Source: an uncultured Actinomycetes bacterium
Lineage (GTDB): Bacteria > Actinomycetota > Actinomycetes > S36-B12 > CAIYMF01
Assembly: GCA_963753075.1 (NCBI GenBank)
Contig: CAVWAR010000003.1
Coordinates: 8,299-72,298, forward strand
Reading direction: 5' to 3'
Length of the DNA stretch: 64,000 bases
The notes under the pieces were generated by a model. That model saw only the letters and a program-made list of their open reading frames with translations. It was not told where the DNA came from and did no database searches. How positions within the stretch are numbered: position 1 is the stretch's first letter; the number at the start of each line of letters is the position of its first letter. The translations under genes and the position numbers were made by a program. This document shows positions 1 through 64,000 of this stretch, one piece after another.

Positions 1-186
1 ACCAGCGGCGAGCTCACCACGGCGGCCTACGTTGCGAACTGCAAGGTTCTGGAGAAGGACTTCGCGATGGCCAACCCGAGCGGGCGTCCTTACCCCTATG
101 CGTTCTACGGCGACCCTGACCTGACAGCCAAGAACAGGGCCGGATGCGTGGCATTGCTGAGGATGTTCCACACATCGATTGTGTGA
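1..186 (+). CDS. hypothetical protein, C-terminal fragment (gene enters from left edge)
   Basis: Frame +1 is open from base 1 to TGA at 184-186 (...AAYVANCKVLEKDFAMANPSGRPYPYAFYGDPDL...). No family recognised by eye. Confidence 0.3.
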   Translation, partial: TSGELTTAAYVANCKVLEKDFAMANPSGRPYPYAFYGDPDLTAKNRAGCVALLRMFHTSIV

Positions 187-264
187 CCTTCTTGGTCGTG
201 TGGGGCCAGCTCGGGTTGACACACTCGACACCGCCGAGCGAGGAAGACTTCGACAGTCGCGGGC

Positions 265-279
265 GCGTCATTGCGCCGC
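265..279 (+). repeat. short GC-rich motif family member
   Basis: GCGTCATTGCGCCGC, identical to 22042-22056. Followed by CTGCTGGGCGCC, which can pair with GCGCC. Confidence 0.6.
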
Positions 280-387
280 CTGCTGGGCGCCCTCGATCAC
301 GACGAGTTCGCGGGCAGGGACATCGCGGGATATCCCAGAGGCCCCGATCACCGGTAGCGTCACGTTCCCGACTTCAATGGAGGAGAC

Positions 388-759
388 ATGGAACTCGGAG
401 CGTTCTCGGTGTCGCTGACAGTCAAGGACATCCACGCGTCGCGCGCCTTCTACGAGAAGCTCGGCTTCACGTCGACCGGCGGCAACATGGATGAGAACTG
501 GGTCATCCTCACCAACGGATCCACGGTGATCGGCCTGTTCCAGGGGATGTTCGAAGGCAACATCCTCACGTTCAATCCCGGGTGGGACCAGGCGGCCCAG
601 GAGGTCGATCCGTTCACCGACGTGCGCCAGATCCAGCAGCAGCTCAGGGCCGCCGGTATCGCGTTCACGGTCGAGGCGGACGAGGCCACCACCGGCCCGG
701 CCCACATCGTGCTGACCGACCCCGATGGCAACACCATCATGGTCGACCAGCACCGCTGA
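388..759 (+). CDS. VOC (glyoxalase/bleomycin-resistance/dioxygenase) family protein
   Basis: 123-aa ORF. FSVSLTVKDIHASRAFYEKLGF...HIVLTDPDGNTIMVDQH fits the VOC fold pattern. GGAGGAG Shine-Dalgarno lies a few nt upstream of ATG 388. Confidence 0.85.
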   Translation: MELGAFSVSLTVKDIHASRAFYEKLGFTSTGGNMDENWVILTNGSTVIGLFQGMFEGNILTFNPGWDQAAQEVDPFTDVRQIQQQLRAAGIAFTVEADEATTGPAHIVLTDPDGNTIMVDQHR

Positions 760-944
760 CGCGGTCCATCGGCCACCGAGTGCGGCGAGACTCCTGACCG
801 AAGCTCACGCGTTGCGGGTTCCGCCGGCCGGGCCGCGCTCCTCACGCTCCAGGTGCCCCCTATCGCCGCCTGTGGACGCACCGTGGGCCTTGCGTCACAG
901 CGCTCACGAAGACGCGGCATCAAACTTGGGGCGCTCAAGTCCGC

Positions 945-1772
945 CTAGCTGTTCGCCACCGCGAAGGTGACGTCGTCGGCCTGCGGGTCGAGCCCAGCCA
1001 GCACCCCTCGGTGCAGGGACACGTCGGCGAATCCCGCCTCGGCGAGCATCGAGTGGATCGTGTCCTCGGTGAAGCAGTGCTCCCAGACGTCGAAGCGGAG
1101 CACCTCCCTTTCGGTCAGCAGCGTGTACCGGATCCGCTGTGCCAGCACCTGCGGCTCGGCCGTTGTCTCGCTGAGCACCAGGTGGGGACCGGGGGCCCAG
1201 AACCCGCTGGTTGCCGACGCTTCCCAGCCGCGGCCTGGCCGATGCCGGTCGGCCACGGCCGAGTGCAGGTAGTCGAGCACCAGCTGGCCACCGGGCCGCA
1301 ACCGCCTTCGGACCTCGCGGAGCAGCGCGCGCTGCACCTGAGGTAGGTGCGTGCCAAAGTCCAAGTAGATGAGCATGGCCAGGTCGAACGGGCCCGTGGG
1401 CAGGTCGCGCGTGTAGTCGGCCTCGACGTACTGGAGACGACCCCGGACGTGTTGCCGTGCGTACTCGATGGACGCCTGGTTGAAGTCCACGCCGGTCACG
1501 TCGAAGCCGTCGTCGGCCAACTGCTGGGCGTAACGGCCCGGGCCGCACCCCAGGTCCAGCACGGACGCGCCGGGCGCAAGTCCTGCGGTCAGCAGGTCGA
1601 TCGTGCGTCGCACGGCCTCCGGGCTGCGGGTCGCTGCTGTGGTGGAGTCGTCGAGGTGCACGGCCAGGAGTTGCCGCTGGATGTGCGGATCCCGCCAGAT
1701 CGAGCCCCCGCTGTGCTCACCCGAGCCGGACGATAGGTCGGCGAGCAGGTGCGGATCGAGGGAAATGGCCAT
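945..1772 (-). CDS. class I SAM-dependent methyltransferase
   Basis: 275-aa ORF with SAM-binding motif VLDLGCGPGRYAQQLADDGFDVTGVDFN and downstream motifs (LAMLIYLDF, PGGQLVLD). Confidence 0.85.
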   Translation of the reverse strand: MAISLDPHLLADLSSGSGEHSGGSIWRDPHIQRQLLAVHLDDSTTAATRSPEAVRRTIDLLTAGLAPGASVLDLGCGPGRYAQQLADDGFDVTGVDFNQASIEYARQHVRGRLQYVEADYTRDLPTGPFDLAMLIYLDFGTHLPQVQRALLREVRRRLRPGGQLVLDYLHSAVADRHRPGRGWEASATSGFWAPGPHLVLSETTAEPQVLAQRIRYTLLTEREVLRFDVWEHCFTEDTIHSMLAEAGFADVSLHRGVLAGLDPQADDVTFAVANS

Positions 1773-1897
1773 CCGGCCACGGTACGCCGGGGTCCAATCG
1801 GCTCAGCGGGTGACGACGCCCTCGCGCCGTCGGCTCCGCGGACCACCACTCCGGCGGCGGCCGTGCGCCACCCACGCCACCGCGGGGGTCCCCGGAC

Positions 1898-2143
1898 GTG
1901 TGGGAGAGTCGTGCCGTGGTCGCGGCTGCGTGGTTCGAGAGGATCGGACCCGGCGACGCCCAGCAGCTGGCCACCGACGTTGGCCCCGTCCCGGCCAACG
2001 TGGGCGCCGTGCTGCTCCTCGACGACGTCGACCCCGCCACGCTGGCGGCCACGCTCGCGGGGCGAGTGGTCGGGGTCCTCCGGATGCGGCAGCGCCTGCG
2101 GCGGGCTCCGCTGGGGGGGCGGGTCCCCGGATGTGATCCGTAG
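1898..2143 (+). pseudogene. possible N-terminal remnant of a wax-ester synthase/DGAT-like acyltransferase
   Basis: 81-aa ORF ...ERIGPGDAQQLATDVGPVPANVGAVLLLDDVDPATLAATLAGRV..LRMRQRL resembles only the first ~80 aa of WS/DGAT-type proteins. The rest of the family is absent before the next gene. Confidence 0.3.
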
Positions 2144-2259
2144 CGGCACAGACTCGTTGTTGCGGGCAGCCACGCCCACCCGGTCGCCGGCAAGGAGACC
2201 GCCCGACCCCAGAGGGCGCCCGCTACGCGGCGATGTGACCACCTTGGCCATATCGCGGG

Positions 2260-2523
2260 TCAGCGATGCCTGTAGATGTCTCGCCGATGGCCGACCGCCA
2301 CGACGAGGACCAGGAGTACTTCGTCGTGGATTTCGTAGACGATGCGGAAGTCGCCGGTGCGGACCCGCCACTCGCCGTCGCCGCCGACGAGCTTCTTGGC
2401 GCCGCTGGGGCGTGGCTGTTCGGCGAGGAGCTCGATCGCTGCCTGTATCCGGCGCCTCGCCGCAGGGTCGAGCTTGCGGAACTGCCGCAACGCGGCGGGG
2501 GCTACTTCGACGCGGTGGCTCAT
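2260..2523 (-). CDS. type II toxin, RelE/ParE family
   Basis: 87-aa ORF with core ...GDGEWRVRTGDFRIVYEIHDEVLLVLVVAVGHRRDIY. Its start overlaps the stop of the upstream antitoxin gene by 4 nt. Confidence 0.85.
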   Translation of the reverse strand: MSHRVEVAPAALRQFRKLDPAARRRIQAAIELLAEQPRPSGAKKLVGGDGEWRVRTGDFRIVYEIHDEVLLVLVVAVGHRRDIYRHR

Positions 2524-2783
2524 GTCAGGCCGAGGTCGGCCTTGACATCCTCCCAGGGGATCGCGGGCTGCCCACCGCCGATCTCTTCGCGGGCCGCTCG
2601 CGCGGCTTCGATGTCAGCGAGGTCCTCCGCCGCGGCGATGAGCAGGCCCAGGTCCTCGGCATCGATGACCGCCGCGACCCGCTGCCCACGCCGGGTCAAG
2701 TAGACCGGGTCATGCTGTACGCGAGCGGCGTCCACGACCTCGGCCAAGCGGGCGCGCGCATCGCTGACGGTGATCTCACTCAT
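2520..2783 (-). CDS. type II antitoxin, Phd/YefM family
   Basis: 87 aa from ATG at 2783-2781. MSEITVSDARARLAEVVDAARVQHDPVYLTRRGQRVAAVI is the Phd/YefM N-terminal domain. ORF-track entry 2520..3407 is an upstream over-extension. Confidence 0.85.
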   Translation of the reverse strand: MSEITVSDARARLAEVVDAARVQHDPVYLTRRGQRVAAVIDAEDLGLLIAAAEDLADIEAARAAREEIGGGQPAIPWEDVKADLGLT

Positions 2784-2933
2784 GCAGCAAGAGTACCAGC
2801 GTGAGCGCGCTTTTGTACAATACAGCGCAAACCCGTCGGTGACGGCGAGACGCAATCTGCGCGTCCACAGGCGGCGCAATGACGCAGTGGCCTCCGCGAT
2901 TGGTGGGACAAGCATCGGTGGCAGGCTCCTGGC

Positions 2934-3612
2934 ATGACACGTGACGAGGCCAGGGACGAGAGCCCGGGTCGGATGGGTGGTACGCCCGAGCGGCCAGCAC
3001 GCTTCTTCGACACCCCTGAGGAGTTCTGTGCCTGGCTGGCGCTGCACCACGACACCGCGACCGAGTTGTGGATGGGCCTGAAGAAGATGCACGTCGCCGA
3101 TCGCGGCCTGACATGGGAGCAGGCGGTGCCCGAGGCGCTGTGTTGGGGGTGGATCGACTCGGTCGTCCAGCGCATCGACGACGGCATCCGGCGGCAGCGC
3201 TGGACCCCTCGCAAGAAGGCCTCCCACTGGAGCAAGATCAACCTCGACCTCGTCGAGAAGCTGCGCGTGGAGGGGCGGATGCAGCCCAGCGGGTTGGCGA
3301 TCTGGGAGCAGCGTCGTCGCGAGGAGGCGGGCTACAGCCAGAAGGGCCCGGAGGTCGGGCTCCCCGACTCCTACGCCACCCGATTTGGCTGCCTCTCCCG
3401 CGGCCACGGCCTTCTGGGGGACATCGACCGGGACCTACCGCAAGTTCTGCACGGTCTGGGTGATCTCGGCCAAGCAGGAGTCCACCCGCGACCGCCGGAT
3501 GACCCAACTGATCGAGAGCTGCGCCGCCGGCGTTCTCGTGCCGAACCAGCGCTACGGCGACGTGCCGAGTTGGGTGCAGCGGGCCGCGGCGGCCGCCGCA
3601 GCAGCGCGGTGA
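2934..3612 (+). pseudogene. YdeI/OmpD-associated family protein, frameshifted
   Basis: N-terminal two thirds are in frame of 2934 (...FFDTPEEFCAWLALHHDTATELWMGLKK...). The family-typical C-terminus AATAFWGTSTGTYRKFCTVWVISAKQESTRDRRMTQLIESCAAG is in the frame of ORF 3385..3612. The switch sits at the T-run 3384-3386 (one extra T). Confidence 0.7.
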
Positions 3613-4296
3613 GCGTTGAGACGCACGGCGGGGGTCGCGGCGTTGACCCGTAGCAGGTGAGGCTCGAGCCCACCGGTGACCCGCAGCACGGTCACGGACC
3701 CATCCCAATCTCGGCTGAACCCGCGCGCCCGACTGGCGGCCGGAATGGGGCACCCTCAGACTGGGCCCGTTGGGGCGCTCAATGCCGCTCACTGGGTGGG
3801 GATTCTGAGGGTCGCACGAATTCCCGTTCACTGGGGTTGGGTTCGTCTCCCTCGGCGAGGATGGGGCGGCGATCCCGCCCAGCGCAGTCATCTCCAACTA
3901 CACCATCCTGCTGCCCGACTGAGTGAGATTGCGACGGCACATCACGCGGCTCCGCGAGCGGCGCCAGTTTGGCCCCACCCGTCGATCCCAGGGAGCAGCG
4001 TCCGGTTCGCCGCGGACAGTTGGGCGAGCGCGCTGCATCTCACCAGCCGGCGAGCAGCTACCACGCGGACATCTCTCCCACGGTGCTGGAACGTCACGGC
4101 CACATCCTCGGCCGTAGCGCCGGCGGGCGTGGCGTCGCTTCACGACAGGTGACCCGTGGGTTGGTGCTCGTCCCAATCATCGCTCGCCAAACGTATCGGT
4201 GGGTCACGGGATCGTTCGACCCTCCGGAAGCAGACCAGGCCACGGAGGAGATGAGCCATCCTCGGTGGGGCGGGCAAGGGCCGGGTCGGCCGTGCG

Positions 4297-5775
4297 CTAC
4301 CGACCGCGATCGTCGTTGCCGACCGTCCGACCGAATCCGTCCAGGTTCTCGGCGCGGTCCTTGATCTTGGGGCTGTCCTGGGTCCACACCGTGGCCGGTC
4401 CCGGCTGGCCCGACTTGGTCGCCTGACGGACGGTCACCGCCCCTGCTCCGCCCGGAATCGACTTGTCGTACTTGTTGCCGAACACGAGCCAGAGATGGTC
4501 GTTGCCGCTGAGCGGGAGGATGTTCAGTGACTTGGCCGACTGCTTGGACCACTTGACGAGGTCGCCGAGCCCATTGCGCGTGCCCACCACGAGCGCGAAC
4601 TTCGCGACCTGGTTGGACAGGTGGCCCGCCAGGGCCAGATCGACGTGCCCGTCTCCGGTGACATCCCCCGCTGCGGCCCTGACGTACCCGGGCCACAGCG
4701 CATCCGAGCCGGGCTTGCCGGCAGCGCCCAGCACGTGGGGGCGGAACCCGTTGGCGTGCCCGTGCAGCAGCGCGACCGCGCGGTCGGGGTAGTCGGTCCC
4801 GATCGCCAAGTCGGCTCGGACGTCGGAATTGACGTCACTGAGCCACAGCGACTCGATGGTTGTCCTCTTGCCGGTGAGCCCCAAGGAGGGCAGGCGGATG
4901 AGTTGGCTGTCGGCTGCGGTCAGCCCGCGCTTGCTGCCCCGCAGCACGTGGATGGCGCTGTTCCAGGGTCCCGAGGAGTTCTTGTACTCCACAGAGATGG
5001 CCAGGTCGTCGCGCCCGTCGCCGTTCACATCCCCGGCGGCGAGGTTCTTCCCGAAACGTTCGAAGCTGCGTGGCCTGCTGGCGATCCCGGGGGAGGCCTC
5101 GCTCCATGACTGCACACCGGAGGCCGTCAGGCCGGAGGCCGAACCACGCAAGACTACAACCCGGCCGGTCCAGAACCCCTTCGCGGTGGTCTCATGGTCG
5201 ACACCGATCCCTAGGTCAGCGTAGCCATCCCCGTCAAAATCGCCCACCGCCAGCGCGTTGCCGAACCAGTCGTCACCCTCGTTCGTGCCGGGGATCCCTT
5301 TCGTGCCCTGGTGCCAGACCTGGTCACCGGCCGCGGTCAGGCCGGTGGGGCTGCCGAAGAGCACCTGCACCTTGCCCGCGTTCGTCTTCCCCACGCCCTC
5401 CTCAGGGACCCCAATCGCAAGATCGGCGTACCCGTCGCGGTTGAAGTCACCGGAGTCCAGCACCTGACCGAACCGGTCGGCCTTCTCGACCTTGCCCTTC
5501 ACACCTGTGCTGCCCTCGTACCAGAACTGATCGTGATCGGTGGCCCCCTCGGCCGACCCGTACAACACCTGCACCGCCCCAGCCTCGAACGCGGCCTTGA
5601 AGGCCTCCCCCGGAACGCCAACCGCCATGTCCGCGTAGCCGTCCCCGTCGAAGTCGTACGGCATCGCCGCATCCGTGGCCGCAGCAGCGACATCAACTCC
5701 CACCGGTGTCACCGCCGGTGTGACCGCACCACCAACGACAACCAGACCCAAACCCACCAACAGCGCGCACTTCAT
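4297..5775 (-). CDS. secreted FG-GAP (integrin-alpha-like) repeat protein
   Basis: Signal-peptide-like MKCALLVGLGLVVVGGAVTPA, then repeated Ca-binding DxDxDG-type motifs (FDGDGYADMAVG, FNRDGYADLAIG, FDGDGYADLGIG, VNGDGRDDLAIS, VTGDGHVDLALA). Start placed at ATG 5775; the ORF track allows 5817. Confidence 0.8.
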   Translation of the reverse strand: MKCALLVGLGLVVVGGAVTPAVTPVGVDVAAAATDAAMPYDFDGDGYADMAVGVPGEAFKAAFEAGAVQVLYGSAEGATDHDQFWYEGSTGVKGKVEKADRFGQVLDSGDFNRDGYADLAIGVPEEGVGKTNAGKVQVLFGSPTGLTAAGDQVWHQGTKGIPGTNEGDDWFGNALAVGDFDGDGYADLGIGVDHETTAKGFWTGRVVVLRGSASGLTASGVQSWSEASPGIASRPRSFERFGKNLAAGDVNGDGRDDLAISVEYKNSSGPWNSAIHVLRGSKRGLTAADSQLIRLPSLGLTGKRTTIESLWLSDVNSDVRADLAIGTDYPDRAVALLHGHANGFRPHVLGAAGKPGSDALWPGYVRAAAGDVTGDGHVDLALAGHLSNQVAKFALVVGTRNGLGDLVKWSKQSAKSLNILPLSGNDHLWLVFGNKYDKSIPGGAGAVTVRQATKSGQPGPATVWTQDSPKIKDRAENLDGFGRTVGNDDRGR

Positions 5776-6036
5776 GACCCGCCACCCCGTCCCATATCCA
5801 GTTGACTCCGTCACCACGGTAGACCGGGCGAGCTGGGGCCCGGAAGGGCCGAACGACCTGCCTCCCGGTTGAGGCGACGCACCCGATCAGGCGAGGATGA
5901 GGCTGCGCCCCGTAGGTCGCGGGGCGGCGCGAGTTCCCGGCGGTCCAGACTCGCCGGAACGAATCCAGCGGTGGTAGCTGTGGTAACCGACCCGGGAAGA
6001 CCTCACAGCCAGGGTTGTGTGCACCCGTGTGTGCGG

Positions 6037-8193
6037 TCACCAAATCCGGGTCAGGAACACGTCGTACTCGCCATTGGTGTCGTTGTCGACCAGGTCCGAC
6101 GCGTCCGAAGAGTAGGTGATCCACTGGCCGTCCGCGCTGATCGCCGAGGAGTACCACTCGCCGGTTGCCTGCGAGCCGTCGCTGCGGACCGAGACTCGCC
6201 GGGTGAGCCCGGTGTTCCAGTCGTAGAGGAAGAGGTCGTAATGGTGGTTGGTGTCGTTCTCGACCAGGTTCGTGGCTGACGACCAGTAGGTTGTCCAGCG
6301 GCCGTCGGCGCTGATCGCTTGGACGTAGGAGCCGCCTGGGGCCGCCAAATCGGGAATGGGGCCAATCGCCTGGCCGCCATCGCTGCGGACCGAGATCCGC
6401 CGGGTGAGCCCGGCTTGCCGGTCGTAGAGGAAGACGTCGGACAACCCATTGGTGTCGTCGTCGACCAGGTTCGCCGCCTCCGAGCCGTAGGTGATCCAGC
6501 GACCGTCGGCGCTGATCGTCGTACCGCCCGTGTAGCCGGTGGCCTGGTCGCCATCGCTGCTCACCGAGACCCTCCGGGTGAGCCCGGTGTCCCGGTCGAA
6601 CAGGAACACGTCGTACGTGTTGTTGGTGTCGTTGGCGACCAGGTCCGCCGCTTGGGACGTGTAGGTGATCCAGCGACCGTCGGCGCTGATCGCCGGCCCA
6701 CCGGATCTTCCTGTCGCTTGGACGCCGTCGCTGCGGACCGAGACCCGCCGGGTGAGCCCGGTGTCCCGGTCGTAGAGGAACACGTCCGGAACGCCGTTGG
6801 TGTCGTCGTCGACGAGGTTCGTCGCGTACGAGGTGTAGGTGATCCAGCGACCGTCGGCGCTGATCGCCGGCCCACTAGAGGTGCCTCCGGTGGCTTGGTC
6901 TCCGTCGCTGCGGACCGAGACCCGCCGGGTGAGCCCGGTGTCCCGGTCGTTGAGGAACACGTCCGGAACGCCGTTGGTGTCGTCGTCAACGAGGTTCGTC
7001 GCGTACGAGGTGTAGGTGATCCAGCGACCGTCGGCGCTGATCGCCGGCCCACTAGAGGTGCCTCCGGTGGCTTGGTCTCCGTCGCTGCGGACCGAGACCC
7101 GCCGGGTGAGCCCAGTGTTCCGGTCGTAGAGGAACACGTCGGGAACGCCGTTGGTGTCGTCGTCGACCAGGTTGGATTCGGCCGAGATGTAGGCGATCCA
7201 CCGGCCGTCGGCGCTGATCGCAGGGCTGGAGGAGTGGCCGGTGGCTTGGCTGCCGTCGCTGAGGACAGATACCCGGGTGAGGTCCATGACTGAGGGTCCG
7301 AGCGTGCGGGTGGTCAGCGCGGCGCCGGGGCTGGTGTTGCCGGTGGCGTCGCGGGTGAACACCGCGTACGTGAGCGGAGTGTCGACCGGCAGGCCGGCAT
7401 CGGTGGCCGAGGCCGCCGTCGCCGAGGTCAGGGCTACCGTGGCACCGTCAGTCGGGGTCTCCGGGACGGTTGTGCCGGTCGCGCGGCGCACGATCACCGT
7501 GGCCAGGTCCGCGTCTGCCGGGTTCGTCCACACCAGGTTGATGCTCGTCGCGGTCGGGTCCACCACGGCCAGACCGGTCACCACACCCGGTGCCGTCGTA
7601 TCCGGCAGGATCGGTGGGGGTGGCGTTGTGGGCGGAGGTGTCGACGGGGGCGGCGTCGGCGGCGCAGGTGGCGGGATGGGGGTTGTTGGGGTGGTGGGGG
7701 TGAATCGGTAGGCCTTGGTGGTCACCTTCCGGTACCCGGGGCGGGCGTACACCTTCACCCGGTACTTGCCCTTCTTCACCTTGAGCTTGCGGATCTCGGA
7801 CTTCCCCCGGGTCCGGTAGATCCCGACCTTGCGCCACTTGCCCCTGGACTTGCGCTGCAGCTTGAACTTCCAGTTCTTCTTCCCCCGCAGGTCCGGATCG
7901 ATGTTCACCACCAGCCTCTTCTTGCTGGCGAACGCCACCCGCGGCCGCTTCTTCTTCTTGGCCATCGGCACCACCACCGTAGGTGGGCCCGCCGGTGCCG
8001 CGGCCACGAACTGAGGCACCGATCCCGGCACCCCGGGACTGGTCCCGACCACCGGTGGGGCGCTGACCAAGCCCGCGACCATCACCCCGGCAAGCACCGC
8101 CCCGAACCCAGACCGCCGGCCACGCCGCCCGCGGCGGCCACCCGCGCCGTGCGGGTGATTCCCAGGATCCGCTGCACGTGATTGGCCCGACAT
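6037..8193 (-). CDS. surface protein: basic N-terminal domain, Pro-rich linker, FN3 domain, seven PD40/TolB-like beta-propeller blades
   Basis: Start at ATG 8193-8191 (MSGQSRAAD..., TM/signal GFGAVLAGVMVAGLVSAPP). Lys/Arg-rich segment KKKKRPRVAF...KVKKGKYRVKVYARPGYRK. FN3-like LAVVDPTATSINLVWTNPADADLATVIVRR. Seven units of ISADGRWITY..NLV.DDTNG..DVFLYDR.TGLTRRVSV. Confidence 0.75.
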   Translation of the reverse strand: MSGQSRAADPGNHPHGAGGRRGRRGRRSGFGAVLAGVMVAGLVSAPPVVGTSPGVPGSVPQFVAAAPAGPPTVVVPMAKKKKRPRVAFASKKRLVVNIDPDLRGKKNWKFKLQRKSRGKWRKVGIYRTRGKSEIRKLKVKKGKYRVKVYARPGYRKVTTKAYRFTPTTPTTPIPPPAPPTPPPSTPPPTTPPPPILPDTTAPGVVTGLAVVDPTATSINLVWTNPADADLATVIVRRATGTTVPETPTDGATVALTSATAASATDAGLPVDTPLTYAVFTRDATGNTSPGAALTTRTLGPSVMDLTRVSVLSDGSQATGHSSSPAISADGRWIAYISAESNLVDDDTNGVPDVFLYDRNTGLTRRVSVRSDGDQATGGTSSGPAISADGRWITYTSYATNLVDDDTNGVPDVFLNDRDTGLTRRVSVRSDGDQATGGTSSGPAISADGRWITYTSYATNLVDDDTNGVPDVFLYDRDTGLTRRVSVRSDGVQATGRSGGPAISADGRWITYTSQAADLVANDTNNTYDVFLFDRDTGLTRRVSVSSDGDQATGYTGGTTISADGRWITYGSEAANLVDDDTNGLSDVFLYDRQAGLTRRISVRSDGGQAIGPIPDLAAPGGSYVQAISADGRWTTYWSSATNLVENDTNHHYDLFLYDWNTGLTRRVSVRSDGSQATGEWYSSAISADGQWITYSSDASDLVDNDTNGEYDVFLTRIW
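6781..7134. repeat. 177-bp tandem duplication inside the PD40 gene (blades 2 and 3)
   Basis: 6781-6957 and 6958-7134 differ at about 4 positions by my alignment; the other blades are much more diverged. Confidence 0.85.
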
Positions 8194-8481
8194 GGCTCCT
8201 CCTCCGGTGACCGAGGAACCGTGGACCCAATACCCGACCCTCCCCGGCCGGCATTTCCAAGCTACGCCCCCCAACACCACCATCGCCCAACCACCAACCA
8301 CAGACTGTCCCGGAGACGGTGTGACTGGCCCACCACGCTCCGTGGGAGCACTGCGGGGAAGGTCGTGATGAAGACCGTGATCGCAACTGCACTGGAAGAG
8401 GAGCCAATGCGGGCTCTGCGTGTCCAGAACCAAAGGCCCAGGCCCAACTTGTGGTCGTAGATGGACCCTGTCGAATCCAGC
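7700..8481 (-). repeat. left arm of inverted duplication (5' part of PD40 gene plus ~290-bp upstream leader)
   Basis: Reverse complement aligns nearly base for base with 19497-20300 (for example GCTGGATTCGRCAGGGTCCATCTACGACC...GGAGGAGGAGCCATGTCGGGCCAATCACGTGCAGCGGATCC). Outer limit near 7700 is approximate. Confidence 0.8.
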
Positions 8482-8848
8482 ACTGGGAGCGGCACCGACC
8501 CAGCGCCCCTCCCGTCTGACTGCGTCATTGTGGGCGGTATGCCGCACCCGCCCGGCGTCTCCGCGCGGCTGACCCAGGCACGGGCCTTGGCTCCACTGCG
8601 ACGCTGGGTGCGCAAGCGACTCTCAACTTGGATCCGCGCTGTGGACTCGCAGCTAGGAAGCGTCACGCTCGCACCTGATCACCGCACAGATGACAATCGT
8701 TCATCGCGTCCAATGCGTCCAACGCATGTTCGCCGGTGGGGTCGCAGAGCCGGGAATAGCGCGCAAGGAGCCTCCAGGGCCGAAGTTAGGCACCCTGTAG
8801 GCACCTGCAGGCAGGTTTCAGGGCAGGTCAGGGCCACCTAACCAGTCT

Positions 8849-9307
8849 CTGACCTGCGACGATACGGAGCCGACGCCCGGACTCGAACCGGGAACCACCT
8901 GTTTACAGGGCGGCTCACAAGGGTCTATGGCGTCATTCCGGGTTCGAACATCGTGCTCCGGGGTGGTCGAAACCGTCCATCGGATCGCGCTGGGTTCAGG
9001 CACGTAGTGACAAGTTAGTTACAGGCGACTGGCAGGAATCGGACACCGGGCGCCGGCAGGAAGCCAGGCCCGACAGCGGCCTCGCCGCGCCGAGGTTTGC
9101 AGCCTGGCCGTCGCAAGATCGGCAGCCGGTCTGGCTTCCGATTCTGCCGCTACGCCGCTACACGACGAGCGCCCGTCCGGGAATCGTGCTCAGACGGCCC
9201 AGATCGCACCGTCCGACGTGTAGCGGGACCTCCTGCTTGTAGCGGGCAGCAGCGCCCACCCGGACAACCACAGCGATAGCGAGACCGCAGGGCGCCCATA
9301 GCGCCCA
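8849..9307 (-). repeat. 459-bp non-coding module, copy 1 (direct repeat of 41813-42271)
   Basis: Aligned base for base with copy 2 at a constant offset of 32,964 bp. Five substitutions (8865, 8908, 9084, 9279, 9299). No credible ORF. Dense nested complementarity. Confidence 0.9.
8865..8983 (-). ncRNA. tRNA-like / tmRNA-TLD-like domain at the 3' end of the 459-bp module (copy 1)
   Basis: Minus strand: CCGAUG (8983-8978) pairs with CGUCGG (8875-8870). GAC-GGUUUCGAC D-loop-like segment. GACCACC (8968-8962) pairs with GGUGGUU (8899-8893). Canonical T-arm CCCGG-UUCGAGU-CCGGG (8892-8876), then C-U-CCG (CCA in copy 2). No anticodon arm, so not a canonical tRNA. Confidence 0.45.
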
Positions 9308-9497
9308 CTATGACGCGGCCCAATGCGGGCATCTGGGGGCCCTACTGGGCGAGTCTCAGCGTTGCCCGATCGGGCGCCTCGCCCCCCTGCGACCAGGCAG
9401 GACGTTCGGGACTTCTGGTCAGTAGCCATACTCCCGAAGAGACGGGCCGAAGACCAGTGTCATCGGACCCGAAGGCAGGACCATCGACTGCCCTCTT

Positions 9498-9514
9498 GGC
9501 CGATAGGCCGCCTA
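9498..9514. repeat. short GC-rich motif family member (CGATAGGCCGCCTA), cut by IS630
   Basis: GGCCGATAGGCCGCCTA ends at the TA where the IS630 left end begins. An intact version would be the palindrome CGATAGG-CCG-CCTATCG. Confidence 0.5.
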
Positions 9515-10558
9515 CTAGTGTCGTGCGGCATTAGTTCCTTGACAGTTGCGTGGGGGTGCGGGATGCTGTGGCATGCCGTTGATGACGCAGGTGCTGCAAC
9601 TGGATGACGACGACCGGGCGACCTTGGAAGCGTGGTCGAGGTCGACCGCGATCCGGGCCGGGTTGGTGACCCGGGCGCGGATCGTGCTGGCCGCAGCCGA
9701 CGGGCTGGGCACGACGGAGACCGCCCACAGGGTGGGGGTGTCGCGGCCAACGGTGATCCAGTGGCGCGACCGGTACCTGGAGCAAGGCTTGGCCGGGTTG
9801 GACGACGCGCCGCGGTCGGGGCGGCCGAAAGAGGTCGACGAGGCCGCGATCCTGGCCGCGACGCTGGACCCGCCGCCGGAGAGGTTGGGGGTGACGCACT
9901 GGTCGACCCGGCTGCTGGGCGCCCACCTGGGGATCTCGGATGCCACGGTGGCCCGCTGCTGGCGCAAGTACCTGCTGCAGCCGTGGCGACGGGGTGCGTT
10001 CAAGTTCTCCACCGACCCGCAGTTGGAGGCCAAGATCCGCGATGTCGTCGGGCTGTATCTGAACCCGCCGACCAACGCGATCGTGCTGTGCGTGGATGAG
10101 AAGTCCCAGATCCAGGCCCTGGACCGGACCGCCCCGATCCTGCCGATCCGCCCCGGGCTGCCGGAGAAGGCCACCCACGACTACAAGCGCAACGGCACCA
10201 CGACGCTGTTCGCCGCCCTCGAGGTGGCCACCGGGAAGGTGACCGATCAGTGCTATGACCGGCACGGCAAGGCCGAGTTCCTCGATTTCATGAAGAAGGT
10301 CGCCCGCGCCTACCCCGACCAGGAACTGCGCGTTGTCGTGGACAACTACCACACCCACAAGCACGCTGAGATCAACGCGTGGCTCGAGAAGAACCCACGG
10401 ATCACGCTGCACTTCACCCCGACATCGGGGTCGTGGCTGAATCTGGTCGAGGTGTTCTTCGGGATCATCACCCGCCAAGCCATCCGCCGCGGCACCTTCG
10501 CCAGCGTCAAGGAACTCGTCACCGCGATCAGCACGTTCATCGACGGCTGGAACGACCG
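9515..10558 (+). mobile_element. IS630-family element, 3'-truncated
   Basis: Left end follows a TA dinucleotide (9513-9514), the usual IS630/Tc1 target. The transposase ORF stops matching the family at about 10558, where otsB-like sequence starts. No right inverted repeat present. Confidence 0.7.
9573..10558 (+). pseudogene. IS630-family transposase, lacking the C-terminal ~25-30 aa
   Basis: MPLMTQVLQLDDDDRATLEAW..., HTH (RPTVIQWRDRYLEQG), DDE region (CVDEKSQIQALDR ... VVDNYHTHKH ... HFTPTSGSWLNLVE). Ends at ...FIDGWNDR and then reads out of frame through otsB-derived DNA. Confidence 0.8.
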
Positions 10559-11308
10559 CTGGCGGAGTTCCTGGACTTCGACGGCACGCTCTCCCCGATC
10601 GTCGAGCAGCCCGAGGCCGCCGCCCCCGCCACCGGTGCCACCGAGGCCTTGCGTCGGCTGGCCGCCCTGCGCCCAGTCGCGATCATCAGCGGACGCGACC
10701 TGCCCGACGTTCGCCGTCGGGTTGGTGTCGACGGGATCTGGTACGCCGGAAGCCACGGGTTCCAGTTGGCCGGCCCAGCTGGGCAGACCCATGAGTACGA
10801 GGGCGCTAGCGCAGTCACGGAGGCCCTGGATGAGGCCGAACGCGAGCTCCAGGAGCGCCTCGGCGACATTGCCGGTGCGCAAGTCGAGCGGAGGAAGTAC
10901 TCCGTGACGTCGCACTGCCGCAGGGTGTCTCCGGATCGCGCCGGCGAGGTGATCGACGTGGTTGCCGAGGTCGCCTCGCTGCACCCCGAGGTTCGTGCGA
11001 CCAAGGCGCGCAAGGCCGCAGAACTCGTACCGGACCTGACATGGGACAAGGGCCACGCCTTGCGGTGGTTGCTCAGACAGTTGGCACCGCCCGAGGTGCG
11101 CCTGACGCCCGTCTACGCCGGCGACGACCTGACCGACGAGGACGTCCTGGAGGCGATCTACGACGTGGGGTTGGGGATCGTCGTCCGCAGCTCAGAGCAC
11201 GGGGATAGTGAGACGGCCGCCCGCGTGGGTGTGGATGACCCTGACCAGTTGGTCGCGGCGCTGGGGCGGATCGCGGACCTGGTGCAATCCCGCGAGGTAG
11301 CGTCCTGA
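10559..11308 (+). pseudogene. otsB: trehalose-6-phosphate phosphatase (HAD, OtsB-like), 5'-truncated at the IS630 junction
   Basis: Frame of ORF 10379..11308 reads LAEFLDFDGTLSPIV (DxDGT HAD motif I), ISGRD (motif II), KG...YAGDDLTDED (motifs III/IV). No start codon or native N-terminus; everything upstream is IS630. Confidence 0.65.
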
Positions 11309-13694
11309 TGTCGTCGTGGGAGTTGCGCTACGACTCGTACGACCCGACTGACGAGGGGCTGCGGGAAGCCCTGTGCACCCTCGGGAACGGCTACTTCGCC
11401 ACTCGCGGGGCGGCACCCGAGACATCGGCCGACGACACCCACTACCCGGGGACCTACGCGGCCGGGCTGTTCAACCGGCTGTCGGAGGAGGTGTCGGGGC
11501 GGGTCATCGACAACGAGAGCCTTGTCAATCTGCCGAACTGGCTGCCGCTGACCTTCCGGATCGAGGGGGGGCCGTGGTTCGACATCGACGCCGTGGAACT
11601 GCTCGAGTACACCCAGCGCCTCGACCTGCGTTCGGCGGTGCTCGTCCGCCGGCTGCGGTTCCGCGACGGGCAGGGCCGGACCACGTCCGTGGCTCAGCGT
11701 CGGATCGTGAGCATGCGCAACCCGCACGTCGGCGCTCTTGAGACCACGATCCTCGCCGAGGACTGGTCCGGGCAACTCGAGATCCGCTCCGCGATCGACG
11801 CGGGCGTGAAGAACTCGCTCGTTCCACGCTATCGCGCGTTGGCCAGCGTCCACCTGGACCTGCTCGGGACCTCCTGCGCGCACGGAAACTCCGGCCGTCG
11901 ACGCCCAGACCACGACGTCACATGTGCGCGTGGCCGTGGCCGCCGGACAACTATCCACAGCAACGGTGACGACGTCGGCCCGAGAGCCAGCGCATCGAGC
12001 CGGGGCACCGGGTCGGCCATGACCTCAGCGTCCGCGCCGAGGCGGGCCAACCGCTCACCGTGGAGAAGGTGGTATCCATCTTCACCAGCCGGGACGCCGC
12101 CATCGAATCCCCGGCGAGCCAGGCATGCCGCATGATGCCGCGGCTGGGCCGGTTCGAGGACCTTCTTCAAGAGCATGTCGTGGCGTGGCGGCACCTATGG
12201 GACAGATTCCACTTCGAAGTGGACGGCAGCGACGACGAATTCGCATCCTTCGGCTGCACGTGCTCCATCTGCTGCAGACGCTCTCGCGGCACACGGCGGA
12301 GATCGACGTCGGGGTGCCCGCACGGGGGTTGCACGGCGAGGCCTACCGAGGGCACATCTCTGGGACGAGATCTTCGTGCTCCCACTGCTCAACCTCCGGC
12401 TCCCCGAGGTCACGCGCTCGCTGTTGCTGTATCGCTACCGCCGGCTGGGCGAAGCGCGGTACGCGGCCCGGGCCGAGGGGTTCGCCGGGGCGATGTTCCC
12501 GTGGCAGTCCGGCAGCGACGGGCGCGAAGAGACCCAACAGGTCCACCTCAATCCCCTGTCGGGACGCTGGAACCTGGATCCCACGCACCGACAGCGGCAC
12601 GTCGGTATCGCCGTTGCGTACAACGTTTGGGAGTGCAACGAGGCCACCGAGGACCGCGAGTTCCTGATGGACTACGGCGCCGAGATGCTGCTGGAGATCG
12701 CCCGGTTCTGGGCCTGCATCGCCAAGTACGACAAGATCCAGGACCGATACGTGATCGAGGGTGTCATCGCCCCGACGAGTTCCACTCCGCCTACCCCGGG
12801 TCCGAGGAGGCCGGGCTGCGCAACAACGCGTACACGAACGTCATGGCCGCCTGGGTCGTGGAACGCGCCATCGAGGTCTTGAGCATCCTGCCTGAGCGCC
12901 GGGCCCACGAGTTGCGCGAGACGCTGGAACTGGGGCCGACAAGGCTCGAGCGCTGGCGCGACATGACCCGCAAGATGTCTGTGCCGTTCCACGACGGGGA
13001 GATCATCAGCCAGTTCGAGGGGTACGAAGACCTCAAGGAGTTGGACTGGGACGCCTACCGGGCCAGGTACGGCGATATCCAGCGGCTCGACCGAATCCTC
13101 GAAGCTGAGGGCAAGAGCCCGAACGACTACAAGCTGTCGAAGCAGGCCGACGTCCTCATGCTCTTCTATCTGCTGTCGGTGGGCGAGGTGCAGGAGCTGC
13201 TCAGTCGGCTGGGCTACACGCTCTCGGACCAGGCCGTGACACGCACGATCGAGTACTACGAGGAACGCAGCTCGCACGGGTCCACCCTGAACGCGATCGT
13301 CCACGCCTGGGCGATGGTGCAGACGCACCCCGAGCTCGCCATCGAGTTCTACGAGAACGCCCTGATCTCCGACGTTGCCGACGTCCAGGGGGGCACGACC
13401 CGCGAGGGAATCGACCTGGCCGCGATGAGCGGCAGCGTTGACCTCCTCCAACGCTGCTTCGCCGGCTTGGAGACACGTGCCGGGCGCCTTCTGCTCGACC
13501 CGACATGGCCGGAGAGCCTGGGCACGCTGACGTTCTCGATCGTGTATCGCGACCTGCCGTTGACCATCCGAGTGTCATCGGACGTGGTACAGGTCACCGC
13601 GGCGTCCGGCATGCGGCGTCCCATCGAGGTCGGGTGCCGGGGCCGAGTCCAGCAACTGGACGCGGGCTCGAGTGTGCAGTTCGCGCTGACCTAG
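11308..13694 (+). pseudogene. glycoside hydrolase family 65 (trehalose/maltose/kojibiose phosphorylase-like), multiply frameshifted
   Basis: GH65-like segments sit in alternating frames: MSSWELRYDSYDPTDEGLREALCTLGNGYFATRGA... (11308), [25 protein letters not shown] (12060 frame), [14 protein letters not shown]...[11 protein letters not shown] (12125 frame), [11 protein letters not shown]...[15 protein letters not shown] (12175 frame), then PDEFHSAYPG...LLDPTWPESLGTLTF to stop 13694. At least five frame changes lie between about 11880 and 12780. ATG overlaps the otsB stop (TGATG). Confidence 0.8.
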
Positions 13695-13699
13695 ACCGG

Positions 13700-14079
13700 G
13701 ACCAGCGCTCCTGTAGATAGGTTTCGATCAGGTGTTCGAGTGCGGGCGGGATGGGGACTGACCGGTGCTTGTCGCCCTTGCTGTGCCGGACCGACAGCTG
13801 GCGTTCGCCGGGGGAGCCCTCCACATCGTCCACGGCCAGCGCCAGCAGCTCGGCGTGACGCAGCCCGGTCAGCGCCAGAGTGGTGATGATCGCGAAGCCC
13901 CGGGTCGGCCACGCCCGCCGGGCGGGGATGGCACCGGTCTGCAGGGTGGTGATCAGGGCGCCAAGGTCGGTGTCGGTGAACGCCGAGGGGGCACCACTGC
14001 GGCCTTCGGTTTGGGCAGCACGCCCATCGGGTTGCCGGTGATCACGCCGCGGCCAGCAGGTGGGCGAAGGTGTCAGCAC
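13700..14079 (-). pseudogene. tyrosine integrase fragment (central/catalytic part only)
   Basis: ...AIITTLALTGLRHAELLALAVDDVEGSPGERQLSVRHSKGDKHRSVPIPPALEHLIETYLQ is the box-I Arg region of phage-type integrases. The C-terminal HxxR..Y part is missing on this strand. Confidence 0.6.
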
Positions 14080-14149
14080 GTCCGGGCGGCGGAGGCACTG
14101 CGCGTGGCGTTGATGTCGTCGGGGCGGTAGGCGATGGGCACGGTCGAGG

Positions 14150-14374
14150 TCAATGCCCCTGGCCGCGGTGCTCCGCGGCTGCGGCGCGGGCCTCGGACTG
14201 GGGCATCAGCTCGCTCTCCAGCCCGTGGCAGTGGCAGAACCACTTCGCGTTCTGCGGACCGAATGAGACGGCCTCGATGTCATGGCCGGGGCACGGGGCA
14301 TCGGACGGATGCCGGTGGTCGCGGGCGTGGACGGCAGCAGTCGCGGCGACGACGACGAAATGATCGATGGCCAT
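14150..14374 (-). CDS. small Cys/His-rich hypothetical protein (74 aa)
   Basis: ATG preceded by strong GAGGAGG Shine-Dalgarno. High GC3. Contains CPGHD...WFCHCHG, a possible metal-binding motif. No family recognised. Confidence 0.5.
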   Translation of the reverse strand: MAIDHFVVVAATAAVHARDHRHPSDAPCPGHDIEAVSFGPQNAKWFCHCHGLESELMPQSEARAAAAEHRGQGH

Positions 14375-14789
14375 TGGTCCTCCTCAGCGCCAGCCTGTCG
14401 TTGATCTCGCCAGTTGCCGGGGGCCAATTCACTGGCTCACCCAAACGGAGTAGTCACGCCGGGACGTCGCGGCTACCCGGCCGAGGCTTCTCCGGGCGAT
14501 GGCGGCGTTGTTGCCCGTGACGGTCACGAATCCGCACGCCGCTTCGACCTCGGGCCCCATCGAGCCCTTGAGCAGGTCGAAGGTCCGCCAGCTCACCCGG
14601 CGACACCGTTCCTGAAGCGCGGTTGCTTGCGCCTGACCCGCTGGCGCAGTCCCAGCTGACGGTCGACTTTCCGGTCACAGGACTCCGTGACCGAGAACCC
14701 GGAGCAACCACCTGCGGATCAAGAGCCGGCGCCAGCGTGGTCATGAGCGAGGGTCACCGAAAGCGGATCGACCGGCGGCTGCCTACCCG

Positions 14790-14990
14790 ATGGTGCAGCG
14801 GGTCGCCGAGTCTGCACGGATCCCTCAGCACATCGGCCCGGACTCGCTCCGGCGCGCCGCGGTCACCAACGCCCTGGACGCCGGCGTCCCGCTGCGAGAC
14901 GCGCAGATCCTGGCCCGGCACCACACCGTGCCGGTCGAGGCTGCCGCGGGCGCGGTCGTAGTGCTCGGTGGTGCGTGGGTCGGTCACTTC
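14790..14990 (+). pseudogene. tyrosine integrase C-terminal remnant with internally inverted last segment
   Basis: Plus strand reads ...RIPQHIGPDSLRRAAVTNALDAGVPLRDAQILARH up to about 14925. The expected continuation DPRTTEHYDRARGSLDRH is encoded on the opposite strand at about 14990-14930. Confidence 0.55.
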
Positions 14991-15046
14991 CTCACCGCAC
15001 ACGTCGCCGGCGCGTGAACGAGGTTGCCCTCGCAAGACTTCGCAAG

Positions 15047-15406
15047 ATGACTACATCGTCCGACAGACGGTATGCTGCTGTCGTGGGCGAAGCGATCCAG
15101 TGGGACTCGGCGGCCATCGCGTACATCCGCTCCCGTGGCGAGCGCTACCCCGACGGCGTCGGCATCGAACCGCAGTGGACTCAGGAGGTCATGGCAGATG
15201 TGGACCTCCTGGCCCTCGAACCTGATCCGAAGTCCCGAATGGGGGCTTCGCGGTTCATCGGCCGCTCCCGATCCGCCGGACGGGTGCTCGTCGTGATCGC
15301 TTATCGCGACATGGACGGTGACCTGCACGGCATCAATGCCTGGCCCGCAACCGGCGGGGACCTGAAGCTGTACCAGCAAGGAGACGATGATGGCCAAGAC
15401 GATTGA
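15047..15406 (+). CDS. putative toxin (BrnT-like), upstream partner of an RHH antitoxin
   Basis: 119 aa from ATG 15047 (a GTG near 15083 is an alternative). IQWDSAAIAYIRSRG...PDPKSRMGASRFIGRSRSAGRVLVVIAYRDMDGDLHGINAWPATGGDLKLY resembles the BrnT-type layout. Overlaps the next gene by 20 nt. Confidence 0.45.
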   Translation: MTTSSDRRYAAVVGEAIQWDSAAIAYIRSRGERYPDGVGIEPQWTQEVMADVDLLALEPDPKSRMGASRFIGRSRSAGRVLVVIAYRDMDGDLHGINAWPATGGDLKLYQQGDDDGQDD

Positions 15407-15635
15407 TCCAGCACTTGCCGAGCGACTCCGCCGCGAGTCCGAACAGACCAAGGACGACGCCTACCCCGCCGGCACGGCGGGCCGGCGGCCGAACCGCCAG
15501 AAGGTCTACTCCGTCCGGCTGAGCGCCGAGGAAGAGGCTGAGGTCCAAAGAGTCGCCGCGGCCAAGCACCTACCCGCGTCAACGCTTGTCCGGTCCTGGA
15601 TCCTGGAACGACTCGACCGAGAACGCTCCGCCTGA
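15387..15635 (+). CDS. ribbon-helix-helix (CopG/BrnA-like) antitoxin
   Basis: 82 aa. KVYSVRLSAEEEAEVQRVAAAKHLPASTLVRSWILERLDRE is a typical RHH beta-strand/helix-helix motif. Confidence 0.6.
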   Translation: MMAKTIDPALAERLRRESEQTKDDAYPAGTAGRRPNRQKVYSVRLSAEEEAEVQRVAAAKHLPASTLVRSWILERLDRERSA

Positions 15636-15727
15636 CCTGCCCCACGCCGCCGCCTGTCGGCATGCGGGCGACCAACACTGCTGTCTGCTCAGATTCGGGT
15701 GAGCGGATCGGCTCGCGCAAGGAACGC

Positions 15728-15751
15728 GCGTCCTTTCGCCGCCTATCGCGC
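15728..15751 (+). repeat. short GC-rich motif family member
   Basis: GCGTCCTTTCGCCGCCTATCGCGC, identical over 24 nt to 22991-23014. Confidence 0.7.
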
Positions 15752-16061
15752 ACCGTGCGGAAGGCATGACAGCGCCCAGATTGACGCGGCACCGAATATG
15801 GGCGGCTGGTGATGGCACGGGTGTCGGCCGGACGGTTCCGCCGGCCCGACCCGGTGACCCGGGCCTCGGTTGAGAGCAACTGCTGGTGCGCGCGGCCCGC
15901 TGGGTGTGGCCACGCAGGCCGTGCGGTATCACGCGATCTGGTCAGCCGAACGACACGGCTCGAGGGGATGGAGATCCACAGGGCGGCGAGGGACTCGCCG
16001 CTGACCTCCCCCCAAGCCTGAAATGCTCGCTCGGCCCTGCCCGAGTTGGGGTGGCCCGGCC

Positions 16062-17594
16062 TCAGGGCGCGGGGGTGCATGTGGGGTAGGGCTGGGCGTT
16101 GCCCCCGACGAGGAGGTTGAAGAGCTCGGTGAGCTCCGCGCAGGTGCGTGGGCCCAGTTTCGGGTTGAGTGACGACTCCACGTCGAGCAGTCCCCAAGCC
16201 ATCGTGCTGGCAGCGAGCTCGACTCCACGGTCGCCCCAAGCGACGTCCGCGGAGGCCCAGGACTCGAGGCCGGCCAGTTCGAGGAAGGCCTTCCGCGTGT
16301 CGGTGCTGACGTGGTCGTCGATCCAGGCGTGTGCCAACTGGTGCAGGGTAGTGGTCCTGGCGGCGTCGGTCCATCGGTCGCAGCCGTCGCCCACGCAGAT
16401 GGCGGTCTGGAAGCAGAGGGTCACCTCTCGGTCCGCGATCAGTCCGACGAACTCGTCGCACTTGTCAGTACGCCTCTCGAGGAAGGTCACGCTGTTCACC
16501 ACGGGCGTGGGGAGCCCGGCGGCGGTGAACCTGCCGAAGGCCCATTCGACCAGCCCGCTCAAGCCCTCTGTCCCGTTGAACACCTCCACCGCGTGACCCG
16601 CCAGGGCCAGGGTGTCGGTCAGCTCGATCGTGACAGCGGGCGGGAGGGTCACCTCGTCCCACCACCCGGCAGGGAGCACACCGCCGGTGCACCGGACCAG
16701 GTCGTCTACACGGTGGTGACGGTGCCCGGCGACGATGAGTCCGTCGGCGTCGAGGTCGAGCACGATCGCCAGGTGACCCGGGCACCCGCGGCCGTCGTCG
16801 ACGGTCACGAGCAAGACCTGGGTCTCCAGCGGCGGCGGGTCATCCCGCCAGGTCGGGTTCCCGGCCGCGAAGTCGGCCGGTCCGCCGAAGTCGGCCAGCG
16901 AGTCCAACGTGACCCCGGGCAGCCCGCCGGCAGCGACACCGGCCTCGGCAAGAGTCCCGATCTGTGAGACTCCCGCCCGCCGCACGTCCGCCATGCTGTC
17001 GCGCACGGTGGCGTCCTGGGCATAGAGGACCTGCGCGGCACTGGCATCCGCTGACGCCCATGCGGCGATGTAGTCGCGTGCGCGCTGATGGATCTCGAGG
17101 CGGCGGCTATCAGGCGCCCCATTGCCCGTGCGCCAGGACAGCTCCGACCCGGCATACACCTCGGAGGTGATCCCGCGGGTACCGATCTGTTCGATGAACG
17201 CCGCGTGGAACGGGCTTCTCTCCTCGGGCGAGATCAGCGCCAACTCGACCGCCCCGCTCTGCGACAGGTAGATCGGTGCCGCTGCTGAGCGCACCAACCT
17301 GTAGGGACTCCACTGGGTGGCCACGTACGCGAGGGCGGCCTCCTGGCCCACGACCGTCTCGCGGAGCGTGAGGCCGCCGTGGTCGAGAACCACGTCCGGG
17401 TCGAGGAACGGGCGCAGGTTGATCACACCCTGTCGCTGGGCGTCGTGGAAGTTGGTGAACCACTGCTCTGCCACCGTGGGGGTCGGACTGGACCCGGAGG
17501 GATCCGACTCGGCGGGCCCGCCACACGCCGCACCCGCGGCGAGCGTCAGGCCGACGAGCACTGTCACCAGGCGCCGGGACCACGACATGCCCAT
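16062..17594 (-). CDS. lipoprotein of unknown function, tandem paralog A
   Basis: 510 aa. Lipobox LTLAAGAAC. Two NTF2/SnoaL-like-looking N-terminal segments. C-terminal LHQLAHAWIDDH (HExxH-like with Gln in place of Glu). Confidence 0.6.
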   Translation of the reverse strand: MGMSWSRRLVTVLVGLTLAAGAACGGPAESDPSGSSPTPTVAEQWFTNFHDAQRQGVINLRPFLDPDVVLDHGGLTLRETVVGQEAALAYVATQWSPYRLVRSAAAPIYLSQSGAVELALISPEERSPFHAAFIEQIGTRGITSEVYAGSELSWRTGNGAPDSRRLEIHQRARDYIAAWASADASAAQVLYAQDATVRDSMADVRRAGVSQIGTLAEAGVAAGGLPGVTLDSLADFGGPADFAAGNPTWRDDPPPLETQVLLVTVDDGRGCPGHLAIVLDLDADGLIVAGHRHHRVDDLVRCTGGVLPAGWWDEVTLPPAVTIELTDTLALAGHAVEVFNGTEGLSGLVEWAFGRFTAAGLPTPVVNSVTFLERRTDKCDEFVGLIADREVTLCFQTAICVGDGCDRWTDAARTTTLHQLAHAWIDDHVSTDTRKAFLELAGLESWASADVAWGDRGVELAASTMAWGLLDVESSLNPKLGPRTCAELTELFNLLVGGNAQPYPTCTPAP

Positions 17595-17597
17595 CGG

Positions 17598-19109
17598 TCA
17601 CATCCCCTGAGCCTGGGCAGCTTCAGGCTCAGCGCAGGACCTCGGGTCCGGGAACGCACCAGTCAGTTCCTGGAAGTCCGCCGCCAACGACTCACAGGAG
17701 GCCGCGCCCAGCCGGGGATCGACGACGTACGGCTCGTCCATCAACCCCCACGTGAGGGTCTCCGCAGCCAGCTCAGTGGCCTGCTCGGCCCACGTCAGGC
17801 CCGGGTCGGACCACACCATGCCCCGCTCCTGCGCGAACTCGTCGGCACTCACCTGGGGCAGGTTCTCAGCCAGCCACACGCGCGCCAGCTGGTGCAGCAC
17901 AGCCGCCTTGACCGGTGTCGGCCATGGCTGGCATTCCTCGTCGGGGCATGCTTGGTCGGTGGTGACGAGTACCGCGATGTCAGTGGCGTCTCCGCCGTGA
18001 ACGAACCCGTAGCGAGCCTCCGGATCCCCGTCCGGGGCAAGGAAGGTAACCGAGGTGGGGATCGGCGCCGGCAGGACAGCGTCGGCGAAGCGCCCCAAGC
18101 CCCAGGACAGCAGCTGCTCGAGCTCGGGCGTGCCGTTCCAGATGGCGACCTGCTCGCCGTGGACGTCCAGCATGCCCGTCCGGTTGATCCCGGTGGGATC
18201 GGGTACCGTGACCGCATCCCACCACCCGGTCGGCAGGTCGGCCGGATCGGTGCATCGCCGCAGTGCATCCACCCGGTGGTACCGCTCCTCTCGGACGATC
18301 AGCCCGTCCGCGCCGTCGAGCCAGAGGGCAACGGCCATCTCCCCGGGGCACCCGGAGCCGTCATCGACGGTGAGGAGCTGGACACCGCGGTCGCTGTCCC
18401 CGTTGCCGTAGAACGCCGACCCCCCCTCGTCGGCGATCGTGTGCCGCACGGCACCGGTCAGCGCCCCACCCGAAACCGGGCCCTCAGCAGCAGCTCCGAT
18501 CGCCGATGGGCCCTCGAAGCGCAATCCGGCCATCGAGTCCCGTACGACTGCCCCGTCGGCGTAGAACCTCTGGACGGCCGACGGATCACCCGACGACCAT
18601 GCGCGCAGGTACTCATCCCACCAGCCGCGCTGGTTGGGAACCAGCTCGCCGAAGTACTCGCCCACCAGGCCTGACGCGGCGAACATCTGCGAGGTGATCC
18701 CCCGGTCGGAGACCGTGTACACGTAGGCGGTCGAGAAGTGGACCGGATACTCGGGGACGTCCAGCCTCGCCGGATCGACCGCGCCGTCCAGGGACAGGTA
18801 GATCGGCTCCTCGGCGGTCACTGCCAGTGAGTCCGGGTCGGCACTGGTGATCCAGGAGTCGCGCATGGCCTGGACCCTCGCGGGCCGCCCGGTGTACCAG
18901 CCCGACTCGGAGCGCATGTCAACGTCCACATCGTCGGCGTAGAACAGGGCCGCGTTGGTGACGCCGGTCGCCTGCGCCTCGTGGAACGCAGCGAAGAACT
19001 CCTCGGCCGGCGCCGCCCACGGTTGCTCCGGCGGTGAACAGCCCACCATCAAACTGGTCCCCAGCAGTCCCACCGCCAAGGACCTAGGCAACCACGCCCC
19101 CGTCCTCAC
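17598..19109 (-). CDS. lipoprotein of unknown function, tandem paralog B
   Basis: 503 aa. Lipobox SLMVGC. Collinear with paralog A (shared VTFL, CPG..A..L.LD.DGLIV, HHRVD.L.RCT, GWWD.VT.P). Motif here is LHQLARVW. 3-nt spacer to paralog A. Confidence 0.6.
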   Translation of the reverse strand: MRTGAWLPRSLAVGLLGTSLMVGCSPPEQPWAAPAEEFFAAFHEAQATGVTNAALFYADDVDVDMRSESGWYTGRPARVQAMRDSWITSADPDSLAVTAEEPIYLSLDGAVDPARLDVPEYPVHFSTAYVYTVSDRGITSQMFAASGLVGEYFGELVPNQRGWWDEYLRAWSSGDPSAVQRFYADGAVVRDSMAGLRFEGPSAIGAAAEGPVSGGALTGAVRHTIADEGGSAFYGNGDSDRGVQLLTVDDGSGCPGEMAVALWLDGADGLIVREERYHRVDALRRCTDPADLPTGWWDAVTVPDPTGINRTGMLDVHGEQVAIWNGTPELEQLLSWGLGRFADAVLPAPIPTSVTFLAPDGDPEARYGFVHGGDATDIAVLVTTDQACPDEECQPWPTPVKAAVLHQLARVWLAENLPQVSADEFAQERGMVWSDPGLTWAEQATELAAETLTWGLMDEPYVVDPRLGAASCESLAADFQELTGAFPDPRSCAEPEAAQAQGM

Positions 19110-19400
19110 AGCTCCTGTCTACGCTCACAGGGTGCGACGGCAACAGGGCCTTTGTGCCTTTCGATGAAGCTCATGGCCCCCCTCCCCGCCTAGCCGGGTT
19201 CAACGCCCGGGCGGCACGCCGAACGTGGAGGACGTTCCGCCGCGCACGATCGACGAGTGGCAGCGCCGGGTCCGGGTCCCCATAGAAGATCAGAGCACCG
19301 AACAGCCCGGCCGAGCCCCACAGGGTCTGGGTACCAAGATGGAGGCCGAGCAGCGCCGGGGCCCTCAAGACCCTGCGTGGCAGTAGCGCATTCGGGGGCT

Positions 19401-19426
19401 GCGTCCTAGCGCCGCCAGTGGACGCA
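19401..19426 (+). repeat. short GC-rich motif family member
   Basis: GCGTCCTAGCGCCGCCAGTGGACGC; the ends GCGTCC/GGACGC can form a 6-bp stem. Confidence 0.5.
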
Positions 19427-19496
19427 CCGCGTCGAGAGCATGGCCGGTCTCGGCTGTGCGGGCGTCGCTACCTAAGACGCAGCCAGACAAGGGGCG

Positions 19497-20300
19497 CGCT
19501 ACCTGCGCTGGATTCGGCAGGGTCCATCTACGACCGCAAGTTGGGCCTGGGCCTTTGGTTCTGGACACGCAGAGCCCGCATTGGCTCCTCTTCCAGTGCA
19601 GTTGCGATCACGGTCTTCATCACGACCTTCCCCGCCGAGCTCCCGCCAAGTGTGTTGGGCCGCTCACACCGTCTCCGGGACAGTCTGTGGTTGGTGGTTG
19701 GGCGATGGTGGTGTTGGGGGCGTAGCGTGGAAGTGCCGACCGGGGAGGGTCGGGTATTGGGTCCACGGTTCCTCGGTCACCGGAGGAGGAGCCATGTCGG
19801 GCCAATCACGTGCAGCGGATCCTGGGAATCACCAGCACGGCGCGGGCGACCGCCATGGGCGGCGTGGCCGGCGGTGTGGGTTCGGGGCAGTGCTGGCCGG
19901 GGTGATGGTCGCGGGCCTGGTCAGTGCCCCCCCGGTGGTCGGGGCCAGTCCCGGGGTGGTGCCGGGATCGGTGCCTCAGGTCGTGGCCGCAGCACCGGCG
20001 GGCCCACCCTCGGTGGTCGTGCCGATGGCCAAGAAGAAGAAGCGGCCGCGGGTGCGGTTCGCCAGCAAGAAGCGGCTGGTGGTGAACATTGATCCGGACC
20101 TGCGGCGCAAGAAGAACTGGAAGTTCAAGCTGCAGCGCAAGTCCAAGGGCAAGTGGCGCAAGGTCGGGATCTACCGCACCCGGGGCAAGTCCGAGATCCG
20201 CAAGCTCAAAGTGAAGAAGGGCAAGTACCGGGTGAAGGTGTACGCCCGACCCGGGTACCGGAAGGTGACCACCAAGGCCTACCGATTCACCCCCACCACC
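19497..20300 (+). repeat. right arm of inverted duplication (leader plus 5' part of PD40 paralog)
   Basis: See 7700-8481; the same sequence in inverted orientation. Confidence 0.8.
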
Positions 20301-21873
20301 CCCATCGTCCCAGTTACGCCACCCCCAACCCCGGACACCACGGCACCGGGTGTCGTCGGCGGGTTGGCGGTCACCGGCCGGACCGCGACGAGCATCAGTC
20401 TGGCGTGGACGAACCCGGCAGACGCGGACCTGGCCGCAGTGATCGTGCGCCGCGCGGCCGGCAGCACGGCGCCGGCAACCCCAACTGACTGGGGCCGCGG
20501 TGGCCCTGGCCTCAGCGACAGCGGCCTCGGTCACCGATGCCGGTCTGCCGGTCGACGCCCGGCAGTCGTACGCGGTGTTCACCCGCGATACCACCGGCAA
20601 CACCAGCCCCGGCGTCCCACTGACGACTCGGACCCTCGGACCCTCAGTCAAGGACACCACCCGGGTATCAGTCCGCAGCAACGGCGACCAGGCAAACGGC
20701 TTCTCCTACGACCCGGCGATCAGCGAAGACGGGCGGTGGATCACCTACCACTCGGATGCGGCGAACCTGGTCGGCGGGGACACCAACACCGCGCACGACG
20801 TGTTCCTGTTCGACCGGACGAATGGAGTCACGCAACGCGTGTCCGTCCGCAGCGACGGTGGCCAAGCGACGGGCCACTCCTACGAGCCGGCGATCAGCGC
20901 CGATGGGCGGTGGATCACCTACAGTTCGGATGCGACGAACCTGGTCGACGGTGACACCAACGGCGCGGCCGACGTGTTCCTGTTCGACTGCAACACCGGG
21001 ACTACCCAACGCGTGTCCGTCCGCAGCAACGGCGCGCAGGCCACCGGAGGCTACTCCATGGAGCCGGCGATCAGCGCCGACGGGCGGTGGATCACCTACA
21101 GATCCGAGGCGACGAACCTGGTCACCAACGACACCAACGGCGCGGCCGACGTGTTCCTGTTCGACCGCAACACCGGGACCACCCAACGAGTATCGATCCA
21201 CAGCAACGGCGCGCAGGCAAACGACTACTCCTACCGGCCGGCGATCAGCGCCGACGGCCGGTGGATCACCTACCACTCGCGCGCGACGAACCTCGTCGCC
21301 AACGACACCAACAGCGAGTACGACGTGTTCCTGTTCGACCGCAACACCGGGACCACCCAACGAGTATCGATCCACAGCAACGGCGCCCAAGCCACCGGGC
21401 CCTCCTTCGCCCCGGTGATCAGCGCCGACGGGCGGTGGATCACCTACTCGTCGGAGGCGACGAACCTGGTCGCCAACGACACCAACGCGGCACCCGACGT
21501 GTTCCTGTTCGACCGAGACACCGGGACCACCCAACGGGTGTCGGTCCACAGCAACGGCAGCCAGGCCACCGGAGGCCGTTCATCCGAGCCGGCGATCAGC
21601 GCTGACGGCCGCTGGATCACCTACTACTCGTATGCGACGAACCTCGTCGACAACGACACCAACGGCGAGTTCGACGTGTTCCTGTTCGACCTACAGACGG
21701 AACTCACCCGACGGGTCTCGGTCCACAGCAACGGCAGCCAAGCCACCCTCAGCTCCACGAATCCGGCCGTCAGCGCGCACGGGCGGTGGATCAGCTACAC
21801 CTCGGACGCGGCGAACCTGGTCGCGAACGACACGAACAGCCAGACCGACGTGTTCCTGGCCCGGATGTGGTGA
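19794..21873 (+). pseudogene. PD40/FN3 surface-protein paralog, one frameshift
   Basis: MSGQSRAADPGNHQHG... reads in the frame of ORF 19581..20954 up to ...STAPATPTD. It continues as GAAVALASATAASVTDAGLPVD... with seven PD40 blades in the frame of ORF 20500..21873. One extra T near 20490 separates the frames. Confidence 0.75.
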
Positions 21874-22041
21874 CCGTGCGCACGCACTACCCTGGCCGCG
21901 CCTCGCGGTTCGCTGGGGGCAGGCCGCGGGCCCTCGACACCGACGGCTACGCCGACCTGGTGAGCGGGGCGCCGCTGGAAGCGGCCGGGAGCCTGGACTA
22001 GGCCGGACGGGTCGCGTCGGCATGAGCGCCGCCTGGAACCT

Positions 22042-22066
22042 GCGTCATTGCGCCGCGAAACGTGCG
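22042..22066 (+). repeat. short GC-rich motif family member
   Basis: GCGTCATTGCGCCGCGAAACGTGCG. First 15 nt identical to 265-279; 23/25 identical to 30338-30362. Confidence 0.7.
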
Positions 22067-22170
22067 GGGCTGCGACGGGCGACTCGGCACGCCGGATGCC
22101 GTGAAAGCCAGGCTGCCTCCCGAGGGCTGGGGCGGCTTTCCGCGGGGGAGGCGACCTCGGCCGGTTCGGC

Positions 22171-22602
22171 CTAGCGCGCGCTGTGCACGGGCTCGGGGGT
22201 CCGGCACGCGGCCGTGGCCCCGGGCAGGTGGTACCGCCGCTGGTACATGTGCGGCCCGATGGCCGCGAGTGCTTGGCGGACCCCGGGGGCTTGCATGAGC
22301 GCGCCGGCCAGGCGGAACGGCGGGCGGGACATCCGCAGCAGTTCGGCGACGGACTGTGGGCCGACCACGTGGCTGCCGTCGGGCCGGACGAGCACCGGGC
22401 CGCGGAGGACCTCGTCCTGCCCGATGCCGAGGGCGTCGAGATCCGCCGACTGGTAGGGGCGTATGTCGGCTGGCGGGGCCACCCGGGTCCGGATCTTCGC
22501 CGCAGCCTGGTCGCAGGGGCCGCAGTCACCGTCGAAGAGCCACAGGGCGGTTCGAATCTCAGTCACTGGAGCAGGATACCCCGGGGAGTATGTATGTGCC
22601 AT
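22171..22602 (-). CDS. DCC1-like thiol-disulfide oxidoreductase (DUF393 family)
   Basis: 143 aa from ATG 22602. LWLFDGDCGPCD is the family CxxC motif region. ORF-track entry 22171..22794 is over-extended. Confidence 0.7.
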   Translation of the reverse strand: MAHTYSPGYPAPVTEIRTALWLFDGDCGPCDQAAAKIRTRVAPPADIRPYQSADLDALGIGQDEVLRGPVLVRPDGSHVVGPQSVAELLRMSRPPFRLAGALMQAPGVRQALAAIGPHMYQRRYHLPGATAACRTPEPVHSAR

Positions 22603-22990
22603 CTCACCGACAGGATTGATCGAGCGTTGAGCGCGGGCCCGGCCGGAGTCCGGTGCGGGTCGGCTGACCCGGATCGACCTGGCCACCGGCGATAAGAGCA
22701 CATTGGCCGACGGGCTGGCCACGGACGTCCAGGGGCCTGCCGCCCTGGTCGCCGGCGAGATGAACGGCGTGGCCGTGGACCGCACCGGCACCATCCTGGT
22801 CAGCGCTGCCGGTTCAGAAGGGAGCGTCGTCTACCGGATCAAGGCGGTCCCCGCTCGCTGAGGACTGCTTGCTCGAGCAAGTACGCCGCCCGAACCCACC
22901 GCCGTGGGCTCGGGCAGCCCGGTACCCTCAGAACCGGCCCGGTGTGGATTTCCGCCTTCTGGGTTCAGCGACCGGCTCAGATGGACGACC

Positions 22991-23014
22991 GCGTCCTTTC
23001 GCCGCCTATCGCGC
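22991..23014 (+). repeat. short GC-rich motif family member
   Basis: GCGTCCTTTCGCCGCCTATCGCGC in the lsr2 upstream region. Confidence 0.7.
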
Positions 23015-23342
23015 GCTGTCCATGGGGCTTCGGTGCAGCCAATGAGCCATCCAGCGCTGAGGAAGTCGACTTGTGTCCATTCTTCTGACCGCGCCGTCAC
23101 CCTTGATGGGAGTCCATCGAGGGAGGTTCGGGATGGCGCCACAGCGAATGCCGCTGGGACCTGATGCCGACCCCATGAGCAGTTCAGTCACCCTCTGCAT
23201 TTGCGGCATAACCTTGTGGCATCGCAGGGGCATATTCCGCCACGTTCTACCGGAATAGCTTCGACATTTCGACGAGAACCTTCCGACTCGCCCGACCCAA
23301 GTTCTACGCTGCTCTTGCCAGAGCAACTCCATTTCGCGAGGG

Positions 23343-23672
23343 GTGCCTCAGATGCGCAAGGTCCAGGTCATCCTGCAGGACGACATCGACGGTAGCGAAC
23401 CAGCACAGACCGTGTACTTCGCCGTGGACGGCAAGACCTATGAGATCGACCTGAGCGAACAGCACGCCGCAGCACTCCGCGATGCCCTTGCCCCATGGAT
23501 CGCGGCGGCTCGCCGAACCTCCACAACGCGAAACCCCAAGCCTCGAGCCACGTCGCAGGGGTCATCCGACACCGTCGACATCCGCCGCTGGGCCAAGGAG
23601 AACGACATCCCGGTCAGCGAACGCGGCCGCATCTCGATCGACTTGCGCAACCGGTACGAGGCCGCCCACTAG
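23343..23672 (+). CDS. lsr2: Lsr2-family nucleoid-associated protein
   Basis: N-terminal dimerisation domain (KVQVILQDDIDGSEPAQTVYFAVDGKTYEIDLSEQHAAALRDALAPWIAAARR), basic linker, C-terminal DNA-binding domain (IRRWAKENDIPVSERGRISIDLRNRYEAAH). ATG 23352 is an alternative start. Confidence 0.85.
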   Translation: MPQMRKVQVILQDDIDGSEPAQTVYFAVDGKTYEIDLSEQHAAALRDALAPWIAAARRTSTTRNPKPRATSQGSSDTVDIRRWAKENDIPVSERGRISIDLRNRYEAAH

Positions 23673-23703
23673 CCCGGGTGTTTCACGGGTGAGTGGTGAT
23701 CTC

Positions 23704-25318
23704 GGGGTGTAGATGCGCGAAAGTGCCTGTTCTGTCGGGGAAACTGGGTGTGTCTAAGACTCAGGATCGACCGATAGAAGAGGCACTTCGCAGGTGAAGC
23801 GTAGCAACCGGGTTCGGCGGGTCAAGGTCAGTGCGGATGGCCGTGGGGTGGTGTCTCACGCGGGGGTGGGTCTGCTGCGGGAGGTGGCCGAGTCCACCGG
23901 CTTGACCGACGGGGTGACCGCAGCGCTGCGGGATACGTACAAGGGCCGCCCGGTGCATGCCCCGGGCAGGGTGTTCACCGATCTGGCGTGCGCGGTCGCC
24001 GATGGCGCGGATGCGATCAGCGGGATCGCGGTCCTGGGTGACCGGATGGACTTGTTCGGTCCGGTCGCCTCGATGCCCACGACGTGGCGGCTGCTGGACC
24101 GCATCGACGACGACCATCATGGTCGGGTGCGCTCGGCGCGGGCCGCTGCGCGGGAACGGGCGTGGGCCGCCGGCGCGGCACCAGCCCCCGGATCGGAGCT
24201 GCGCCTGGACTTCGATGCCACGATCACGATCGCGCACTCGGAGAAGGAGTCCGCGGCTCCGACGTGGAAGCGCACGTTCGGGTTCCACCCGCTGCTGTGT
24301 TTCCTGGACCGCCCCGAGGTCGCCGGCGGGGAAGCGCTGGCCGGGGTACTGCGGCCCGGGAACGCCGGGAGCAACACCGCCAAGGATCACATCACGGTGC
24401 TGGACCTGGCCCTGGCGCAGCTGCCGCACGCGTGGCGCCCGACTCCCGGGAAACCGGATGGGCCGCGGGTGCTGGCCCGGTCGGACTCCGCGGGGGCGAC
24501 CCACGCGTTCGCCGACGGCGTGCGTGGCCCGCGGGGTCGAGTTCTCGTTCGGATTCCCGATCGACGCCCGGATCCGCCGAGTCGTGGACCTGATCCCCGA
24601 ACACTGCTGGGACCCGGCCATCCAAAGCGACGAGCACCTGCGGGACGGGGCATGGGTGTTCGAGGCCACCAGCATGATCACCCTGCGCAGCTGGCCGCCC
24701 GGGTCCCGACTGATCCTGCGCAAGGAACGCCCCCACCCCGGCGCGCAGCTGACGTTCACCGACCTCGACGGCATGCGGATCACCGCGGTGCTGACCAACA
24801 CCGGCCCAGGTGTCATCCCCGGGCAGGCCGCCGGGCTGGAGCTGCGCCACCGCCAACACGCCCGGGTCGAGGACCGGATCCGGGAGGCCAAGGCCACCGG
24901 CCTGCGGAACCTGCCCTGCCATGACACCGCGCTGAACGCCACCTGGTTGGAGGTCGTGCTCACCGCCACCGACCTGATCACCTGGACCCAGCTGATCGCC
25001 TTCCACGACGCCCCGGTACTGGCCCGCTGCGAGATCCACGCCTTCCGCTACCGGGTCCTGCACGTCGCCGCCCGGATCACCCGAGGCGCCCGACGAACCC
25101 ACCTACGCCTCGACCAGCGCTGGCGCTGGGCAGTCCAGATCGCCGCCGGGTTCCACCGAATACGCGCCGCGTTCGCCTGACCCACCGCGCCACCGCGCCT
25201 GACCCGAGGACCCCGCTAGACCCCACCCGACCGCGGTCGGGCCATCACCATGCCCCGACCACGACCACCCAACAGAAACCGGCAAACCGGACACCCCGCC
25301 CAGTCGATCACACCCCAC
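23704..25318 (+). mobile_element. IS1380-family element
   Basis: Candidate terminal inverted repeats GGGGTGTAGATGCG (about 23704) and the complement of GGGGTGTGATCGAC (about 25318) flank the transposase reading frames. Boundaries approximate. Confidence 0.6.
23794..25180 (+). pseudogene. IS1380-family transposase, one frameshift near 24515
   Basis: MKRSNRVRRVKVSADGRGVVSHAGVGLLRE...DATITIAHSEKESAAPTWKRTFGFHPLL...GATHAFAD in frame 1. ACVARGVEFSFGFPID...LRHRQHARVEDRIREAKATGLRNLP... in the frame of ORF 23957..25180. Confidence 0.8.
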
Positions 25319-26730
25319 GTGAAAGAGGGAGGCTAGTCCGAAAATGGAGGTGACCACGCGTGTCATGCGGCGGGTTCGAGGGTGACTCGGTAGCCGAGGT
25401 GTTGGAGTTCGCGGACGTGGTTGCGCATCTTGCGGTTGAGGTTGACGCGGGAGTCGTAGTAGTCGGGGCCGAGGTCGTGGAACTGGGTGTTCTCCTCGTT
25501 GAGGAGGTGCCAGATGATGACCAGGATGGAGCGTCCGACGGCGACGATGGCTCGCTTCTTTCCACGTCGTCGGGCAATCCGCCTGTAGCGCTCGCCGAGG
25601 AAGGTGTCGGTGCGACCGGCTGAGACGGCAGCCTCGCCCAGGACTCGGCCCAGGTAGCTGTTGCCGTGGCCGGTGGCACCGTTGCCCTTCTTGCGGCCGG
25701 CTGACTCCTTGATCCCGGGCGCGAACTTCGCCCATGAGGACAGGTGCGCGGGGGTCGGGAACTGAGCCATGTCGAGTCCGATCTCGGCGATGATCGCCTG
25801 CGCAGCGGTCACGCCGATTCCGGGGATCTCATCGAGGCGGGCGACCGCTGCGGCGGAAGGGGCGATCTGGTCGCTGATGCGTTCTTCGACGTCGGTGATG
25901 TCGGCGCCGAGCTGGTCGATGCGGGCGAGCATCTTGGTTAGCAGGAACGCGTGATGGTTGTTGAACCGACCGATGAACGCCTCCCGCAGCTGGGTGGTCT
26001 TCTTGCGCATCCGACCGCGGGCCATGTCGGCCAGGACGTCGGGGTCGCGTTCGCCGGCGATGAGCGCGGCCATCATCGCCCGTCCGGAGACCCCGAAGAT
26101 GTCCGAGGCCACGACCGAGACCTTGATCTGGGCGTCCTCCAACAGCTTCTCGACGCGCTGCTTCTCCGCGGTCCGTGCGCCGATCAGGTCGACCCGGTAC
26201 CGGGTCAGGTCGCGCAGCATCCGGATCGGCTCCGGCGGCACGAAGCTAGCCCGCAGCATCTGTCGTTCGGCCACCTTGCACAGCCACACCGCGTCGAGTC
26301 GATCCGTCTTGGGACGACCCGGCAGGTGCTTGACGTCCTTGGCGTTGACCAGCCACGTCTCGAAGGAGCCCTCCAGCAGGTAGAACGGGGGCTTCCAGTA
26401 GTCGCCGGTGGCCTCCATGACCACCCTGCTCACGCCCAGGCCGGTCAGCCAGTTCGACATCGCCAGCAGCGAGCGGGTCATCGTGGAGAAGGTGCGCACC
26501 TCCTGCAGCCGTCGCCGGCCCGGGCCGGGCAGCCGCACGCAGCACACCAGTTCGGTCTTGCCGATGTCCAACGCTGCGACCCGTTGGATGATCTCTTGAT
26601 CGTCATGCTCAACTTCCACCACGGCCACCACCTTCGACGGGAACCACACACAGGCGGCCGCCCGTAGGAGCTGCAGGGAAACGGCGAATCTAGTCGAGGT
26701 TCCCGAGACGAAGTGGACATCGTCTAGTAG
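25319..26730 (-). mobile_element. IS110-family element no. 1
   Basis: Transposase-proximal (left) end is ...ATCGTCTAGTAG at 26719-26730, the same 12 nt as IS110 no. 2. The 3' boundary is assumed to abut the IS1380 end. Confidence 0.6.
25363..26649 (-). CDS. IS110-family transposase (DEDD recombinase), apparently intact
   Basis: RVAALDIGKTELVC...VVMEATGDYWKP (DEDD RuvC-like N-domain) and IPGIGVTAAQAIIAEIG...SAGRKKGNGATGHGNSYLG (C-terminal Tnp domain). The true start is probably one of the GTGs about 10-13 codons inside the ORF. Confidence 0.85.
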   Translation of the reverse strand: MWFPSKVVAVVEVEHDDQEIIQRVAALDIGKTELVCCVRLPGPGRRRLQEVRTFSTMTRSLLAMSNWLTGLGVSRVVMEATGDYWKPPFYLLEGSFETWLVNAKDVKHLPGRPKTDRLDAVWLCKVAERQMLRASFVPPEPIRMLRDLTRYRVDLIGARTAEKQRVEKLLEDAQIKVSVVASDIFGVSGRAMMAALIAGERDPDVLADMARGRMRKKTTQLREAFIGRFNNHHAFLLTKMLARIDQLGADITDVEERISDQIAPSAAAVARLDEIPGIGVTAAQAIIAEIGLDMAQFPTPAHLSSWAKFAPGIKESAGRKKGNGATGHGNSYLGRVLGEAAVSAGRTDTFLGERYRRIARRRGKKRAIVAVGRSILVIIWHLLNEENTQFHDLGPDYYDSRVNLNRKMRNHVRELQHLGYRVTLEPAA

Positions 26731-26752
26731 GTCTTTGTGGCCTGCTGGAAGG

Positions 26753-27079
26753 ATGTCGTCATGTCAGGAGTCGTGCAGGTTCACTGCGGAGTACAAGATC
26801 GAGGCCGCTCATCGGGTGATCGATTCCGGGCGCAGCATCGCGGAGGTGGCCCGGGATCTGTCGTTGAACGAGGTCACGTTGGGCAATTGGGTGCGTGAGG
26901 AACGCCGCCGCCTGGACGCCTTGGCCGGGACAGCCGCCGAGCCGTTGAGTGCGGTGGAACGCGCGGAGTTGCTGCGGTTGCGCAAGCAGGTCGCCGAGCA
27001 GGAGAAGGATCTGGCGTTCCTGGGAAAAGCAGCCGCGTACTTCGCCTCGAATCCACCAAAGCAGAGCGGTTTGCGTTGA
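26753..27079 (+). CDS. IS3-family transposase OrfA (HTH)
   Basis: [45 protein letters not shown] followed by a leucine-zipper-like [27 protein letters not shown]. Confidence 0.75.
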
Positions 27080-36316: not shown

Positions 36317-36565
36317 ATGGCCGAGACCGAACCTGCCAAGCCCAAACCAGCCAAGAGGCTGGCATGGACCCCCAGGCGGGTCCTGATCCTGGTCCTGGTC
36401 CTGCTTGCAGTAGTCCTAATCGTGGCCAACTTCGACTCCGCCGAGGTGAACCTCCTCGTCGCGACCATCAGGATGCCCTTGGCGCTGATGCTTGCCCTCT
36501 TGTTCGCCCTCGGTTGGGCAGCAGCGGCGCTCACATCGCGGCTACGCGCCGCAGGCAAACACTGA
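36317..36565 (+). CDS. small membrane protein, LapA/DUF1049-like
   Basis: 82 aa. Two hydrophobic helices (VLILVLVLLAVVLIVANF, LALMLALLFALGWAAAAL) around SAEVNLLVATIRMPL. GGAGG upstream. Confidence 0.55.
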   Translation: MAETEPAKPKPAKRLAWTPRRVLILVLVLLAVVLIVANFDSAEVNLLVATIRMPLALMLALLFALGWAAAALTSRLRAAGKH

Positions 36566-38367
36566 GCCTGGGGCTGTAGCGCTCACGCCGACTGCCGGAG
36601 ACTGCCTGCGCTCCGGGGAGTCCACCGGCAGAGTAGGCATCACGGGAGGATCGCGCGGATGCCGCAATCGAATCACGTCAAGGCTCGGCCGCCGTGGCTG
36701 CGGAGGTCCCCGACATGTGACGAACCAGATCGCGAACCCCGACGTGGGCATGCGCGTCGCCGACGGCATGGGAAGTCCCGACAACGTAGTGCCGGCTGAC
36801 GAGGTCGCGGTCCTGGCCGGCACCTCACACGCAACTTGGCGGCTGGCCGCGCGATGCGTCTATTCGCCGCGTATGACTGTCAAGCAGTGGCCGGATCCTC
36901 TGCAGCGCGCTCCCTCTCGCAGCGAGTACGGGATCACGACTGCACGGCCGGCCTCGGCCGCTTGAGCTACCGCGATGTCCCCCGACCACCGCTCAATCGA
37001 GCAGGCCGCGGCGTGCGACGTCGTGACCACGTCGATCCGCACGAGGTCCCTCACCCCTGGATGTCGGTTCAGTCGCATCTGATCGCGGAACGGGAGCACA
37101 CTGTTCATTGCGACCCAGAGCGTCCATAGTTGCGTCCGGCATGGTGGTGTACGGGTTGCCCGGTGATCGTGTCGCTACCGGCGTAGTGGCGGTCATCGCG
37201 TAGATCCTTCGAGTGATCTCTCACAACCGACTCGAAGAGGACGTTTCACGATGACCGCCACTCCCATTATTGACCCTGAGCAGTTCCTGCACGAGCAGTT
37301 GGCCCAGGCTTCCCCGGACCTGATGCGTGAGCTGTTGGCCACGTTCGTCAATGCCCTGGTCTCGGCGCAGGCTGACGTGGTCTGCGGTGCCCCGTACGGC
37401 CAGTCCAGCCCGGAGCGGACCAACTCCCGCAACGGCTACCGGCACCGTGACCTGGACACCCGGGTGGGCACGATCGACGTCGCGATCCCGAAGCTGCGCT
37501 CGGGGACGTACTTCCCCGAGTGGCTGCTGCAGCGGCGTCGCCGGGCCGAAGCAGCCCTGACCTCGGTGGTGGCCACCTGTTACCTGCTCGGGGTGTCCAC
37601 CCGGCGGATGGACCGTCTGGTCCAGTCGTTGGGCATCACCGGGCTGTCCAAGTCGCAGGTGTCGGAGATGGCCAAGGACCTCGACGCTCATGTGGAGGAC
37701 TTCCGGACCCGCCCGTTGGACGCCGGGCCGTACACGTTCGTGGCCGCGGACGCGTTGATGATGAAGGTTCGCGAGGGTGGGCGGGTGATCAACGTCGCCG
37801 TGCTCGTCGCGACCGGGGTGAACGCTGACGGGCACCGGGAGATCCTCGGCGTGCAGGTGAACACCGGTGAGACCGGGGCCGGCTGGTTGGCGTTCTTCCG
37901 TGACCTGGTGGCCCGCGGGCTGTCCGGGGTCGCCCTGGTCACCTCGGATGCCCACGCCGGCCTCATCGAAGCGATCGCCGCCACGCTGCCCGGGGCCAGC
38001 TGGCAGAGGTGCAGAACCCACTACGCGGCCAACCTGAGGTCGGTGACGCCGAAGAGCTCGTGGCCGTGGGTGAAAGCGTTGCTGCACTCGGTCTACGACC
38101 AACCCGACAAGGAGTCCGTGCATGAGCAGTTCGACCGGATCCTCGACGCCCTGACCGACAAGCTGCCGGCCGTCGCCGAGCACCTCGACGGAGCCCGGGG
38201 TGACGTGTTGGCGTTCACCGTGTTCCCGAAGGAGATCTGGCGACAGATCTGGTCCAACAACCCCATATCCGTTAACCGGCCCTCGGGCGACATCTGTGCT
38301 CAGCGGGGCTGGGGTCCCGCCCTGGTCGGGGGTTGCGGGGAAGGCTGGCTGGTGGGAGGTGGTCGCG

Positions 38368-39420
38368 GTGACGGTGAGCGTGGTCGACGACGGGAACGGG
38401 GTCCGGCTGGACGGCGACTGGGAGGGCGTGGCGGACGCGAACCGGTTCCTGGGGCACCTACGGGCGCGGGCGTTCTCCCCGGCCACGGTGCGGGCCTATG
38501 CCTTCGATCTGGTGAACCTGGCCCGCTTCACCGAGCAGCGGCGACTGCCGGTGGCCAAGGTCACGGCGATGGACGTGTTCGACTGGATCGACTGGCAGCG
38601 CACCGAGGTCCCCAACTCGGGCACGGTGGTGGAGTTGCGCCCGCGGGGCGCTGCGATCGCCACAGTGAACCGGCGGGTCGCCGCCGCTCGGGGCTTCTAC
38701 GGGTTCTTGGTGATGGCCGGCCAACTTGCGGTCAACCCGGTGCCGACCGGTCGGCGAGGTGCGGGGCTGCGCCCCGCGGCCCGGGGTGTGTTGGGGCATC
38801 TGGGTCCGGGTCGGCCCCGTGGTGGGGGCCGGCTGCTGCGTGAACCGAGCCGGCTGCCGGAGTCGCTGCCGCTGACCGAGGTCGGGGCGTTCCTGACCGA
38901 TCTGCGCTCTCACCGGGACCGGGCGATCGTGCTGCTGATGCTGTTCGGCGGCCTGCGCGCAGCGGAGGTCCGCGGGCTGCGGCTGGCTGATGTCGACCAG
39001 GGCCGTCGCCGGGTCCGGGTGCTGGGCAAGGGGTCCCGGGAACGGGTCGTCCCCGTCGACCAGGCGTTCTTCGCCGAGCTCGGTGCCTACCTGCGCCACG
39101 AACGTCCGGCCGGGTTGGCCACGCAGCAGTGTTTCGTGGTGCTGCGCGGCCCCACCGCCGGGCAGCCGCTGACCGAGGCGGGGATGCGTTCCCTGTTCCG
39201 CCGGCATCGGGACACCTCCGGGGCGGTCCGGGTCCGCCCGCACCGGCTGCGCCACACCTACGGCACCGAGTTGGCCGCCGCGGGGATCGACCTGCTCGCG
39301 TTGCGGGCGCTGATGGGGCACGCCAGCCCGGAGACGACCAGCCGCTACGTCCACCTGTCCGTGGAACACCTGGCTGCGGAGTATGCCGCCGCGAGCATCA
39401 CCCTGCAGGACCGGTCATGA
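38368..39420 (+). CDS. tyrosine recombinase (smaller subunit, TnpA-like)
   Basis: 350 aa from GTG 38368 (GGGAGG 9 nt upstream). SAM-like N-domain (FLGHLRARAFSPATVRAYAFDL). Catalytic LFGGLRAAEVRGLRL, PHRLRHTYGTEL, GHASPETTSRYVHLS. Confidence 0.8.
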   Translation: MTVSVVDDGNGVRLDGDWEGVADANRFLGHLRARAFSPATVRAYAFDLVNLARFTEQRRLPVAKVTAMDVFDWIDWQRTEVPNSGTVVELRPRGAAIATVNRRVAAARGFYGFLVMAGQLAVNPVPTGRRGAGLRPAARGVLGHLGPGRPRGGGRLLREPSRLPESLPLTEVGAFLTDLRSHRDRAIVLLMLFGGLRAAEVRGLRLADVDQGRRRVRVLGKGSRERVVPVDQAFFAELGAYLRHERPAGLATQQCFVVLRGPTAGQPLTEAGMRSLFRRHRDTSGAVRVRPHRLRHTYGTELAAAGIDLLALRALMGHASPETTSRYVHLSVEHLAAEYAAASITLQDRS

Positions 39421-41357
39421 GCCCGGCGTCCGCGGTCGCGGTCACCCGGTCACCGGGCCTGCTCGCCGATTACCTGGCGCACGTCGACGGGCTGGACCTC
39501 TCGGGCCGGGCCCGCCGAGACCGGCGGGTTGCCGCGACCCGGTTCCTGGCCACGTTCGGCGATCTCGAGGAGTGGATGGCCCGCCCGGCCCCGGCACGGG
39601 TGGTGGACCTCAAGCGCACCGGGGCCTGGCCGTTGGTCGTGTTCGCGATCGCCGGCGGGCACGTCCGTCTGGATCTGGAACTGGCCGGGGTGAAGAACCT
39701 GACCGGACTCGGGGCGGCGATCCGGGCCACCGACCCCGACGGGTTCGCCCGCGCCCAGGTCGCCGGACTGCGACTGGGCTGGGGCCAAGCCTGGGTCGAC
39801 ACCGTCCTGGGCGAGTGCCTGGCGGTGATCCTGGCCTGCACCGGGCGGCACCTGGACCAGCTCGACGACGAAGTGATCGACGCGTTCGACACCGACCTGG
39901 CCACGATGATGACGATCCCCGCCTCGTCGCGGCGGGCCTACCGGGCCCGGCTGGCCAGCCTGCGCCGGATCCTGTTCGAGCTACGGATCACCGATCAGCC
40001 GCCGCGTCGCCGGCCGTGGTCCCGCACGATCGAGCGGCGGTTCGACGACGTGGCCATGCCCGCCGAGATCCGCACCGTGCTGCTGCGCTACGTCCACGTC
40101 AGGGCCACCGTCCTGCGACCGAACTCGGTCGAGTCGCTGATCGATGACCTGATGCCGTTCGCCGAGTTCCTGCACGCCCACCACCCGCAGGTGGTCAGCC
40201 TGCGCCAGTTGAGCCGGGACCACATCGAAGAGTTCCTGACCTTCAACCGGCACCGGAACTGGCGGGGCCGCAAAGCCCGGCCGGTCCCGGTCAGCGACAG
40301 CGTCGCCCAGTCCGCGGTCCTGACCCTGCGCAACATGTTCGAGGACATCACCGCCTGGGGCTGGGCCGAGGCCCCCACCCGCCAACTGGTGTTCACGGCC
40401 GACATCCCGAAGCTGGGCCGCCCGCTGCCCCGAGCCCTGCCCCCGACGGTCGACGCCGCCCTGATGGCCGCGGTCGCGGACCTGCCCGACCTGTTCGCCG
40501 CCGTCGGCCTGCAGGTCCTCCGCGGTGCTGGGTTGCGCGTCGGGGAACTGCTGGACCTGGAATGCGATGCGATCCTGGACTACGGCCCGGCCGGGACCTG
40601 GCTGCGCGTCCCGCTGGGCAAGCTGGCCACCGAACGCGCTGTCCCGTTGAACCCGGGCACCCTGGCCGTGTTGGACTCGTGGGCCACCCAACGCGCTACT
40701 CACCGCCCGATCCCGCACCCCCGCACCGGGCGGCCCACCCACTTCCTGTTCACCGAGCACGGCCGCCGCCTCGGCGCGACCCGGCTACGCAACGGGCTGC
40801 AGAGCGCGATCCACACCGCCGGTTTGACCGATCCCACCGGAGCGCCGCTGCGGATCACCCCGCACCAGTTGCGCCACACCTACGCCACCGAACTGGCCAA
40901 CGCCGGCATGTCGCTGCAAGCCCTGATGGCGCTCCTCGGACACGTCACCTCCGAGATGACCATCCGCTACGCCACCCTGGCACCGACGACCCTGAACACC
41001 GCCTACGAGAACGCCGTCGCAGGGCTGCGCCCTCAGCTGCCGATCGCCGCACCCGCCCGGCCGATCATCCCGGACCGGATCACCTGGCTGAACGCCGAGA
41101 TGATCAAGACCCGACTCGGCACCGGGTACTGCGCCCGCCACCACGCCGCCGGGCCCTGCGACTACGCCAACATCTGCGAGACCTGCGACAACTTCACCCC
41201 CGCACCCGAGTTCGCCCCGGCCCTGGCCGACCAACTCGCCGACACCCGAGCCCTGCACGCAGACGCCGAGCAGCGAGGCTGGACCAACGAAGCGCAACGC
41301 CACCAACGCGTCAGCCACGCCCTCGAAACCCACCTCCGCCTCCTGCAACCCCGCTGA
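39417..41357 (+). CDS. tyrosine recombinase (larger subunit, TnpB-like) with Cys-rich C-terminal tail
   Basis: 646 aa. ATG overlaps the upstream stop (ATGA). Catalytic LRGAGLRVGELLDLE, PHQLRHTYATELANAG, GHVTSEMTIRYATLA. Tail GYCARHHAAGPCDYANICETCDNF. Confidence 0.8.
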   Translation: MSPASAVAVTRSPGLLADYLAHVDGLDLSGRARRDRRVAATRFLATFGDLEEWMARPAPARVVDLKRTGAWPLVVFAIAGGHVRLDLELAGVKNLTGLGAAIRATDPDGFARAQVAGLRLGWGQAWVDTVLGECLAVILACTGRHLDQLDDEVIDAFDTDLATMMTIPASSRRAYRARLASLRRILFELRITDQPPRRRPWSRTIERRFDDVAMPAEIRTVLLRYVHVRATVLRPNSVESLIDDLMPFAEFLHAHHPQVVSLRQLSRDHIEEFLTFNRHRNWRGRKARPVPVSDSVAQSAVLTLRNMFEDITAWGWAEAPTRQLVFTADIPKLGRPLPRALPPTVDAALMAAVADLPDLFAAVGLQVLRGAGLRVGELLDLECDAILDYGPAGTWLRVPLGKLATERAVPLNPGTLAVLDSWATQRATHRPIPHPRTGRPTHFLFTEHGRRLGATRLRNGLQSAIHTAGLTDPTGAPLRITPHQLRHTYATELANAGMSLQALMALLGHVTSEMTIRYATLAPTTLNTAYENAVAGLRPQLPIAAPARPIIPDRITWLNAEMIKTRLGTGYCARHHAAGPCDYANICETCDNFTPAPEFAPALADQLADTRALHADAEQRGWTNEAQRHQRVSHALETHLRLLQPR

Positions 41358-41812
41358 CCCGGACAACCCCTCGGGATGACTCCCACCCCCAAGGCCGGTT
41401 AAACGAGCGCCTCAACCGGGAGATCCGGCGTCGGACCGACGTCGTCGGGATCTTCCCCGACCGCACCTCGATCATCCGCCTCGTCGGCGCGGTCCTGGCC
41501 GAGCAGCACGACGAATGGGTCGAAGCGAGGCGCTACTTCGGCCTCGACGCCCTGGCCAAAGCCCGCCTCATCCTGACCACCGACCCCGAGGAGGAACCCG
41601 ACACCATCACAGCCCTGTCAGCCTGACCCCAAACGAAGGATCACGCCAACCCCGTACACCACCTCCACGGACTTGACCGCGTCCATCACGTGCTCACGGT
41701 TGGGTTCGGCCGGCTCGGGAGTAGCCTCAACAACAACCGAAGGGGCGGTCGTAGGCAAACTCGTAGGCAAATCCAAGCCCGAGCACCGCGCTCGGCCCAG
41801 CACAAACCCCCC

Positions 41813-42271
41813 CTGACCTGCGACGATATGGAGCCGACGCCCGGACTCGAACCGGGAACCACCTGTTTACAAGGCGGCTCACAAGGGTCTATGGCGTCAT
41901 TCCGGGTTCGAACATCGTGCTCCGGGGTGGTCGAAACCGTCCATCGGATCGCGCTGGGTTCAGGCACGTAGTGACAAGTTAGTTACAGGCGACTGGCAGG
42001 AATCGGACACCGGGCGCCGGCAGGAAGCCAGGCCCGACAGCGGCCTCCCCGCGCCGAGGTTTGCAGCCTGGCCGTCGCAAGATCGGCAGCCGGTCTGGCT
42101 TCCGATTCTGCCGCTACGCCGCTACACGACGAGCGCCCGTCCGGGAATCGTGCTCAGACGGCCCAGATCGCACCGTCCGACGTGTAGCGGGACCTCCTGC
42201 TTGTAGCGGGCAGCAGCGCCCACCCGGACAACCACAGCGATAACGAGACCGCAGGGCGCCCACAGCGCCCA
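41813..42271 (-). repeat. 459-bp non-coding module, copy 2
   Basis: See 8849-9307. Confidence 0.9.
41829..41947 (-). ncRNA. tRNA-like / tmRNA-TLD-like domain (copy 2, ends ...GGCU-CCA)
   Basis: Same architecture as 8865-8983. Here the 3' end reads CGUCGGC-U-CCA, an encoded CCA after a 6-7 bp acceptor-like helix. Confidence 0.45.
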
Positions 42272-42579
42272 GATAGACGCAGGGCTTGAAGTGGCTGCAC
42301 GAGTCGTGGTCTGCACGAGTCGGGGATGGTGACCAGACCGATCGCCCTGACGAACACCAACAGCGTGGGCAACGTGCGCGACACCATCATTGTGCGGGAG
42401 GCGGCGCTACCGGGCCGGCTTCCGATCATGCTTCCCGTGGTCGGCGAGACCCGAGTTCCGCAGTAGGTGGACATGGGGTCAGCCCGTTGGTGCTGGTCAG
42501 AGGGGTTTCGAGCCTTCGGCCGTGAGGGGTCGTGTGTCCACGCCGCAGAAGGGCCCTCTTGGAGAGTGTTGCAGGTCAG

Positions 42580-43592
42580 CGTGGGGTTAGCGCGGTGGTC
42601 CGGGGTGGCGACGGGCACGTTGCAGGCCCCAAGAATGCTCGTTGGAGGTCGGTGGGTTCGGTGGCCTGGACGATGGTCCCGGCGGGCCCGGTGAGGGTGA
42701 CTGTGGCCAGGCGGTCCATTTCGTAGGCGATCCGGTTCCAGGTGGTGCCGGTGTGCGTTCTCGGCGACCCGGACGAGGAGCAGGGCCAGCCAGCAGATCA
42801 GGACATGGGCCTGGATCCGGGGTTCGAGGCGGTGGAACAACCGGGTGCAGCATCAGGGTGGACTTCATGTCGCGGAACCCGCGCTCGGCTTCGAGGAGGT
42901 TCTTGTAGCCCAGGGCGACCTGCGCGGGGGTCAGGTGCGGATCGGAGGTGGACAGCAGGTACTTGCCGTCGAGCTTGGCCTTCGCAGCGATCCGGGCCCG
43001 GTCGATCACCAACCGCCCGGTGTTGGTCTGGCGCAGCCACCGGCCCAGGGTGACGTGATCCCGCAAGGCGCACTCGGTGCGGGTGTGCCCGGCAAGCTCG
43101 GCCTCCAGGCGGGACGCGGGTCTTCGCGGTGCTGGTCGTCTTCAGCGCGGCGCTGGCCTTGGCCCGGGCTTCAGCGATGCGGGCCAGCTCGGCTCTCCAG
43201 GCGGGTGACCGCCTCATTGCGGGTGGACTTGTAGTTGACCGCTTCAGCGGTGTTCAGGCAGATGATCCAGCGCACCCCCGGCGTGGAGTCGAGTTGGGCT
43301 TCCTTGACGTGCAAATGGTCGTTGACCACGGTGAACCGGCCTTGGCGGGACAGCGCCTGGGCGCCGTCGCCGGCGTGGTCCCGCATCCGTTCCCCAGCGA
43401 TCCAGTGCCCGCCGCCGCTGAGCGCGGGTAGTCCAGGTTCGCATTCGAGGAGAACCCGCGGTTGGTGGTGTCGAGCGCGTCGACGGTCTCAAGGACGATC
43501 CACCCCAGATGATCCGGCGGGAGCCATTCGCGCATGTCGACTGGCAACAGCATCGGTTGCTCACGCAGCACGGGACGATACGACTTGGCCAC
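42580..43592 (-). pseudogene. IS1634/IS4-like transposase, heavily frameshifted
   Basis: Fragments lie in three frames: MAKSYRPVLREQPMLLPVDMREWLPPDHLGWIVLETVDALD (N-terminus), ...DRARIAAKAKLDGKYLLSTSDPHLTPAQVALGYKNLLEAERGFRDMKSTLMLHPV, FHRLEPRIQAHVLICWLALLLVRVAEN. Family assignment is tentative. Confidence 0.6.
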
Positions 43593-43797
43593 GATTCATC
43601 ATCACGGACCCACACAGGATCCCTTGACCCCACCGGACGAGGTCAAGCACGATGGACCCAGCGTTGGGAGCCGGAAGCCCGCTCTCAGCGCCTTCTCCAT
43701 CACCCTCGCCGACCGATTCCCGGCCGCCGAGCAGTGCTAACCGAAGATGCCGGAAACACCGAAATCGTTACAGTCCCATCAACACGCAGACGGACCA

Positions 43798-44817
43798 CTA
43801 GCTCAGCGCGTCAGCGATTGACTGGGCGTTGGTCGTGACCATCCCGGCGTAGGTGTCAGCCCCCGACCCCTCGGGGCCTAGCGAGCCGACGAACAGCTCC
43901 ACGACTTCCACCTGCGTGCCCGATTCGGCCGCGACGGTATCGACGAGAGCGGACTTGTCGGCGGTGTTGGAGAAGATCGCCGACACGCCTTCGGCCTCGA
44001 CGACCTCGACCAGCTCGGCCAGCTCAGCCGAGGAGGGCTCGGCCTGAGTCGACCCGCCGGGGACGACCACACCAGCGACCTCGAAGTCGTAGGCATCGGC
44101 GAGGTAGCCAAACGCGTCGTGGTCGGTCACCAGCACCCGCCTCTCGGCCGGGATCACGGCGAGGATGTCGCGGACCTGCTCGTCGGTCTCCTGCAGCGTG
44201 TCGTGCACCTGGGCGCCGCAGGCAGCGTAGGCGCCGTCGCCAGTGGCCTTGTCGAGCTCGGCGCCGATCAGTTGGGCCGCGCGGGCCATGCGTGCCGTGT
44301 CGTGCCAGAAGTGCGGGTCCATCGACCCGTGCTCGTGCGAGTGCTCGTCGCTCTCCGCCTCGTCTTCGTGCGAGTGCTCGTCGCTACCAGCCTCGTCCTC
44401 GTCGGGGGAGTGCTCGCCGCCACCAAACTCGATCGGGTCGACCATGGGTGCGATCTCAAGGGCGCTGGCCCCGTCGGCCTGCGCGCCGGCAAGGGCGTCG
44501 GTGAGCCCCTCTTCCAGCCCCAGTCCGTTGCTGACCACGAGGTCGGCGTTGACGAGGCTGGCGAGCTGCTCGGAGGATGGAGAGAAGTCGTGCGGGTCTG
44601 CCCCGATCGGGATCAAGGCCTCAGCGCTGCCGCCGGCGCACTCCATGATGTCGCTGACAACGTCGCCGAGCATCGTAGTGGTGGCGATGGCCAGGCCAGC
44701 AGAGTTGGAGGCGTCCTGGGTGGCGTCGGTCCCCGCATCGCCGCTGCTGGTGCCGCAGCCGGCGACCACGAGGCCGGCCGCGAAGAGGACTCCGAACAAG
44801 GATGCGGGACGTGGCAT
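43798..44817 (-). CDS. metal (probably zinc) ABC-transporter substrate-binding lipoprotein, ZnuA/TroA-like
   Basis: 339 aa from ATG 44817. Lipobox LVVAGC. GADPHDF and DPHFWHD metal-ligand motifs. Acidic His-rich loop EHSPDEDEAGSDEHSHEDEAESDEHSHEHG. No ABC or permease genes adjacent. Confidence 0.8.
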   Translation of the reverse strand: MPRPASLFGVLFAAGLVVAGCGTSSGDAGTDATQDASNSAGLAIATTTMLGDVVSDIMECAGGSAEALIPIGADPHDFSPSSEQLASLVNADLVVSNGLGLEEGLTDALAGAQADGASALEIAPMVDPIEFGGGEHSPDEDEAGSDEHSHEDEAESDEHSHEHGSMDPHFWHDTARMARAAQLIGAELDKATGDGAYAACGAQVHDTLQETDEQVRDILAVIPAERRVLVTDHDAFGYLADAYDFEVAGVVVPGGSTQAEPSSAELAELVEVVEAEGVSAIFSNTADKSALVDTVAAESGTQVEVVELFVGSLGPEGSGADTYAGMVTTNAQSIADALS

Positions 44818-45115
44818 GGGTGGATCCAATCTGAGGCTGTAGTGAGAATTGTTCCCGCTAACGCTAGCAGAGAACGAGAATCGTTGTGAACAAGCGCAGA
44901 CGCAGGGCGTCGTCTGCTGGTCCACAGTTCAGTCGCCAGCCTCGGCGGCGCCGAGGGAGCACAGTCCGACGATCTGGAGGCGTGGCAGGACCGACAACGC
45001 CGTTCTGGGCGCTCGGCTACCGAACGCCGTACGAACTACTCTTCGAGAACGACACCATCACCGCAGCCGGTGGGCCCCGGTGACGAATACCCACAGGGTG
45101 GGTCAGGTCGGACTG

Positions 45116-45625
45116 TCACCAGCCCGGGTCGTGTGGTGTCCCAAGCGGCATTGCTGGCCTGAACAGAGTTCGATTCGAGGAGGTTGACGTGGGTGGACAC
45201 GAGCATGTCGACGACGAAATTGCCACACCGGTGCGGCGAGCGTCGCCCGCCTCTGTGCCGGCAAGTCGTCCAGCTAGTTCGGCTGTGCTTGCGGGGTCGA
45301 GCTGGGATCCGACGGCGTCGACGACGTCCTGCGCGGCTTCCTCGGACATGTCGAACTCGTGGCCCCCGATCACCCATCGGAGTGGCATCTTGCCCACCAC
45401 CGCGAGCAACGAGGCGATCCCGCCCACGGCGAGCAATGCAACGGTTCCGGCTTGGTTGCCGGAAACGAAGACCGCGACAGCCCCGCCGATCAGCCCGCCC
45501 GCGCCTGCGAGAGCGAAGAGTCCTCGCACGCCACCATGCAGATCGCGAACGGTGACGCGCTCGGTCCTCACCGAACAACTCCCGGCGCAACTTGCGAGCC
45601 TCAGGCTCCTGGCTTGTCTTGGCAT
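45116..45625 (-). CDS. hypothetical membrane protein (weak call)
   Basis: Two hydrophobic segments (GLFALAGAGGLIGGAVAVFV, TVALLAVGGIASLLAVV). N- and C-terminal parts look better in the overlapping frame 45036..45668, so the gene may be frameshifted. Confidence 0.25.
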   Translation of the reverse strand: MPRQARSLRLASCAGSCSVRTERVTVRDLHGGVRGLFALAGAGGLIGGAVAVFVSGNQAGTVALLAVGGIASLLAVVGKMPLRWVIGGHEFDMSEEAAQDVVDAVGSQLDPASTAELAGRLAGTEAGDARRTGVAISSSTCSCPPTSTSSNRTLFRPAMPLGTPHDPGW

Positions 45626-46020
45626 CTTTGGTCACAGTCACAGTCAATCTCCTTCGGTCAACGACCAACCTCCCTTACACAGACCATCTGACACGCTCTG
45701 ACCCTCTGCCGTCGGGCGCAGTGACGGGCGAGGCGAGCACGGAGTCGGTAGCGTGAGAGAGCCACGACGGCTACCTGCTGTCGACGATGCTGGCCGCAGA
45801 GACTCATCCCCGATCCACCACCAGGCGCCGCGTCACGTCTGCTCGGTGCAGTCACGATGAGGGTTGGCCCGGCCGACCCAGTCCTCCAGCGTCCCACCAC
45901 GCCCGCCACCGAAGTGCGTCGCTTTGGGCGGTAGCGACGCAGCCTCAGGGCGCCGGGGGAGTCCGGCCGTGGCTCTGTCAGACGCCGACGCCATTGGTCG
46001 CGATCGAGCCGTGAACCAGC

Positions 46021-46043
46021 GCGCGTTTCGCGGCGAAGTGGGG
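46021..46043 (-). repeat. short GC-rich motif family member
   Basis: Reverse complement CCCCACTTCGCCGCGAAACGCGC. Confidence 0.7.
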
Positions 46044-46098
46044 CACTCCGAACTCTGTGGCCGCGCTCGCGGGGGGTGAGCCGCCTGACTGCCTCTAC

Positions 46099-47191
46099 TC
46101 AGAGCAGGTCGGCGAGCAGGTTGGCCCCAGGCAGCAGGGAGCGTGCCGATGGTCCCGGGGACCAGACCGAGCGGGTGGCGGTGATGAGGTCGAGGGCCTG
46201 GAGCTGGTGCGACAGGCTGCGGAGCTCGTCTTCCACGTCGCGGGTGCTGATGGGCTTCCCGGCGCGGCTCCAGCCGTGGCCGAGTAGTGGGTGCACTTCG
46301 CCGGCGATCTCTGCGACCTGCAGCGGACCGCGGGCGGCGACCAGGGCGACGGCGCGTTCCGTAGACCATGGTGGAGAACCCCTGCGGGTCGAACCAGGAT
46401 CGCAGCCGCCGCACGGTCTCGAGCTCGTCTGCCGCTGCCTTGGTCGGGCGCAGCACGCCGCCGGCGAGCCTGACCAGCCGGACGTGGCGCAGCAGGTCGT
46501 GCAGGACGGCCAGGGGCAGCAGGTCCTCCTCGATCGAGGCGGGCCGCCCCAGCGGATACCAGCTGGGGCGCTGCTGCTGAACGGCGCGGACCACGGCGCG
46601 GGGCAGCCGCCCGCCCGGCGTGAGCGTGACACCGTCGGCGAGCAGGCCCAGCAGCAGGCGCACGCTGCCGGGCACCGCGCCGACAGCATCACGGACCCGT
46701 TGGGCGGTGGCTTCCTGGTCGAACGGTCGCAGCCGGTCCCCGACCCAGGTCCGCATCGCCTCGTGCTCGGCGTGCCCCGGGTCGGCCAGCGCGTCGAGCA
46801 GGTCGGCGTATCCTGCGGCGCCACCGCAATCCTCGGGTGGGCAGGCCCCCTGGCCGCCGACACAACCCGGTCGGTCGCCGCCGGCGCCCAGCACCTCGAC
46901 GTCATGCTGCCAGTCGTCGCCCAGGTCGTAGGCGTAGACGAACCGGGTCGGCAACGCGGACAGGCGCACCCCGCGCTCGTCGACCTCGTCATCTTCATCC
47001 CATTCCTCGAACGGGACCGCGTAGACCGCGTCGTCGGTGCGGAACTGGTGCAGGTGGGAATCGGTCCAGCCGATCGCCACCTGCAGCACCTCGTGGAGCT
47101 CGTCGAGGGTGATCACCTCCGGCACGTCGATCACCCGCTGCACCCGCGGCACGACTTCGCGCATCGTGACCCGCAGCCTGACCGTCTTCAC
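46099..47191 (-). pseudogene. plasmid pRiA4b ORF-3-like family protein, frameshift near 46362
   Basis: GTG 47191 after GAGGAG. VRLRVTMREVVPRVQRVIDVPEVITLDELHEVLQVAIGWTDSHLHQF...YAYDLGDDWQHDVEV core. After ...FSTMVY the sensible continuation ERAVALVAARGPLQVAEIAGEVHPLLGHGW...LLADLL is in the frame of ORF 46099..46998. Confidence 0.6.
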
Positions 47192-47615
47192 CGCGGCGAC
47201 TCCTCACGCCGGGCACCCCGCAGCACCTCTTGTACTTGCGGCCCGACCCGCACCAACACGGGTCGTTGCGCCCCGGGGGCCAGGCGATCGTCCGCGACGG
47301 GTCCCGCGCCACGTCGGCCGCGTACCGGGCCCGCAACCGCGAGGCATCCAACTCCTCCGGGGCGTTGTCGGCCACCCAGGGGTCGAACTCGGCGGACCGC
47401 ACCGCCACGACACTCACGCGAGCCACCCCAGCCTCCCGGTGAGCCCGCAGCCGACCCTCCATCCGCCGGCAGTACACCGCGTGGCTGACCGGTTCGCCGA
47501 CCTCGTCATGGCACAGCGGGCTGTCGAGCCAGATCCGGCCACCGCGCCGGCCAGGCGGCGTACTCGGCCGCCGGAAGCCACGCCACCGCGACCGGAACCT
47601 GCCCGGCCGGCTCAC
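46995..47615 (-). CDS. SEC-C motif protein
   Basis: NDPCWCGSGRKYKRCCG near residue 135. There is no stop after the motif: the frame runs about 65 codons into the downstream gene, so the native 3' end is uncertain. GTG start overlaps the TPR gene stop (GTGA). Confidence 0.5.
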   Translation of the reverse strand: MSRPGRFRSRWRGFRRPSTPPGRRGGRIWLDSPLCHDEVGEPVSHAVYCRRMEGRLRAHREAGVARVSVVAVRSAEFDPWVADNAPEELDASRLRARYAADVARDPSRTIAWPPGRNDPCWCGSGRKYKRCCGVPGVRSRRGEDGQAAGHDARSRAAGAAGDRRAGGDHPRRAPRGAAGGDRLDRFPPAPVPHRRRGLRGPVRGMG

Positions 47616-48265
47616 CCGCGAGCGTCAACTCCCGGTCGACCGGCGCGCCGGAACCCAAGCTGCTTCGGCCACTGCAACCGGCCGGGACCGGCCGGAGTCG
47701 GCACGGCGCTCTGCAGCGCGTCCGGCTCGCGTCCCAACGCGCTCAGTGAGGCCGCACGCAGATCGCGCAGCTGCCCCACCAGCCGCTCAGGGTCACCCGT
47801 GCCAACCGCGAGCTCGAGCGCGCGCGTCAACCACGACAGCGCCAGCTCATGCTCCCCGACCGCGCCGTACTCCAGCCCAGCGTTGTTGTACACCCACACG
47901 TCCTCAGGGGTATCCGCCGCCACCGTCTCCCAGATCTGTGCGGCCTCGGCAAGCCGGCCATGCCGGGTCAGGATCTCCGCCCGGCGGCACCGCGGATCGG
48001 GCTGGCACCGGTACCCATGCTCGACCAGCACGTCCGCGTGTCGCAGCGCCTCCTCGACCCGGCCCAGCCGGTCATAGGTCTCGGCCAGCTCGCTGTGCAG
48101 CTCGAGCACGTCGAGGTACGCCGCCGCGTCGGGGTCCTCGTCACACACGCCGATCGCGCGTTCCAGGACATCGGCGTACGCCAGAGCCGGCCCACGACTG
48201 GCCCCGCGAATCTGCCGGTCGAGACGATCAAGTTCGTCGCTTCGCACCCCGACATCATCACCCAT
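47612..48265 (-). CDS. tetratricopeptide-repeat protein
   Basis: 217 aa from ATG 48265. TPR-like helices (AAYLDVLELHSELAETYDRLGRVEEALRHADVLVE, LAEAAQIWETV, WVYNNAGLEYGAVGEHELALSWLTRALELA). Confidence 0.6.
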   Translation of the reverse strand: MGDDVGVRSDELDRLDRQIRGASRGPALAYADVLERAIGVCDEDPDAAAYLDVLELHSELAETYDRLGRVEEALRHADVLVEHGYRCQPDPRCRRAEILTRHGRLAEAAQIWETVAADTPEDVWVYNNAGLEYGAVGEHELALSWLTRALELAVGTGDPERLVGQLRDLRAASLSALGREPDALQSAVPTPAGPGRLQWPKQLGFRRAGRPGVDARG

Positions 48266-48748
48266 CCAGCACCCCGACAAGGCCGTGGATGCCTCGCTCA
48301 CGCGCCGACCCGTCGTCGATTGGCCCCGAGCGGGGCAACAACCGGGCATCGACGAGAACACCCCCGACGAAACCATCCAGCAGATCGAATCCCACTGGAA
48401 GAACAAGCTGCTCTCCCGCAGAGTCGCCCCAAATCGCAACTGACCAGGGCGCCCCGAGGGCCCTTGACGGGCACCGGCGGACCCCGGACCAAGGTCAAGC
48501 CACCCCAGTCGATGCCACTTCCCTGCTAGCCCTGCGATGCCCGCCTGAACGTGCCCAGCTCGCGGCGCAATGACGCACCGCCGCTGACCGGGACGGTACG
48601 CGGCGATGTGACGGGCGTGCCCGGAGTGGTCGCTGGAGTTGCGCAGCAATGCTCCCTCAGCTGGTGGGGGCGCTCTTGACAGGCCCTCGTGATGGGCAAA
48701 GCGAGACGGCTGGTGGTCGGGTACGCGCGGGCCGGTTCGGTGGGGCGT

Positions 48749-49912
48749 TCATCTGAGTCGGTTGGCGACGTTCAGGGCGAGGTCGAGGCCGAAGCGGCAG
48801 GTGAGTGCCCGGCGGGCGAGCAGCTGGTCTCGGGCTGTGGGGTCGCGGTCGGGGCGGTAGTCGACGATCAGGGCCGTGAAGACCGACCTGATGGCCAAGG
48901 TGATGGCCCACCCGGCCTCGACGAGGTCCGGGTCGACGTCGAGGCCCTCGTCGGCGAGGCCGTCGAGGTAGGCCGGCAGCAAGGTGGTGCCGATGGCGTC
49001 GAGGTCGTGCTCGGTGGCGGCGCCGGATTCGAACCGGCCGACCAGCAGCTGGCTGAGGTCGCTGCCGAGGGCGGCGGGGCCGACGTAGCTGAGGTCGATC
49101 GCGACGGTGTCGCCCGGTGTGGGTTCGTGCAGGTTGTCCGGGGTGGCGTCGCCGTGGGCGAGTGCGTGGGGCAGGTCCTCGTAGGCCTGGACAAGGGCGG
49201 GGGCCACGGCGGCCAGCCGGTCCAGGTCGCCGCGCAGGTCGCCGTGCCGGGCGGTCGCGGCCTGCAGGGCCGGTGTCTGCCACAGCGCGTCGTCGGCGAG
49301 TGCGGGCAGGTCGGCATGGGTGATCTTGCTGAACAACGTCTGCACATGTGGCCGGCGGCGCAGTCCGAGCTCGTCGACCACGCGGTGTTCGGGCCAGCGG
49401 CCGGCGAGCCGCCCGAGTTGGCGGGCGGTGCGCTGGTAGCGGGCGGGGTCCCAGGCCTGGGTGTCGTCGACGTCCTCCAGCCACAACGTGACGCGCTCCT
49501 CGCCGTGGTCGACGGCGAACAGGTGGGGGAACCGCAGGCCCGGCGGCAGGTCGCGAGCGAGCGGGCTGGTGTAGACCCGTGGTTCGTCCTGCCAGTCCAG
49601 CGTGTGCCGGACCTGGTCGTGGAACTGCGGTGGGATCTGCGCCCACAGGGGGGCGTGCCAGGCCGGGCGCAGCGTCTTGGCGAACACCCGCCACGGGGTG
49701 CCGTCGGTGAGGGTGCCCCACACGTGGGTCAGCGCCTGCGTCGTCATGTTCTCCACCCGATGCGAGGCCGGGCGGGCCCTGACGGTGGCGAGCTCGGCGT
49801 CGGGTCGTCCGGTCACGCGGCGTACGACGGCGGTGAGCCGCTCACGGTCCACGGCCACGTCGGTGTCCGGGTCGGCGGTGACCTCGTGCGTCTGGGGCGT
49901 GTCGACTCCCAT
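48749..49912 (-). CDS. aminoglycoside/choline-kinase-type phosphotransferase (APH family)
   Basis: Catalytic loop LAHGDATPDNL and downstream IDLSYVG. Start placed at ATG 49912 (MGVDTPQ...). Confidence 0.7.
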   Translation of the reverse strand: MGVDTPQTHEVTADPDTDVAVDRERLTAVVRRVTGRPDAELATVRARPASHRVENMTTQALTHVWGTLTDGTPWRVFAKTLRPAWHAPLWAQIPPQFHDQVRHTLDWQDEPRVYTSPLARDLPPGLRFPHLFAVDHGEERVTLWLEDVDDTQAWDPARYQRTARQLGRLAGRWPEHRVVDELGLRRRPHVQTLFSKITHADLPALADDALWQTPALQAATARHGDLRGDLDRLAAVAPALVQAYEDLPHALAHGDATPDNLHEPTPGDTVAIDLSYVGPAALGSDLSQLLVGRFESGAATEHDLDAIGTTLLPAYLDGLADEGLDVDPDLVEAGWAITLAIRSVFTALIVDYRPDRDPTARDQLLARRALTCRFGLDLALNVANRLR

Positions 49913-50031
49913 GGGGAGCACCTCCGGGGTGTGGCAGGCGTAGGCAACTCCGTGGAACGTAAACCACATTGACTACTATGGTCAAGTAGATTGACCAGCA
50001 GCGCCTGTTCGTCGTCGAGAAGCGAGGTCCC

Positions 50032-50571
50032 ATGTCCCCCCCGCCACAGATGACGTCTGCCAACGTGCTGGCAGCCGTGGAGTGGCTGACCCGTCGCATC
50101 GCCGAGGACGTGCGGGCAATGCGGCAGGCCCACAACGTTCCCATCACGCGGGGATCGCAGGGGCTGATCCTGCACCTGCTGCCCGAGGACGGGGCACGCC
50201 CGACCGAGCTCGCCGACGGCCGGTGGGTCTCCAAGCAGGCCATCGGCCAACGAGTCCGCGAGCTCATCGAGCTCGGACTCGTGCGCACCGACTCCGACCC
50301 GACCGACCGGCGGGCCGTGATCGTGCGCCGCACCCCCGCCGGTGACCGGATCGCCGCCGAGCTCCGCCGCCAGATCGCCGACCTCGAACGATCCTGGGCC
50401 CAGCAAGTCGGCGAAGACCGGTACGCGACCTTCCGCGCCGTGCTCGACGAACTAGGCGCCGACCACGCCCCCACACTTCTCCACCGTCACCCGAGACACA
50501 CCCCCGAGACAGATCCCGACCAGCCATCCACCCCAAACACCTCGACCGTCCACGACAGCCGGCCACGATGA
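50032..50571 (+). CDS. MarR-family transcriptional regulator
   Basis: Winged HTH PTELADGRWVSKQAIGQRVRELIELGLVRTDSDPTDRRAVIVRRTPAG. Divergent from the APH gene. Confidence 0.8.
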   Translation: MSPPPQMTSANVLAAVEWLTRRIAEDVRAMRQAHNVPITRGSQGLILHLLPEDGARPTELADGRWVSKQAIGQRVRELIELGLVRTDSDPTDRRAVIVRRTPAGDRIAAELRRQIADLERSWAQQVGEDRYATFRAVLDELGADHAPTLLHRHPRHTPETDPDQPSTPNTSTVHDSRPR

Positions 50572-50869
50572 GCACCCATGACCGCGATCAGGACGACCCT
50601 GCTGGTGCGGCCCTAGGAGCCTTCGGGTCGCGGCGACAGCGCCAACTCACCCCACGAAACGCCCGCACTTGCCGCTGTGAGGGCCATTCTCAACTGATAG
50701 CGAGGTACCGGCTGAGCGCATCTCGAACGACGTCGCTGCCGGCGCCGTCCTGACTTCTGGCGAGGTGCTGCAGCGCGCTCAGAATGTCGTCGTCGGCTCG
50801 AATCCACTCATCGACCTGCCCCACAGTGGGCGACAAGGACGCGCCGCCGCCCCCGCTCGACCTGGGTAG

Positions 50870-50899
50870 CCCGATAGGCGGCGGAAGGCCGTAGGACGC
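50870..50899 (-). repeat. short GC-rich motif family member (with 7-nt insertion)
   Basis: Reverse complement GCGTCCTACGGCCTTCCGCCGCCTATCGGG; the plus strand reads GGTAGCCCGATAGGCGG. Confidence 0.6.
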
Positions 50900-50977
50900 A
50901 TCGGGGTCACAAGAGACGCGATGCCCGGTGCTGCCGCCAGGTTGTCACGGTGCTTCGTGCCGGCGGAGTGCTTGACG

Positions 50978-51388
50978 TTATCGATCCAGCCGTCGCGTCA
51001 GCTTCTGAGGAGCGCAGAACCGGTAGCTCTCGGTCACCAGTTCTGCCACTTCGTCCCAGTCGGTGTCGTCGTCGAGCACCATGCCGACGACGGTGGGGGA
51101 CCATGGTGGCTGGTAGAAGGGCGGGCCGGCGTGGGTCAGGGCCAGCAGCTCTTCGCCGGATGACCGGAAGGTCAGCACCGTGGTTGGGTCGGTCACGCCG
51201 GTGAGGTCACGGTACGCCGACGTGTAGCCCTCTTGGGCGACCATGACGTGGGCGAAGGTCTTGTTCCGGACTCGCCATCTGACGCCGGTCCAGGCGTCCT
51301 CTTCGTATGCGTCCGGGAGGGCCGACGCGATGCACGCCAACCGGGCGACCAGGTCGCCGGGGGGCTCGATGCGCGGCGGCTTCGGCAT
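50978..51388 (-). CDS. MmcQ/YjbR-family DNA-binding protein
   Basis: 136 aa. IASALPDAYEEDAWTGVRWRVRNKTFAHV...ESYRFCAPQKL follows the YjbR-like pattern. Confidence 0.7.
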   Translation of the reverse strand: MPKPPRIEPPGDLVARLACIASALPDAYEEDAWTGVRWRVRNKTFAHVMVAQEGYTSAYRDLTGVTDPTTVLTFRSSGEELLALTHAGPPFYQPPWSPTVVGMVLDDDTDWDEVAELVTESYRFCAPQKLTRRLDR

Positions 51389-51484
51389 GCCCCGAGTCTG
51401 TCAGCGGATGCCGACAACTGGTCGCTGGTCCTCTGCGTTGTCGGGCACCTCGCCACCCACTTCCGATCAACAAACCCCGGCGCA

Positions 51485-51509
51485 GCGCCCGTTTCGCGGC
51501 GAAAGGGGG
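51485..51509 (-). repeat. short GC-rich motif family member
   Basis: Reverse complement CCCCCTTTCGCCGCGAAACGGGCGC. Confidence 0.65.
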
Positions 51510-51844
51510 CAGGTCCGGTTGGGGCCGCTTGCGTTGCGCGACAACGCAGCTCAAGCAGCCGAGTTGGGGCGTCGTCCGTGGCGTGAGCACGCCCGGGACG
51601 ATGGTCAACTGGCGAGTCGCTCTCGGGTGTCCCATAAGCGAGCCATGGTCGCGGTTCCGAGGACGTGGGCAGAGCCGATGTTCGTTGGAGGTCTCGACCG
51701 CCGCGGCACGTGAGCCGTCCAAGAAGGTGCCGCTGAGGTCGTGGGCACTTCGAGCAGGTGTCTTCGACGTGCCGAGATGCTCAACACGCTCGTGCCGCTT
51801 CACGCCGCCAGCACGGCGGGCGCGCCTTCGCCTTCCACGGGAGA

Positions 51845-52456
51845 ATGGCCGGCATGACCACTATCCGTCCTGCCGAAGCGACGATCGAGGACGGCCGGGT
51901 CTTTGCCGACTTCGCCGACCAAGCCGCCGACGGGCTCTTTCGCTGGATGCTGGGTCCAGGCTTTGTCGACATCATCGCCCGTGCATTCGTCTCGCCCGGG
52001 CACGATCTATCGTTCGAGTACGCGAGCTTCGCTGAGGACGACGGGACGATCGTCGGCATGATCTGCGGCTACTCATCGGAGCAGCATGCTCGGGCCGGTG
52101 ACGGCGCGCTGCTGTCAGCAGCGGGCTGGCGTGCTCCCCGCCTGGTGTCGAGATGGCTGATCGCCTACCCGGTGATGCGGTTCATGGACCGACTGCCGGC
52201 CGGCGACTGGTACGTGCAGATGGTGGCCGTCGACCCGGCTCGCCGCGGACAGGGGGTCGGCACCATGCTGCTGGGCTTCGCCGAGGAGACGGCTCGGGCA
52301 GCTGGTGCGTCGCGCCTCGTGCTCGACGTGGTCGTCACCAACGACGGAGCCAGGCGTCTCTACGAGCGCCGCGGGATGGTGGCCGAGGCGCGGTCTCCCT
52401 CACTTCTTGGCCTGTCGGGAACAGCGCTCGACCGGATGGTGCTCGCGACGTCGTGA
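51845..52456 (+). CDS. GNAT-family N-acetyltransferase
   Basis: Acetyl-CoA motif A VQMVAVDPARRGQGVGTMLLGFAEETARAAG and NDGARRLYERRGM. Confidence 0.8.
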   Translation: MAGMTTIRPAEATIEDGRVFADFADQAADGLFRWMLGPGFVDIIARAFVSPGHDLSFEYASFAEDDGTIVGMICGYSSEQHARAGDGALLSAAGWRAPRLVSRWLIAYPVMRFMDRLPAGDWYVQMVAVDPARRGQGVGTMLLGFAEETARAAGASRLVLDVVVTNDGARRLYERRGMVAEARSPSLLGLSGTALDRMVLATS

Positions 52457-52732
52457 CTGCGCCGGGCGTCATTCTGCACGCACGACGCCGTTCTGCCTCG
52501 CCCACAGCGCAACCGCCGCGCTCGTGGACACCCCCGTCTTGGTGTGGATGGGCTGGGCTGAAACGACGCTCGTGCGACCCAAGACCGCTCTCCTCGCGAT
52601 GCGTCCGCAGGCGGCGATGTGGGGCACCGTCCCTGGACGGGTTCGGTGGGCTGTGCGCACGCCGGTTGGGCTGTCTGGCCTGTGCCAGCATGGTTCATGA
52701 CGACGTTGAACACGCCATGGCCGGTATTGCAG

Positions 52733-53362
52733 CTATGTGGCGTGGGGCTGCCAGACGCTTGGCTGCAAACGGATCTGGTCGAACTGCGCCTCGAACGAGG
52801 AGTCCTCCGGGCTGCAGGCGTACACGCCGATCGCCACGGTCGACCCGTCGGGCAGAACGGCCGCGCTACCCATCGCCTCGGTGGTCTCGCCGAGGCGGTG
52901 CAAGTGGAAGATCCGCAGCTGTTCCCAGTGGGTGCCGTCGGGGCTGGCCTCGAAGCGGAAGTCCGGCCCGCGCCGCGAGACTCGGTACCACATCTGTCCG
53001 GAGCTGGGGATGTCGCGCGTGGCCCAGTCGGAGTACCCACGGTTGGTCACCACGCTGCCGAGCCGAGAAAGCACGTCGTTCTCGTGTTCGATGGACGCCT
53101 TGGCCCAGGTATCGGCGTCGAGGTGCACCAGGACGCCGGCCTGGTCGAAGCGCCGCCGGTACTGGAACGAGACCCGCACCGTCAGCGTCAGGTTGCTGGA
53201 AGCAGGCAGCAGCAGCGCGGGGGCGTTGTCATTGCGGAAGCCGTAGTAGGTGCGCTGCCACAGGTCGGTCCCCGGCGAGGTCGTGAACCGCACGCGCTCG
53301 TTGTCGACCCTGGCGTGCGCCGGCTCCCGCAGCCACTCACCGGTGCTCAGCGGGTTGGTCAT
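52733..53362 (-). CDS. DUF1349-family (concanavalin-like) protein
   Basis: 209 aa from ATG 53362. GEWLREPAHARVDNERVRFTTSPGTDLWQRTYYGFRNDNAP is the family N-terminal signature. Confidence 0.65.
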   Translation of the reverse strand: MTNPLSTGEWLREPAHARVDNERVRFTTSPGTDLWQRTYYGFRNDNAPALLLPASSNLTLTVRVSFQYRRRFDQAGVLVHLDADTWAKASIEHENDVLSRLGSVVTNRGYSDWATRDIPSSGQMWYRVSRRGPDFRFEASPDGTHWEQLRIFHLHRLGETTEAMGSAAVLPDGSTVAIGVYACSPEDSSFEAQFDQIRLQPSVWQPHAT

Positions 53363-53691
53363 CCGGCAATCCTGCCAGCCGCGCAGGAGCCGCCCCGAAG
53401 GTGGTGCCATCCCCGGGCGGGCGCAGCCGGCCTTGGTCACAGTCGGGCGTCAAGGTGCGTCCACAGGCGGCCGAAGTGGGGCAGGTGGACGGACCGGCAG
53501 GATATGTGGCCCCTGGATGTGCCGCTGCCGCCGAGGGCCGAGCCCGCCTGCCGCGCCGAGATCCGGCCGGTCTGGTGCAACCCTCGCCCGCTCCAGTTCG
53601 CGCTGCGTCCGCCGCTCGCGGGGGCAAGCCGCGGCACGTGCCCCGCCGGTCGCGGGGTGCGCGGATCCTTTGCTCGGTTGAGAATGCTCAC

Positions 53692-54498
53692 GTGACCAGT
53701 GAACGGGGTCAGGCGCGGTCGCGTTGGAGGGGCCGCGGCGCCCGTGGGCTCGCGGTTGTGGTCGGCGCCCTAGTCGTCGGAGTTGTTGTCGTGGCTTGGC
53801 CACACGCACAGAGCTTCTCGCAGGGCCTGCCGCCGCAGCAGTTCCGCGACGAGCTTGATCCGGACCTGCTCAAGGACTACTCCGGGGTGTTGGGCGTGGC
53901 CCACAACGCGGCCAACCGACTCGACACACTTCAGGTCGCCCTGGACCACCGCGCCGACGTCGTCGAGGCCGACCTGATCTCGGTGCGTGGCGAGCTTGTG
54001 GCCGGTCGTGACCAGCCCATGTCCTGGCTCACGAACCAGATCTTGCGGGGGCCGACGCTGGTCCAGGTATGGGATGCCGCGGCGCCCGCCGACGTCCTCA
54101 AGCTCGACCTCAAGCGCGACGACGACGCGTTCCTCGACGACCTCGTCACGTTCCTGGCCCCGCGGCAGGGCACGCGTGAGGTCATGGTGGCGACCCGAGA
54201 CCGTGACGCCATTGTTCGGCTGCACCGCGACCTGCCCGAGATCACGTTGCTGTTCAGCATCGGCTTCCCCGAGGGTGTGCAGCAACTGCGGTCCGACGCC
54301 GAGTTGCAGACCGCGATCGGCGGGGTGACGGTCTTCCAAGGTCTGGTCGAGGCGAACCTCGTCGGGTGGCTCCACGAGCGCGACCTCCTCGTGCTCGCCT
54401 GGCCGGTGAACGATGTCCAGGGGCTCAACGACCTCGTACGCCAACGCGTGGACGGCGTGACCACCGCCAACCTCGCGATCCTCGAGGTGCTGGCCTGA
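53692..54498 (+). CDS. membrane-anchored glycerophosphodiester-phosphodiesterase-like protein
   Basis: GTG 53692. N-terminal TM (LAVVVGALVVGVVVVAW). GVAHNAANRLDTLQVALDHRADVVEADL resembles the GDPD/PI-PLC-X-like catalytic start. Confidence 0.5.
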   Translation: MTSERGQARSRWRGRGARGLAVVVGALVVGVVVVAWPHAQSFSQGLPPQQFRDELDPDLLKDYSGVLGVAHNAANRLDTLQVALDHRADVVEADLISVRGELVAGRDQPMSWLTNQILRGPTLVQVWDAAAPADVLKLDLKRDDDAFLDDLVTFLAPRQGTREVMVATRDRDAIVRLHRDLPEITLLFSIGFPEGVQQLRSDAELQTAIGGVTVFQGLVEANLVGWLHERDLLVLAWPVNDVQGLNDLVRQRVDGVTTANLAILEVLA

Positions 54499-54868
54499 CC
54501 CCCTCGCCCGTCGCCCGTCAGCGGACCGCCTAACGCCCGACGACGGCGATGTGGCTGTGTGGATCTCCAGACCTGGTTCGTGTTCCTGGCGGCGCTGCGT
54601 AGTGGCCGCCAACGGCGCGATGCCGCGCTGATCCCGGGCTTCTGGAGACGGCCCTATCGGGCCCCAGCGGACCGAGAGGTGGGGGTGTTTGGCCCGGCTA
54701 CTGTGCCCGGTGAGGGCCTACCAGGTCGTGCTACGGCCCTGAGATCGGTGCCTGCCGGCCCGCGGACCGCGTTCGCCGGGCAAACGTCCTCTTCCCGGCG
54801 GTGCGAGCAGAGTGCACACTGGAGGCGTGGCGAGTCATGGGCAACCGCGCGTGCACGACCTAGATGAG

Positions 54869-55840
54869 ATGCATCGATTCAGTAGCGTTCTCTGCTTGGT
54901 TGAGCAGGGGAAGGACAACAAGCCGGTCCTGGACCGGGCGGTTGCCCTGGCTGAGAACGATCAGGCCCGGCTCACGGTCGCCACGGTGATCCCGAGAGTG
55001 TCGACTGTCCGTCCGTTCGCCGAGCACATCCAGGCGGCGATGGTGCGCGAGCGCGAAGCGATGATGGGGTCGTTGGTCGAGCCCTACCGCCAGCGCCTGG
55101 ATATTGCGCAACACATCCTGATTGGCACACCATTCTTCGAGGCAATCCGCGAGGTGTTGCGAAACCAGCACGACGTAGTGATTAAGTGCCCTGAGGCGCC
55201 GAGTTGGCTGGGTCGCCTCTTCGCCGGTGACGACATGCATCTACTGCGCAAATGCCCGTGCCCCGTCTGGTTCGTCAAGTCTTCCTCGCCCAGGTCCTAC
55301 CAAGTGGTTCTGGCGGCTGTGGACGTGGACGATCTCTATCCGCCGGACGAACTGGACACCCGGAATCTGCTGAATAGTCGAATCCTGGAGTTGGCCGCTG
55401 CTCTGGCAGTGTCAGAGTCCGCGGATCTGCATGTCGTTCATGCCTGGGCTTCGATGACAGAGTTGGCTGACGGACTGGTCTTCTCGTCCGAGCTGTCAAG
55501 AGCGGAGTTGGCCTCCAGCGTTGAACATGAGCAGCGGCAACAACAACACCTACTCGATCAGCTAGTCCGCGATACCAAGATCCGGGGCCATGCTCGGCGT
55601 GATGCCAACGGCCTCGTGAGAGTGCACACCCATCTACTGAAAGGAGCCGCCCGCCGGGAGATCCCGGCCCTGGCGAAGCGCCTGGGGGCCGACTGCATCG
55701 TCATGGGGACAGTGGGCCGCACGGACGTCCGCGGTCTCATCATGGGCAATACCGCGGAGACGATCCTCGAGCAGCTCGACTGTGCCGTGCTGGCAATCAA
55801 GCCCCAGGGATTCGCAACGCCGGTCGCTTTGGATGAGTGA
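54869..55840 (+). CDS. tandem universal stress protein (2 Usp domains)
   Basis: Two Usp units ending ...LLRKCPCPVWFV and ...GTVGRTDVRGLIMGNTAETILEQLDCAVLAIKP. A 100-nt sample at the 5' end counted 57% G+C. Confidence 0.8.
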   Translation: MHRFSSVLCLVEQGKDNKPVLDRAVALAENDQARLTVATVIPRVSTVRPFAEHIQAAMVREREAMMGSLVEPYRQRLDIAQHILIGTPFFEAIREVLRNQHDVVIKCPEAPSWLGRLFAGDDMHLLRKCPCPVWFVKSSSPRSYQVVLAAVDVDDLYPPDELDTRNLLNSRILELAAALAVSESADLHVVHAWASMTELADGLVFSSELSRAELASSVEHEQRQQQHLLDQLVRDTKIRGHARRDANGLVRVHTHLLKGAARREIPALAKRLGADCIVMGTVGRTDVRGLIMGNTAETILEQLDCAVLAIKPQGFATPVALDE

Positions 55841-56103
55841 TGGTCAGCCAACGGTCGCGCCTCGGTCGTTGCCGCCAGCTCCGCATCCTGTGGACATCCA
55901 GCAAGCTGCATGGGCGGCCGCGTGGCTCCGGAGCACCCATCATGCCTACCTCAAGGGCCTCCTCTGGCGAGGCCTCGACTACTACGATGGGAAGGCTGGC
56001 AGATTAGCTTCGCCCGCCTGATGCGCGGGCTGGGAAGCAGGGGAGGCGAGGCGCCATCGAGGAGACCTTCCTACAGATCGCGGCCATCCTGCTGCTGGCC
56101 ACC

Positions 56104-64000: not shown

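Follow-up and report, generated by a model that had tools for sequence, protein, structure and literature searches.

Two 459-bp direct repeats in an uncultured Actinomycetes genome as probable fossil junctions of stacked integrative elements at tRNA-Thr(UGU)

The window analysed here is a stretch of 64,000 nucleotides of contig C3 in the assembly of an uncultured Actinomycetes bacterium. It contains two direct repeats, copy A (8849-9307) and copy B (41813-42271), which were recovered by a repeat search and MAFFT alignment, confirming the two 459-bp repeats some 33 kb apart that a preliminary description of this DNA had reported. The copies are identical at 454 of 459 positions and differ by five substitutions and no indels (positions 17, 60, 236, 431 and 451 of the repeated unit, termed the module), and their starts are separated by 32,964 bp. 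Identity breaks off sharply at both ends of both copies, and the pair cannot be due to chance. A third full copy is located at C14:25088-25546, and two fragments are found on C8 and C15. The copies and the sequences around them are organized as follows.

8650..8848, minus strand: P-prime (integrase-side) arm of another element after core A, truncated, with the repeat pair GCCTACAGGGTGCCTAA at 8786-8802
8849..9307, minus strand: module copy A, consisting of the distal (P) arm and the att core of an integrative element specific for tRNA-Thr(UGU); identity to copy B and to C14:25088-25546 is 99%
8849..8907, minus strand: att core of copy A, in which 8865-8907 corresponds to the 3'-terminal 43 nt of tRNA-Thr(UGU), starting at the anticodon, and 8849-8864 to the next 16 nt
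9004..9020, minus strand: phased repeat pair of the P arm, AACTAACTTGTCACTAC, putative arm-type integrase sites 104-115 nt upstream of the core
9145..9265, minus strand: second block of the module (positions 297-417), conserved in relatives; it has four CCGCTAC(A) motifs, of which two are direct and two inverted
36863..37127, minus strand: continuation of the P-prime-side flank past the IS256 insertion, 78-90% identical to sequence of genomes G025 and G003 that is contiguous with their P-prime arm
41679..41812, minus strand: P-prime arm of the GCCTAC class after core B, with a repeat pair at 41751-41768, cut by IS256
41813..42271, minus strand: module copy B, with its core at 41813-41871 and the P-arm repeat pair at 41968-41984

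The 33-kb segment between the copies contains two larger blocks and a number of genes and elements, the latter assigned by Pfam.

9308..19416: body DNA of module A (IS630 remnant, otsB, frameshifted GH65, recombinase fragment, two lipoprotein genes)
9515-10561: IS630-type DDE_3 remnant
10370-11305: otsB
11245-13691: GH65 gene, frameshifted
13597-14205, minus strand: tyrosine-recombinase fragment
19417..36862: reworked interior (PD40 pseudogene, DCC1-like gene, lsr2, IS110, IS3-like element, IS110, trmO copy)
19581-21870: PD40 gene, frameshifted
23259-23669: lsr2
25366-26763: first IS110
26735-28095: IS3-like element, between the two IS110
28154-29437: second IS110
29632-30204: trmO N-terminal domain
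37128..41678, plus strand: IS256 with a nested 3.1-kb element carrying two tyrosine recombinases (split Transposase_mut and two Phage_integrase ORFs)

The reworked interior also holds an alpha/beta hydrolase, a membrane protein and low-GC ORFs without Pfam hits. Most items of the gene list given in the preliminary description are present, with two corrections: the adjacent IS elements number three rather than four, and the toxin-antitoxin pair is hinted at by a DUF6290 RHH-like ORF (15366-15632) slightly below the Pfam cut-off. IS256 is inserted in the P-prime arm, where it is bordered by an 8-bp target duplication, GCGTCCAT, at 37120-37127 and 41679-41686, and relatives are contiguous across its insertion site. 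The genome contains two copies of trmO, which the preliminary description had called housekeeping-looking; the gene is 86-94% conserved in relatives, where its contexts are unrelated and nothing but the gene itself is conserved. In one relative trmO adjoins the DCC1-like gene, and the region 22830-29588 is therefore regarded as inserted or rearranged in this genome.

Module positions 1-59 match C2:4818-4876 with 98% identity, a region that overlaps an intact tRNA-Thr(UGU) gene (C2:c4834-4909). The core of copy B equals the tRNA-Thr core of C2 over 61 of 61 nt, and copy A shares its core haplotype with the C14 copy. The tRNA-like 3' end noted previously in the repeat is thus real: it covers tRNA-Thr(UGU) from the anticodon loop to the 3' end, a stretch that tyrosine integrases classically target. 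ARAGORN detected no tRNA in the window, and because Rfam likewise showed none, a tmRNA or intact tRNA inside the module was rejected. The remaining ~400 bp of the module constitute the conserved distal P arm. The length of 459 bp, which had seemed excessive for an att core, is no longer an objection, because the core itself measures only 59-61 bp and the rest is conserved arm.

The intact tRNA-Thr(UGU) lies on contig C2 together with the cognate P-prime arm, of the AACTAC class, and a broken integrase. The latter is a tyrosine-integrase pseudogene (C2:3497-4592), convergent to tRNA-Thr, with one frameshift and one stop, and has a DUF3631 gene after it. No contig overlaps C2 at its left end, and C13 ends ~25 nt short of the expected core. 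The genome harbors three integrase copies of this tRNA-Thr family, all of which look disrupted. Two intact members of the family were found, one of them in G022, where a 374-aa integrase with a Phage_integrase domain, 74% identical, adjoins tRNA-Thr. In seven genomes of the genus, among them G000, members of the family lie in convergent orientation beside tRNA-Thr or tRNA-Arg(ACG). Between the two repeats (9308-41812) no integrase of the family was detected; the only recombinase genes there are an unrelated fragment and those nested in IS256. The fragment at 13597-14205 was considered as a candidate tRNA-Thr integrase and does not belong to that family.

The arms around the cores contain phased repeats of three classes, AACTAC, GCCTAC and TGGTCAC. 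Repeat pairs flank all cores examined at offsets of -115/-104 and +104/+115 and represent putative arm-type sites, at which integrase binding would be expected from their position and by analogy. The pair of the P arm in the window belongs to the AACTAC class (GTAACTA-N4-GTCACTAC), and its offset of -115/-104 is constant in 13 module-bearing cores from 9 genomes, among which the class of the repeats varies; genome-wide, five of the nine matches to the AACTAC pair are linked to att sites. On the other side of core A, the arm, which recurs at C14:24880-25087, has the class and offset of the arm beside the intact G022 integrase. Following core B, the arm has homology to the flank behind tRNA-Thr in G025 and behind a module in G003 and G010. 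Each core of the window carries a P arm of one class and a P-prime arm of another (GCCTAC), and the two copies would therefore be chimeric internal junctions. The inner arms of the 33-kb segment are likewise non-cognate, of the GCCTAC class at copy B and of the AACTAC class at copy A. We consider this mismatch suggestive of a fusion and not proof of one, because the two arms belong to the same class in just five of the seven array units of relatives.

Homologues of the module occur in at least nine species of the genus, downstream of tRNA-Thr and in the same orientation, with identities of 74-87%. Where both lie on one contig, the module is 6-40 kb from the tRNA, and stacked modules occur in two genomes: G003 has three downstream of tRNA-Thr, and in G019 the tRNA is not assembled. 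A module is also found downstream in G006 and, at 40 kb from its tRNA-Thr, in G022; further copies occur in G010, G011, G012 and G023. In G025 only a second core is present, preceded by an arm of the TGGTCAC class. The closest relative, G004, has a GCCTAC-class arm directly after tRNA-Thr, which is the arrangement expected before insertion of an AACTAC-class element. The array is contiguous with tRNA-Thr in G003, G006 and G022, whereas here the tRNA is on C2 and the copies are on C3. Since the repeats carry the 3' part of tRNA-Thr(UGU) and homologous modules bound islands behind that tRNA in relatives, the earlier proposal that they are att-derived is upheld.

Taken together, we assign a probability of about 0.75 to the reading that each 459-bp copy is a fossil recombination junction of integrative elements targeting tRNA-Thr(UGU), left among stacked and reshuffled remnants. 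The copies would be attP-like internal junctions of a tandem accretion array, so that the att reading is right but that of one island with two ends is not. In the proposed mechanism, a heterobivalent tyrosine integrase would recombine the circular attP with the 3' half of the tRNA, an event that would rebuild the tRNA and shift the earlier junction downstream, and repeated integrations would stack elements behind the tRNA. The P-prime arm after each core would derive from another element, presumably an older one. The cores of C2 and copy B are identical, and C2 and copy B probably form the ends of a single element of ~37 kb or larger that leaves the window rightward. The 33 kb between copies B and A would represent the next interval of the array, a composite, CIME-like (cis-mobilizable element) remnant altered by frameshifts, by the insertion of IS elements, by a segmental duplication of 10.8 kb and, probably, by internal deletion or fusion. 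The array is to be read as a reconstruction rather than an observation, with C2 and C3 unjoined. The N-terminal regions of the AACTAC-class integrase of C2 and the GCCTAC-class integrase of G022 look ~80% identical by eye, which is hard to square with different arm specificities and counts against this reading.

An alternative, that the segment is a single old island integrated as one unit with the copies as its own attL and attR, appears unlikely. The copies are direct and att-derived, the interval of 33 kb is near the size of the G022 element (40 kb), and a unit of G003 also pairs a GCCTAC-class inner arm with an AACTAC-class module, which may make this a genuine element type. Against it, the tRNA 5' half adjoins neither copy and is found on C2, the inner arms differ in class, and the segment lacks, besides an integrase of the family, any homologue of the G022-type backbone genes (DUF3631, NERD, NikA-like). 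Furthermore, a block of ~10.8 kb with copy A is duplicated on C14 (8650-9519 at 98.2% and 10556-19416 at 99.6% identity) and runs across the proposed island boundary at copy A; the GH65 gene is intact in the C14 version (818 aa). The GC profile, which had been suggested as a check, displays no step at either repeat. Neither an empty site nor conserved synteny was found for the outer flanks in 30 relatives, which yielded only paralogue-level hits (64-70%). The outer flanks, too, are accessory-type DNA. A tblastx comparison of C3 with the islands of relatives was dominated by high-GC noise, with only a Fic gene and one small ORF to the left of the segment clearly common to C3 and the G022 island.

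Less probable still is that the 459-bp unit is a dispersed repeat, either a small non-autonomous mobile module or a portable att cassette, and that the spacing of the copies is incidental. Copies at many other genomic sites had been named beforehand as the mark of such a repeat rather than of island ends, and the three full copies and two fragments of this genome point that way only mildly. The homology borders of the module are sharp at position 1 and at ~459-470, also in relatives, and unrelated body DNA is joined to it at copies A and B. One of these borders, however, is exactly that of the att core, as in the real tRNA, every copy in a relative lies in a co-oriented array behind tRNA-Thr or beside another P-prime arm, and the large segmental duplication accounts for two of the three copies. 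Terminal inverted repeats and target duplications are lacking: no inverted-repeat pair involves the module among the 25 longest of 34 pairs, and the copies have no bases in common at their flanks. A transposable element or MITE was rejected for the same reasons, the borders being an att core edge and a plain homology break.

The second block of the module resembles an operator or promoter. In G011, G022 and the third module of G003 (G003-m3) it is immediately upstream of a cassette of XRE-HTH and DUF6036 that is absent here, and in several relatives a 1.29-kb gene cassette takes the place of module positions 171-296. A structured non-coding RNA with a tRNA-like 3' domain, duplicated as an RNA gene, is very improbable and was rejected: RNAalifold does predict long helices, with 9 of 137 pairs changing on both sides, and a tRNA-Sec-like match scores weakly (23 bits, E = 0.05), but this best score stands against a gathering score of 47 and no Rfam family reaches threshold, the folding z-score is -1.33 with 10 of 100 shuffles folding equally well, the covariation term is small, -3.8 kcal/mol from three independent lineages only, the 1.29-kb cassette replaces part of the would-be RNA, and the most conserved 'helix' consists of the repeated CCGCTAC motifs upstream of the XRE-HTH gene in relatives, for which protein-binding sites therefore fit better.

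The preferred reading, that of junctions in a decayed array, has documented parallels. Tandem accretion and CIMEs have been described, including at tRNA-Arg and tRNA-Thr in Streptomyces, and examples are the ICESt1/ICESt3 family of Streptococcus thermophilus and the AICE/DAICE stacks at tRNA-Arg in Streptomyces (PMC5704250, PMC9513070). Similar to these arrays, the locus exhibits several co-oriented att copies from one tRNA 3' end, chimeric internal junctions that join the arm of one element to the next, decayed elements with interior units devoid of an integrase, and a content at a given tRNA that varies between species; as in a CIME, the internal unit keeps both att sites without integration and transfer genes of its own. 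By contrast, the assembly shows the array apart from the tRNA, dispersed across several contigs with part of it duplicated, and the arms of the unit between the copies are non-cognate. Of the genes expected in an actinomycete integrative and conjugative element (AICE), a TraB/FtsK-type transfer gene and a replication gene, none appeared among the scanned ORFs of the window and of the G022 element (all but 8 kb of the latter), which gave DUF3631, NERD, NikA-like and AAA hits.

Heterobivalent tyrosine integrases of the lambda type that target tRNA genes include lambda Int and those of mycobacteriophage L5 and the pSAM2-type actinomycete elements. The sites described here resemble theirs in the identity that extends from the anticodon loop past the tRNA 3' end (59-61 bp), in the integrase gene that adjoins the tRNA in convergent orientation, and in the phased direct repeats ~100 bp from the core in both arms. 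They differ in that three repeat classes appear to go with one core and closely related integrases, and in the unusually long conserved P arm (~400 bp), inside which some relatives carry the XRE-HTH and DUF6036 cassette. In the tDNA islands catalogued in Islander-type surveys, as here, a displaced 3' tDNA fragment marks the ends and the integrase lies beside the intact tRNA; in this genome, unlike those islands, neither copy of the window is other than a displaced fragment, the integrase genes are broken, and IS elements have reordered the content.

A more speculative idea, which we regard as rather doubtful, is that related integrases share the tRNA-Thr core and use at least three interchangeable arm 'codes' at fixed offsets in both arms, by which, in a stack of elements with identical cores, each integrase would excise its own element only, and that the ~400-bp P arm, sometimes with XRE-HTH and DUF6036, would be a portable module for recombination and regulation that reassorts between element bodies.

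Because no intact integrase of the family was found in the genome, site-specific mobility is not expected and homologous recombination alone could delete the segment. The earlier suggestion that the pair is a substrate for such deletion is plausible, and RecA-type recombination between the two copies could still occur. The assembly is one of a group of MAGs that probably derive from long-read metagenomes. If so, sequencing errors could account for the frameshifts by which the pseudogenes are recognized, and the duplication shared by C3 and C14 could reflect co-assembled strains.

The conspicuous repeat and the 33 kb rich in pseudogenes and IS elements would thus be the wreck of an integration hotspot and not a new system, accretion being a known and ordinary route of genome growth. 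Contigs C2, C3, C13 and C14 are flagged as belonging to one or several hypervariable arrays of islands, a membership that matters for annotation, for scaffolding and for calling accessory genes such as the extra trmO, lsr2, otsB/GH65 and ion transporters. The repeat classes at fixed offsets would offer a simple sequence rule to delimit such elements in related genomes, and tRNA-Thr(UGU) emerges as a site of repeated integration in a little-studied lineage of Actinomycetes from soil and sediment, represented mostly by MAGs.

The 459-bp direct repeats (the module) that the preliminary description had taken as the two ends of a single genomic island are real. The two copies in the window differ by five substitutions without indels, and homology stops sharply at the borders of each.

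Module copies and associated features in the window
8849-9307: module copy A, att core on the minus strand
41813-42271: module copy B, att core on the minus strand
8786-8802: repeat pair of the arm following copy A
41751-41768: repeat pair of the arm following copy B
8650-9519 and 10556-19416: block of about 10.8 kb, duplicated on contig C14
29588-30359: trmO-like gene
37128-41678: IS256 composite with an 8-bp target duplication

The proposal that these repeats are att-like and include a tRNA-like 3' end was borne out, as the module (minus strand) ends in 59 nt that comprise the 3' 43 nt of tRNA-Thr(UGU), starting at the anticodon, and 16 nt past the gene. The window contains no tRNA gene; an intact tRNA-Thr(UGU) lies on contig C2 of the same assembly (C2:c4834-4909; 17 contigs, 3.85 Mb). 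A third full module copy is present at C14:25088-25546, with fragments at C8:4941-5007 (module positions 393-459) and C15:13229-13347. Over 61 nt, copy B has the same core as the tRNA on C2, and copy A has a core variant in common with the C14 copy. The tRNA core of this genome carries a variable-loop T that in the other species, except for relative G002, occurs only in cores unjoined to the tRNA, a pattern that fits replacement of the tRNA's 3' part by an incoming element. The starts of the window's contig and of C8 (C3:1-4662 and C8:1-4664) form a 4.66-kb inverted duplicate (99.6%) holding a Fic gene, whose protein is 92% identical to the Fic protein in the island of relative G022.

For comparison of the arms, all cores were aligned in the tRNA sense. 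A phased pair of 7-8-mers stands at -115/-104 ahead of every core unjoined to a tRNA 5' half, and all cores have such a pair behind them at +104/+115; the repeats belong to three classes, AACTAC, GCCTAC and TGGTCAC. In all cases where an integrase survives (G022, G021, G012, and contigs C2 and C13 here), its gene is separated from the core by the downstream pair, which therefore marks the integrase-side (P-prime) arm, the 400-bp module being the distal (P) arm. The paradigm for integrase binding to arm repeats is provided by lambda, L5 and pSAM2, and by this analogy and their position the phased repeats would bind integrase. Five of the seven array units in relatives have two arms of one class. 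In this genome, the modules and the P-prime arm beside the C2 integrase are AACTAC-class, and the arms following copies A and B are GCCTAC-class. Each window copy thus represents a chimeric attP-like internal junction, as described for accreted elements (PMC5704250, PMC9513070).

The tyrosine integrase gene on C2 (C2:3497-4592) is convergent with tRNA-Thr at a distance of about 240 bp, is disrupted by one frameshift and one in-frame stop, and precedes a DUF3631 gene. An intact 374-aa integrase, 74% identical to this pseudogene, adjoins the tRNA in G022 and is followed by DUF3631, NERD, NikA-like and AAA genes. Seven genomes of the genus, this one included, have a member of the family convergent to tRNA-Thr or tRNA-Arg(ACG). 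A second element end, the integrase-proximal 8 kb, is found at the right end of C13 (C13:20221-28166), with a frameshifted integrase and with backbone proteins (DUF3631 and NERD) 94-96% identical to their G022 counterparts; C13 breaks off about 25 nt short of where its att core would be expected. At least two elements of this kind thus entered this genome. Convergent integrases of the family at tRNA-Arg(ACG) occur in five species (C2:756662-757899 here; loci L134, L136, L138 and L140), with phased GTGCAC or AACTAC repeat pairs between tRNA and integrase, preceded by the palindrome GGATACCCC-GGGGG.

The genus was represented by MAGs labelled uncultured Actinomycetes or 'Nanopelagicales', mostly of the MFD series. 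At the tRNA-Thr locus of the species examined, conservation of the 59-bp core is 91-98%, and at least nine species have homologues of the remaining ~400 bp (74-87% identity). Module homologues located on the same contig as tRNA-Thr are downstream of the gene and co-oriented.

Module copies and cores in relatives
G003: three stacked module copies within 21 kb of tRNA-Thr
G006: one module copy, 8 kb from tRNA-Thr
G022: one module copy, 40 kb from tRNA-Thr
G019: two stacked module copies on a contig without tRNA-Thr
G025: second core only, 6.5 kb from tRNA-Thr, preceded by a different, TGGTCAC-class arm

The islands of G006 and G025 contain only cargo genes, such as sulfatases, sulfate permease and Fic. 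In the closest relative, G004, a GCCTAC-class arm directly follows tRNA-Thr.

The reading of the 33-kb segment as one island survives in part: its att component holds, and its unity does not. Pfam scans recovered most of the listed content, namely an IS630-type remnant, otsB, a frameshifted GH65 gene, a tyrosine-recombinase fragment, a frameshifted PD40 gene, lsr2, two IS110 elements flanking an IS3-like element, a trmO N-terminal domain, and IS256 with a nested two-recombinase element. Against one clean unit, the two inner arms are non-cognate, neither an integrase of the tRNA-Thr family nor backbone genes occur within the segment, and the block duplicated on C14 (98-99.6%; GH65 intact in that copy) crosses the border of copy A. 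The P-prime arm after copy B is split by IS256 at a site across which relatives are contiguous, the GC profile has no step at the repeats, and synteny of the outer flanks is not conserved across 30 relatives. The trmO-like gene occurs twice in the genome (second copy at C10:64311-65082, 93%) and is 86-94% conserved in relatives in unrelated neighbourhoods, and so behaves as a mobile or hotspot-associated gene. Genes of the right flank are of accessory type (PRiA4_ORF3, TPR, MarR, ion transporter, P-type ATPase, ZnuA paralogues).

The 10.8-kb block holding copy A lies between two inverted PD40-repeat paralogues (6040-8622 and 19497-21870) whose 5' ends are 93-94% identical over ~800 bp; homologous recombination between the two could turn the block around and so reverse copy A. 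Just past the distal edge of copy B, a short conserved element of ~145 bp (42306-42450) recurs at 86-88% in three other species (G004:C64, G010:C19 and G011:C5), in surroundings that do not match. A dispersed repeat of ~135 bp (45565-45698) has copies of 82-92% at C17:1439300 of this genome, in G009, and twice each in G007 and G003.

A reading of the module as a structured RNA is unsupported, with no Rfam match at threshold, a folding z-score of -1.33 and weak covariation. Its best-conserved 'helix' consists of CCGCTAC repeats, and the four CCGCTAC(A) motifs, two direct and two inverted (9145-9265 and 42109-42229), constitute its most conserved block, which looks operator-like. In three relatives these repeats lie upstream of a 1.29-kb cassette of an XRE-type HTH gene and a DUF6036 nucleotidyltransferase gene that replaces module positions 171-296 (L034:6851-8433 in G011; L032:14250-15831 in G022; L028:5503-7088 in G003) and could serve as an addiction or regulatory pair at the distal end of the element. 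A transposon or MITE was rejected, as the module has no target duplications and no terminal inverted repeats, judged by the 25 longest of the 34 inverted-repeat pairs in the window.

From their record names, the MAGs of the genus are probably long-read metagenome assemblies; in that case, some of the pseudogenes could be due to sequencing errors, and the C3/C14 duplication could stem from two strains. Overlaps at 96-99.7% exist between several small contigs and large ones (C9 with C17:686241-703366, the C10 end with the C15 start, the C2 end with C13), and the assembly may contain strain variants or unresolved repeats.

The simplest history that we infer has three steps, in an array reconstructed across unjoined contigs. 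An AACTAC-class element would have inserted between tRNA-Thr and an older GCCTAC-class remnant. Its integrase end would be C2:1-4817 and its distal end copy B, with a body of at least 37 kb running through the right part of the window, and the 33 kb separating copies B and A would form the next interval of the array. The 33-kb segment is probably a decayed and rearranged product of a known phenomenon, tandem accretion at tRNA genes.

Follow-up and report, generated by a model that had tools for sequence, protein, structure and literature searches.

A 64,000-nt stretch of DNA, referred to throughout as the window (C3:8299-72298 of a genome of 17 contigs, 3.85 Mb and 69% G+C; positions on its other contigs also carry the prefix C), has a short GC-rich motif scattered between its genes. 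The question raised by this locus is what kind of element the motif represents: the original prediction proposed either a REP-like family or a repeated protein-binding site. Insertion sequence (IS) similarities, together with the relatives found later, indicate that the genome is that of an actinomycete.

Abundance and anatomy of the motif

The repeat family is genuine, as the exact core GCGTCMYTKCGCCGC occurs seven times in the window but not once in 100 dinucleotide shuffles. A 32-nt weight matrix, built from the aligned listed copies and iterated on the genome, identified 20 strong sites (score of at least 18.7) and two weak sites in the window and none in the reversed sequence (Table 1). 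Genome-wide, 121-131 sites were found compared with 2-4 in the reversed-sequence control, so the density is far above chance, as predicted. Both the matrix and the gene calls used below are home-made and trained on this genome, and the gene calls are rough, being based on codon usage.

All 11 full sites in the original prediction (those at 265, 15728, 19401, 22042, 22991, 30338, 32189, 46021, 50870, 51485, and 61868) were recovered in the same place and on the same strand. Nine sites were missing from that list: 849-880, 2860-2891 (exact core), 15633-15664, 34224-34255, 35865-35896, 36850-36881, 48551-48582 (exact core), 48589-48620, and 52600-52631. The three partial sites that it included are of uneven quality: 29589-29599 is a genuine half-site that has been split by an IS110 element, 9498-9514 is a plausible and probable half-site, and 54650-54663 is without support. 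The statement that all copies are intergenic agrees with the rough gene calls (122 of 131 sites genome-wide); the single "genic" site in the window (46019-46050) falls in a weakly called ORF, far from the end of that ORF's Pfam domain.

Alignment of the genomic sites shows that the conserved stretch is only approximately 28-30 nt in length, with an invariant CGCCGC inside it. Beyond this stretch there is no conservation: the DNA between sites is unrelated cargo and no conserved element with paired inverted ends is observed, which argues against the copies being the termini of a single IS or MITE. The hexamer had been described as being followed by either GAAACG or CTATCG. Both of these right halves occur, but the description is incomplete, as CTGTGG(ACGC) is the most frequent type and GAGTCG, GAATCG, and GTACCG are also present. 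The left-arm type (GT or CC) shares no mutual information with the right-arm type, the two being statistically independent. Dyad symmetry of the arms is weak, with its axis at the fourth core base and C and G conserved at +/-8. The sites are no more stable when folded than the DNA that flanks them (-10.2 versus -9.8 kcal/mol, p = 0.29). An Rfam scan of the window gave no match, and a plasmid BLAST search with 20 kb returned IS matches only.

Table 1. Motif sites and associated features in the window (positions are those of the window).
Feature	Position	Strand	Score or evidence
Cassette-boundary site, GCGTCATTG-CGCCGC-CTGCTGG	259..290	+	23.2; exact core match
Site; left boundary of 2.0-kb segment 99.75% identical to C14:6395-8406	849..880	+	30.7; homology starts at CGCCGC
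Weak or degenerate site	2216..2247	-	11.6; reversed control has no match of 8 or more
Inverted site; right boundary of 2.0-kb segment, left boundary of C8-shared segment	2860..2891	-	28.7; homology breaks at GCGGCG
Probable variant site, core GGCCGC, arm 1 nt longer	3723..3754 (approximate)	-	Below matrix threshold; C8:43074-42205 paralogue ends within core
Half-site (left arm + core + CTA), cut at TA by IS630-like element	9498..9514	+	Sequence
IS630-type DDE_3 transposase	9573-10907		IS copy common to C2 starts at 9517
Decayed remnant of 304-aa tyrosine recombinase, C-terminal ~100 aa	14736..15017	+	tblastn 48-61% identity to residues 204-303; weak Xer/IntI C-terminal matches
107-aa ORF, function unknown, one of the conserved 107-113-aa ORFs 3' of recombinase gene in several genomes	15083..15406	+	78% identical to L054 counterpart; no Pfam/NCBIfam match
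Site closing decayed recombinase cassette	15633..15664	+	18.7; homology to recombinase cassettes of other genomes ends here
Site, CTATCG type	15722..15753	+	32.8; exact core match
Site; C14-shared 8.9-kb duplication ends at core	19395..19426	+	28.1; junction view
Site, GAAACG type, copy named in the original prediction	22036..22067	+	29.9; exact core match
Site, CTATCG type	22985..23016	+	27.5; exact core match
Probable left half of IS110-split site, GGTAGCCCATTTTCAG	28091..28106	+	Sequence, other IS110 insertions compared; exact IS left end uncertain
IS110-family element inside site core	28143..29588	-	Pfam DEDD_Tnp_IS110 + Transposase_20
Right half of IS110-split site, CCGCCTATCGCACAC	29589..29603	+	Uninterrupted version at C10 near 65082; homology starts at core
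Site; right boundary of C10-shared cassette	30332..30363	+	31.4; junction view
Site	32182..32213	+	32.5
Site; C17-shared segment ends 9.5 nt before core	34224..34255	+	25.7
Site	35865..35896	+	22.8
Site, last of plus-oriented run	36850..36881	+	19.7
Site, first of minus-oriented run	46019..46050	-	29.4
Site; 38-nt mini-unit with 48589..48620	48551..48582	-	25.6; exact core match
Site, GTACCG type, 38 nt from 48551..48582 site	48589..48620	-	20.1; same 38-nt unit tandem in L069
Site	50867..50898	-	22.7
Site with full TTTCGC-C-GCGAAA inner palindrome	51485..51516	-	30.6
Site	52600..52631	-	27.1
Site, variant core GGCCGC	61865..61896	-	22.9

Arrays, homology breakpoints, and insertion sequences

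The sites are clustered. Runs of at least three add up to approximately 250 kb, most of it on small contigs or at the ends of large contigs. Of 85 pairs of neighbouring sites, 81 point the same way (p = 1e-19), and the median distance between neighbours is 1.8 kb. Arrays take forms such as ++++++++++-------; the run in the window is plus-oriented up to 36881 and minus-oriented from 46019. This polarity ignores the genes: the upstream gene points the same way as the site in 59 cases and the other way in 45. Intergenic regions that contain a site have a median length of 486 nt, compared with 85 nt genome-wide, and the sites lie nearer the 3' ends of genes. Among the cargo found in the window and in related arrays are toxin-antitoxin pairs, glyoxalases, GNAT acetyltransferases, a methyltransferase, an alpha/beta hydrolase, a PadR pair, MarR, Lsr2, VapBC/PIN, and HepT-MNT pairs. 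The lsr2 gene, encoding a nucleoid protein of the xenogeneic-silencer type, is located amid the cassettes of the window (23352-23672).

Two local arrangements depart from the usual spacing or polarity. The methyltransferase-bearing 2-kb segment 849-2891, which is identical on C14, is flanked by inversely oriented sites and is a candidate invertible segment or head-to-head cassette pair. The pair at 48551-48620 has the layout CGCCGC-GTACCGTCCCGGTCAGCGGCG-GTGCGTCATTG-CGCCGC, with its sites 38 nt apart. Five to six tandem copies of the same 38-nt unit lie just upstream of a recombinase gene (discussed below) in L069 (5665-5920), a locus of another genome, and several genomes have site pairs separated by 34-43 nt. 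These closely spaced units could represent empty cassettes or serve as accessory binding sites.

When the genome is compared with itself, segments shared between islands begin and stop at the CGCCGC core. Window positions 864-2876 match C14:6395-8406 at 99.75% identity with cores at both ends; C3:6095-6642 matches C17:1433781-1433235, also with a core at each end; an 8.9-kb duplication common to the window and C14 stops at the core of the 19395-19426 site; and window 29588-30359 matches C10:65082-64311. At each junction viewed, one arm and everything beyond it are common to the two copies while the other arm differs. Sixteen paralogue boundaries lie within 5 nt of a core compared with 0.75 expected (maximum of 4 in 1000 local jitters), and their offsets concentrate at -2.5 and between +2.5 and +4.5, corresponding to the two edges of the hexamer. 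Cassettes shared between genomes (88-99% identity, including L023 versus L068) also break at the core: in a Jiangellales metagenome-assembled genome and an unrelated uncultured actinomycete, two cassettes with core breaks are found in different order. Among site pairs with homologous flanks, 61 share only the left flank, 28 only the right, and 30 both.

The core breakpoints, the exchange of half-sites, and the independence of the arms together suggest that the motif is a site-specific recombination site and that the DNA between sites is a mobile cassette. Judged by comparison of the copies, core breakpoints and arm swapping are the signature of reciprocal exchanges recurring at a single position. 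The position of that exchange can be read to the core and no finer, since the core is the only invariant block; an apparent end of homology at the core would also be expected if the exchange took place a few bases away or via microhomology. Neither pairs of occupied and empty sites (A|B against A|X...Y|B) nor circular junctions were found among the compared loci.

Insertion sequences provide a second view of the site, and they had been predicted to have landed in the motif. The IS110 element of the window has five copies in the genome, four of which run at their right end directly into CCGC followed by a right arm. On the other side, the best-preserved copies are preceded by a left arm and CG, which places the insertion point at CG^CCGC in constant orientation. 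Both halves of the site are seen at two independent insertions, and two more insertions abut a half-site on one side. This fixed insertion point is an independent mark of a discrete site, and we take it to parallel how IS1111-type elements behave at integron attC sites. In keeping with the same prediction, the TA of a CTATCG right half (9498-9514) is occupied by an IS630-like element.

The array-borne recombinase

The genome contains 24 matches to tyrosine recombinases. A motif scan of public genomes revealed co-oriented arrays in Ornithinibacter, Phycicoccus, Nostocoides, and other Dermatophilaceae, in Nocardioides and Jiangellales, and in many uncultured Actinomycetota, and one gene recurs inside them: that of a 304-aa tyrosine recombinase that is 84-96% identical across genomes of different orders. 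In every one of the 18 loci examined, including those of four cultured isolates, it is located inside the arrays and points the same way as the sites. Pedococcus bigeumensis, Flexivirga endophytica, and Nocardioides aequoreus are among the cultured carriers. Among 41 related genomes, many of which are incomplete metagenome-assembled genomes, the median motif count is 14.5 with the gene or its remnants versus 1 without (p = 1e-6; within genus, p = 2e-4). Some genomes have 5-9 pattern matches and no detectable recombinase, and many of these are likewise incomplete metagenome-assembled genomes. An even 400-genome sample of the phylum gave no motif excess above background and no close recombinase homologue, indicating that the system is patchy and not general in the phylum.

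The 304-aa protein has Phage_integrase (PF00589) and SAM-like (PF02899) Pfam domains. In an alignment to XerD (1a0p), the catalytic R, K (GKGNK), HxxR, H, and Y are intact (ALRASE, GKGNK, HSLRHA, ARHAD, and EHYDR). With catalytic R-K-H-R-H-Y residues, a SAM-like core-binding domain, and no arm-binding domain, it belongs to the simple Xer-like class. It is not an orthologue of XerC or XerD, scoring 101 bits against the NCBIfam XerC equivalog (cut-off of 335) and 86.7 bits against that of XerD (cut-off of 329.6), and it matches the IntI model (41.7 bits) in its C-terminal 60 aa only. More than 2,900 public clusters of close relatives are labelled only as "XerD" or "integrase".

The only full-length copy in this genome (C10:32238-33148) has a 1-nt deletion in a run of C, which could be genuine decay or an assembly error. 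Many copies in other genomes are fragments. Given these broken genes, the system could be in decay or the sites could be served by a different enzyme; its continued activity in this genome is putative. One truncated copy, L053 6309-6360, was considered as a case of site-mediated 5' truncation, and this was rejected: the copy has lost an internal segment, and its conserved 5' leader runs straight into approximately codon 60. Upstream of the recombinase ATG, at -25 to -8, a conserved GTCGCCGCGTGAGGTGA is found in L067-L073, in L054, and in the genome's own copy (C10:32213-32230). It resembles the core plus right arm and could serve as an autoregulatory pseudo-site, or be no more than the ribosome-binding region.

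Two genomes of another genus (L080 5673-16917 and L083 366-16193) encode a relative with 43-44% identity to the 304-aa recombinase. There it shares the orientation of the arrays that surround it, which are built from a different, 38-nt repeat (AGAWCGGCAC...GGTGCKCGAGAAT). These arrays may constitute a sister cassette system, and the presence of a relative of approximately 44% identity in arrays of another repeat suggests a wider enzyme family in which each member has its own site.

Other recombinases are encoded in the genome. The pair at window 38296-41357 (374 and 646 aa tyrosine recombinases) was considered as the enzyme and rejected, being approximately 30% identical to the array-borne recombinase and part of a Tn554-related element. 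It is nested in, and interrupts, an IS256-family (Transposase_mut) transposase gene. Two-recombinase elements of this kind have been described in actinobacteria (PMC3414803); the window pair matches them and appears unrelated to the cassette sites. Two trios of adjacent tyrosine recombinase genes with the RIT (recombinase-in-trio) layout are found at C17:9081-11444 and C2:1223256-1225629, one of them within a cassette array.

Proposed mechanism, alternatives, and known systems

From the comparisons above, we consider it quite probable that the motif is a recombinase site bounding mobile one- or two-gene cassettes, with the array-borne 304-aa recombinase as the most likely enzyme. This judgement covers both statements jointly, and our confidence in the enzyme assignment alone is below that in the explanation as a whole. 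The site would be a 28-30-bp double-stranded sequence with loosely inverted arms, approximately GTGC(GT/CC)CAYWK on the left and SWRWSG(N)SSMC on the right, and strands would be exchanged at the invariant CGCCGC between them, the exact cleavage positions being putative. Directly repeated sites would split the islands into one- or two-gene cassettes, which face either way and contain their own regulatory DNA. A reaction between two sites would excise a circle bearing one hybrid site, and this putative intermediate could re-enter at any other site. Such excision and re-entry would produce a single orientation per array, independent assortment of the arms, the same cassette in unrelated contexts, and a stop in homology at the core. 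The predicted enzyme acting on these sites would be a dedicated, cassette-borne, Xer-like tyrosine recombinase of 304 aa that travels with them between Actinomycetota.

The cassettes could instead be moved at these sites by some other enzyme, such as host XerC/XerD (as proposed for pdif modules) or one of the RIT trios, with the 304-aa gene being common cargo. The genome does encode Xer-like proteins at C17:1103268 and C17:886172 in addition to the two trios, the array-borne gene is often broken, and there are genomes that have sites and no detectable copy of it. However, the chromosomal dif candidate at C17:772065 (minus strand; GTGACCGATAATGCACATTATGTAATGT) is AT-rich and unlike the motif, and the recombinase always shares the orientation of the sites whereas other cargo genes face both ways. 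Its presence also tracks site number, and recombinase and site are both conserved at approximately 90% across orders; we regard this reading as unlikely. Another reading is that the repeats are hotspots of short-homology or IS110/bridge-RNA recombination with no dedicated tyrosine recombinase: the invariant hexamer is the only shared block, any exchange inside it would look alike, and IS110 elements recognise the site. Six base pairs are nevertheless too few for RecA-dependent exchange, the conservation of arms on both sides of the core implies a bound protein, and the IS110 copies are few (5) and missing at most cassette boundaries. Strict array polarity also fits a directional site-specific reaction, and we consider the hotspot explanation improbable.

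Two further explanations do without recombination at the motif as its primary role. An operator for a regulator or nucleoid protein of island genes would be intergenic and partly palindromic, as the motif is, and lsr2 and several MarR and PadR regulators lie within the islands; the coincidence with breakpoints would then be secondary. Yet an operator would be expected to follow gene orientation or promoter distance, whereas the polarity here is array-wide and the sites are nearer gene 3' ends. A regulatory role explains neither breakpoints at the core edges nor the shuffling of half-sites, and we consider it improbable as the primary function. The earlier suggestion of a protein-binding site was nonetheless right in spirit, in that the motif behaves as a recombinase site. 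The accompanying REP-like reading, in which selfish REP/REPIN-like palindromes are spread by a RAYT-type transposase, is suggested by repeats that are short, GC-rich, partly palindromic, and extragenic, and REP/BIME elements are also targets of the IS110 family. We find it very hard to sustain: Y1_Tnp (PF01797) has no match in the genome under a search that detects it in 6 control genomes, there is no hairpin signal from folding and no covariation between the arms, and the copies are confined to islands with one polarity per array and breakpoints at the core.

The preferred explanation, a cassette system served by its own recombinase, has its closest analogy in integrons, among them sedentary chromosomal integrons and CALINs. 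Both have co-oriented arrays of small cassettes, the same cassette in other contexts breaking at the site, the involvement of a tyrosine recombinase, and cargo rich in toxin-antitoxin, GNAT, and glyoxalase genes. The differences are nevertheless substantial. No IntI is found here (the best score in the genome is 79.5 bits against a cut-off of 265 for TIGR02249). Integron attC sites are structure-defined hairpins of 57-141 nt, imperfect palindromes of variable sequence that the integrase binds in folded single-stranded form, whereas the sites here have a short conserved double-strand sequence with an invariant core and, as noted above, fold no better than their flanks. Integron cassettes are mostly promoterless, lie in one orientation, and rely for expression on Pc next to attI and intI. 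The cassette genes here face both ways and have their own upstream DNA, no attI/Pc platform is seen, the recombinase gene is inside a cassette, and there are many arrays per genome.

As described in PMC9771954, and according to the title of Blackwell & Hall (2017), pdif modules of Acinetobacter plasmids carry one gene or a few, together with their promoters, between arm-spacer-arm sites of approximately 28 bp, and are shuffled between replicons. The size of the site and the self-expressed modules are similar to what is seen here. In contrast, pdif sites mimic dif, alternate in orientation, and need host XerC/XerD, while the sites here are unlike dif, form direct repeats, and are accompanied by a dedicated recombinase; host Xer-like genes are present in the genome. 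Comparison with the dif candidate shows that the motif has no XerD-type arm. The Cre/lox, XerCD/dif, and Rci/sfx shufflon systems resemble this one in having a two-domain recombinase of approximately 300 aa with R-K-H-R-H-Y residues and an invariant centre with flanking arms. Rci/sfx sites additionally have one arm that is more variable, as do the sites here. These systems serve dimer resolution or inversion at a single locus, whereas the sites described here number in the hundreds and delimit mobile cargo.

On balance, the sequence data lead us to favour the view that this is a previously undescribed, integron-analogous form of gene capture, in which a cassette-borne Xer-like recombinase would move one- or two-gene cassettes at double-stranded 28-30-bp sites with a CGCCGC overlap in several lineages of Actinomycetota. 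Its arrays would occupy up to 6% of a genome, and the enzyme clade may be a family whose members each have their own sites. So far, carriers are known among Dermatophilaceae-type genera, Nocardioides, and Jiangellales and in many uncultured lineages from soil and sludge. A literature search found no description of such a cassette system. To our knowledge, integrons are nearly absent from Actinomycetota, so that the assembly of small accessory-gene islands in this phylum is without a comparable explanation.

If this view is correct, it would represent a second gene-cassette platform, with a different recombinase subfamily, simple sites defined by sequence, cassettes that provide their own expression, and numerous arrays in each genome. 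The "XerD/integrase" clusters mentioned above would gain a function, and mobile cargo in the genomes and metagenomes of actinobacteria could be marked out by a sequence rule. The compact recombinase and its 30-bp site could be tested as an engineering tool in high-GC hosts. What was a vague short repeat family would thus become a mechanism that is directly testable in cultured soil isolates.

Repeats of a different kind are also present in the window: two PD40 beta-propeller genes (6053-7275 and 20655-21830) contain internal tandem repeats of 174-177 nt.
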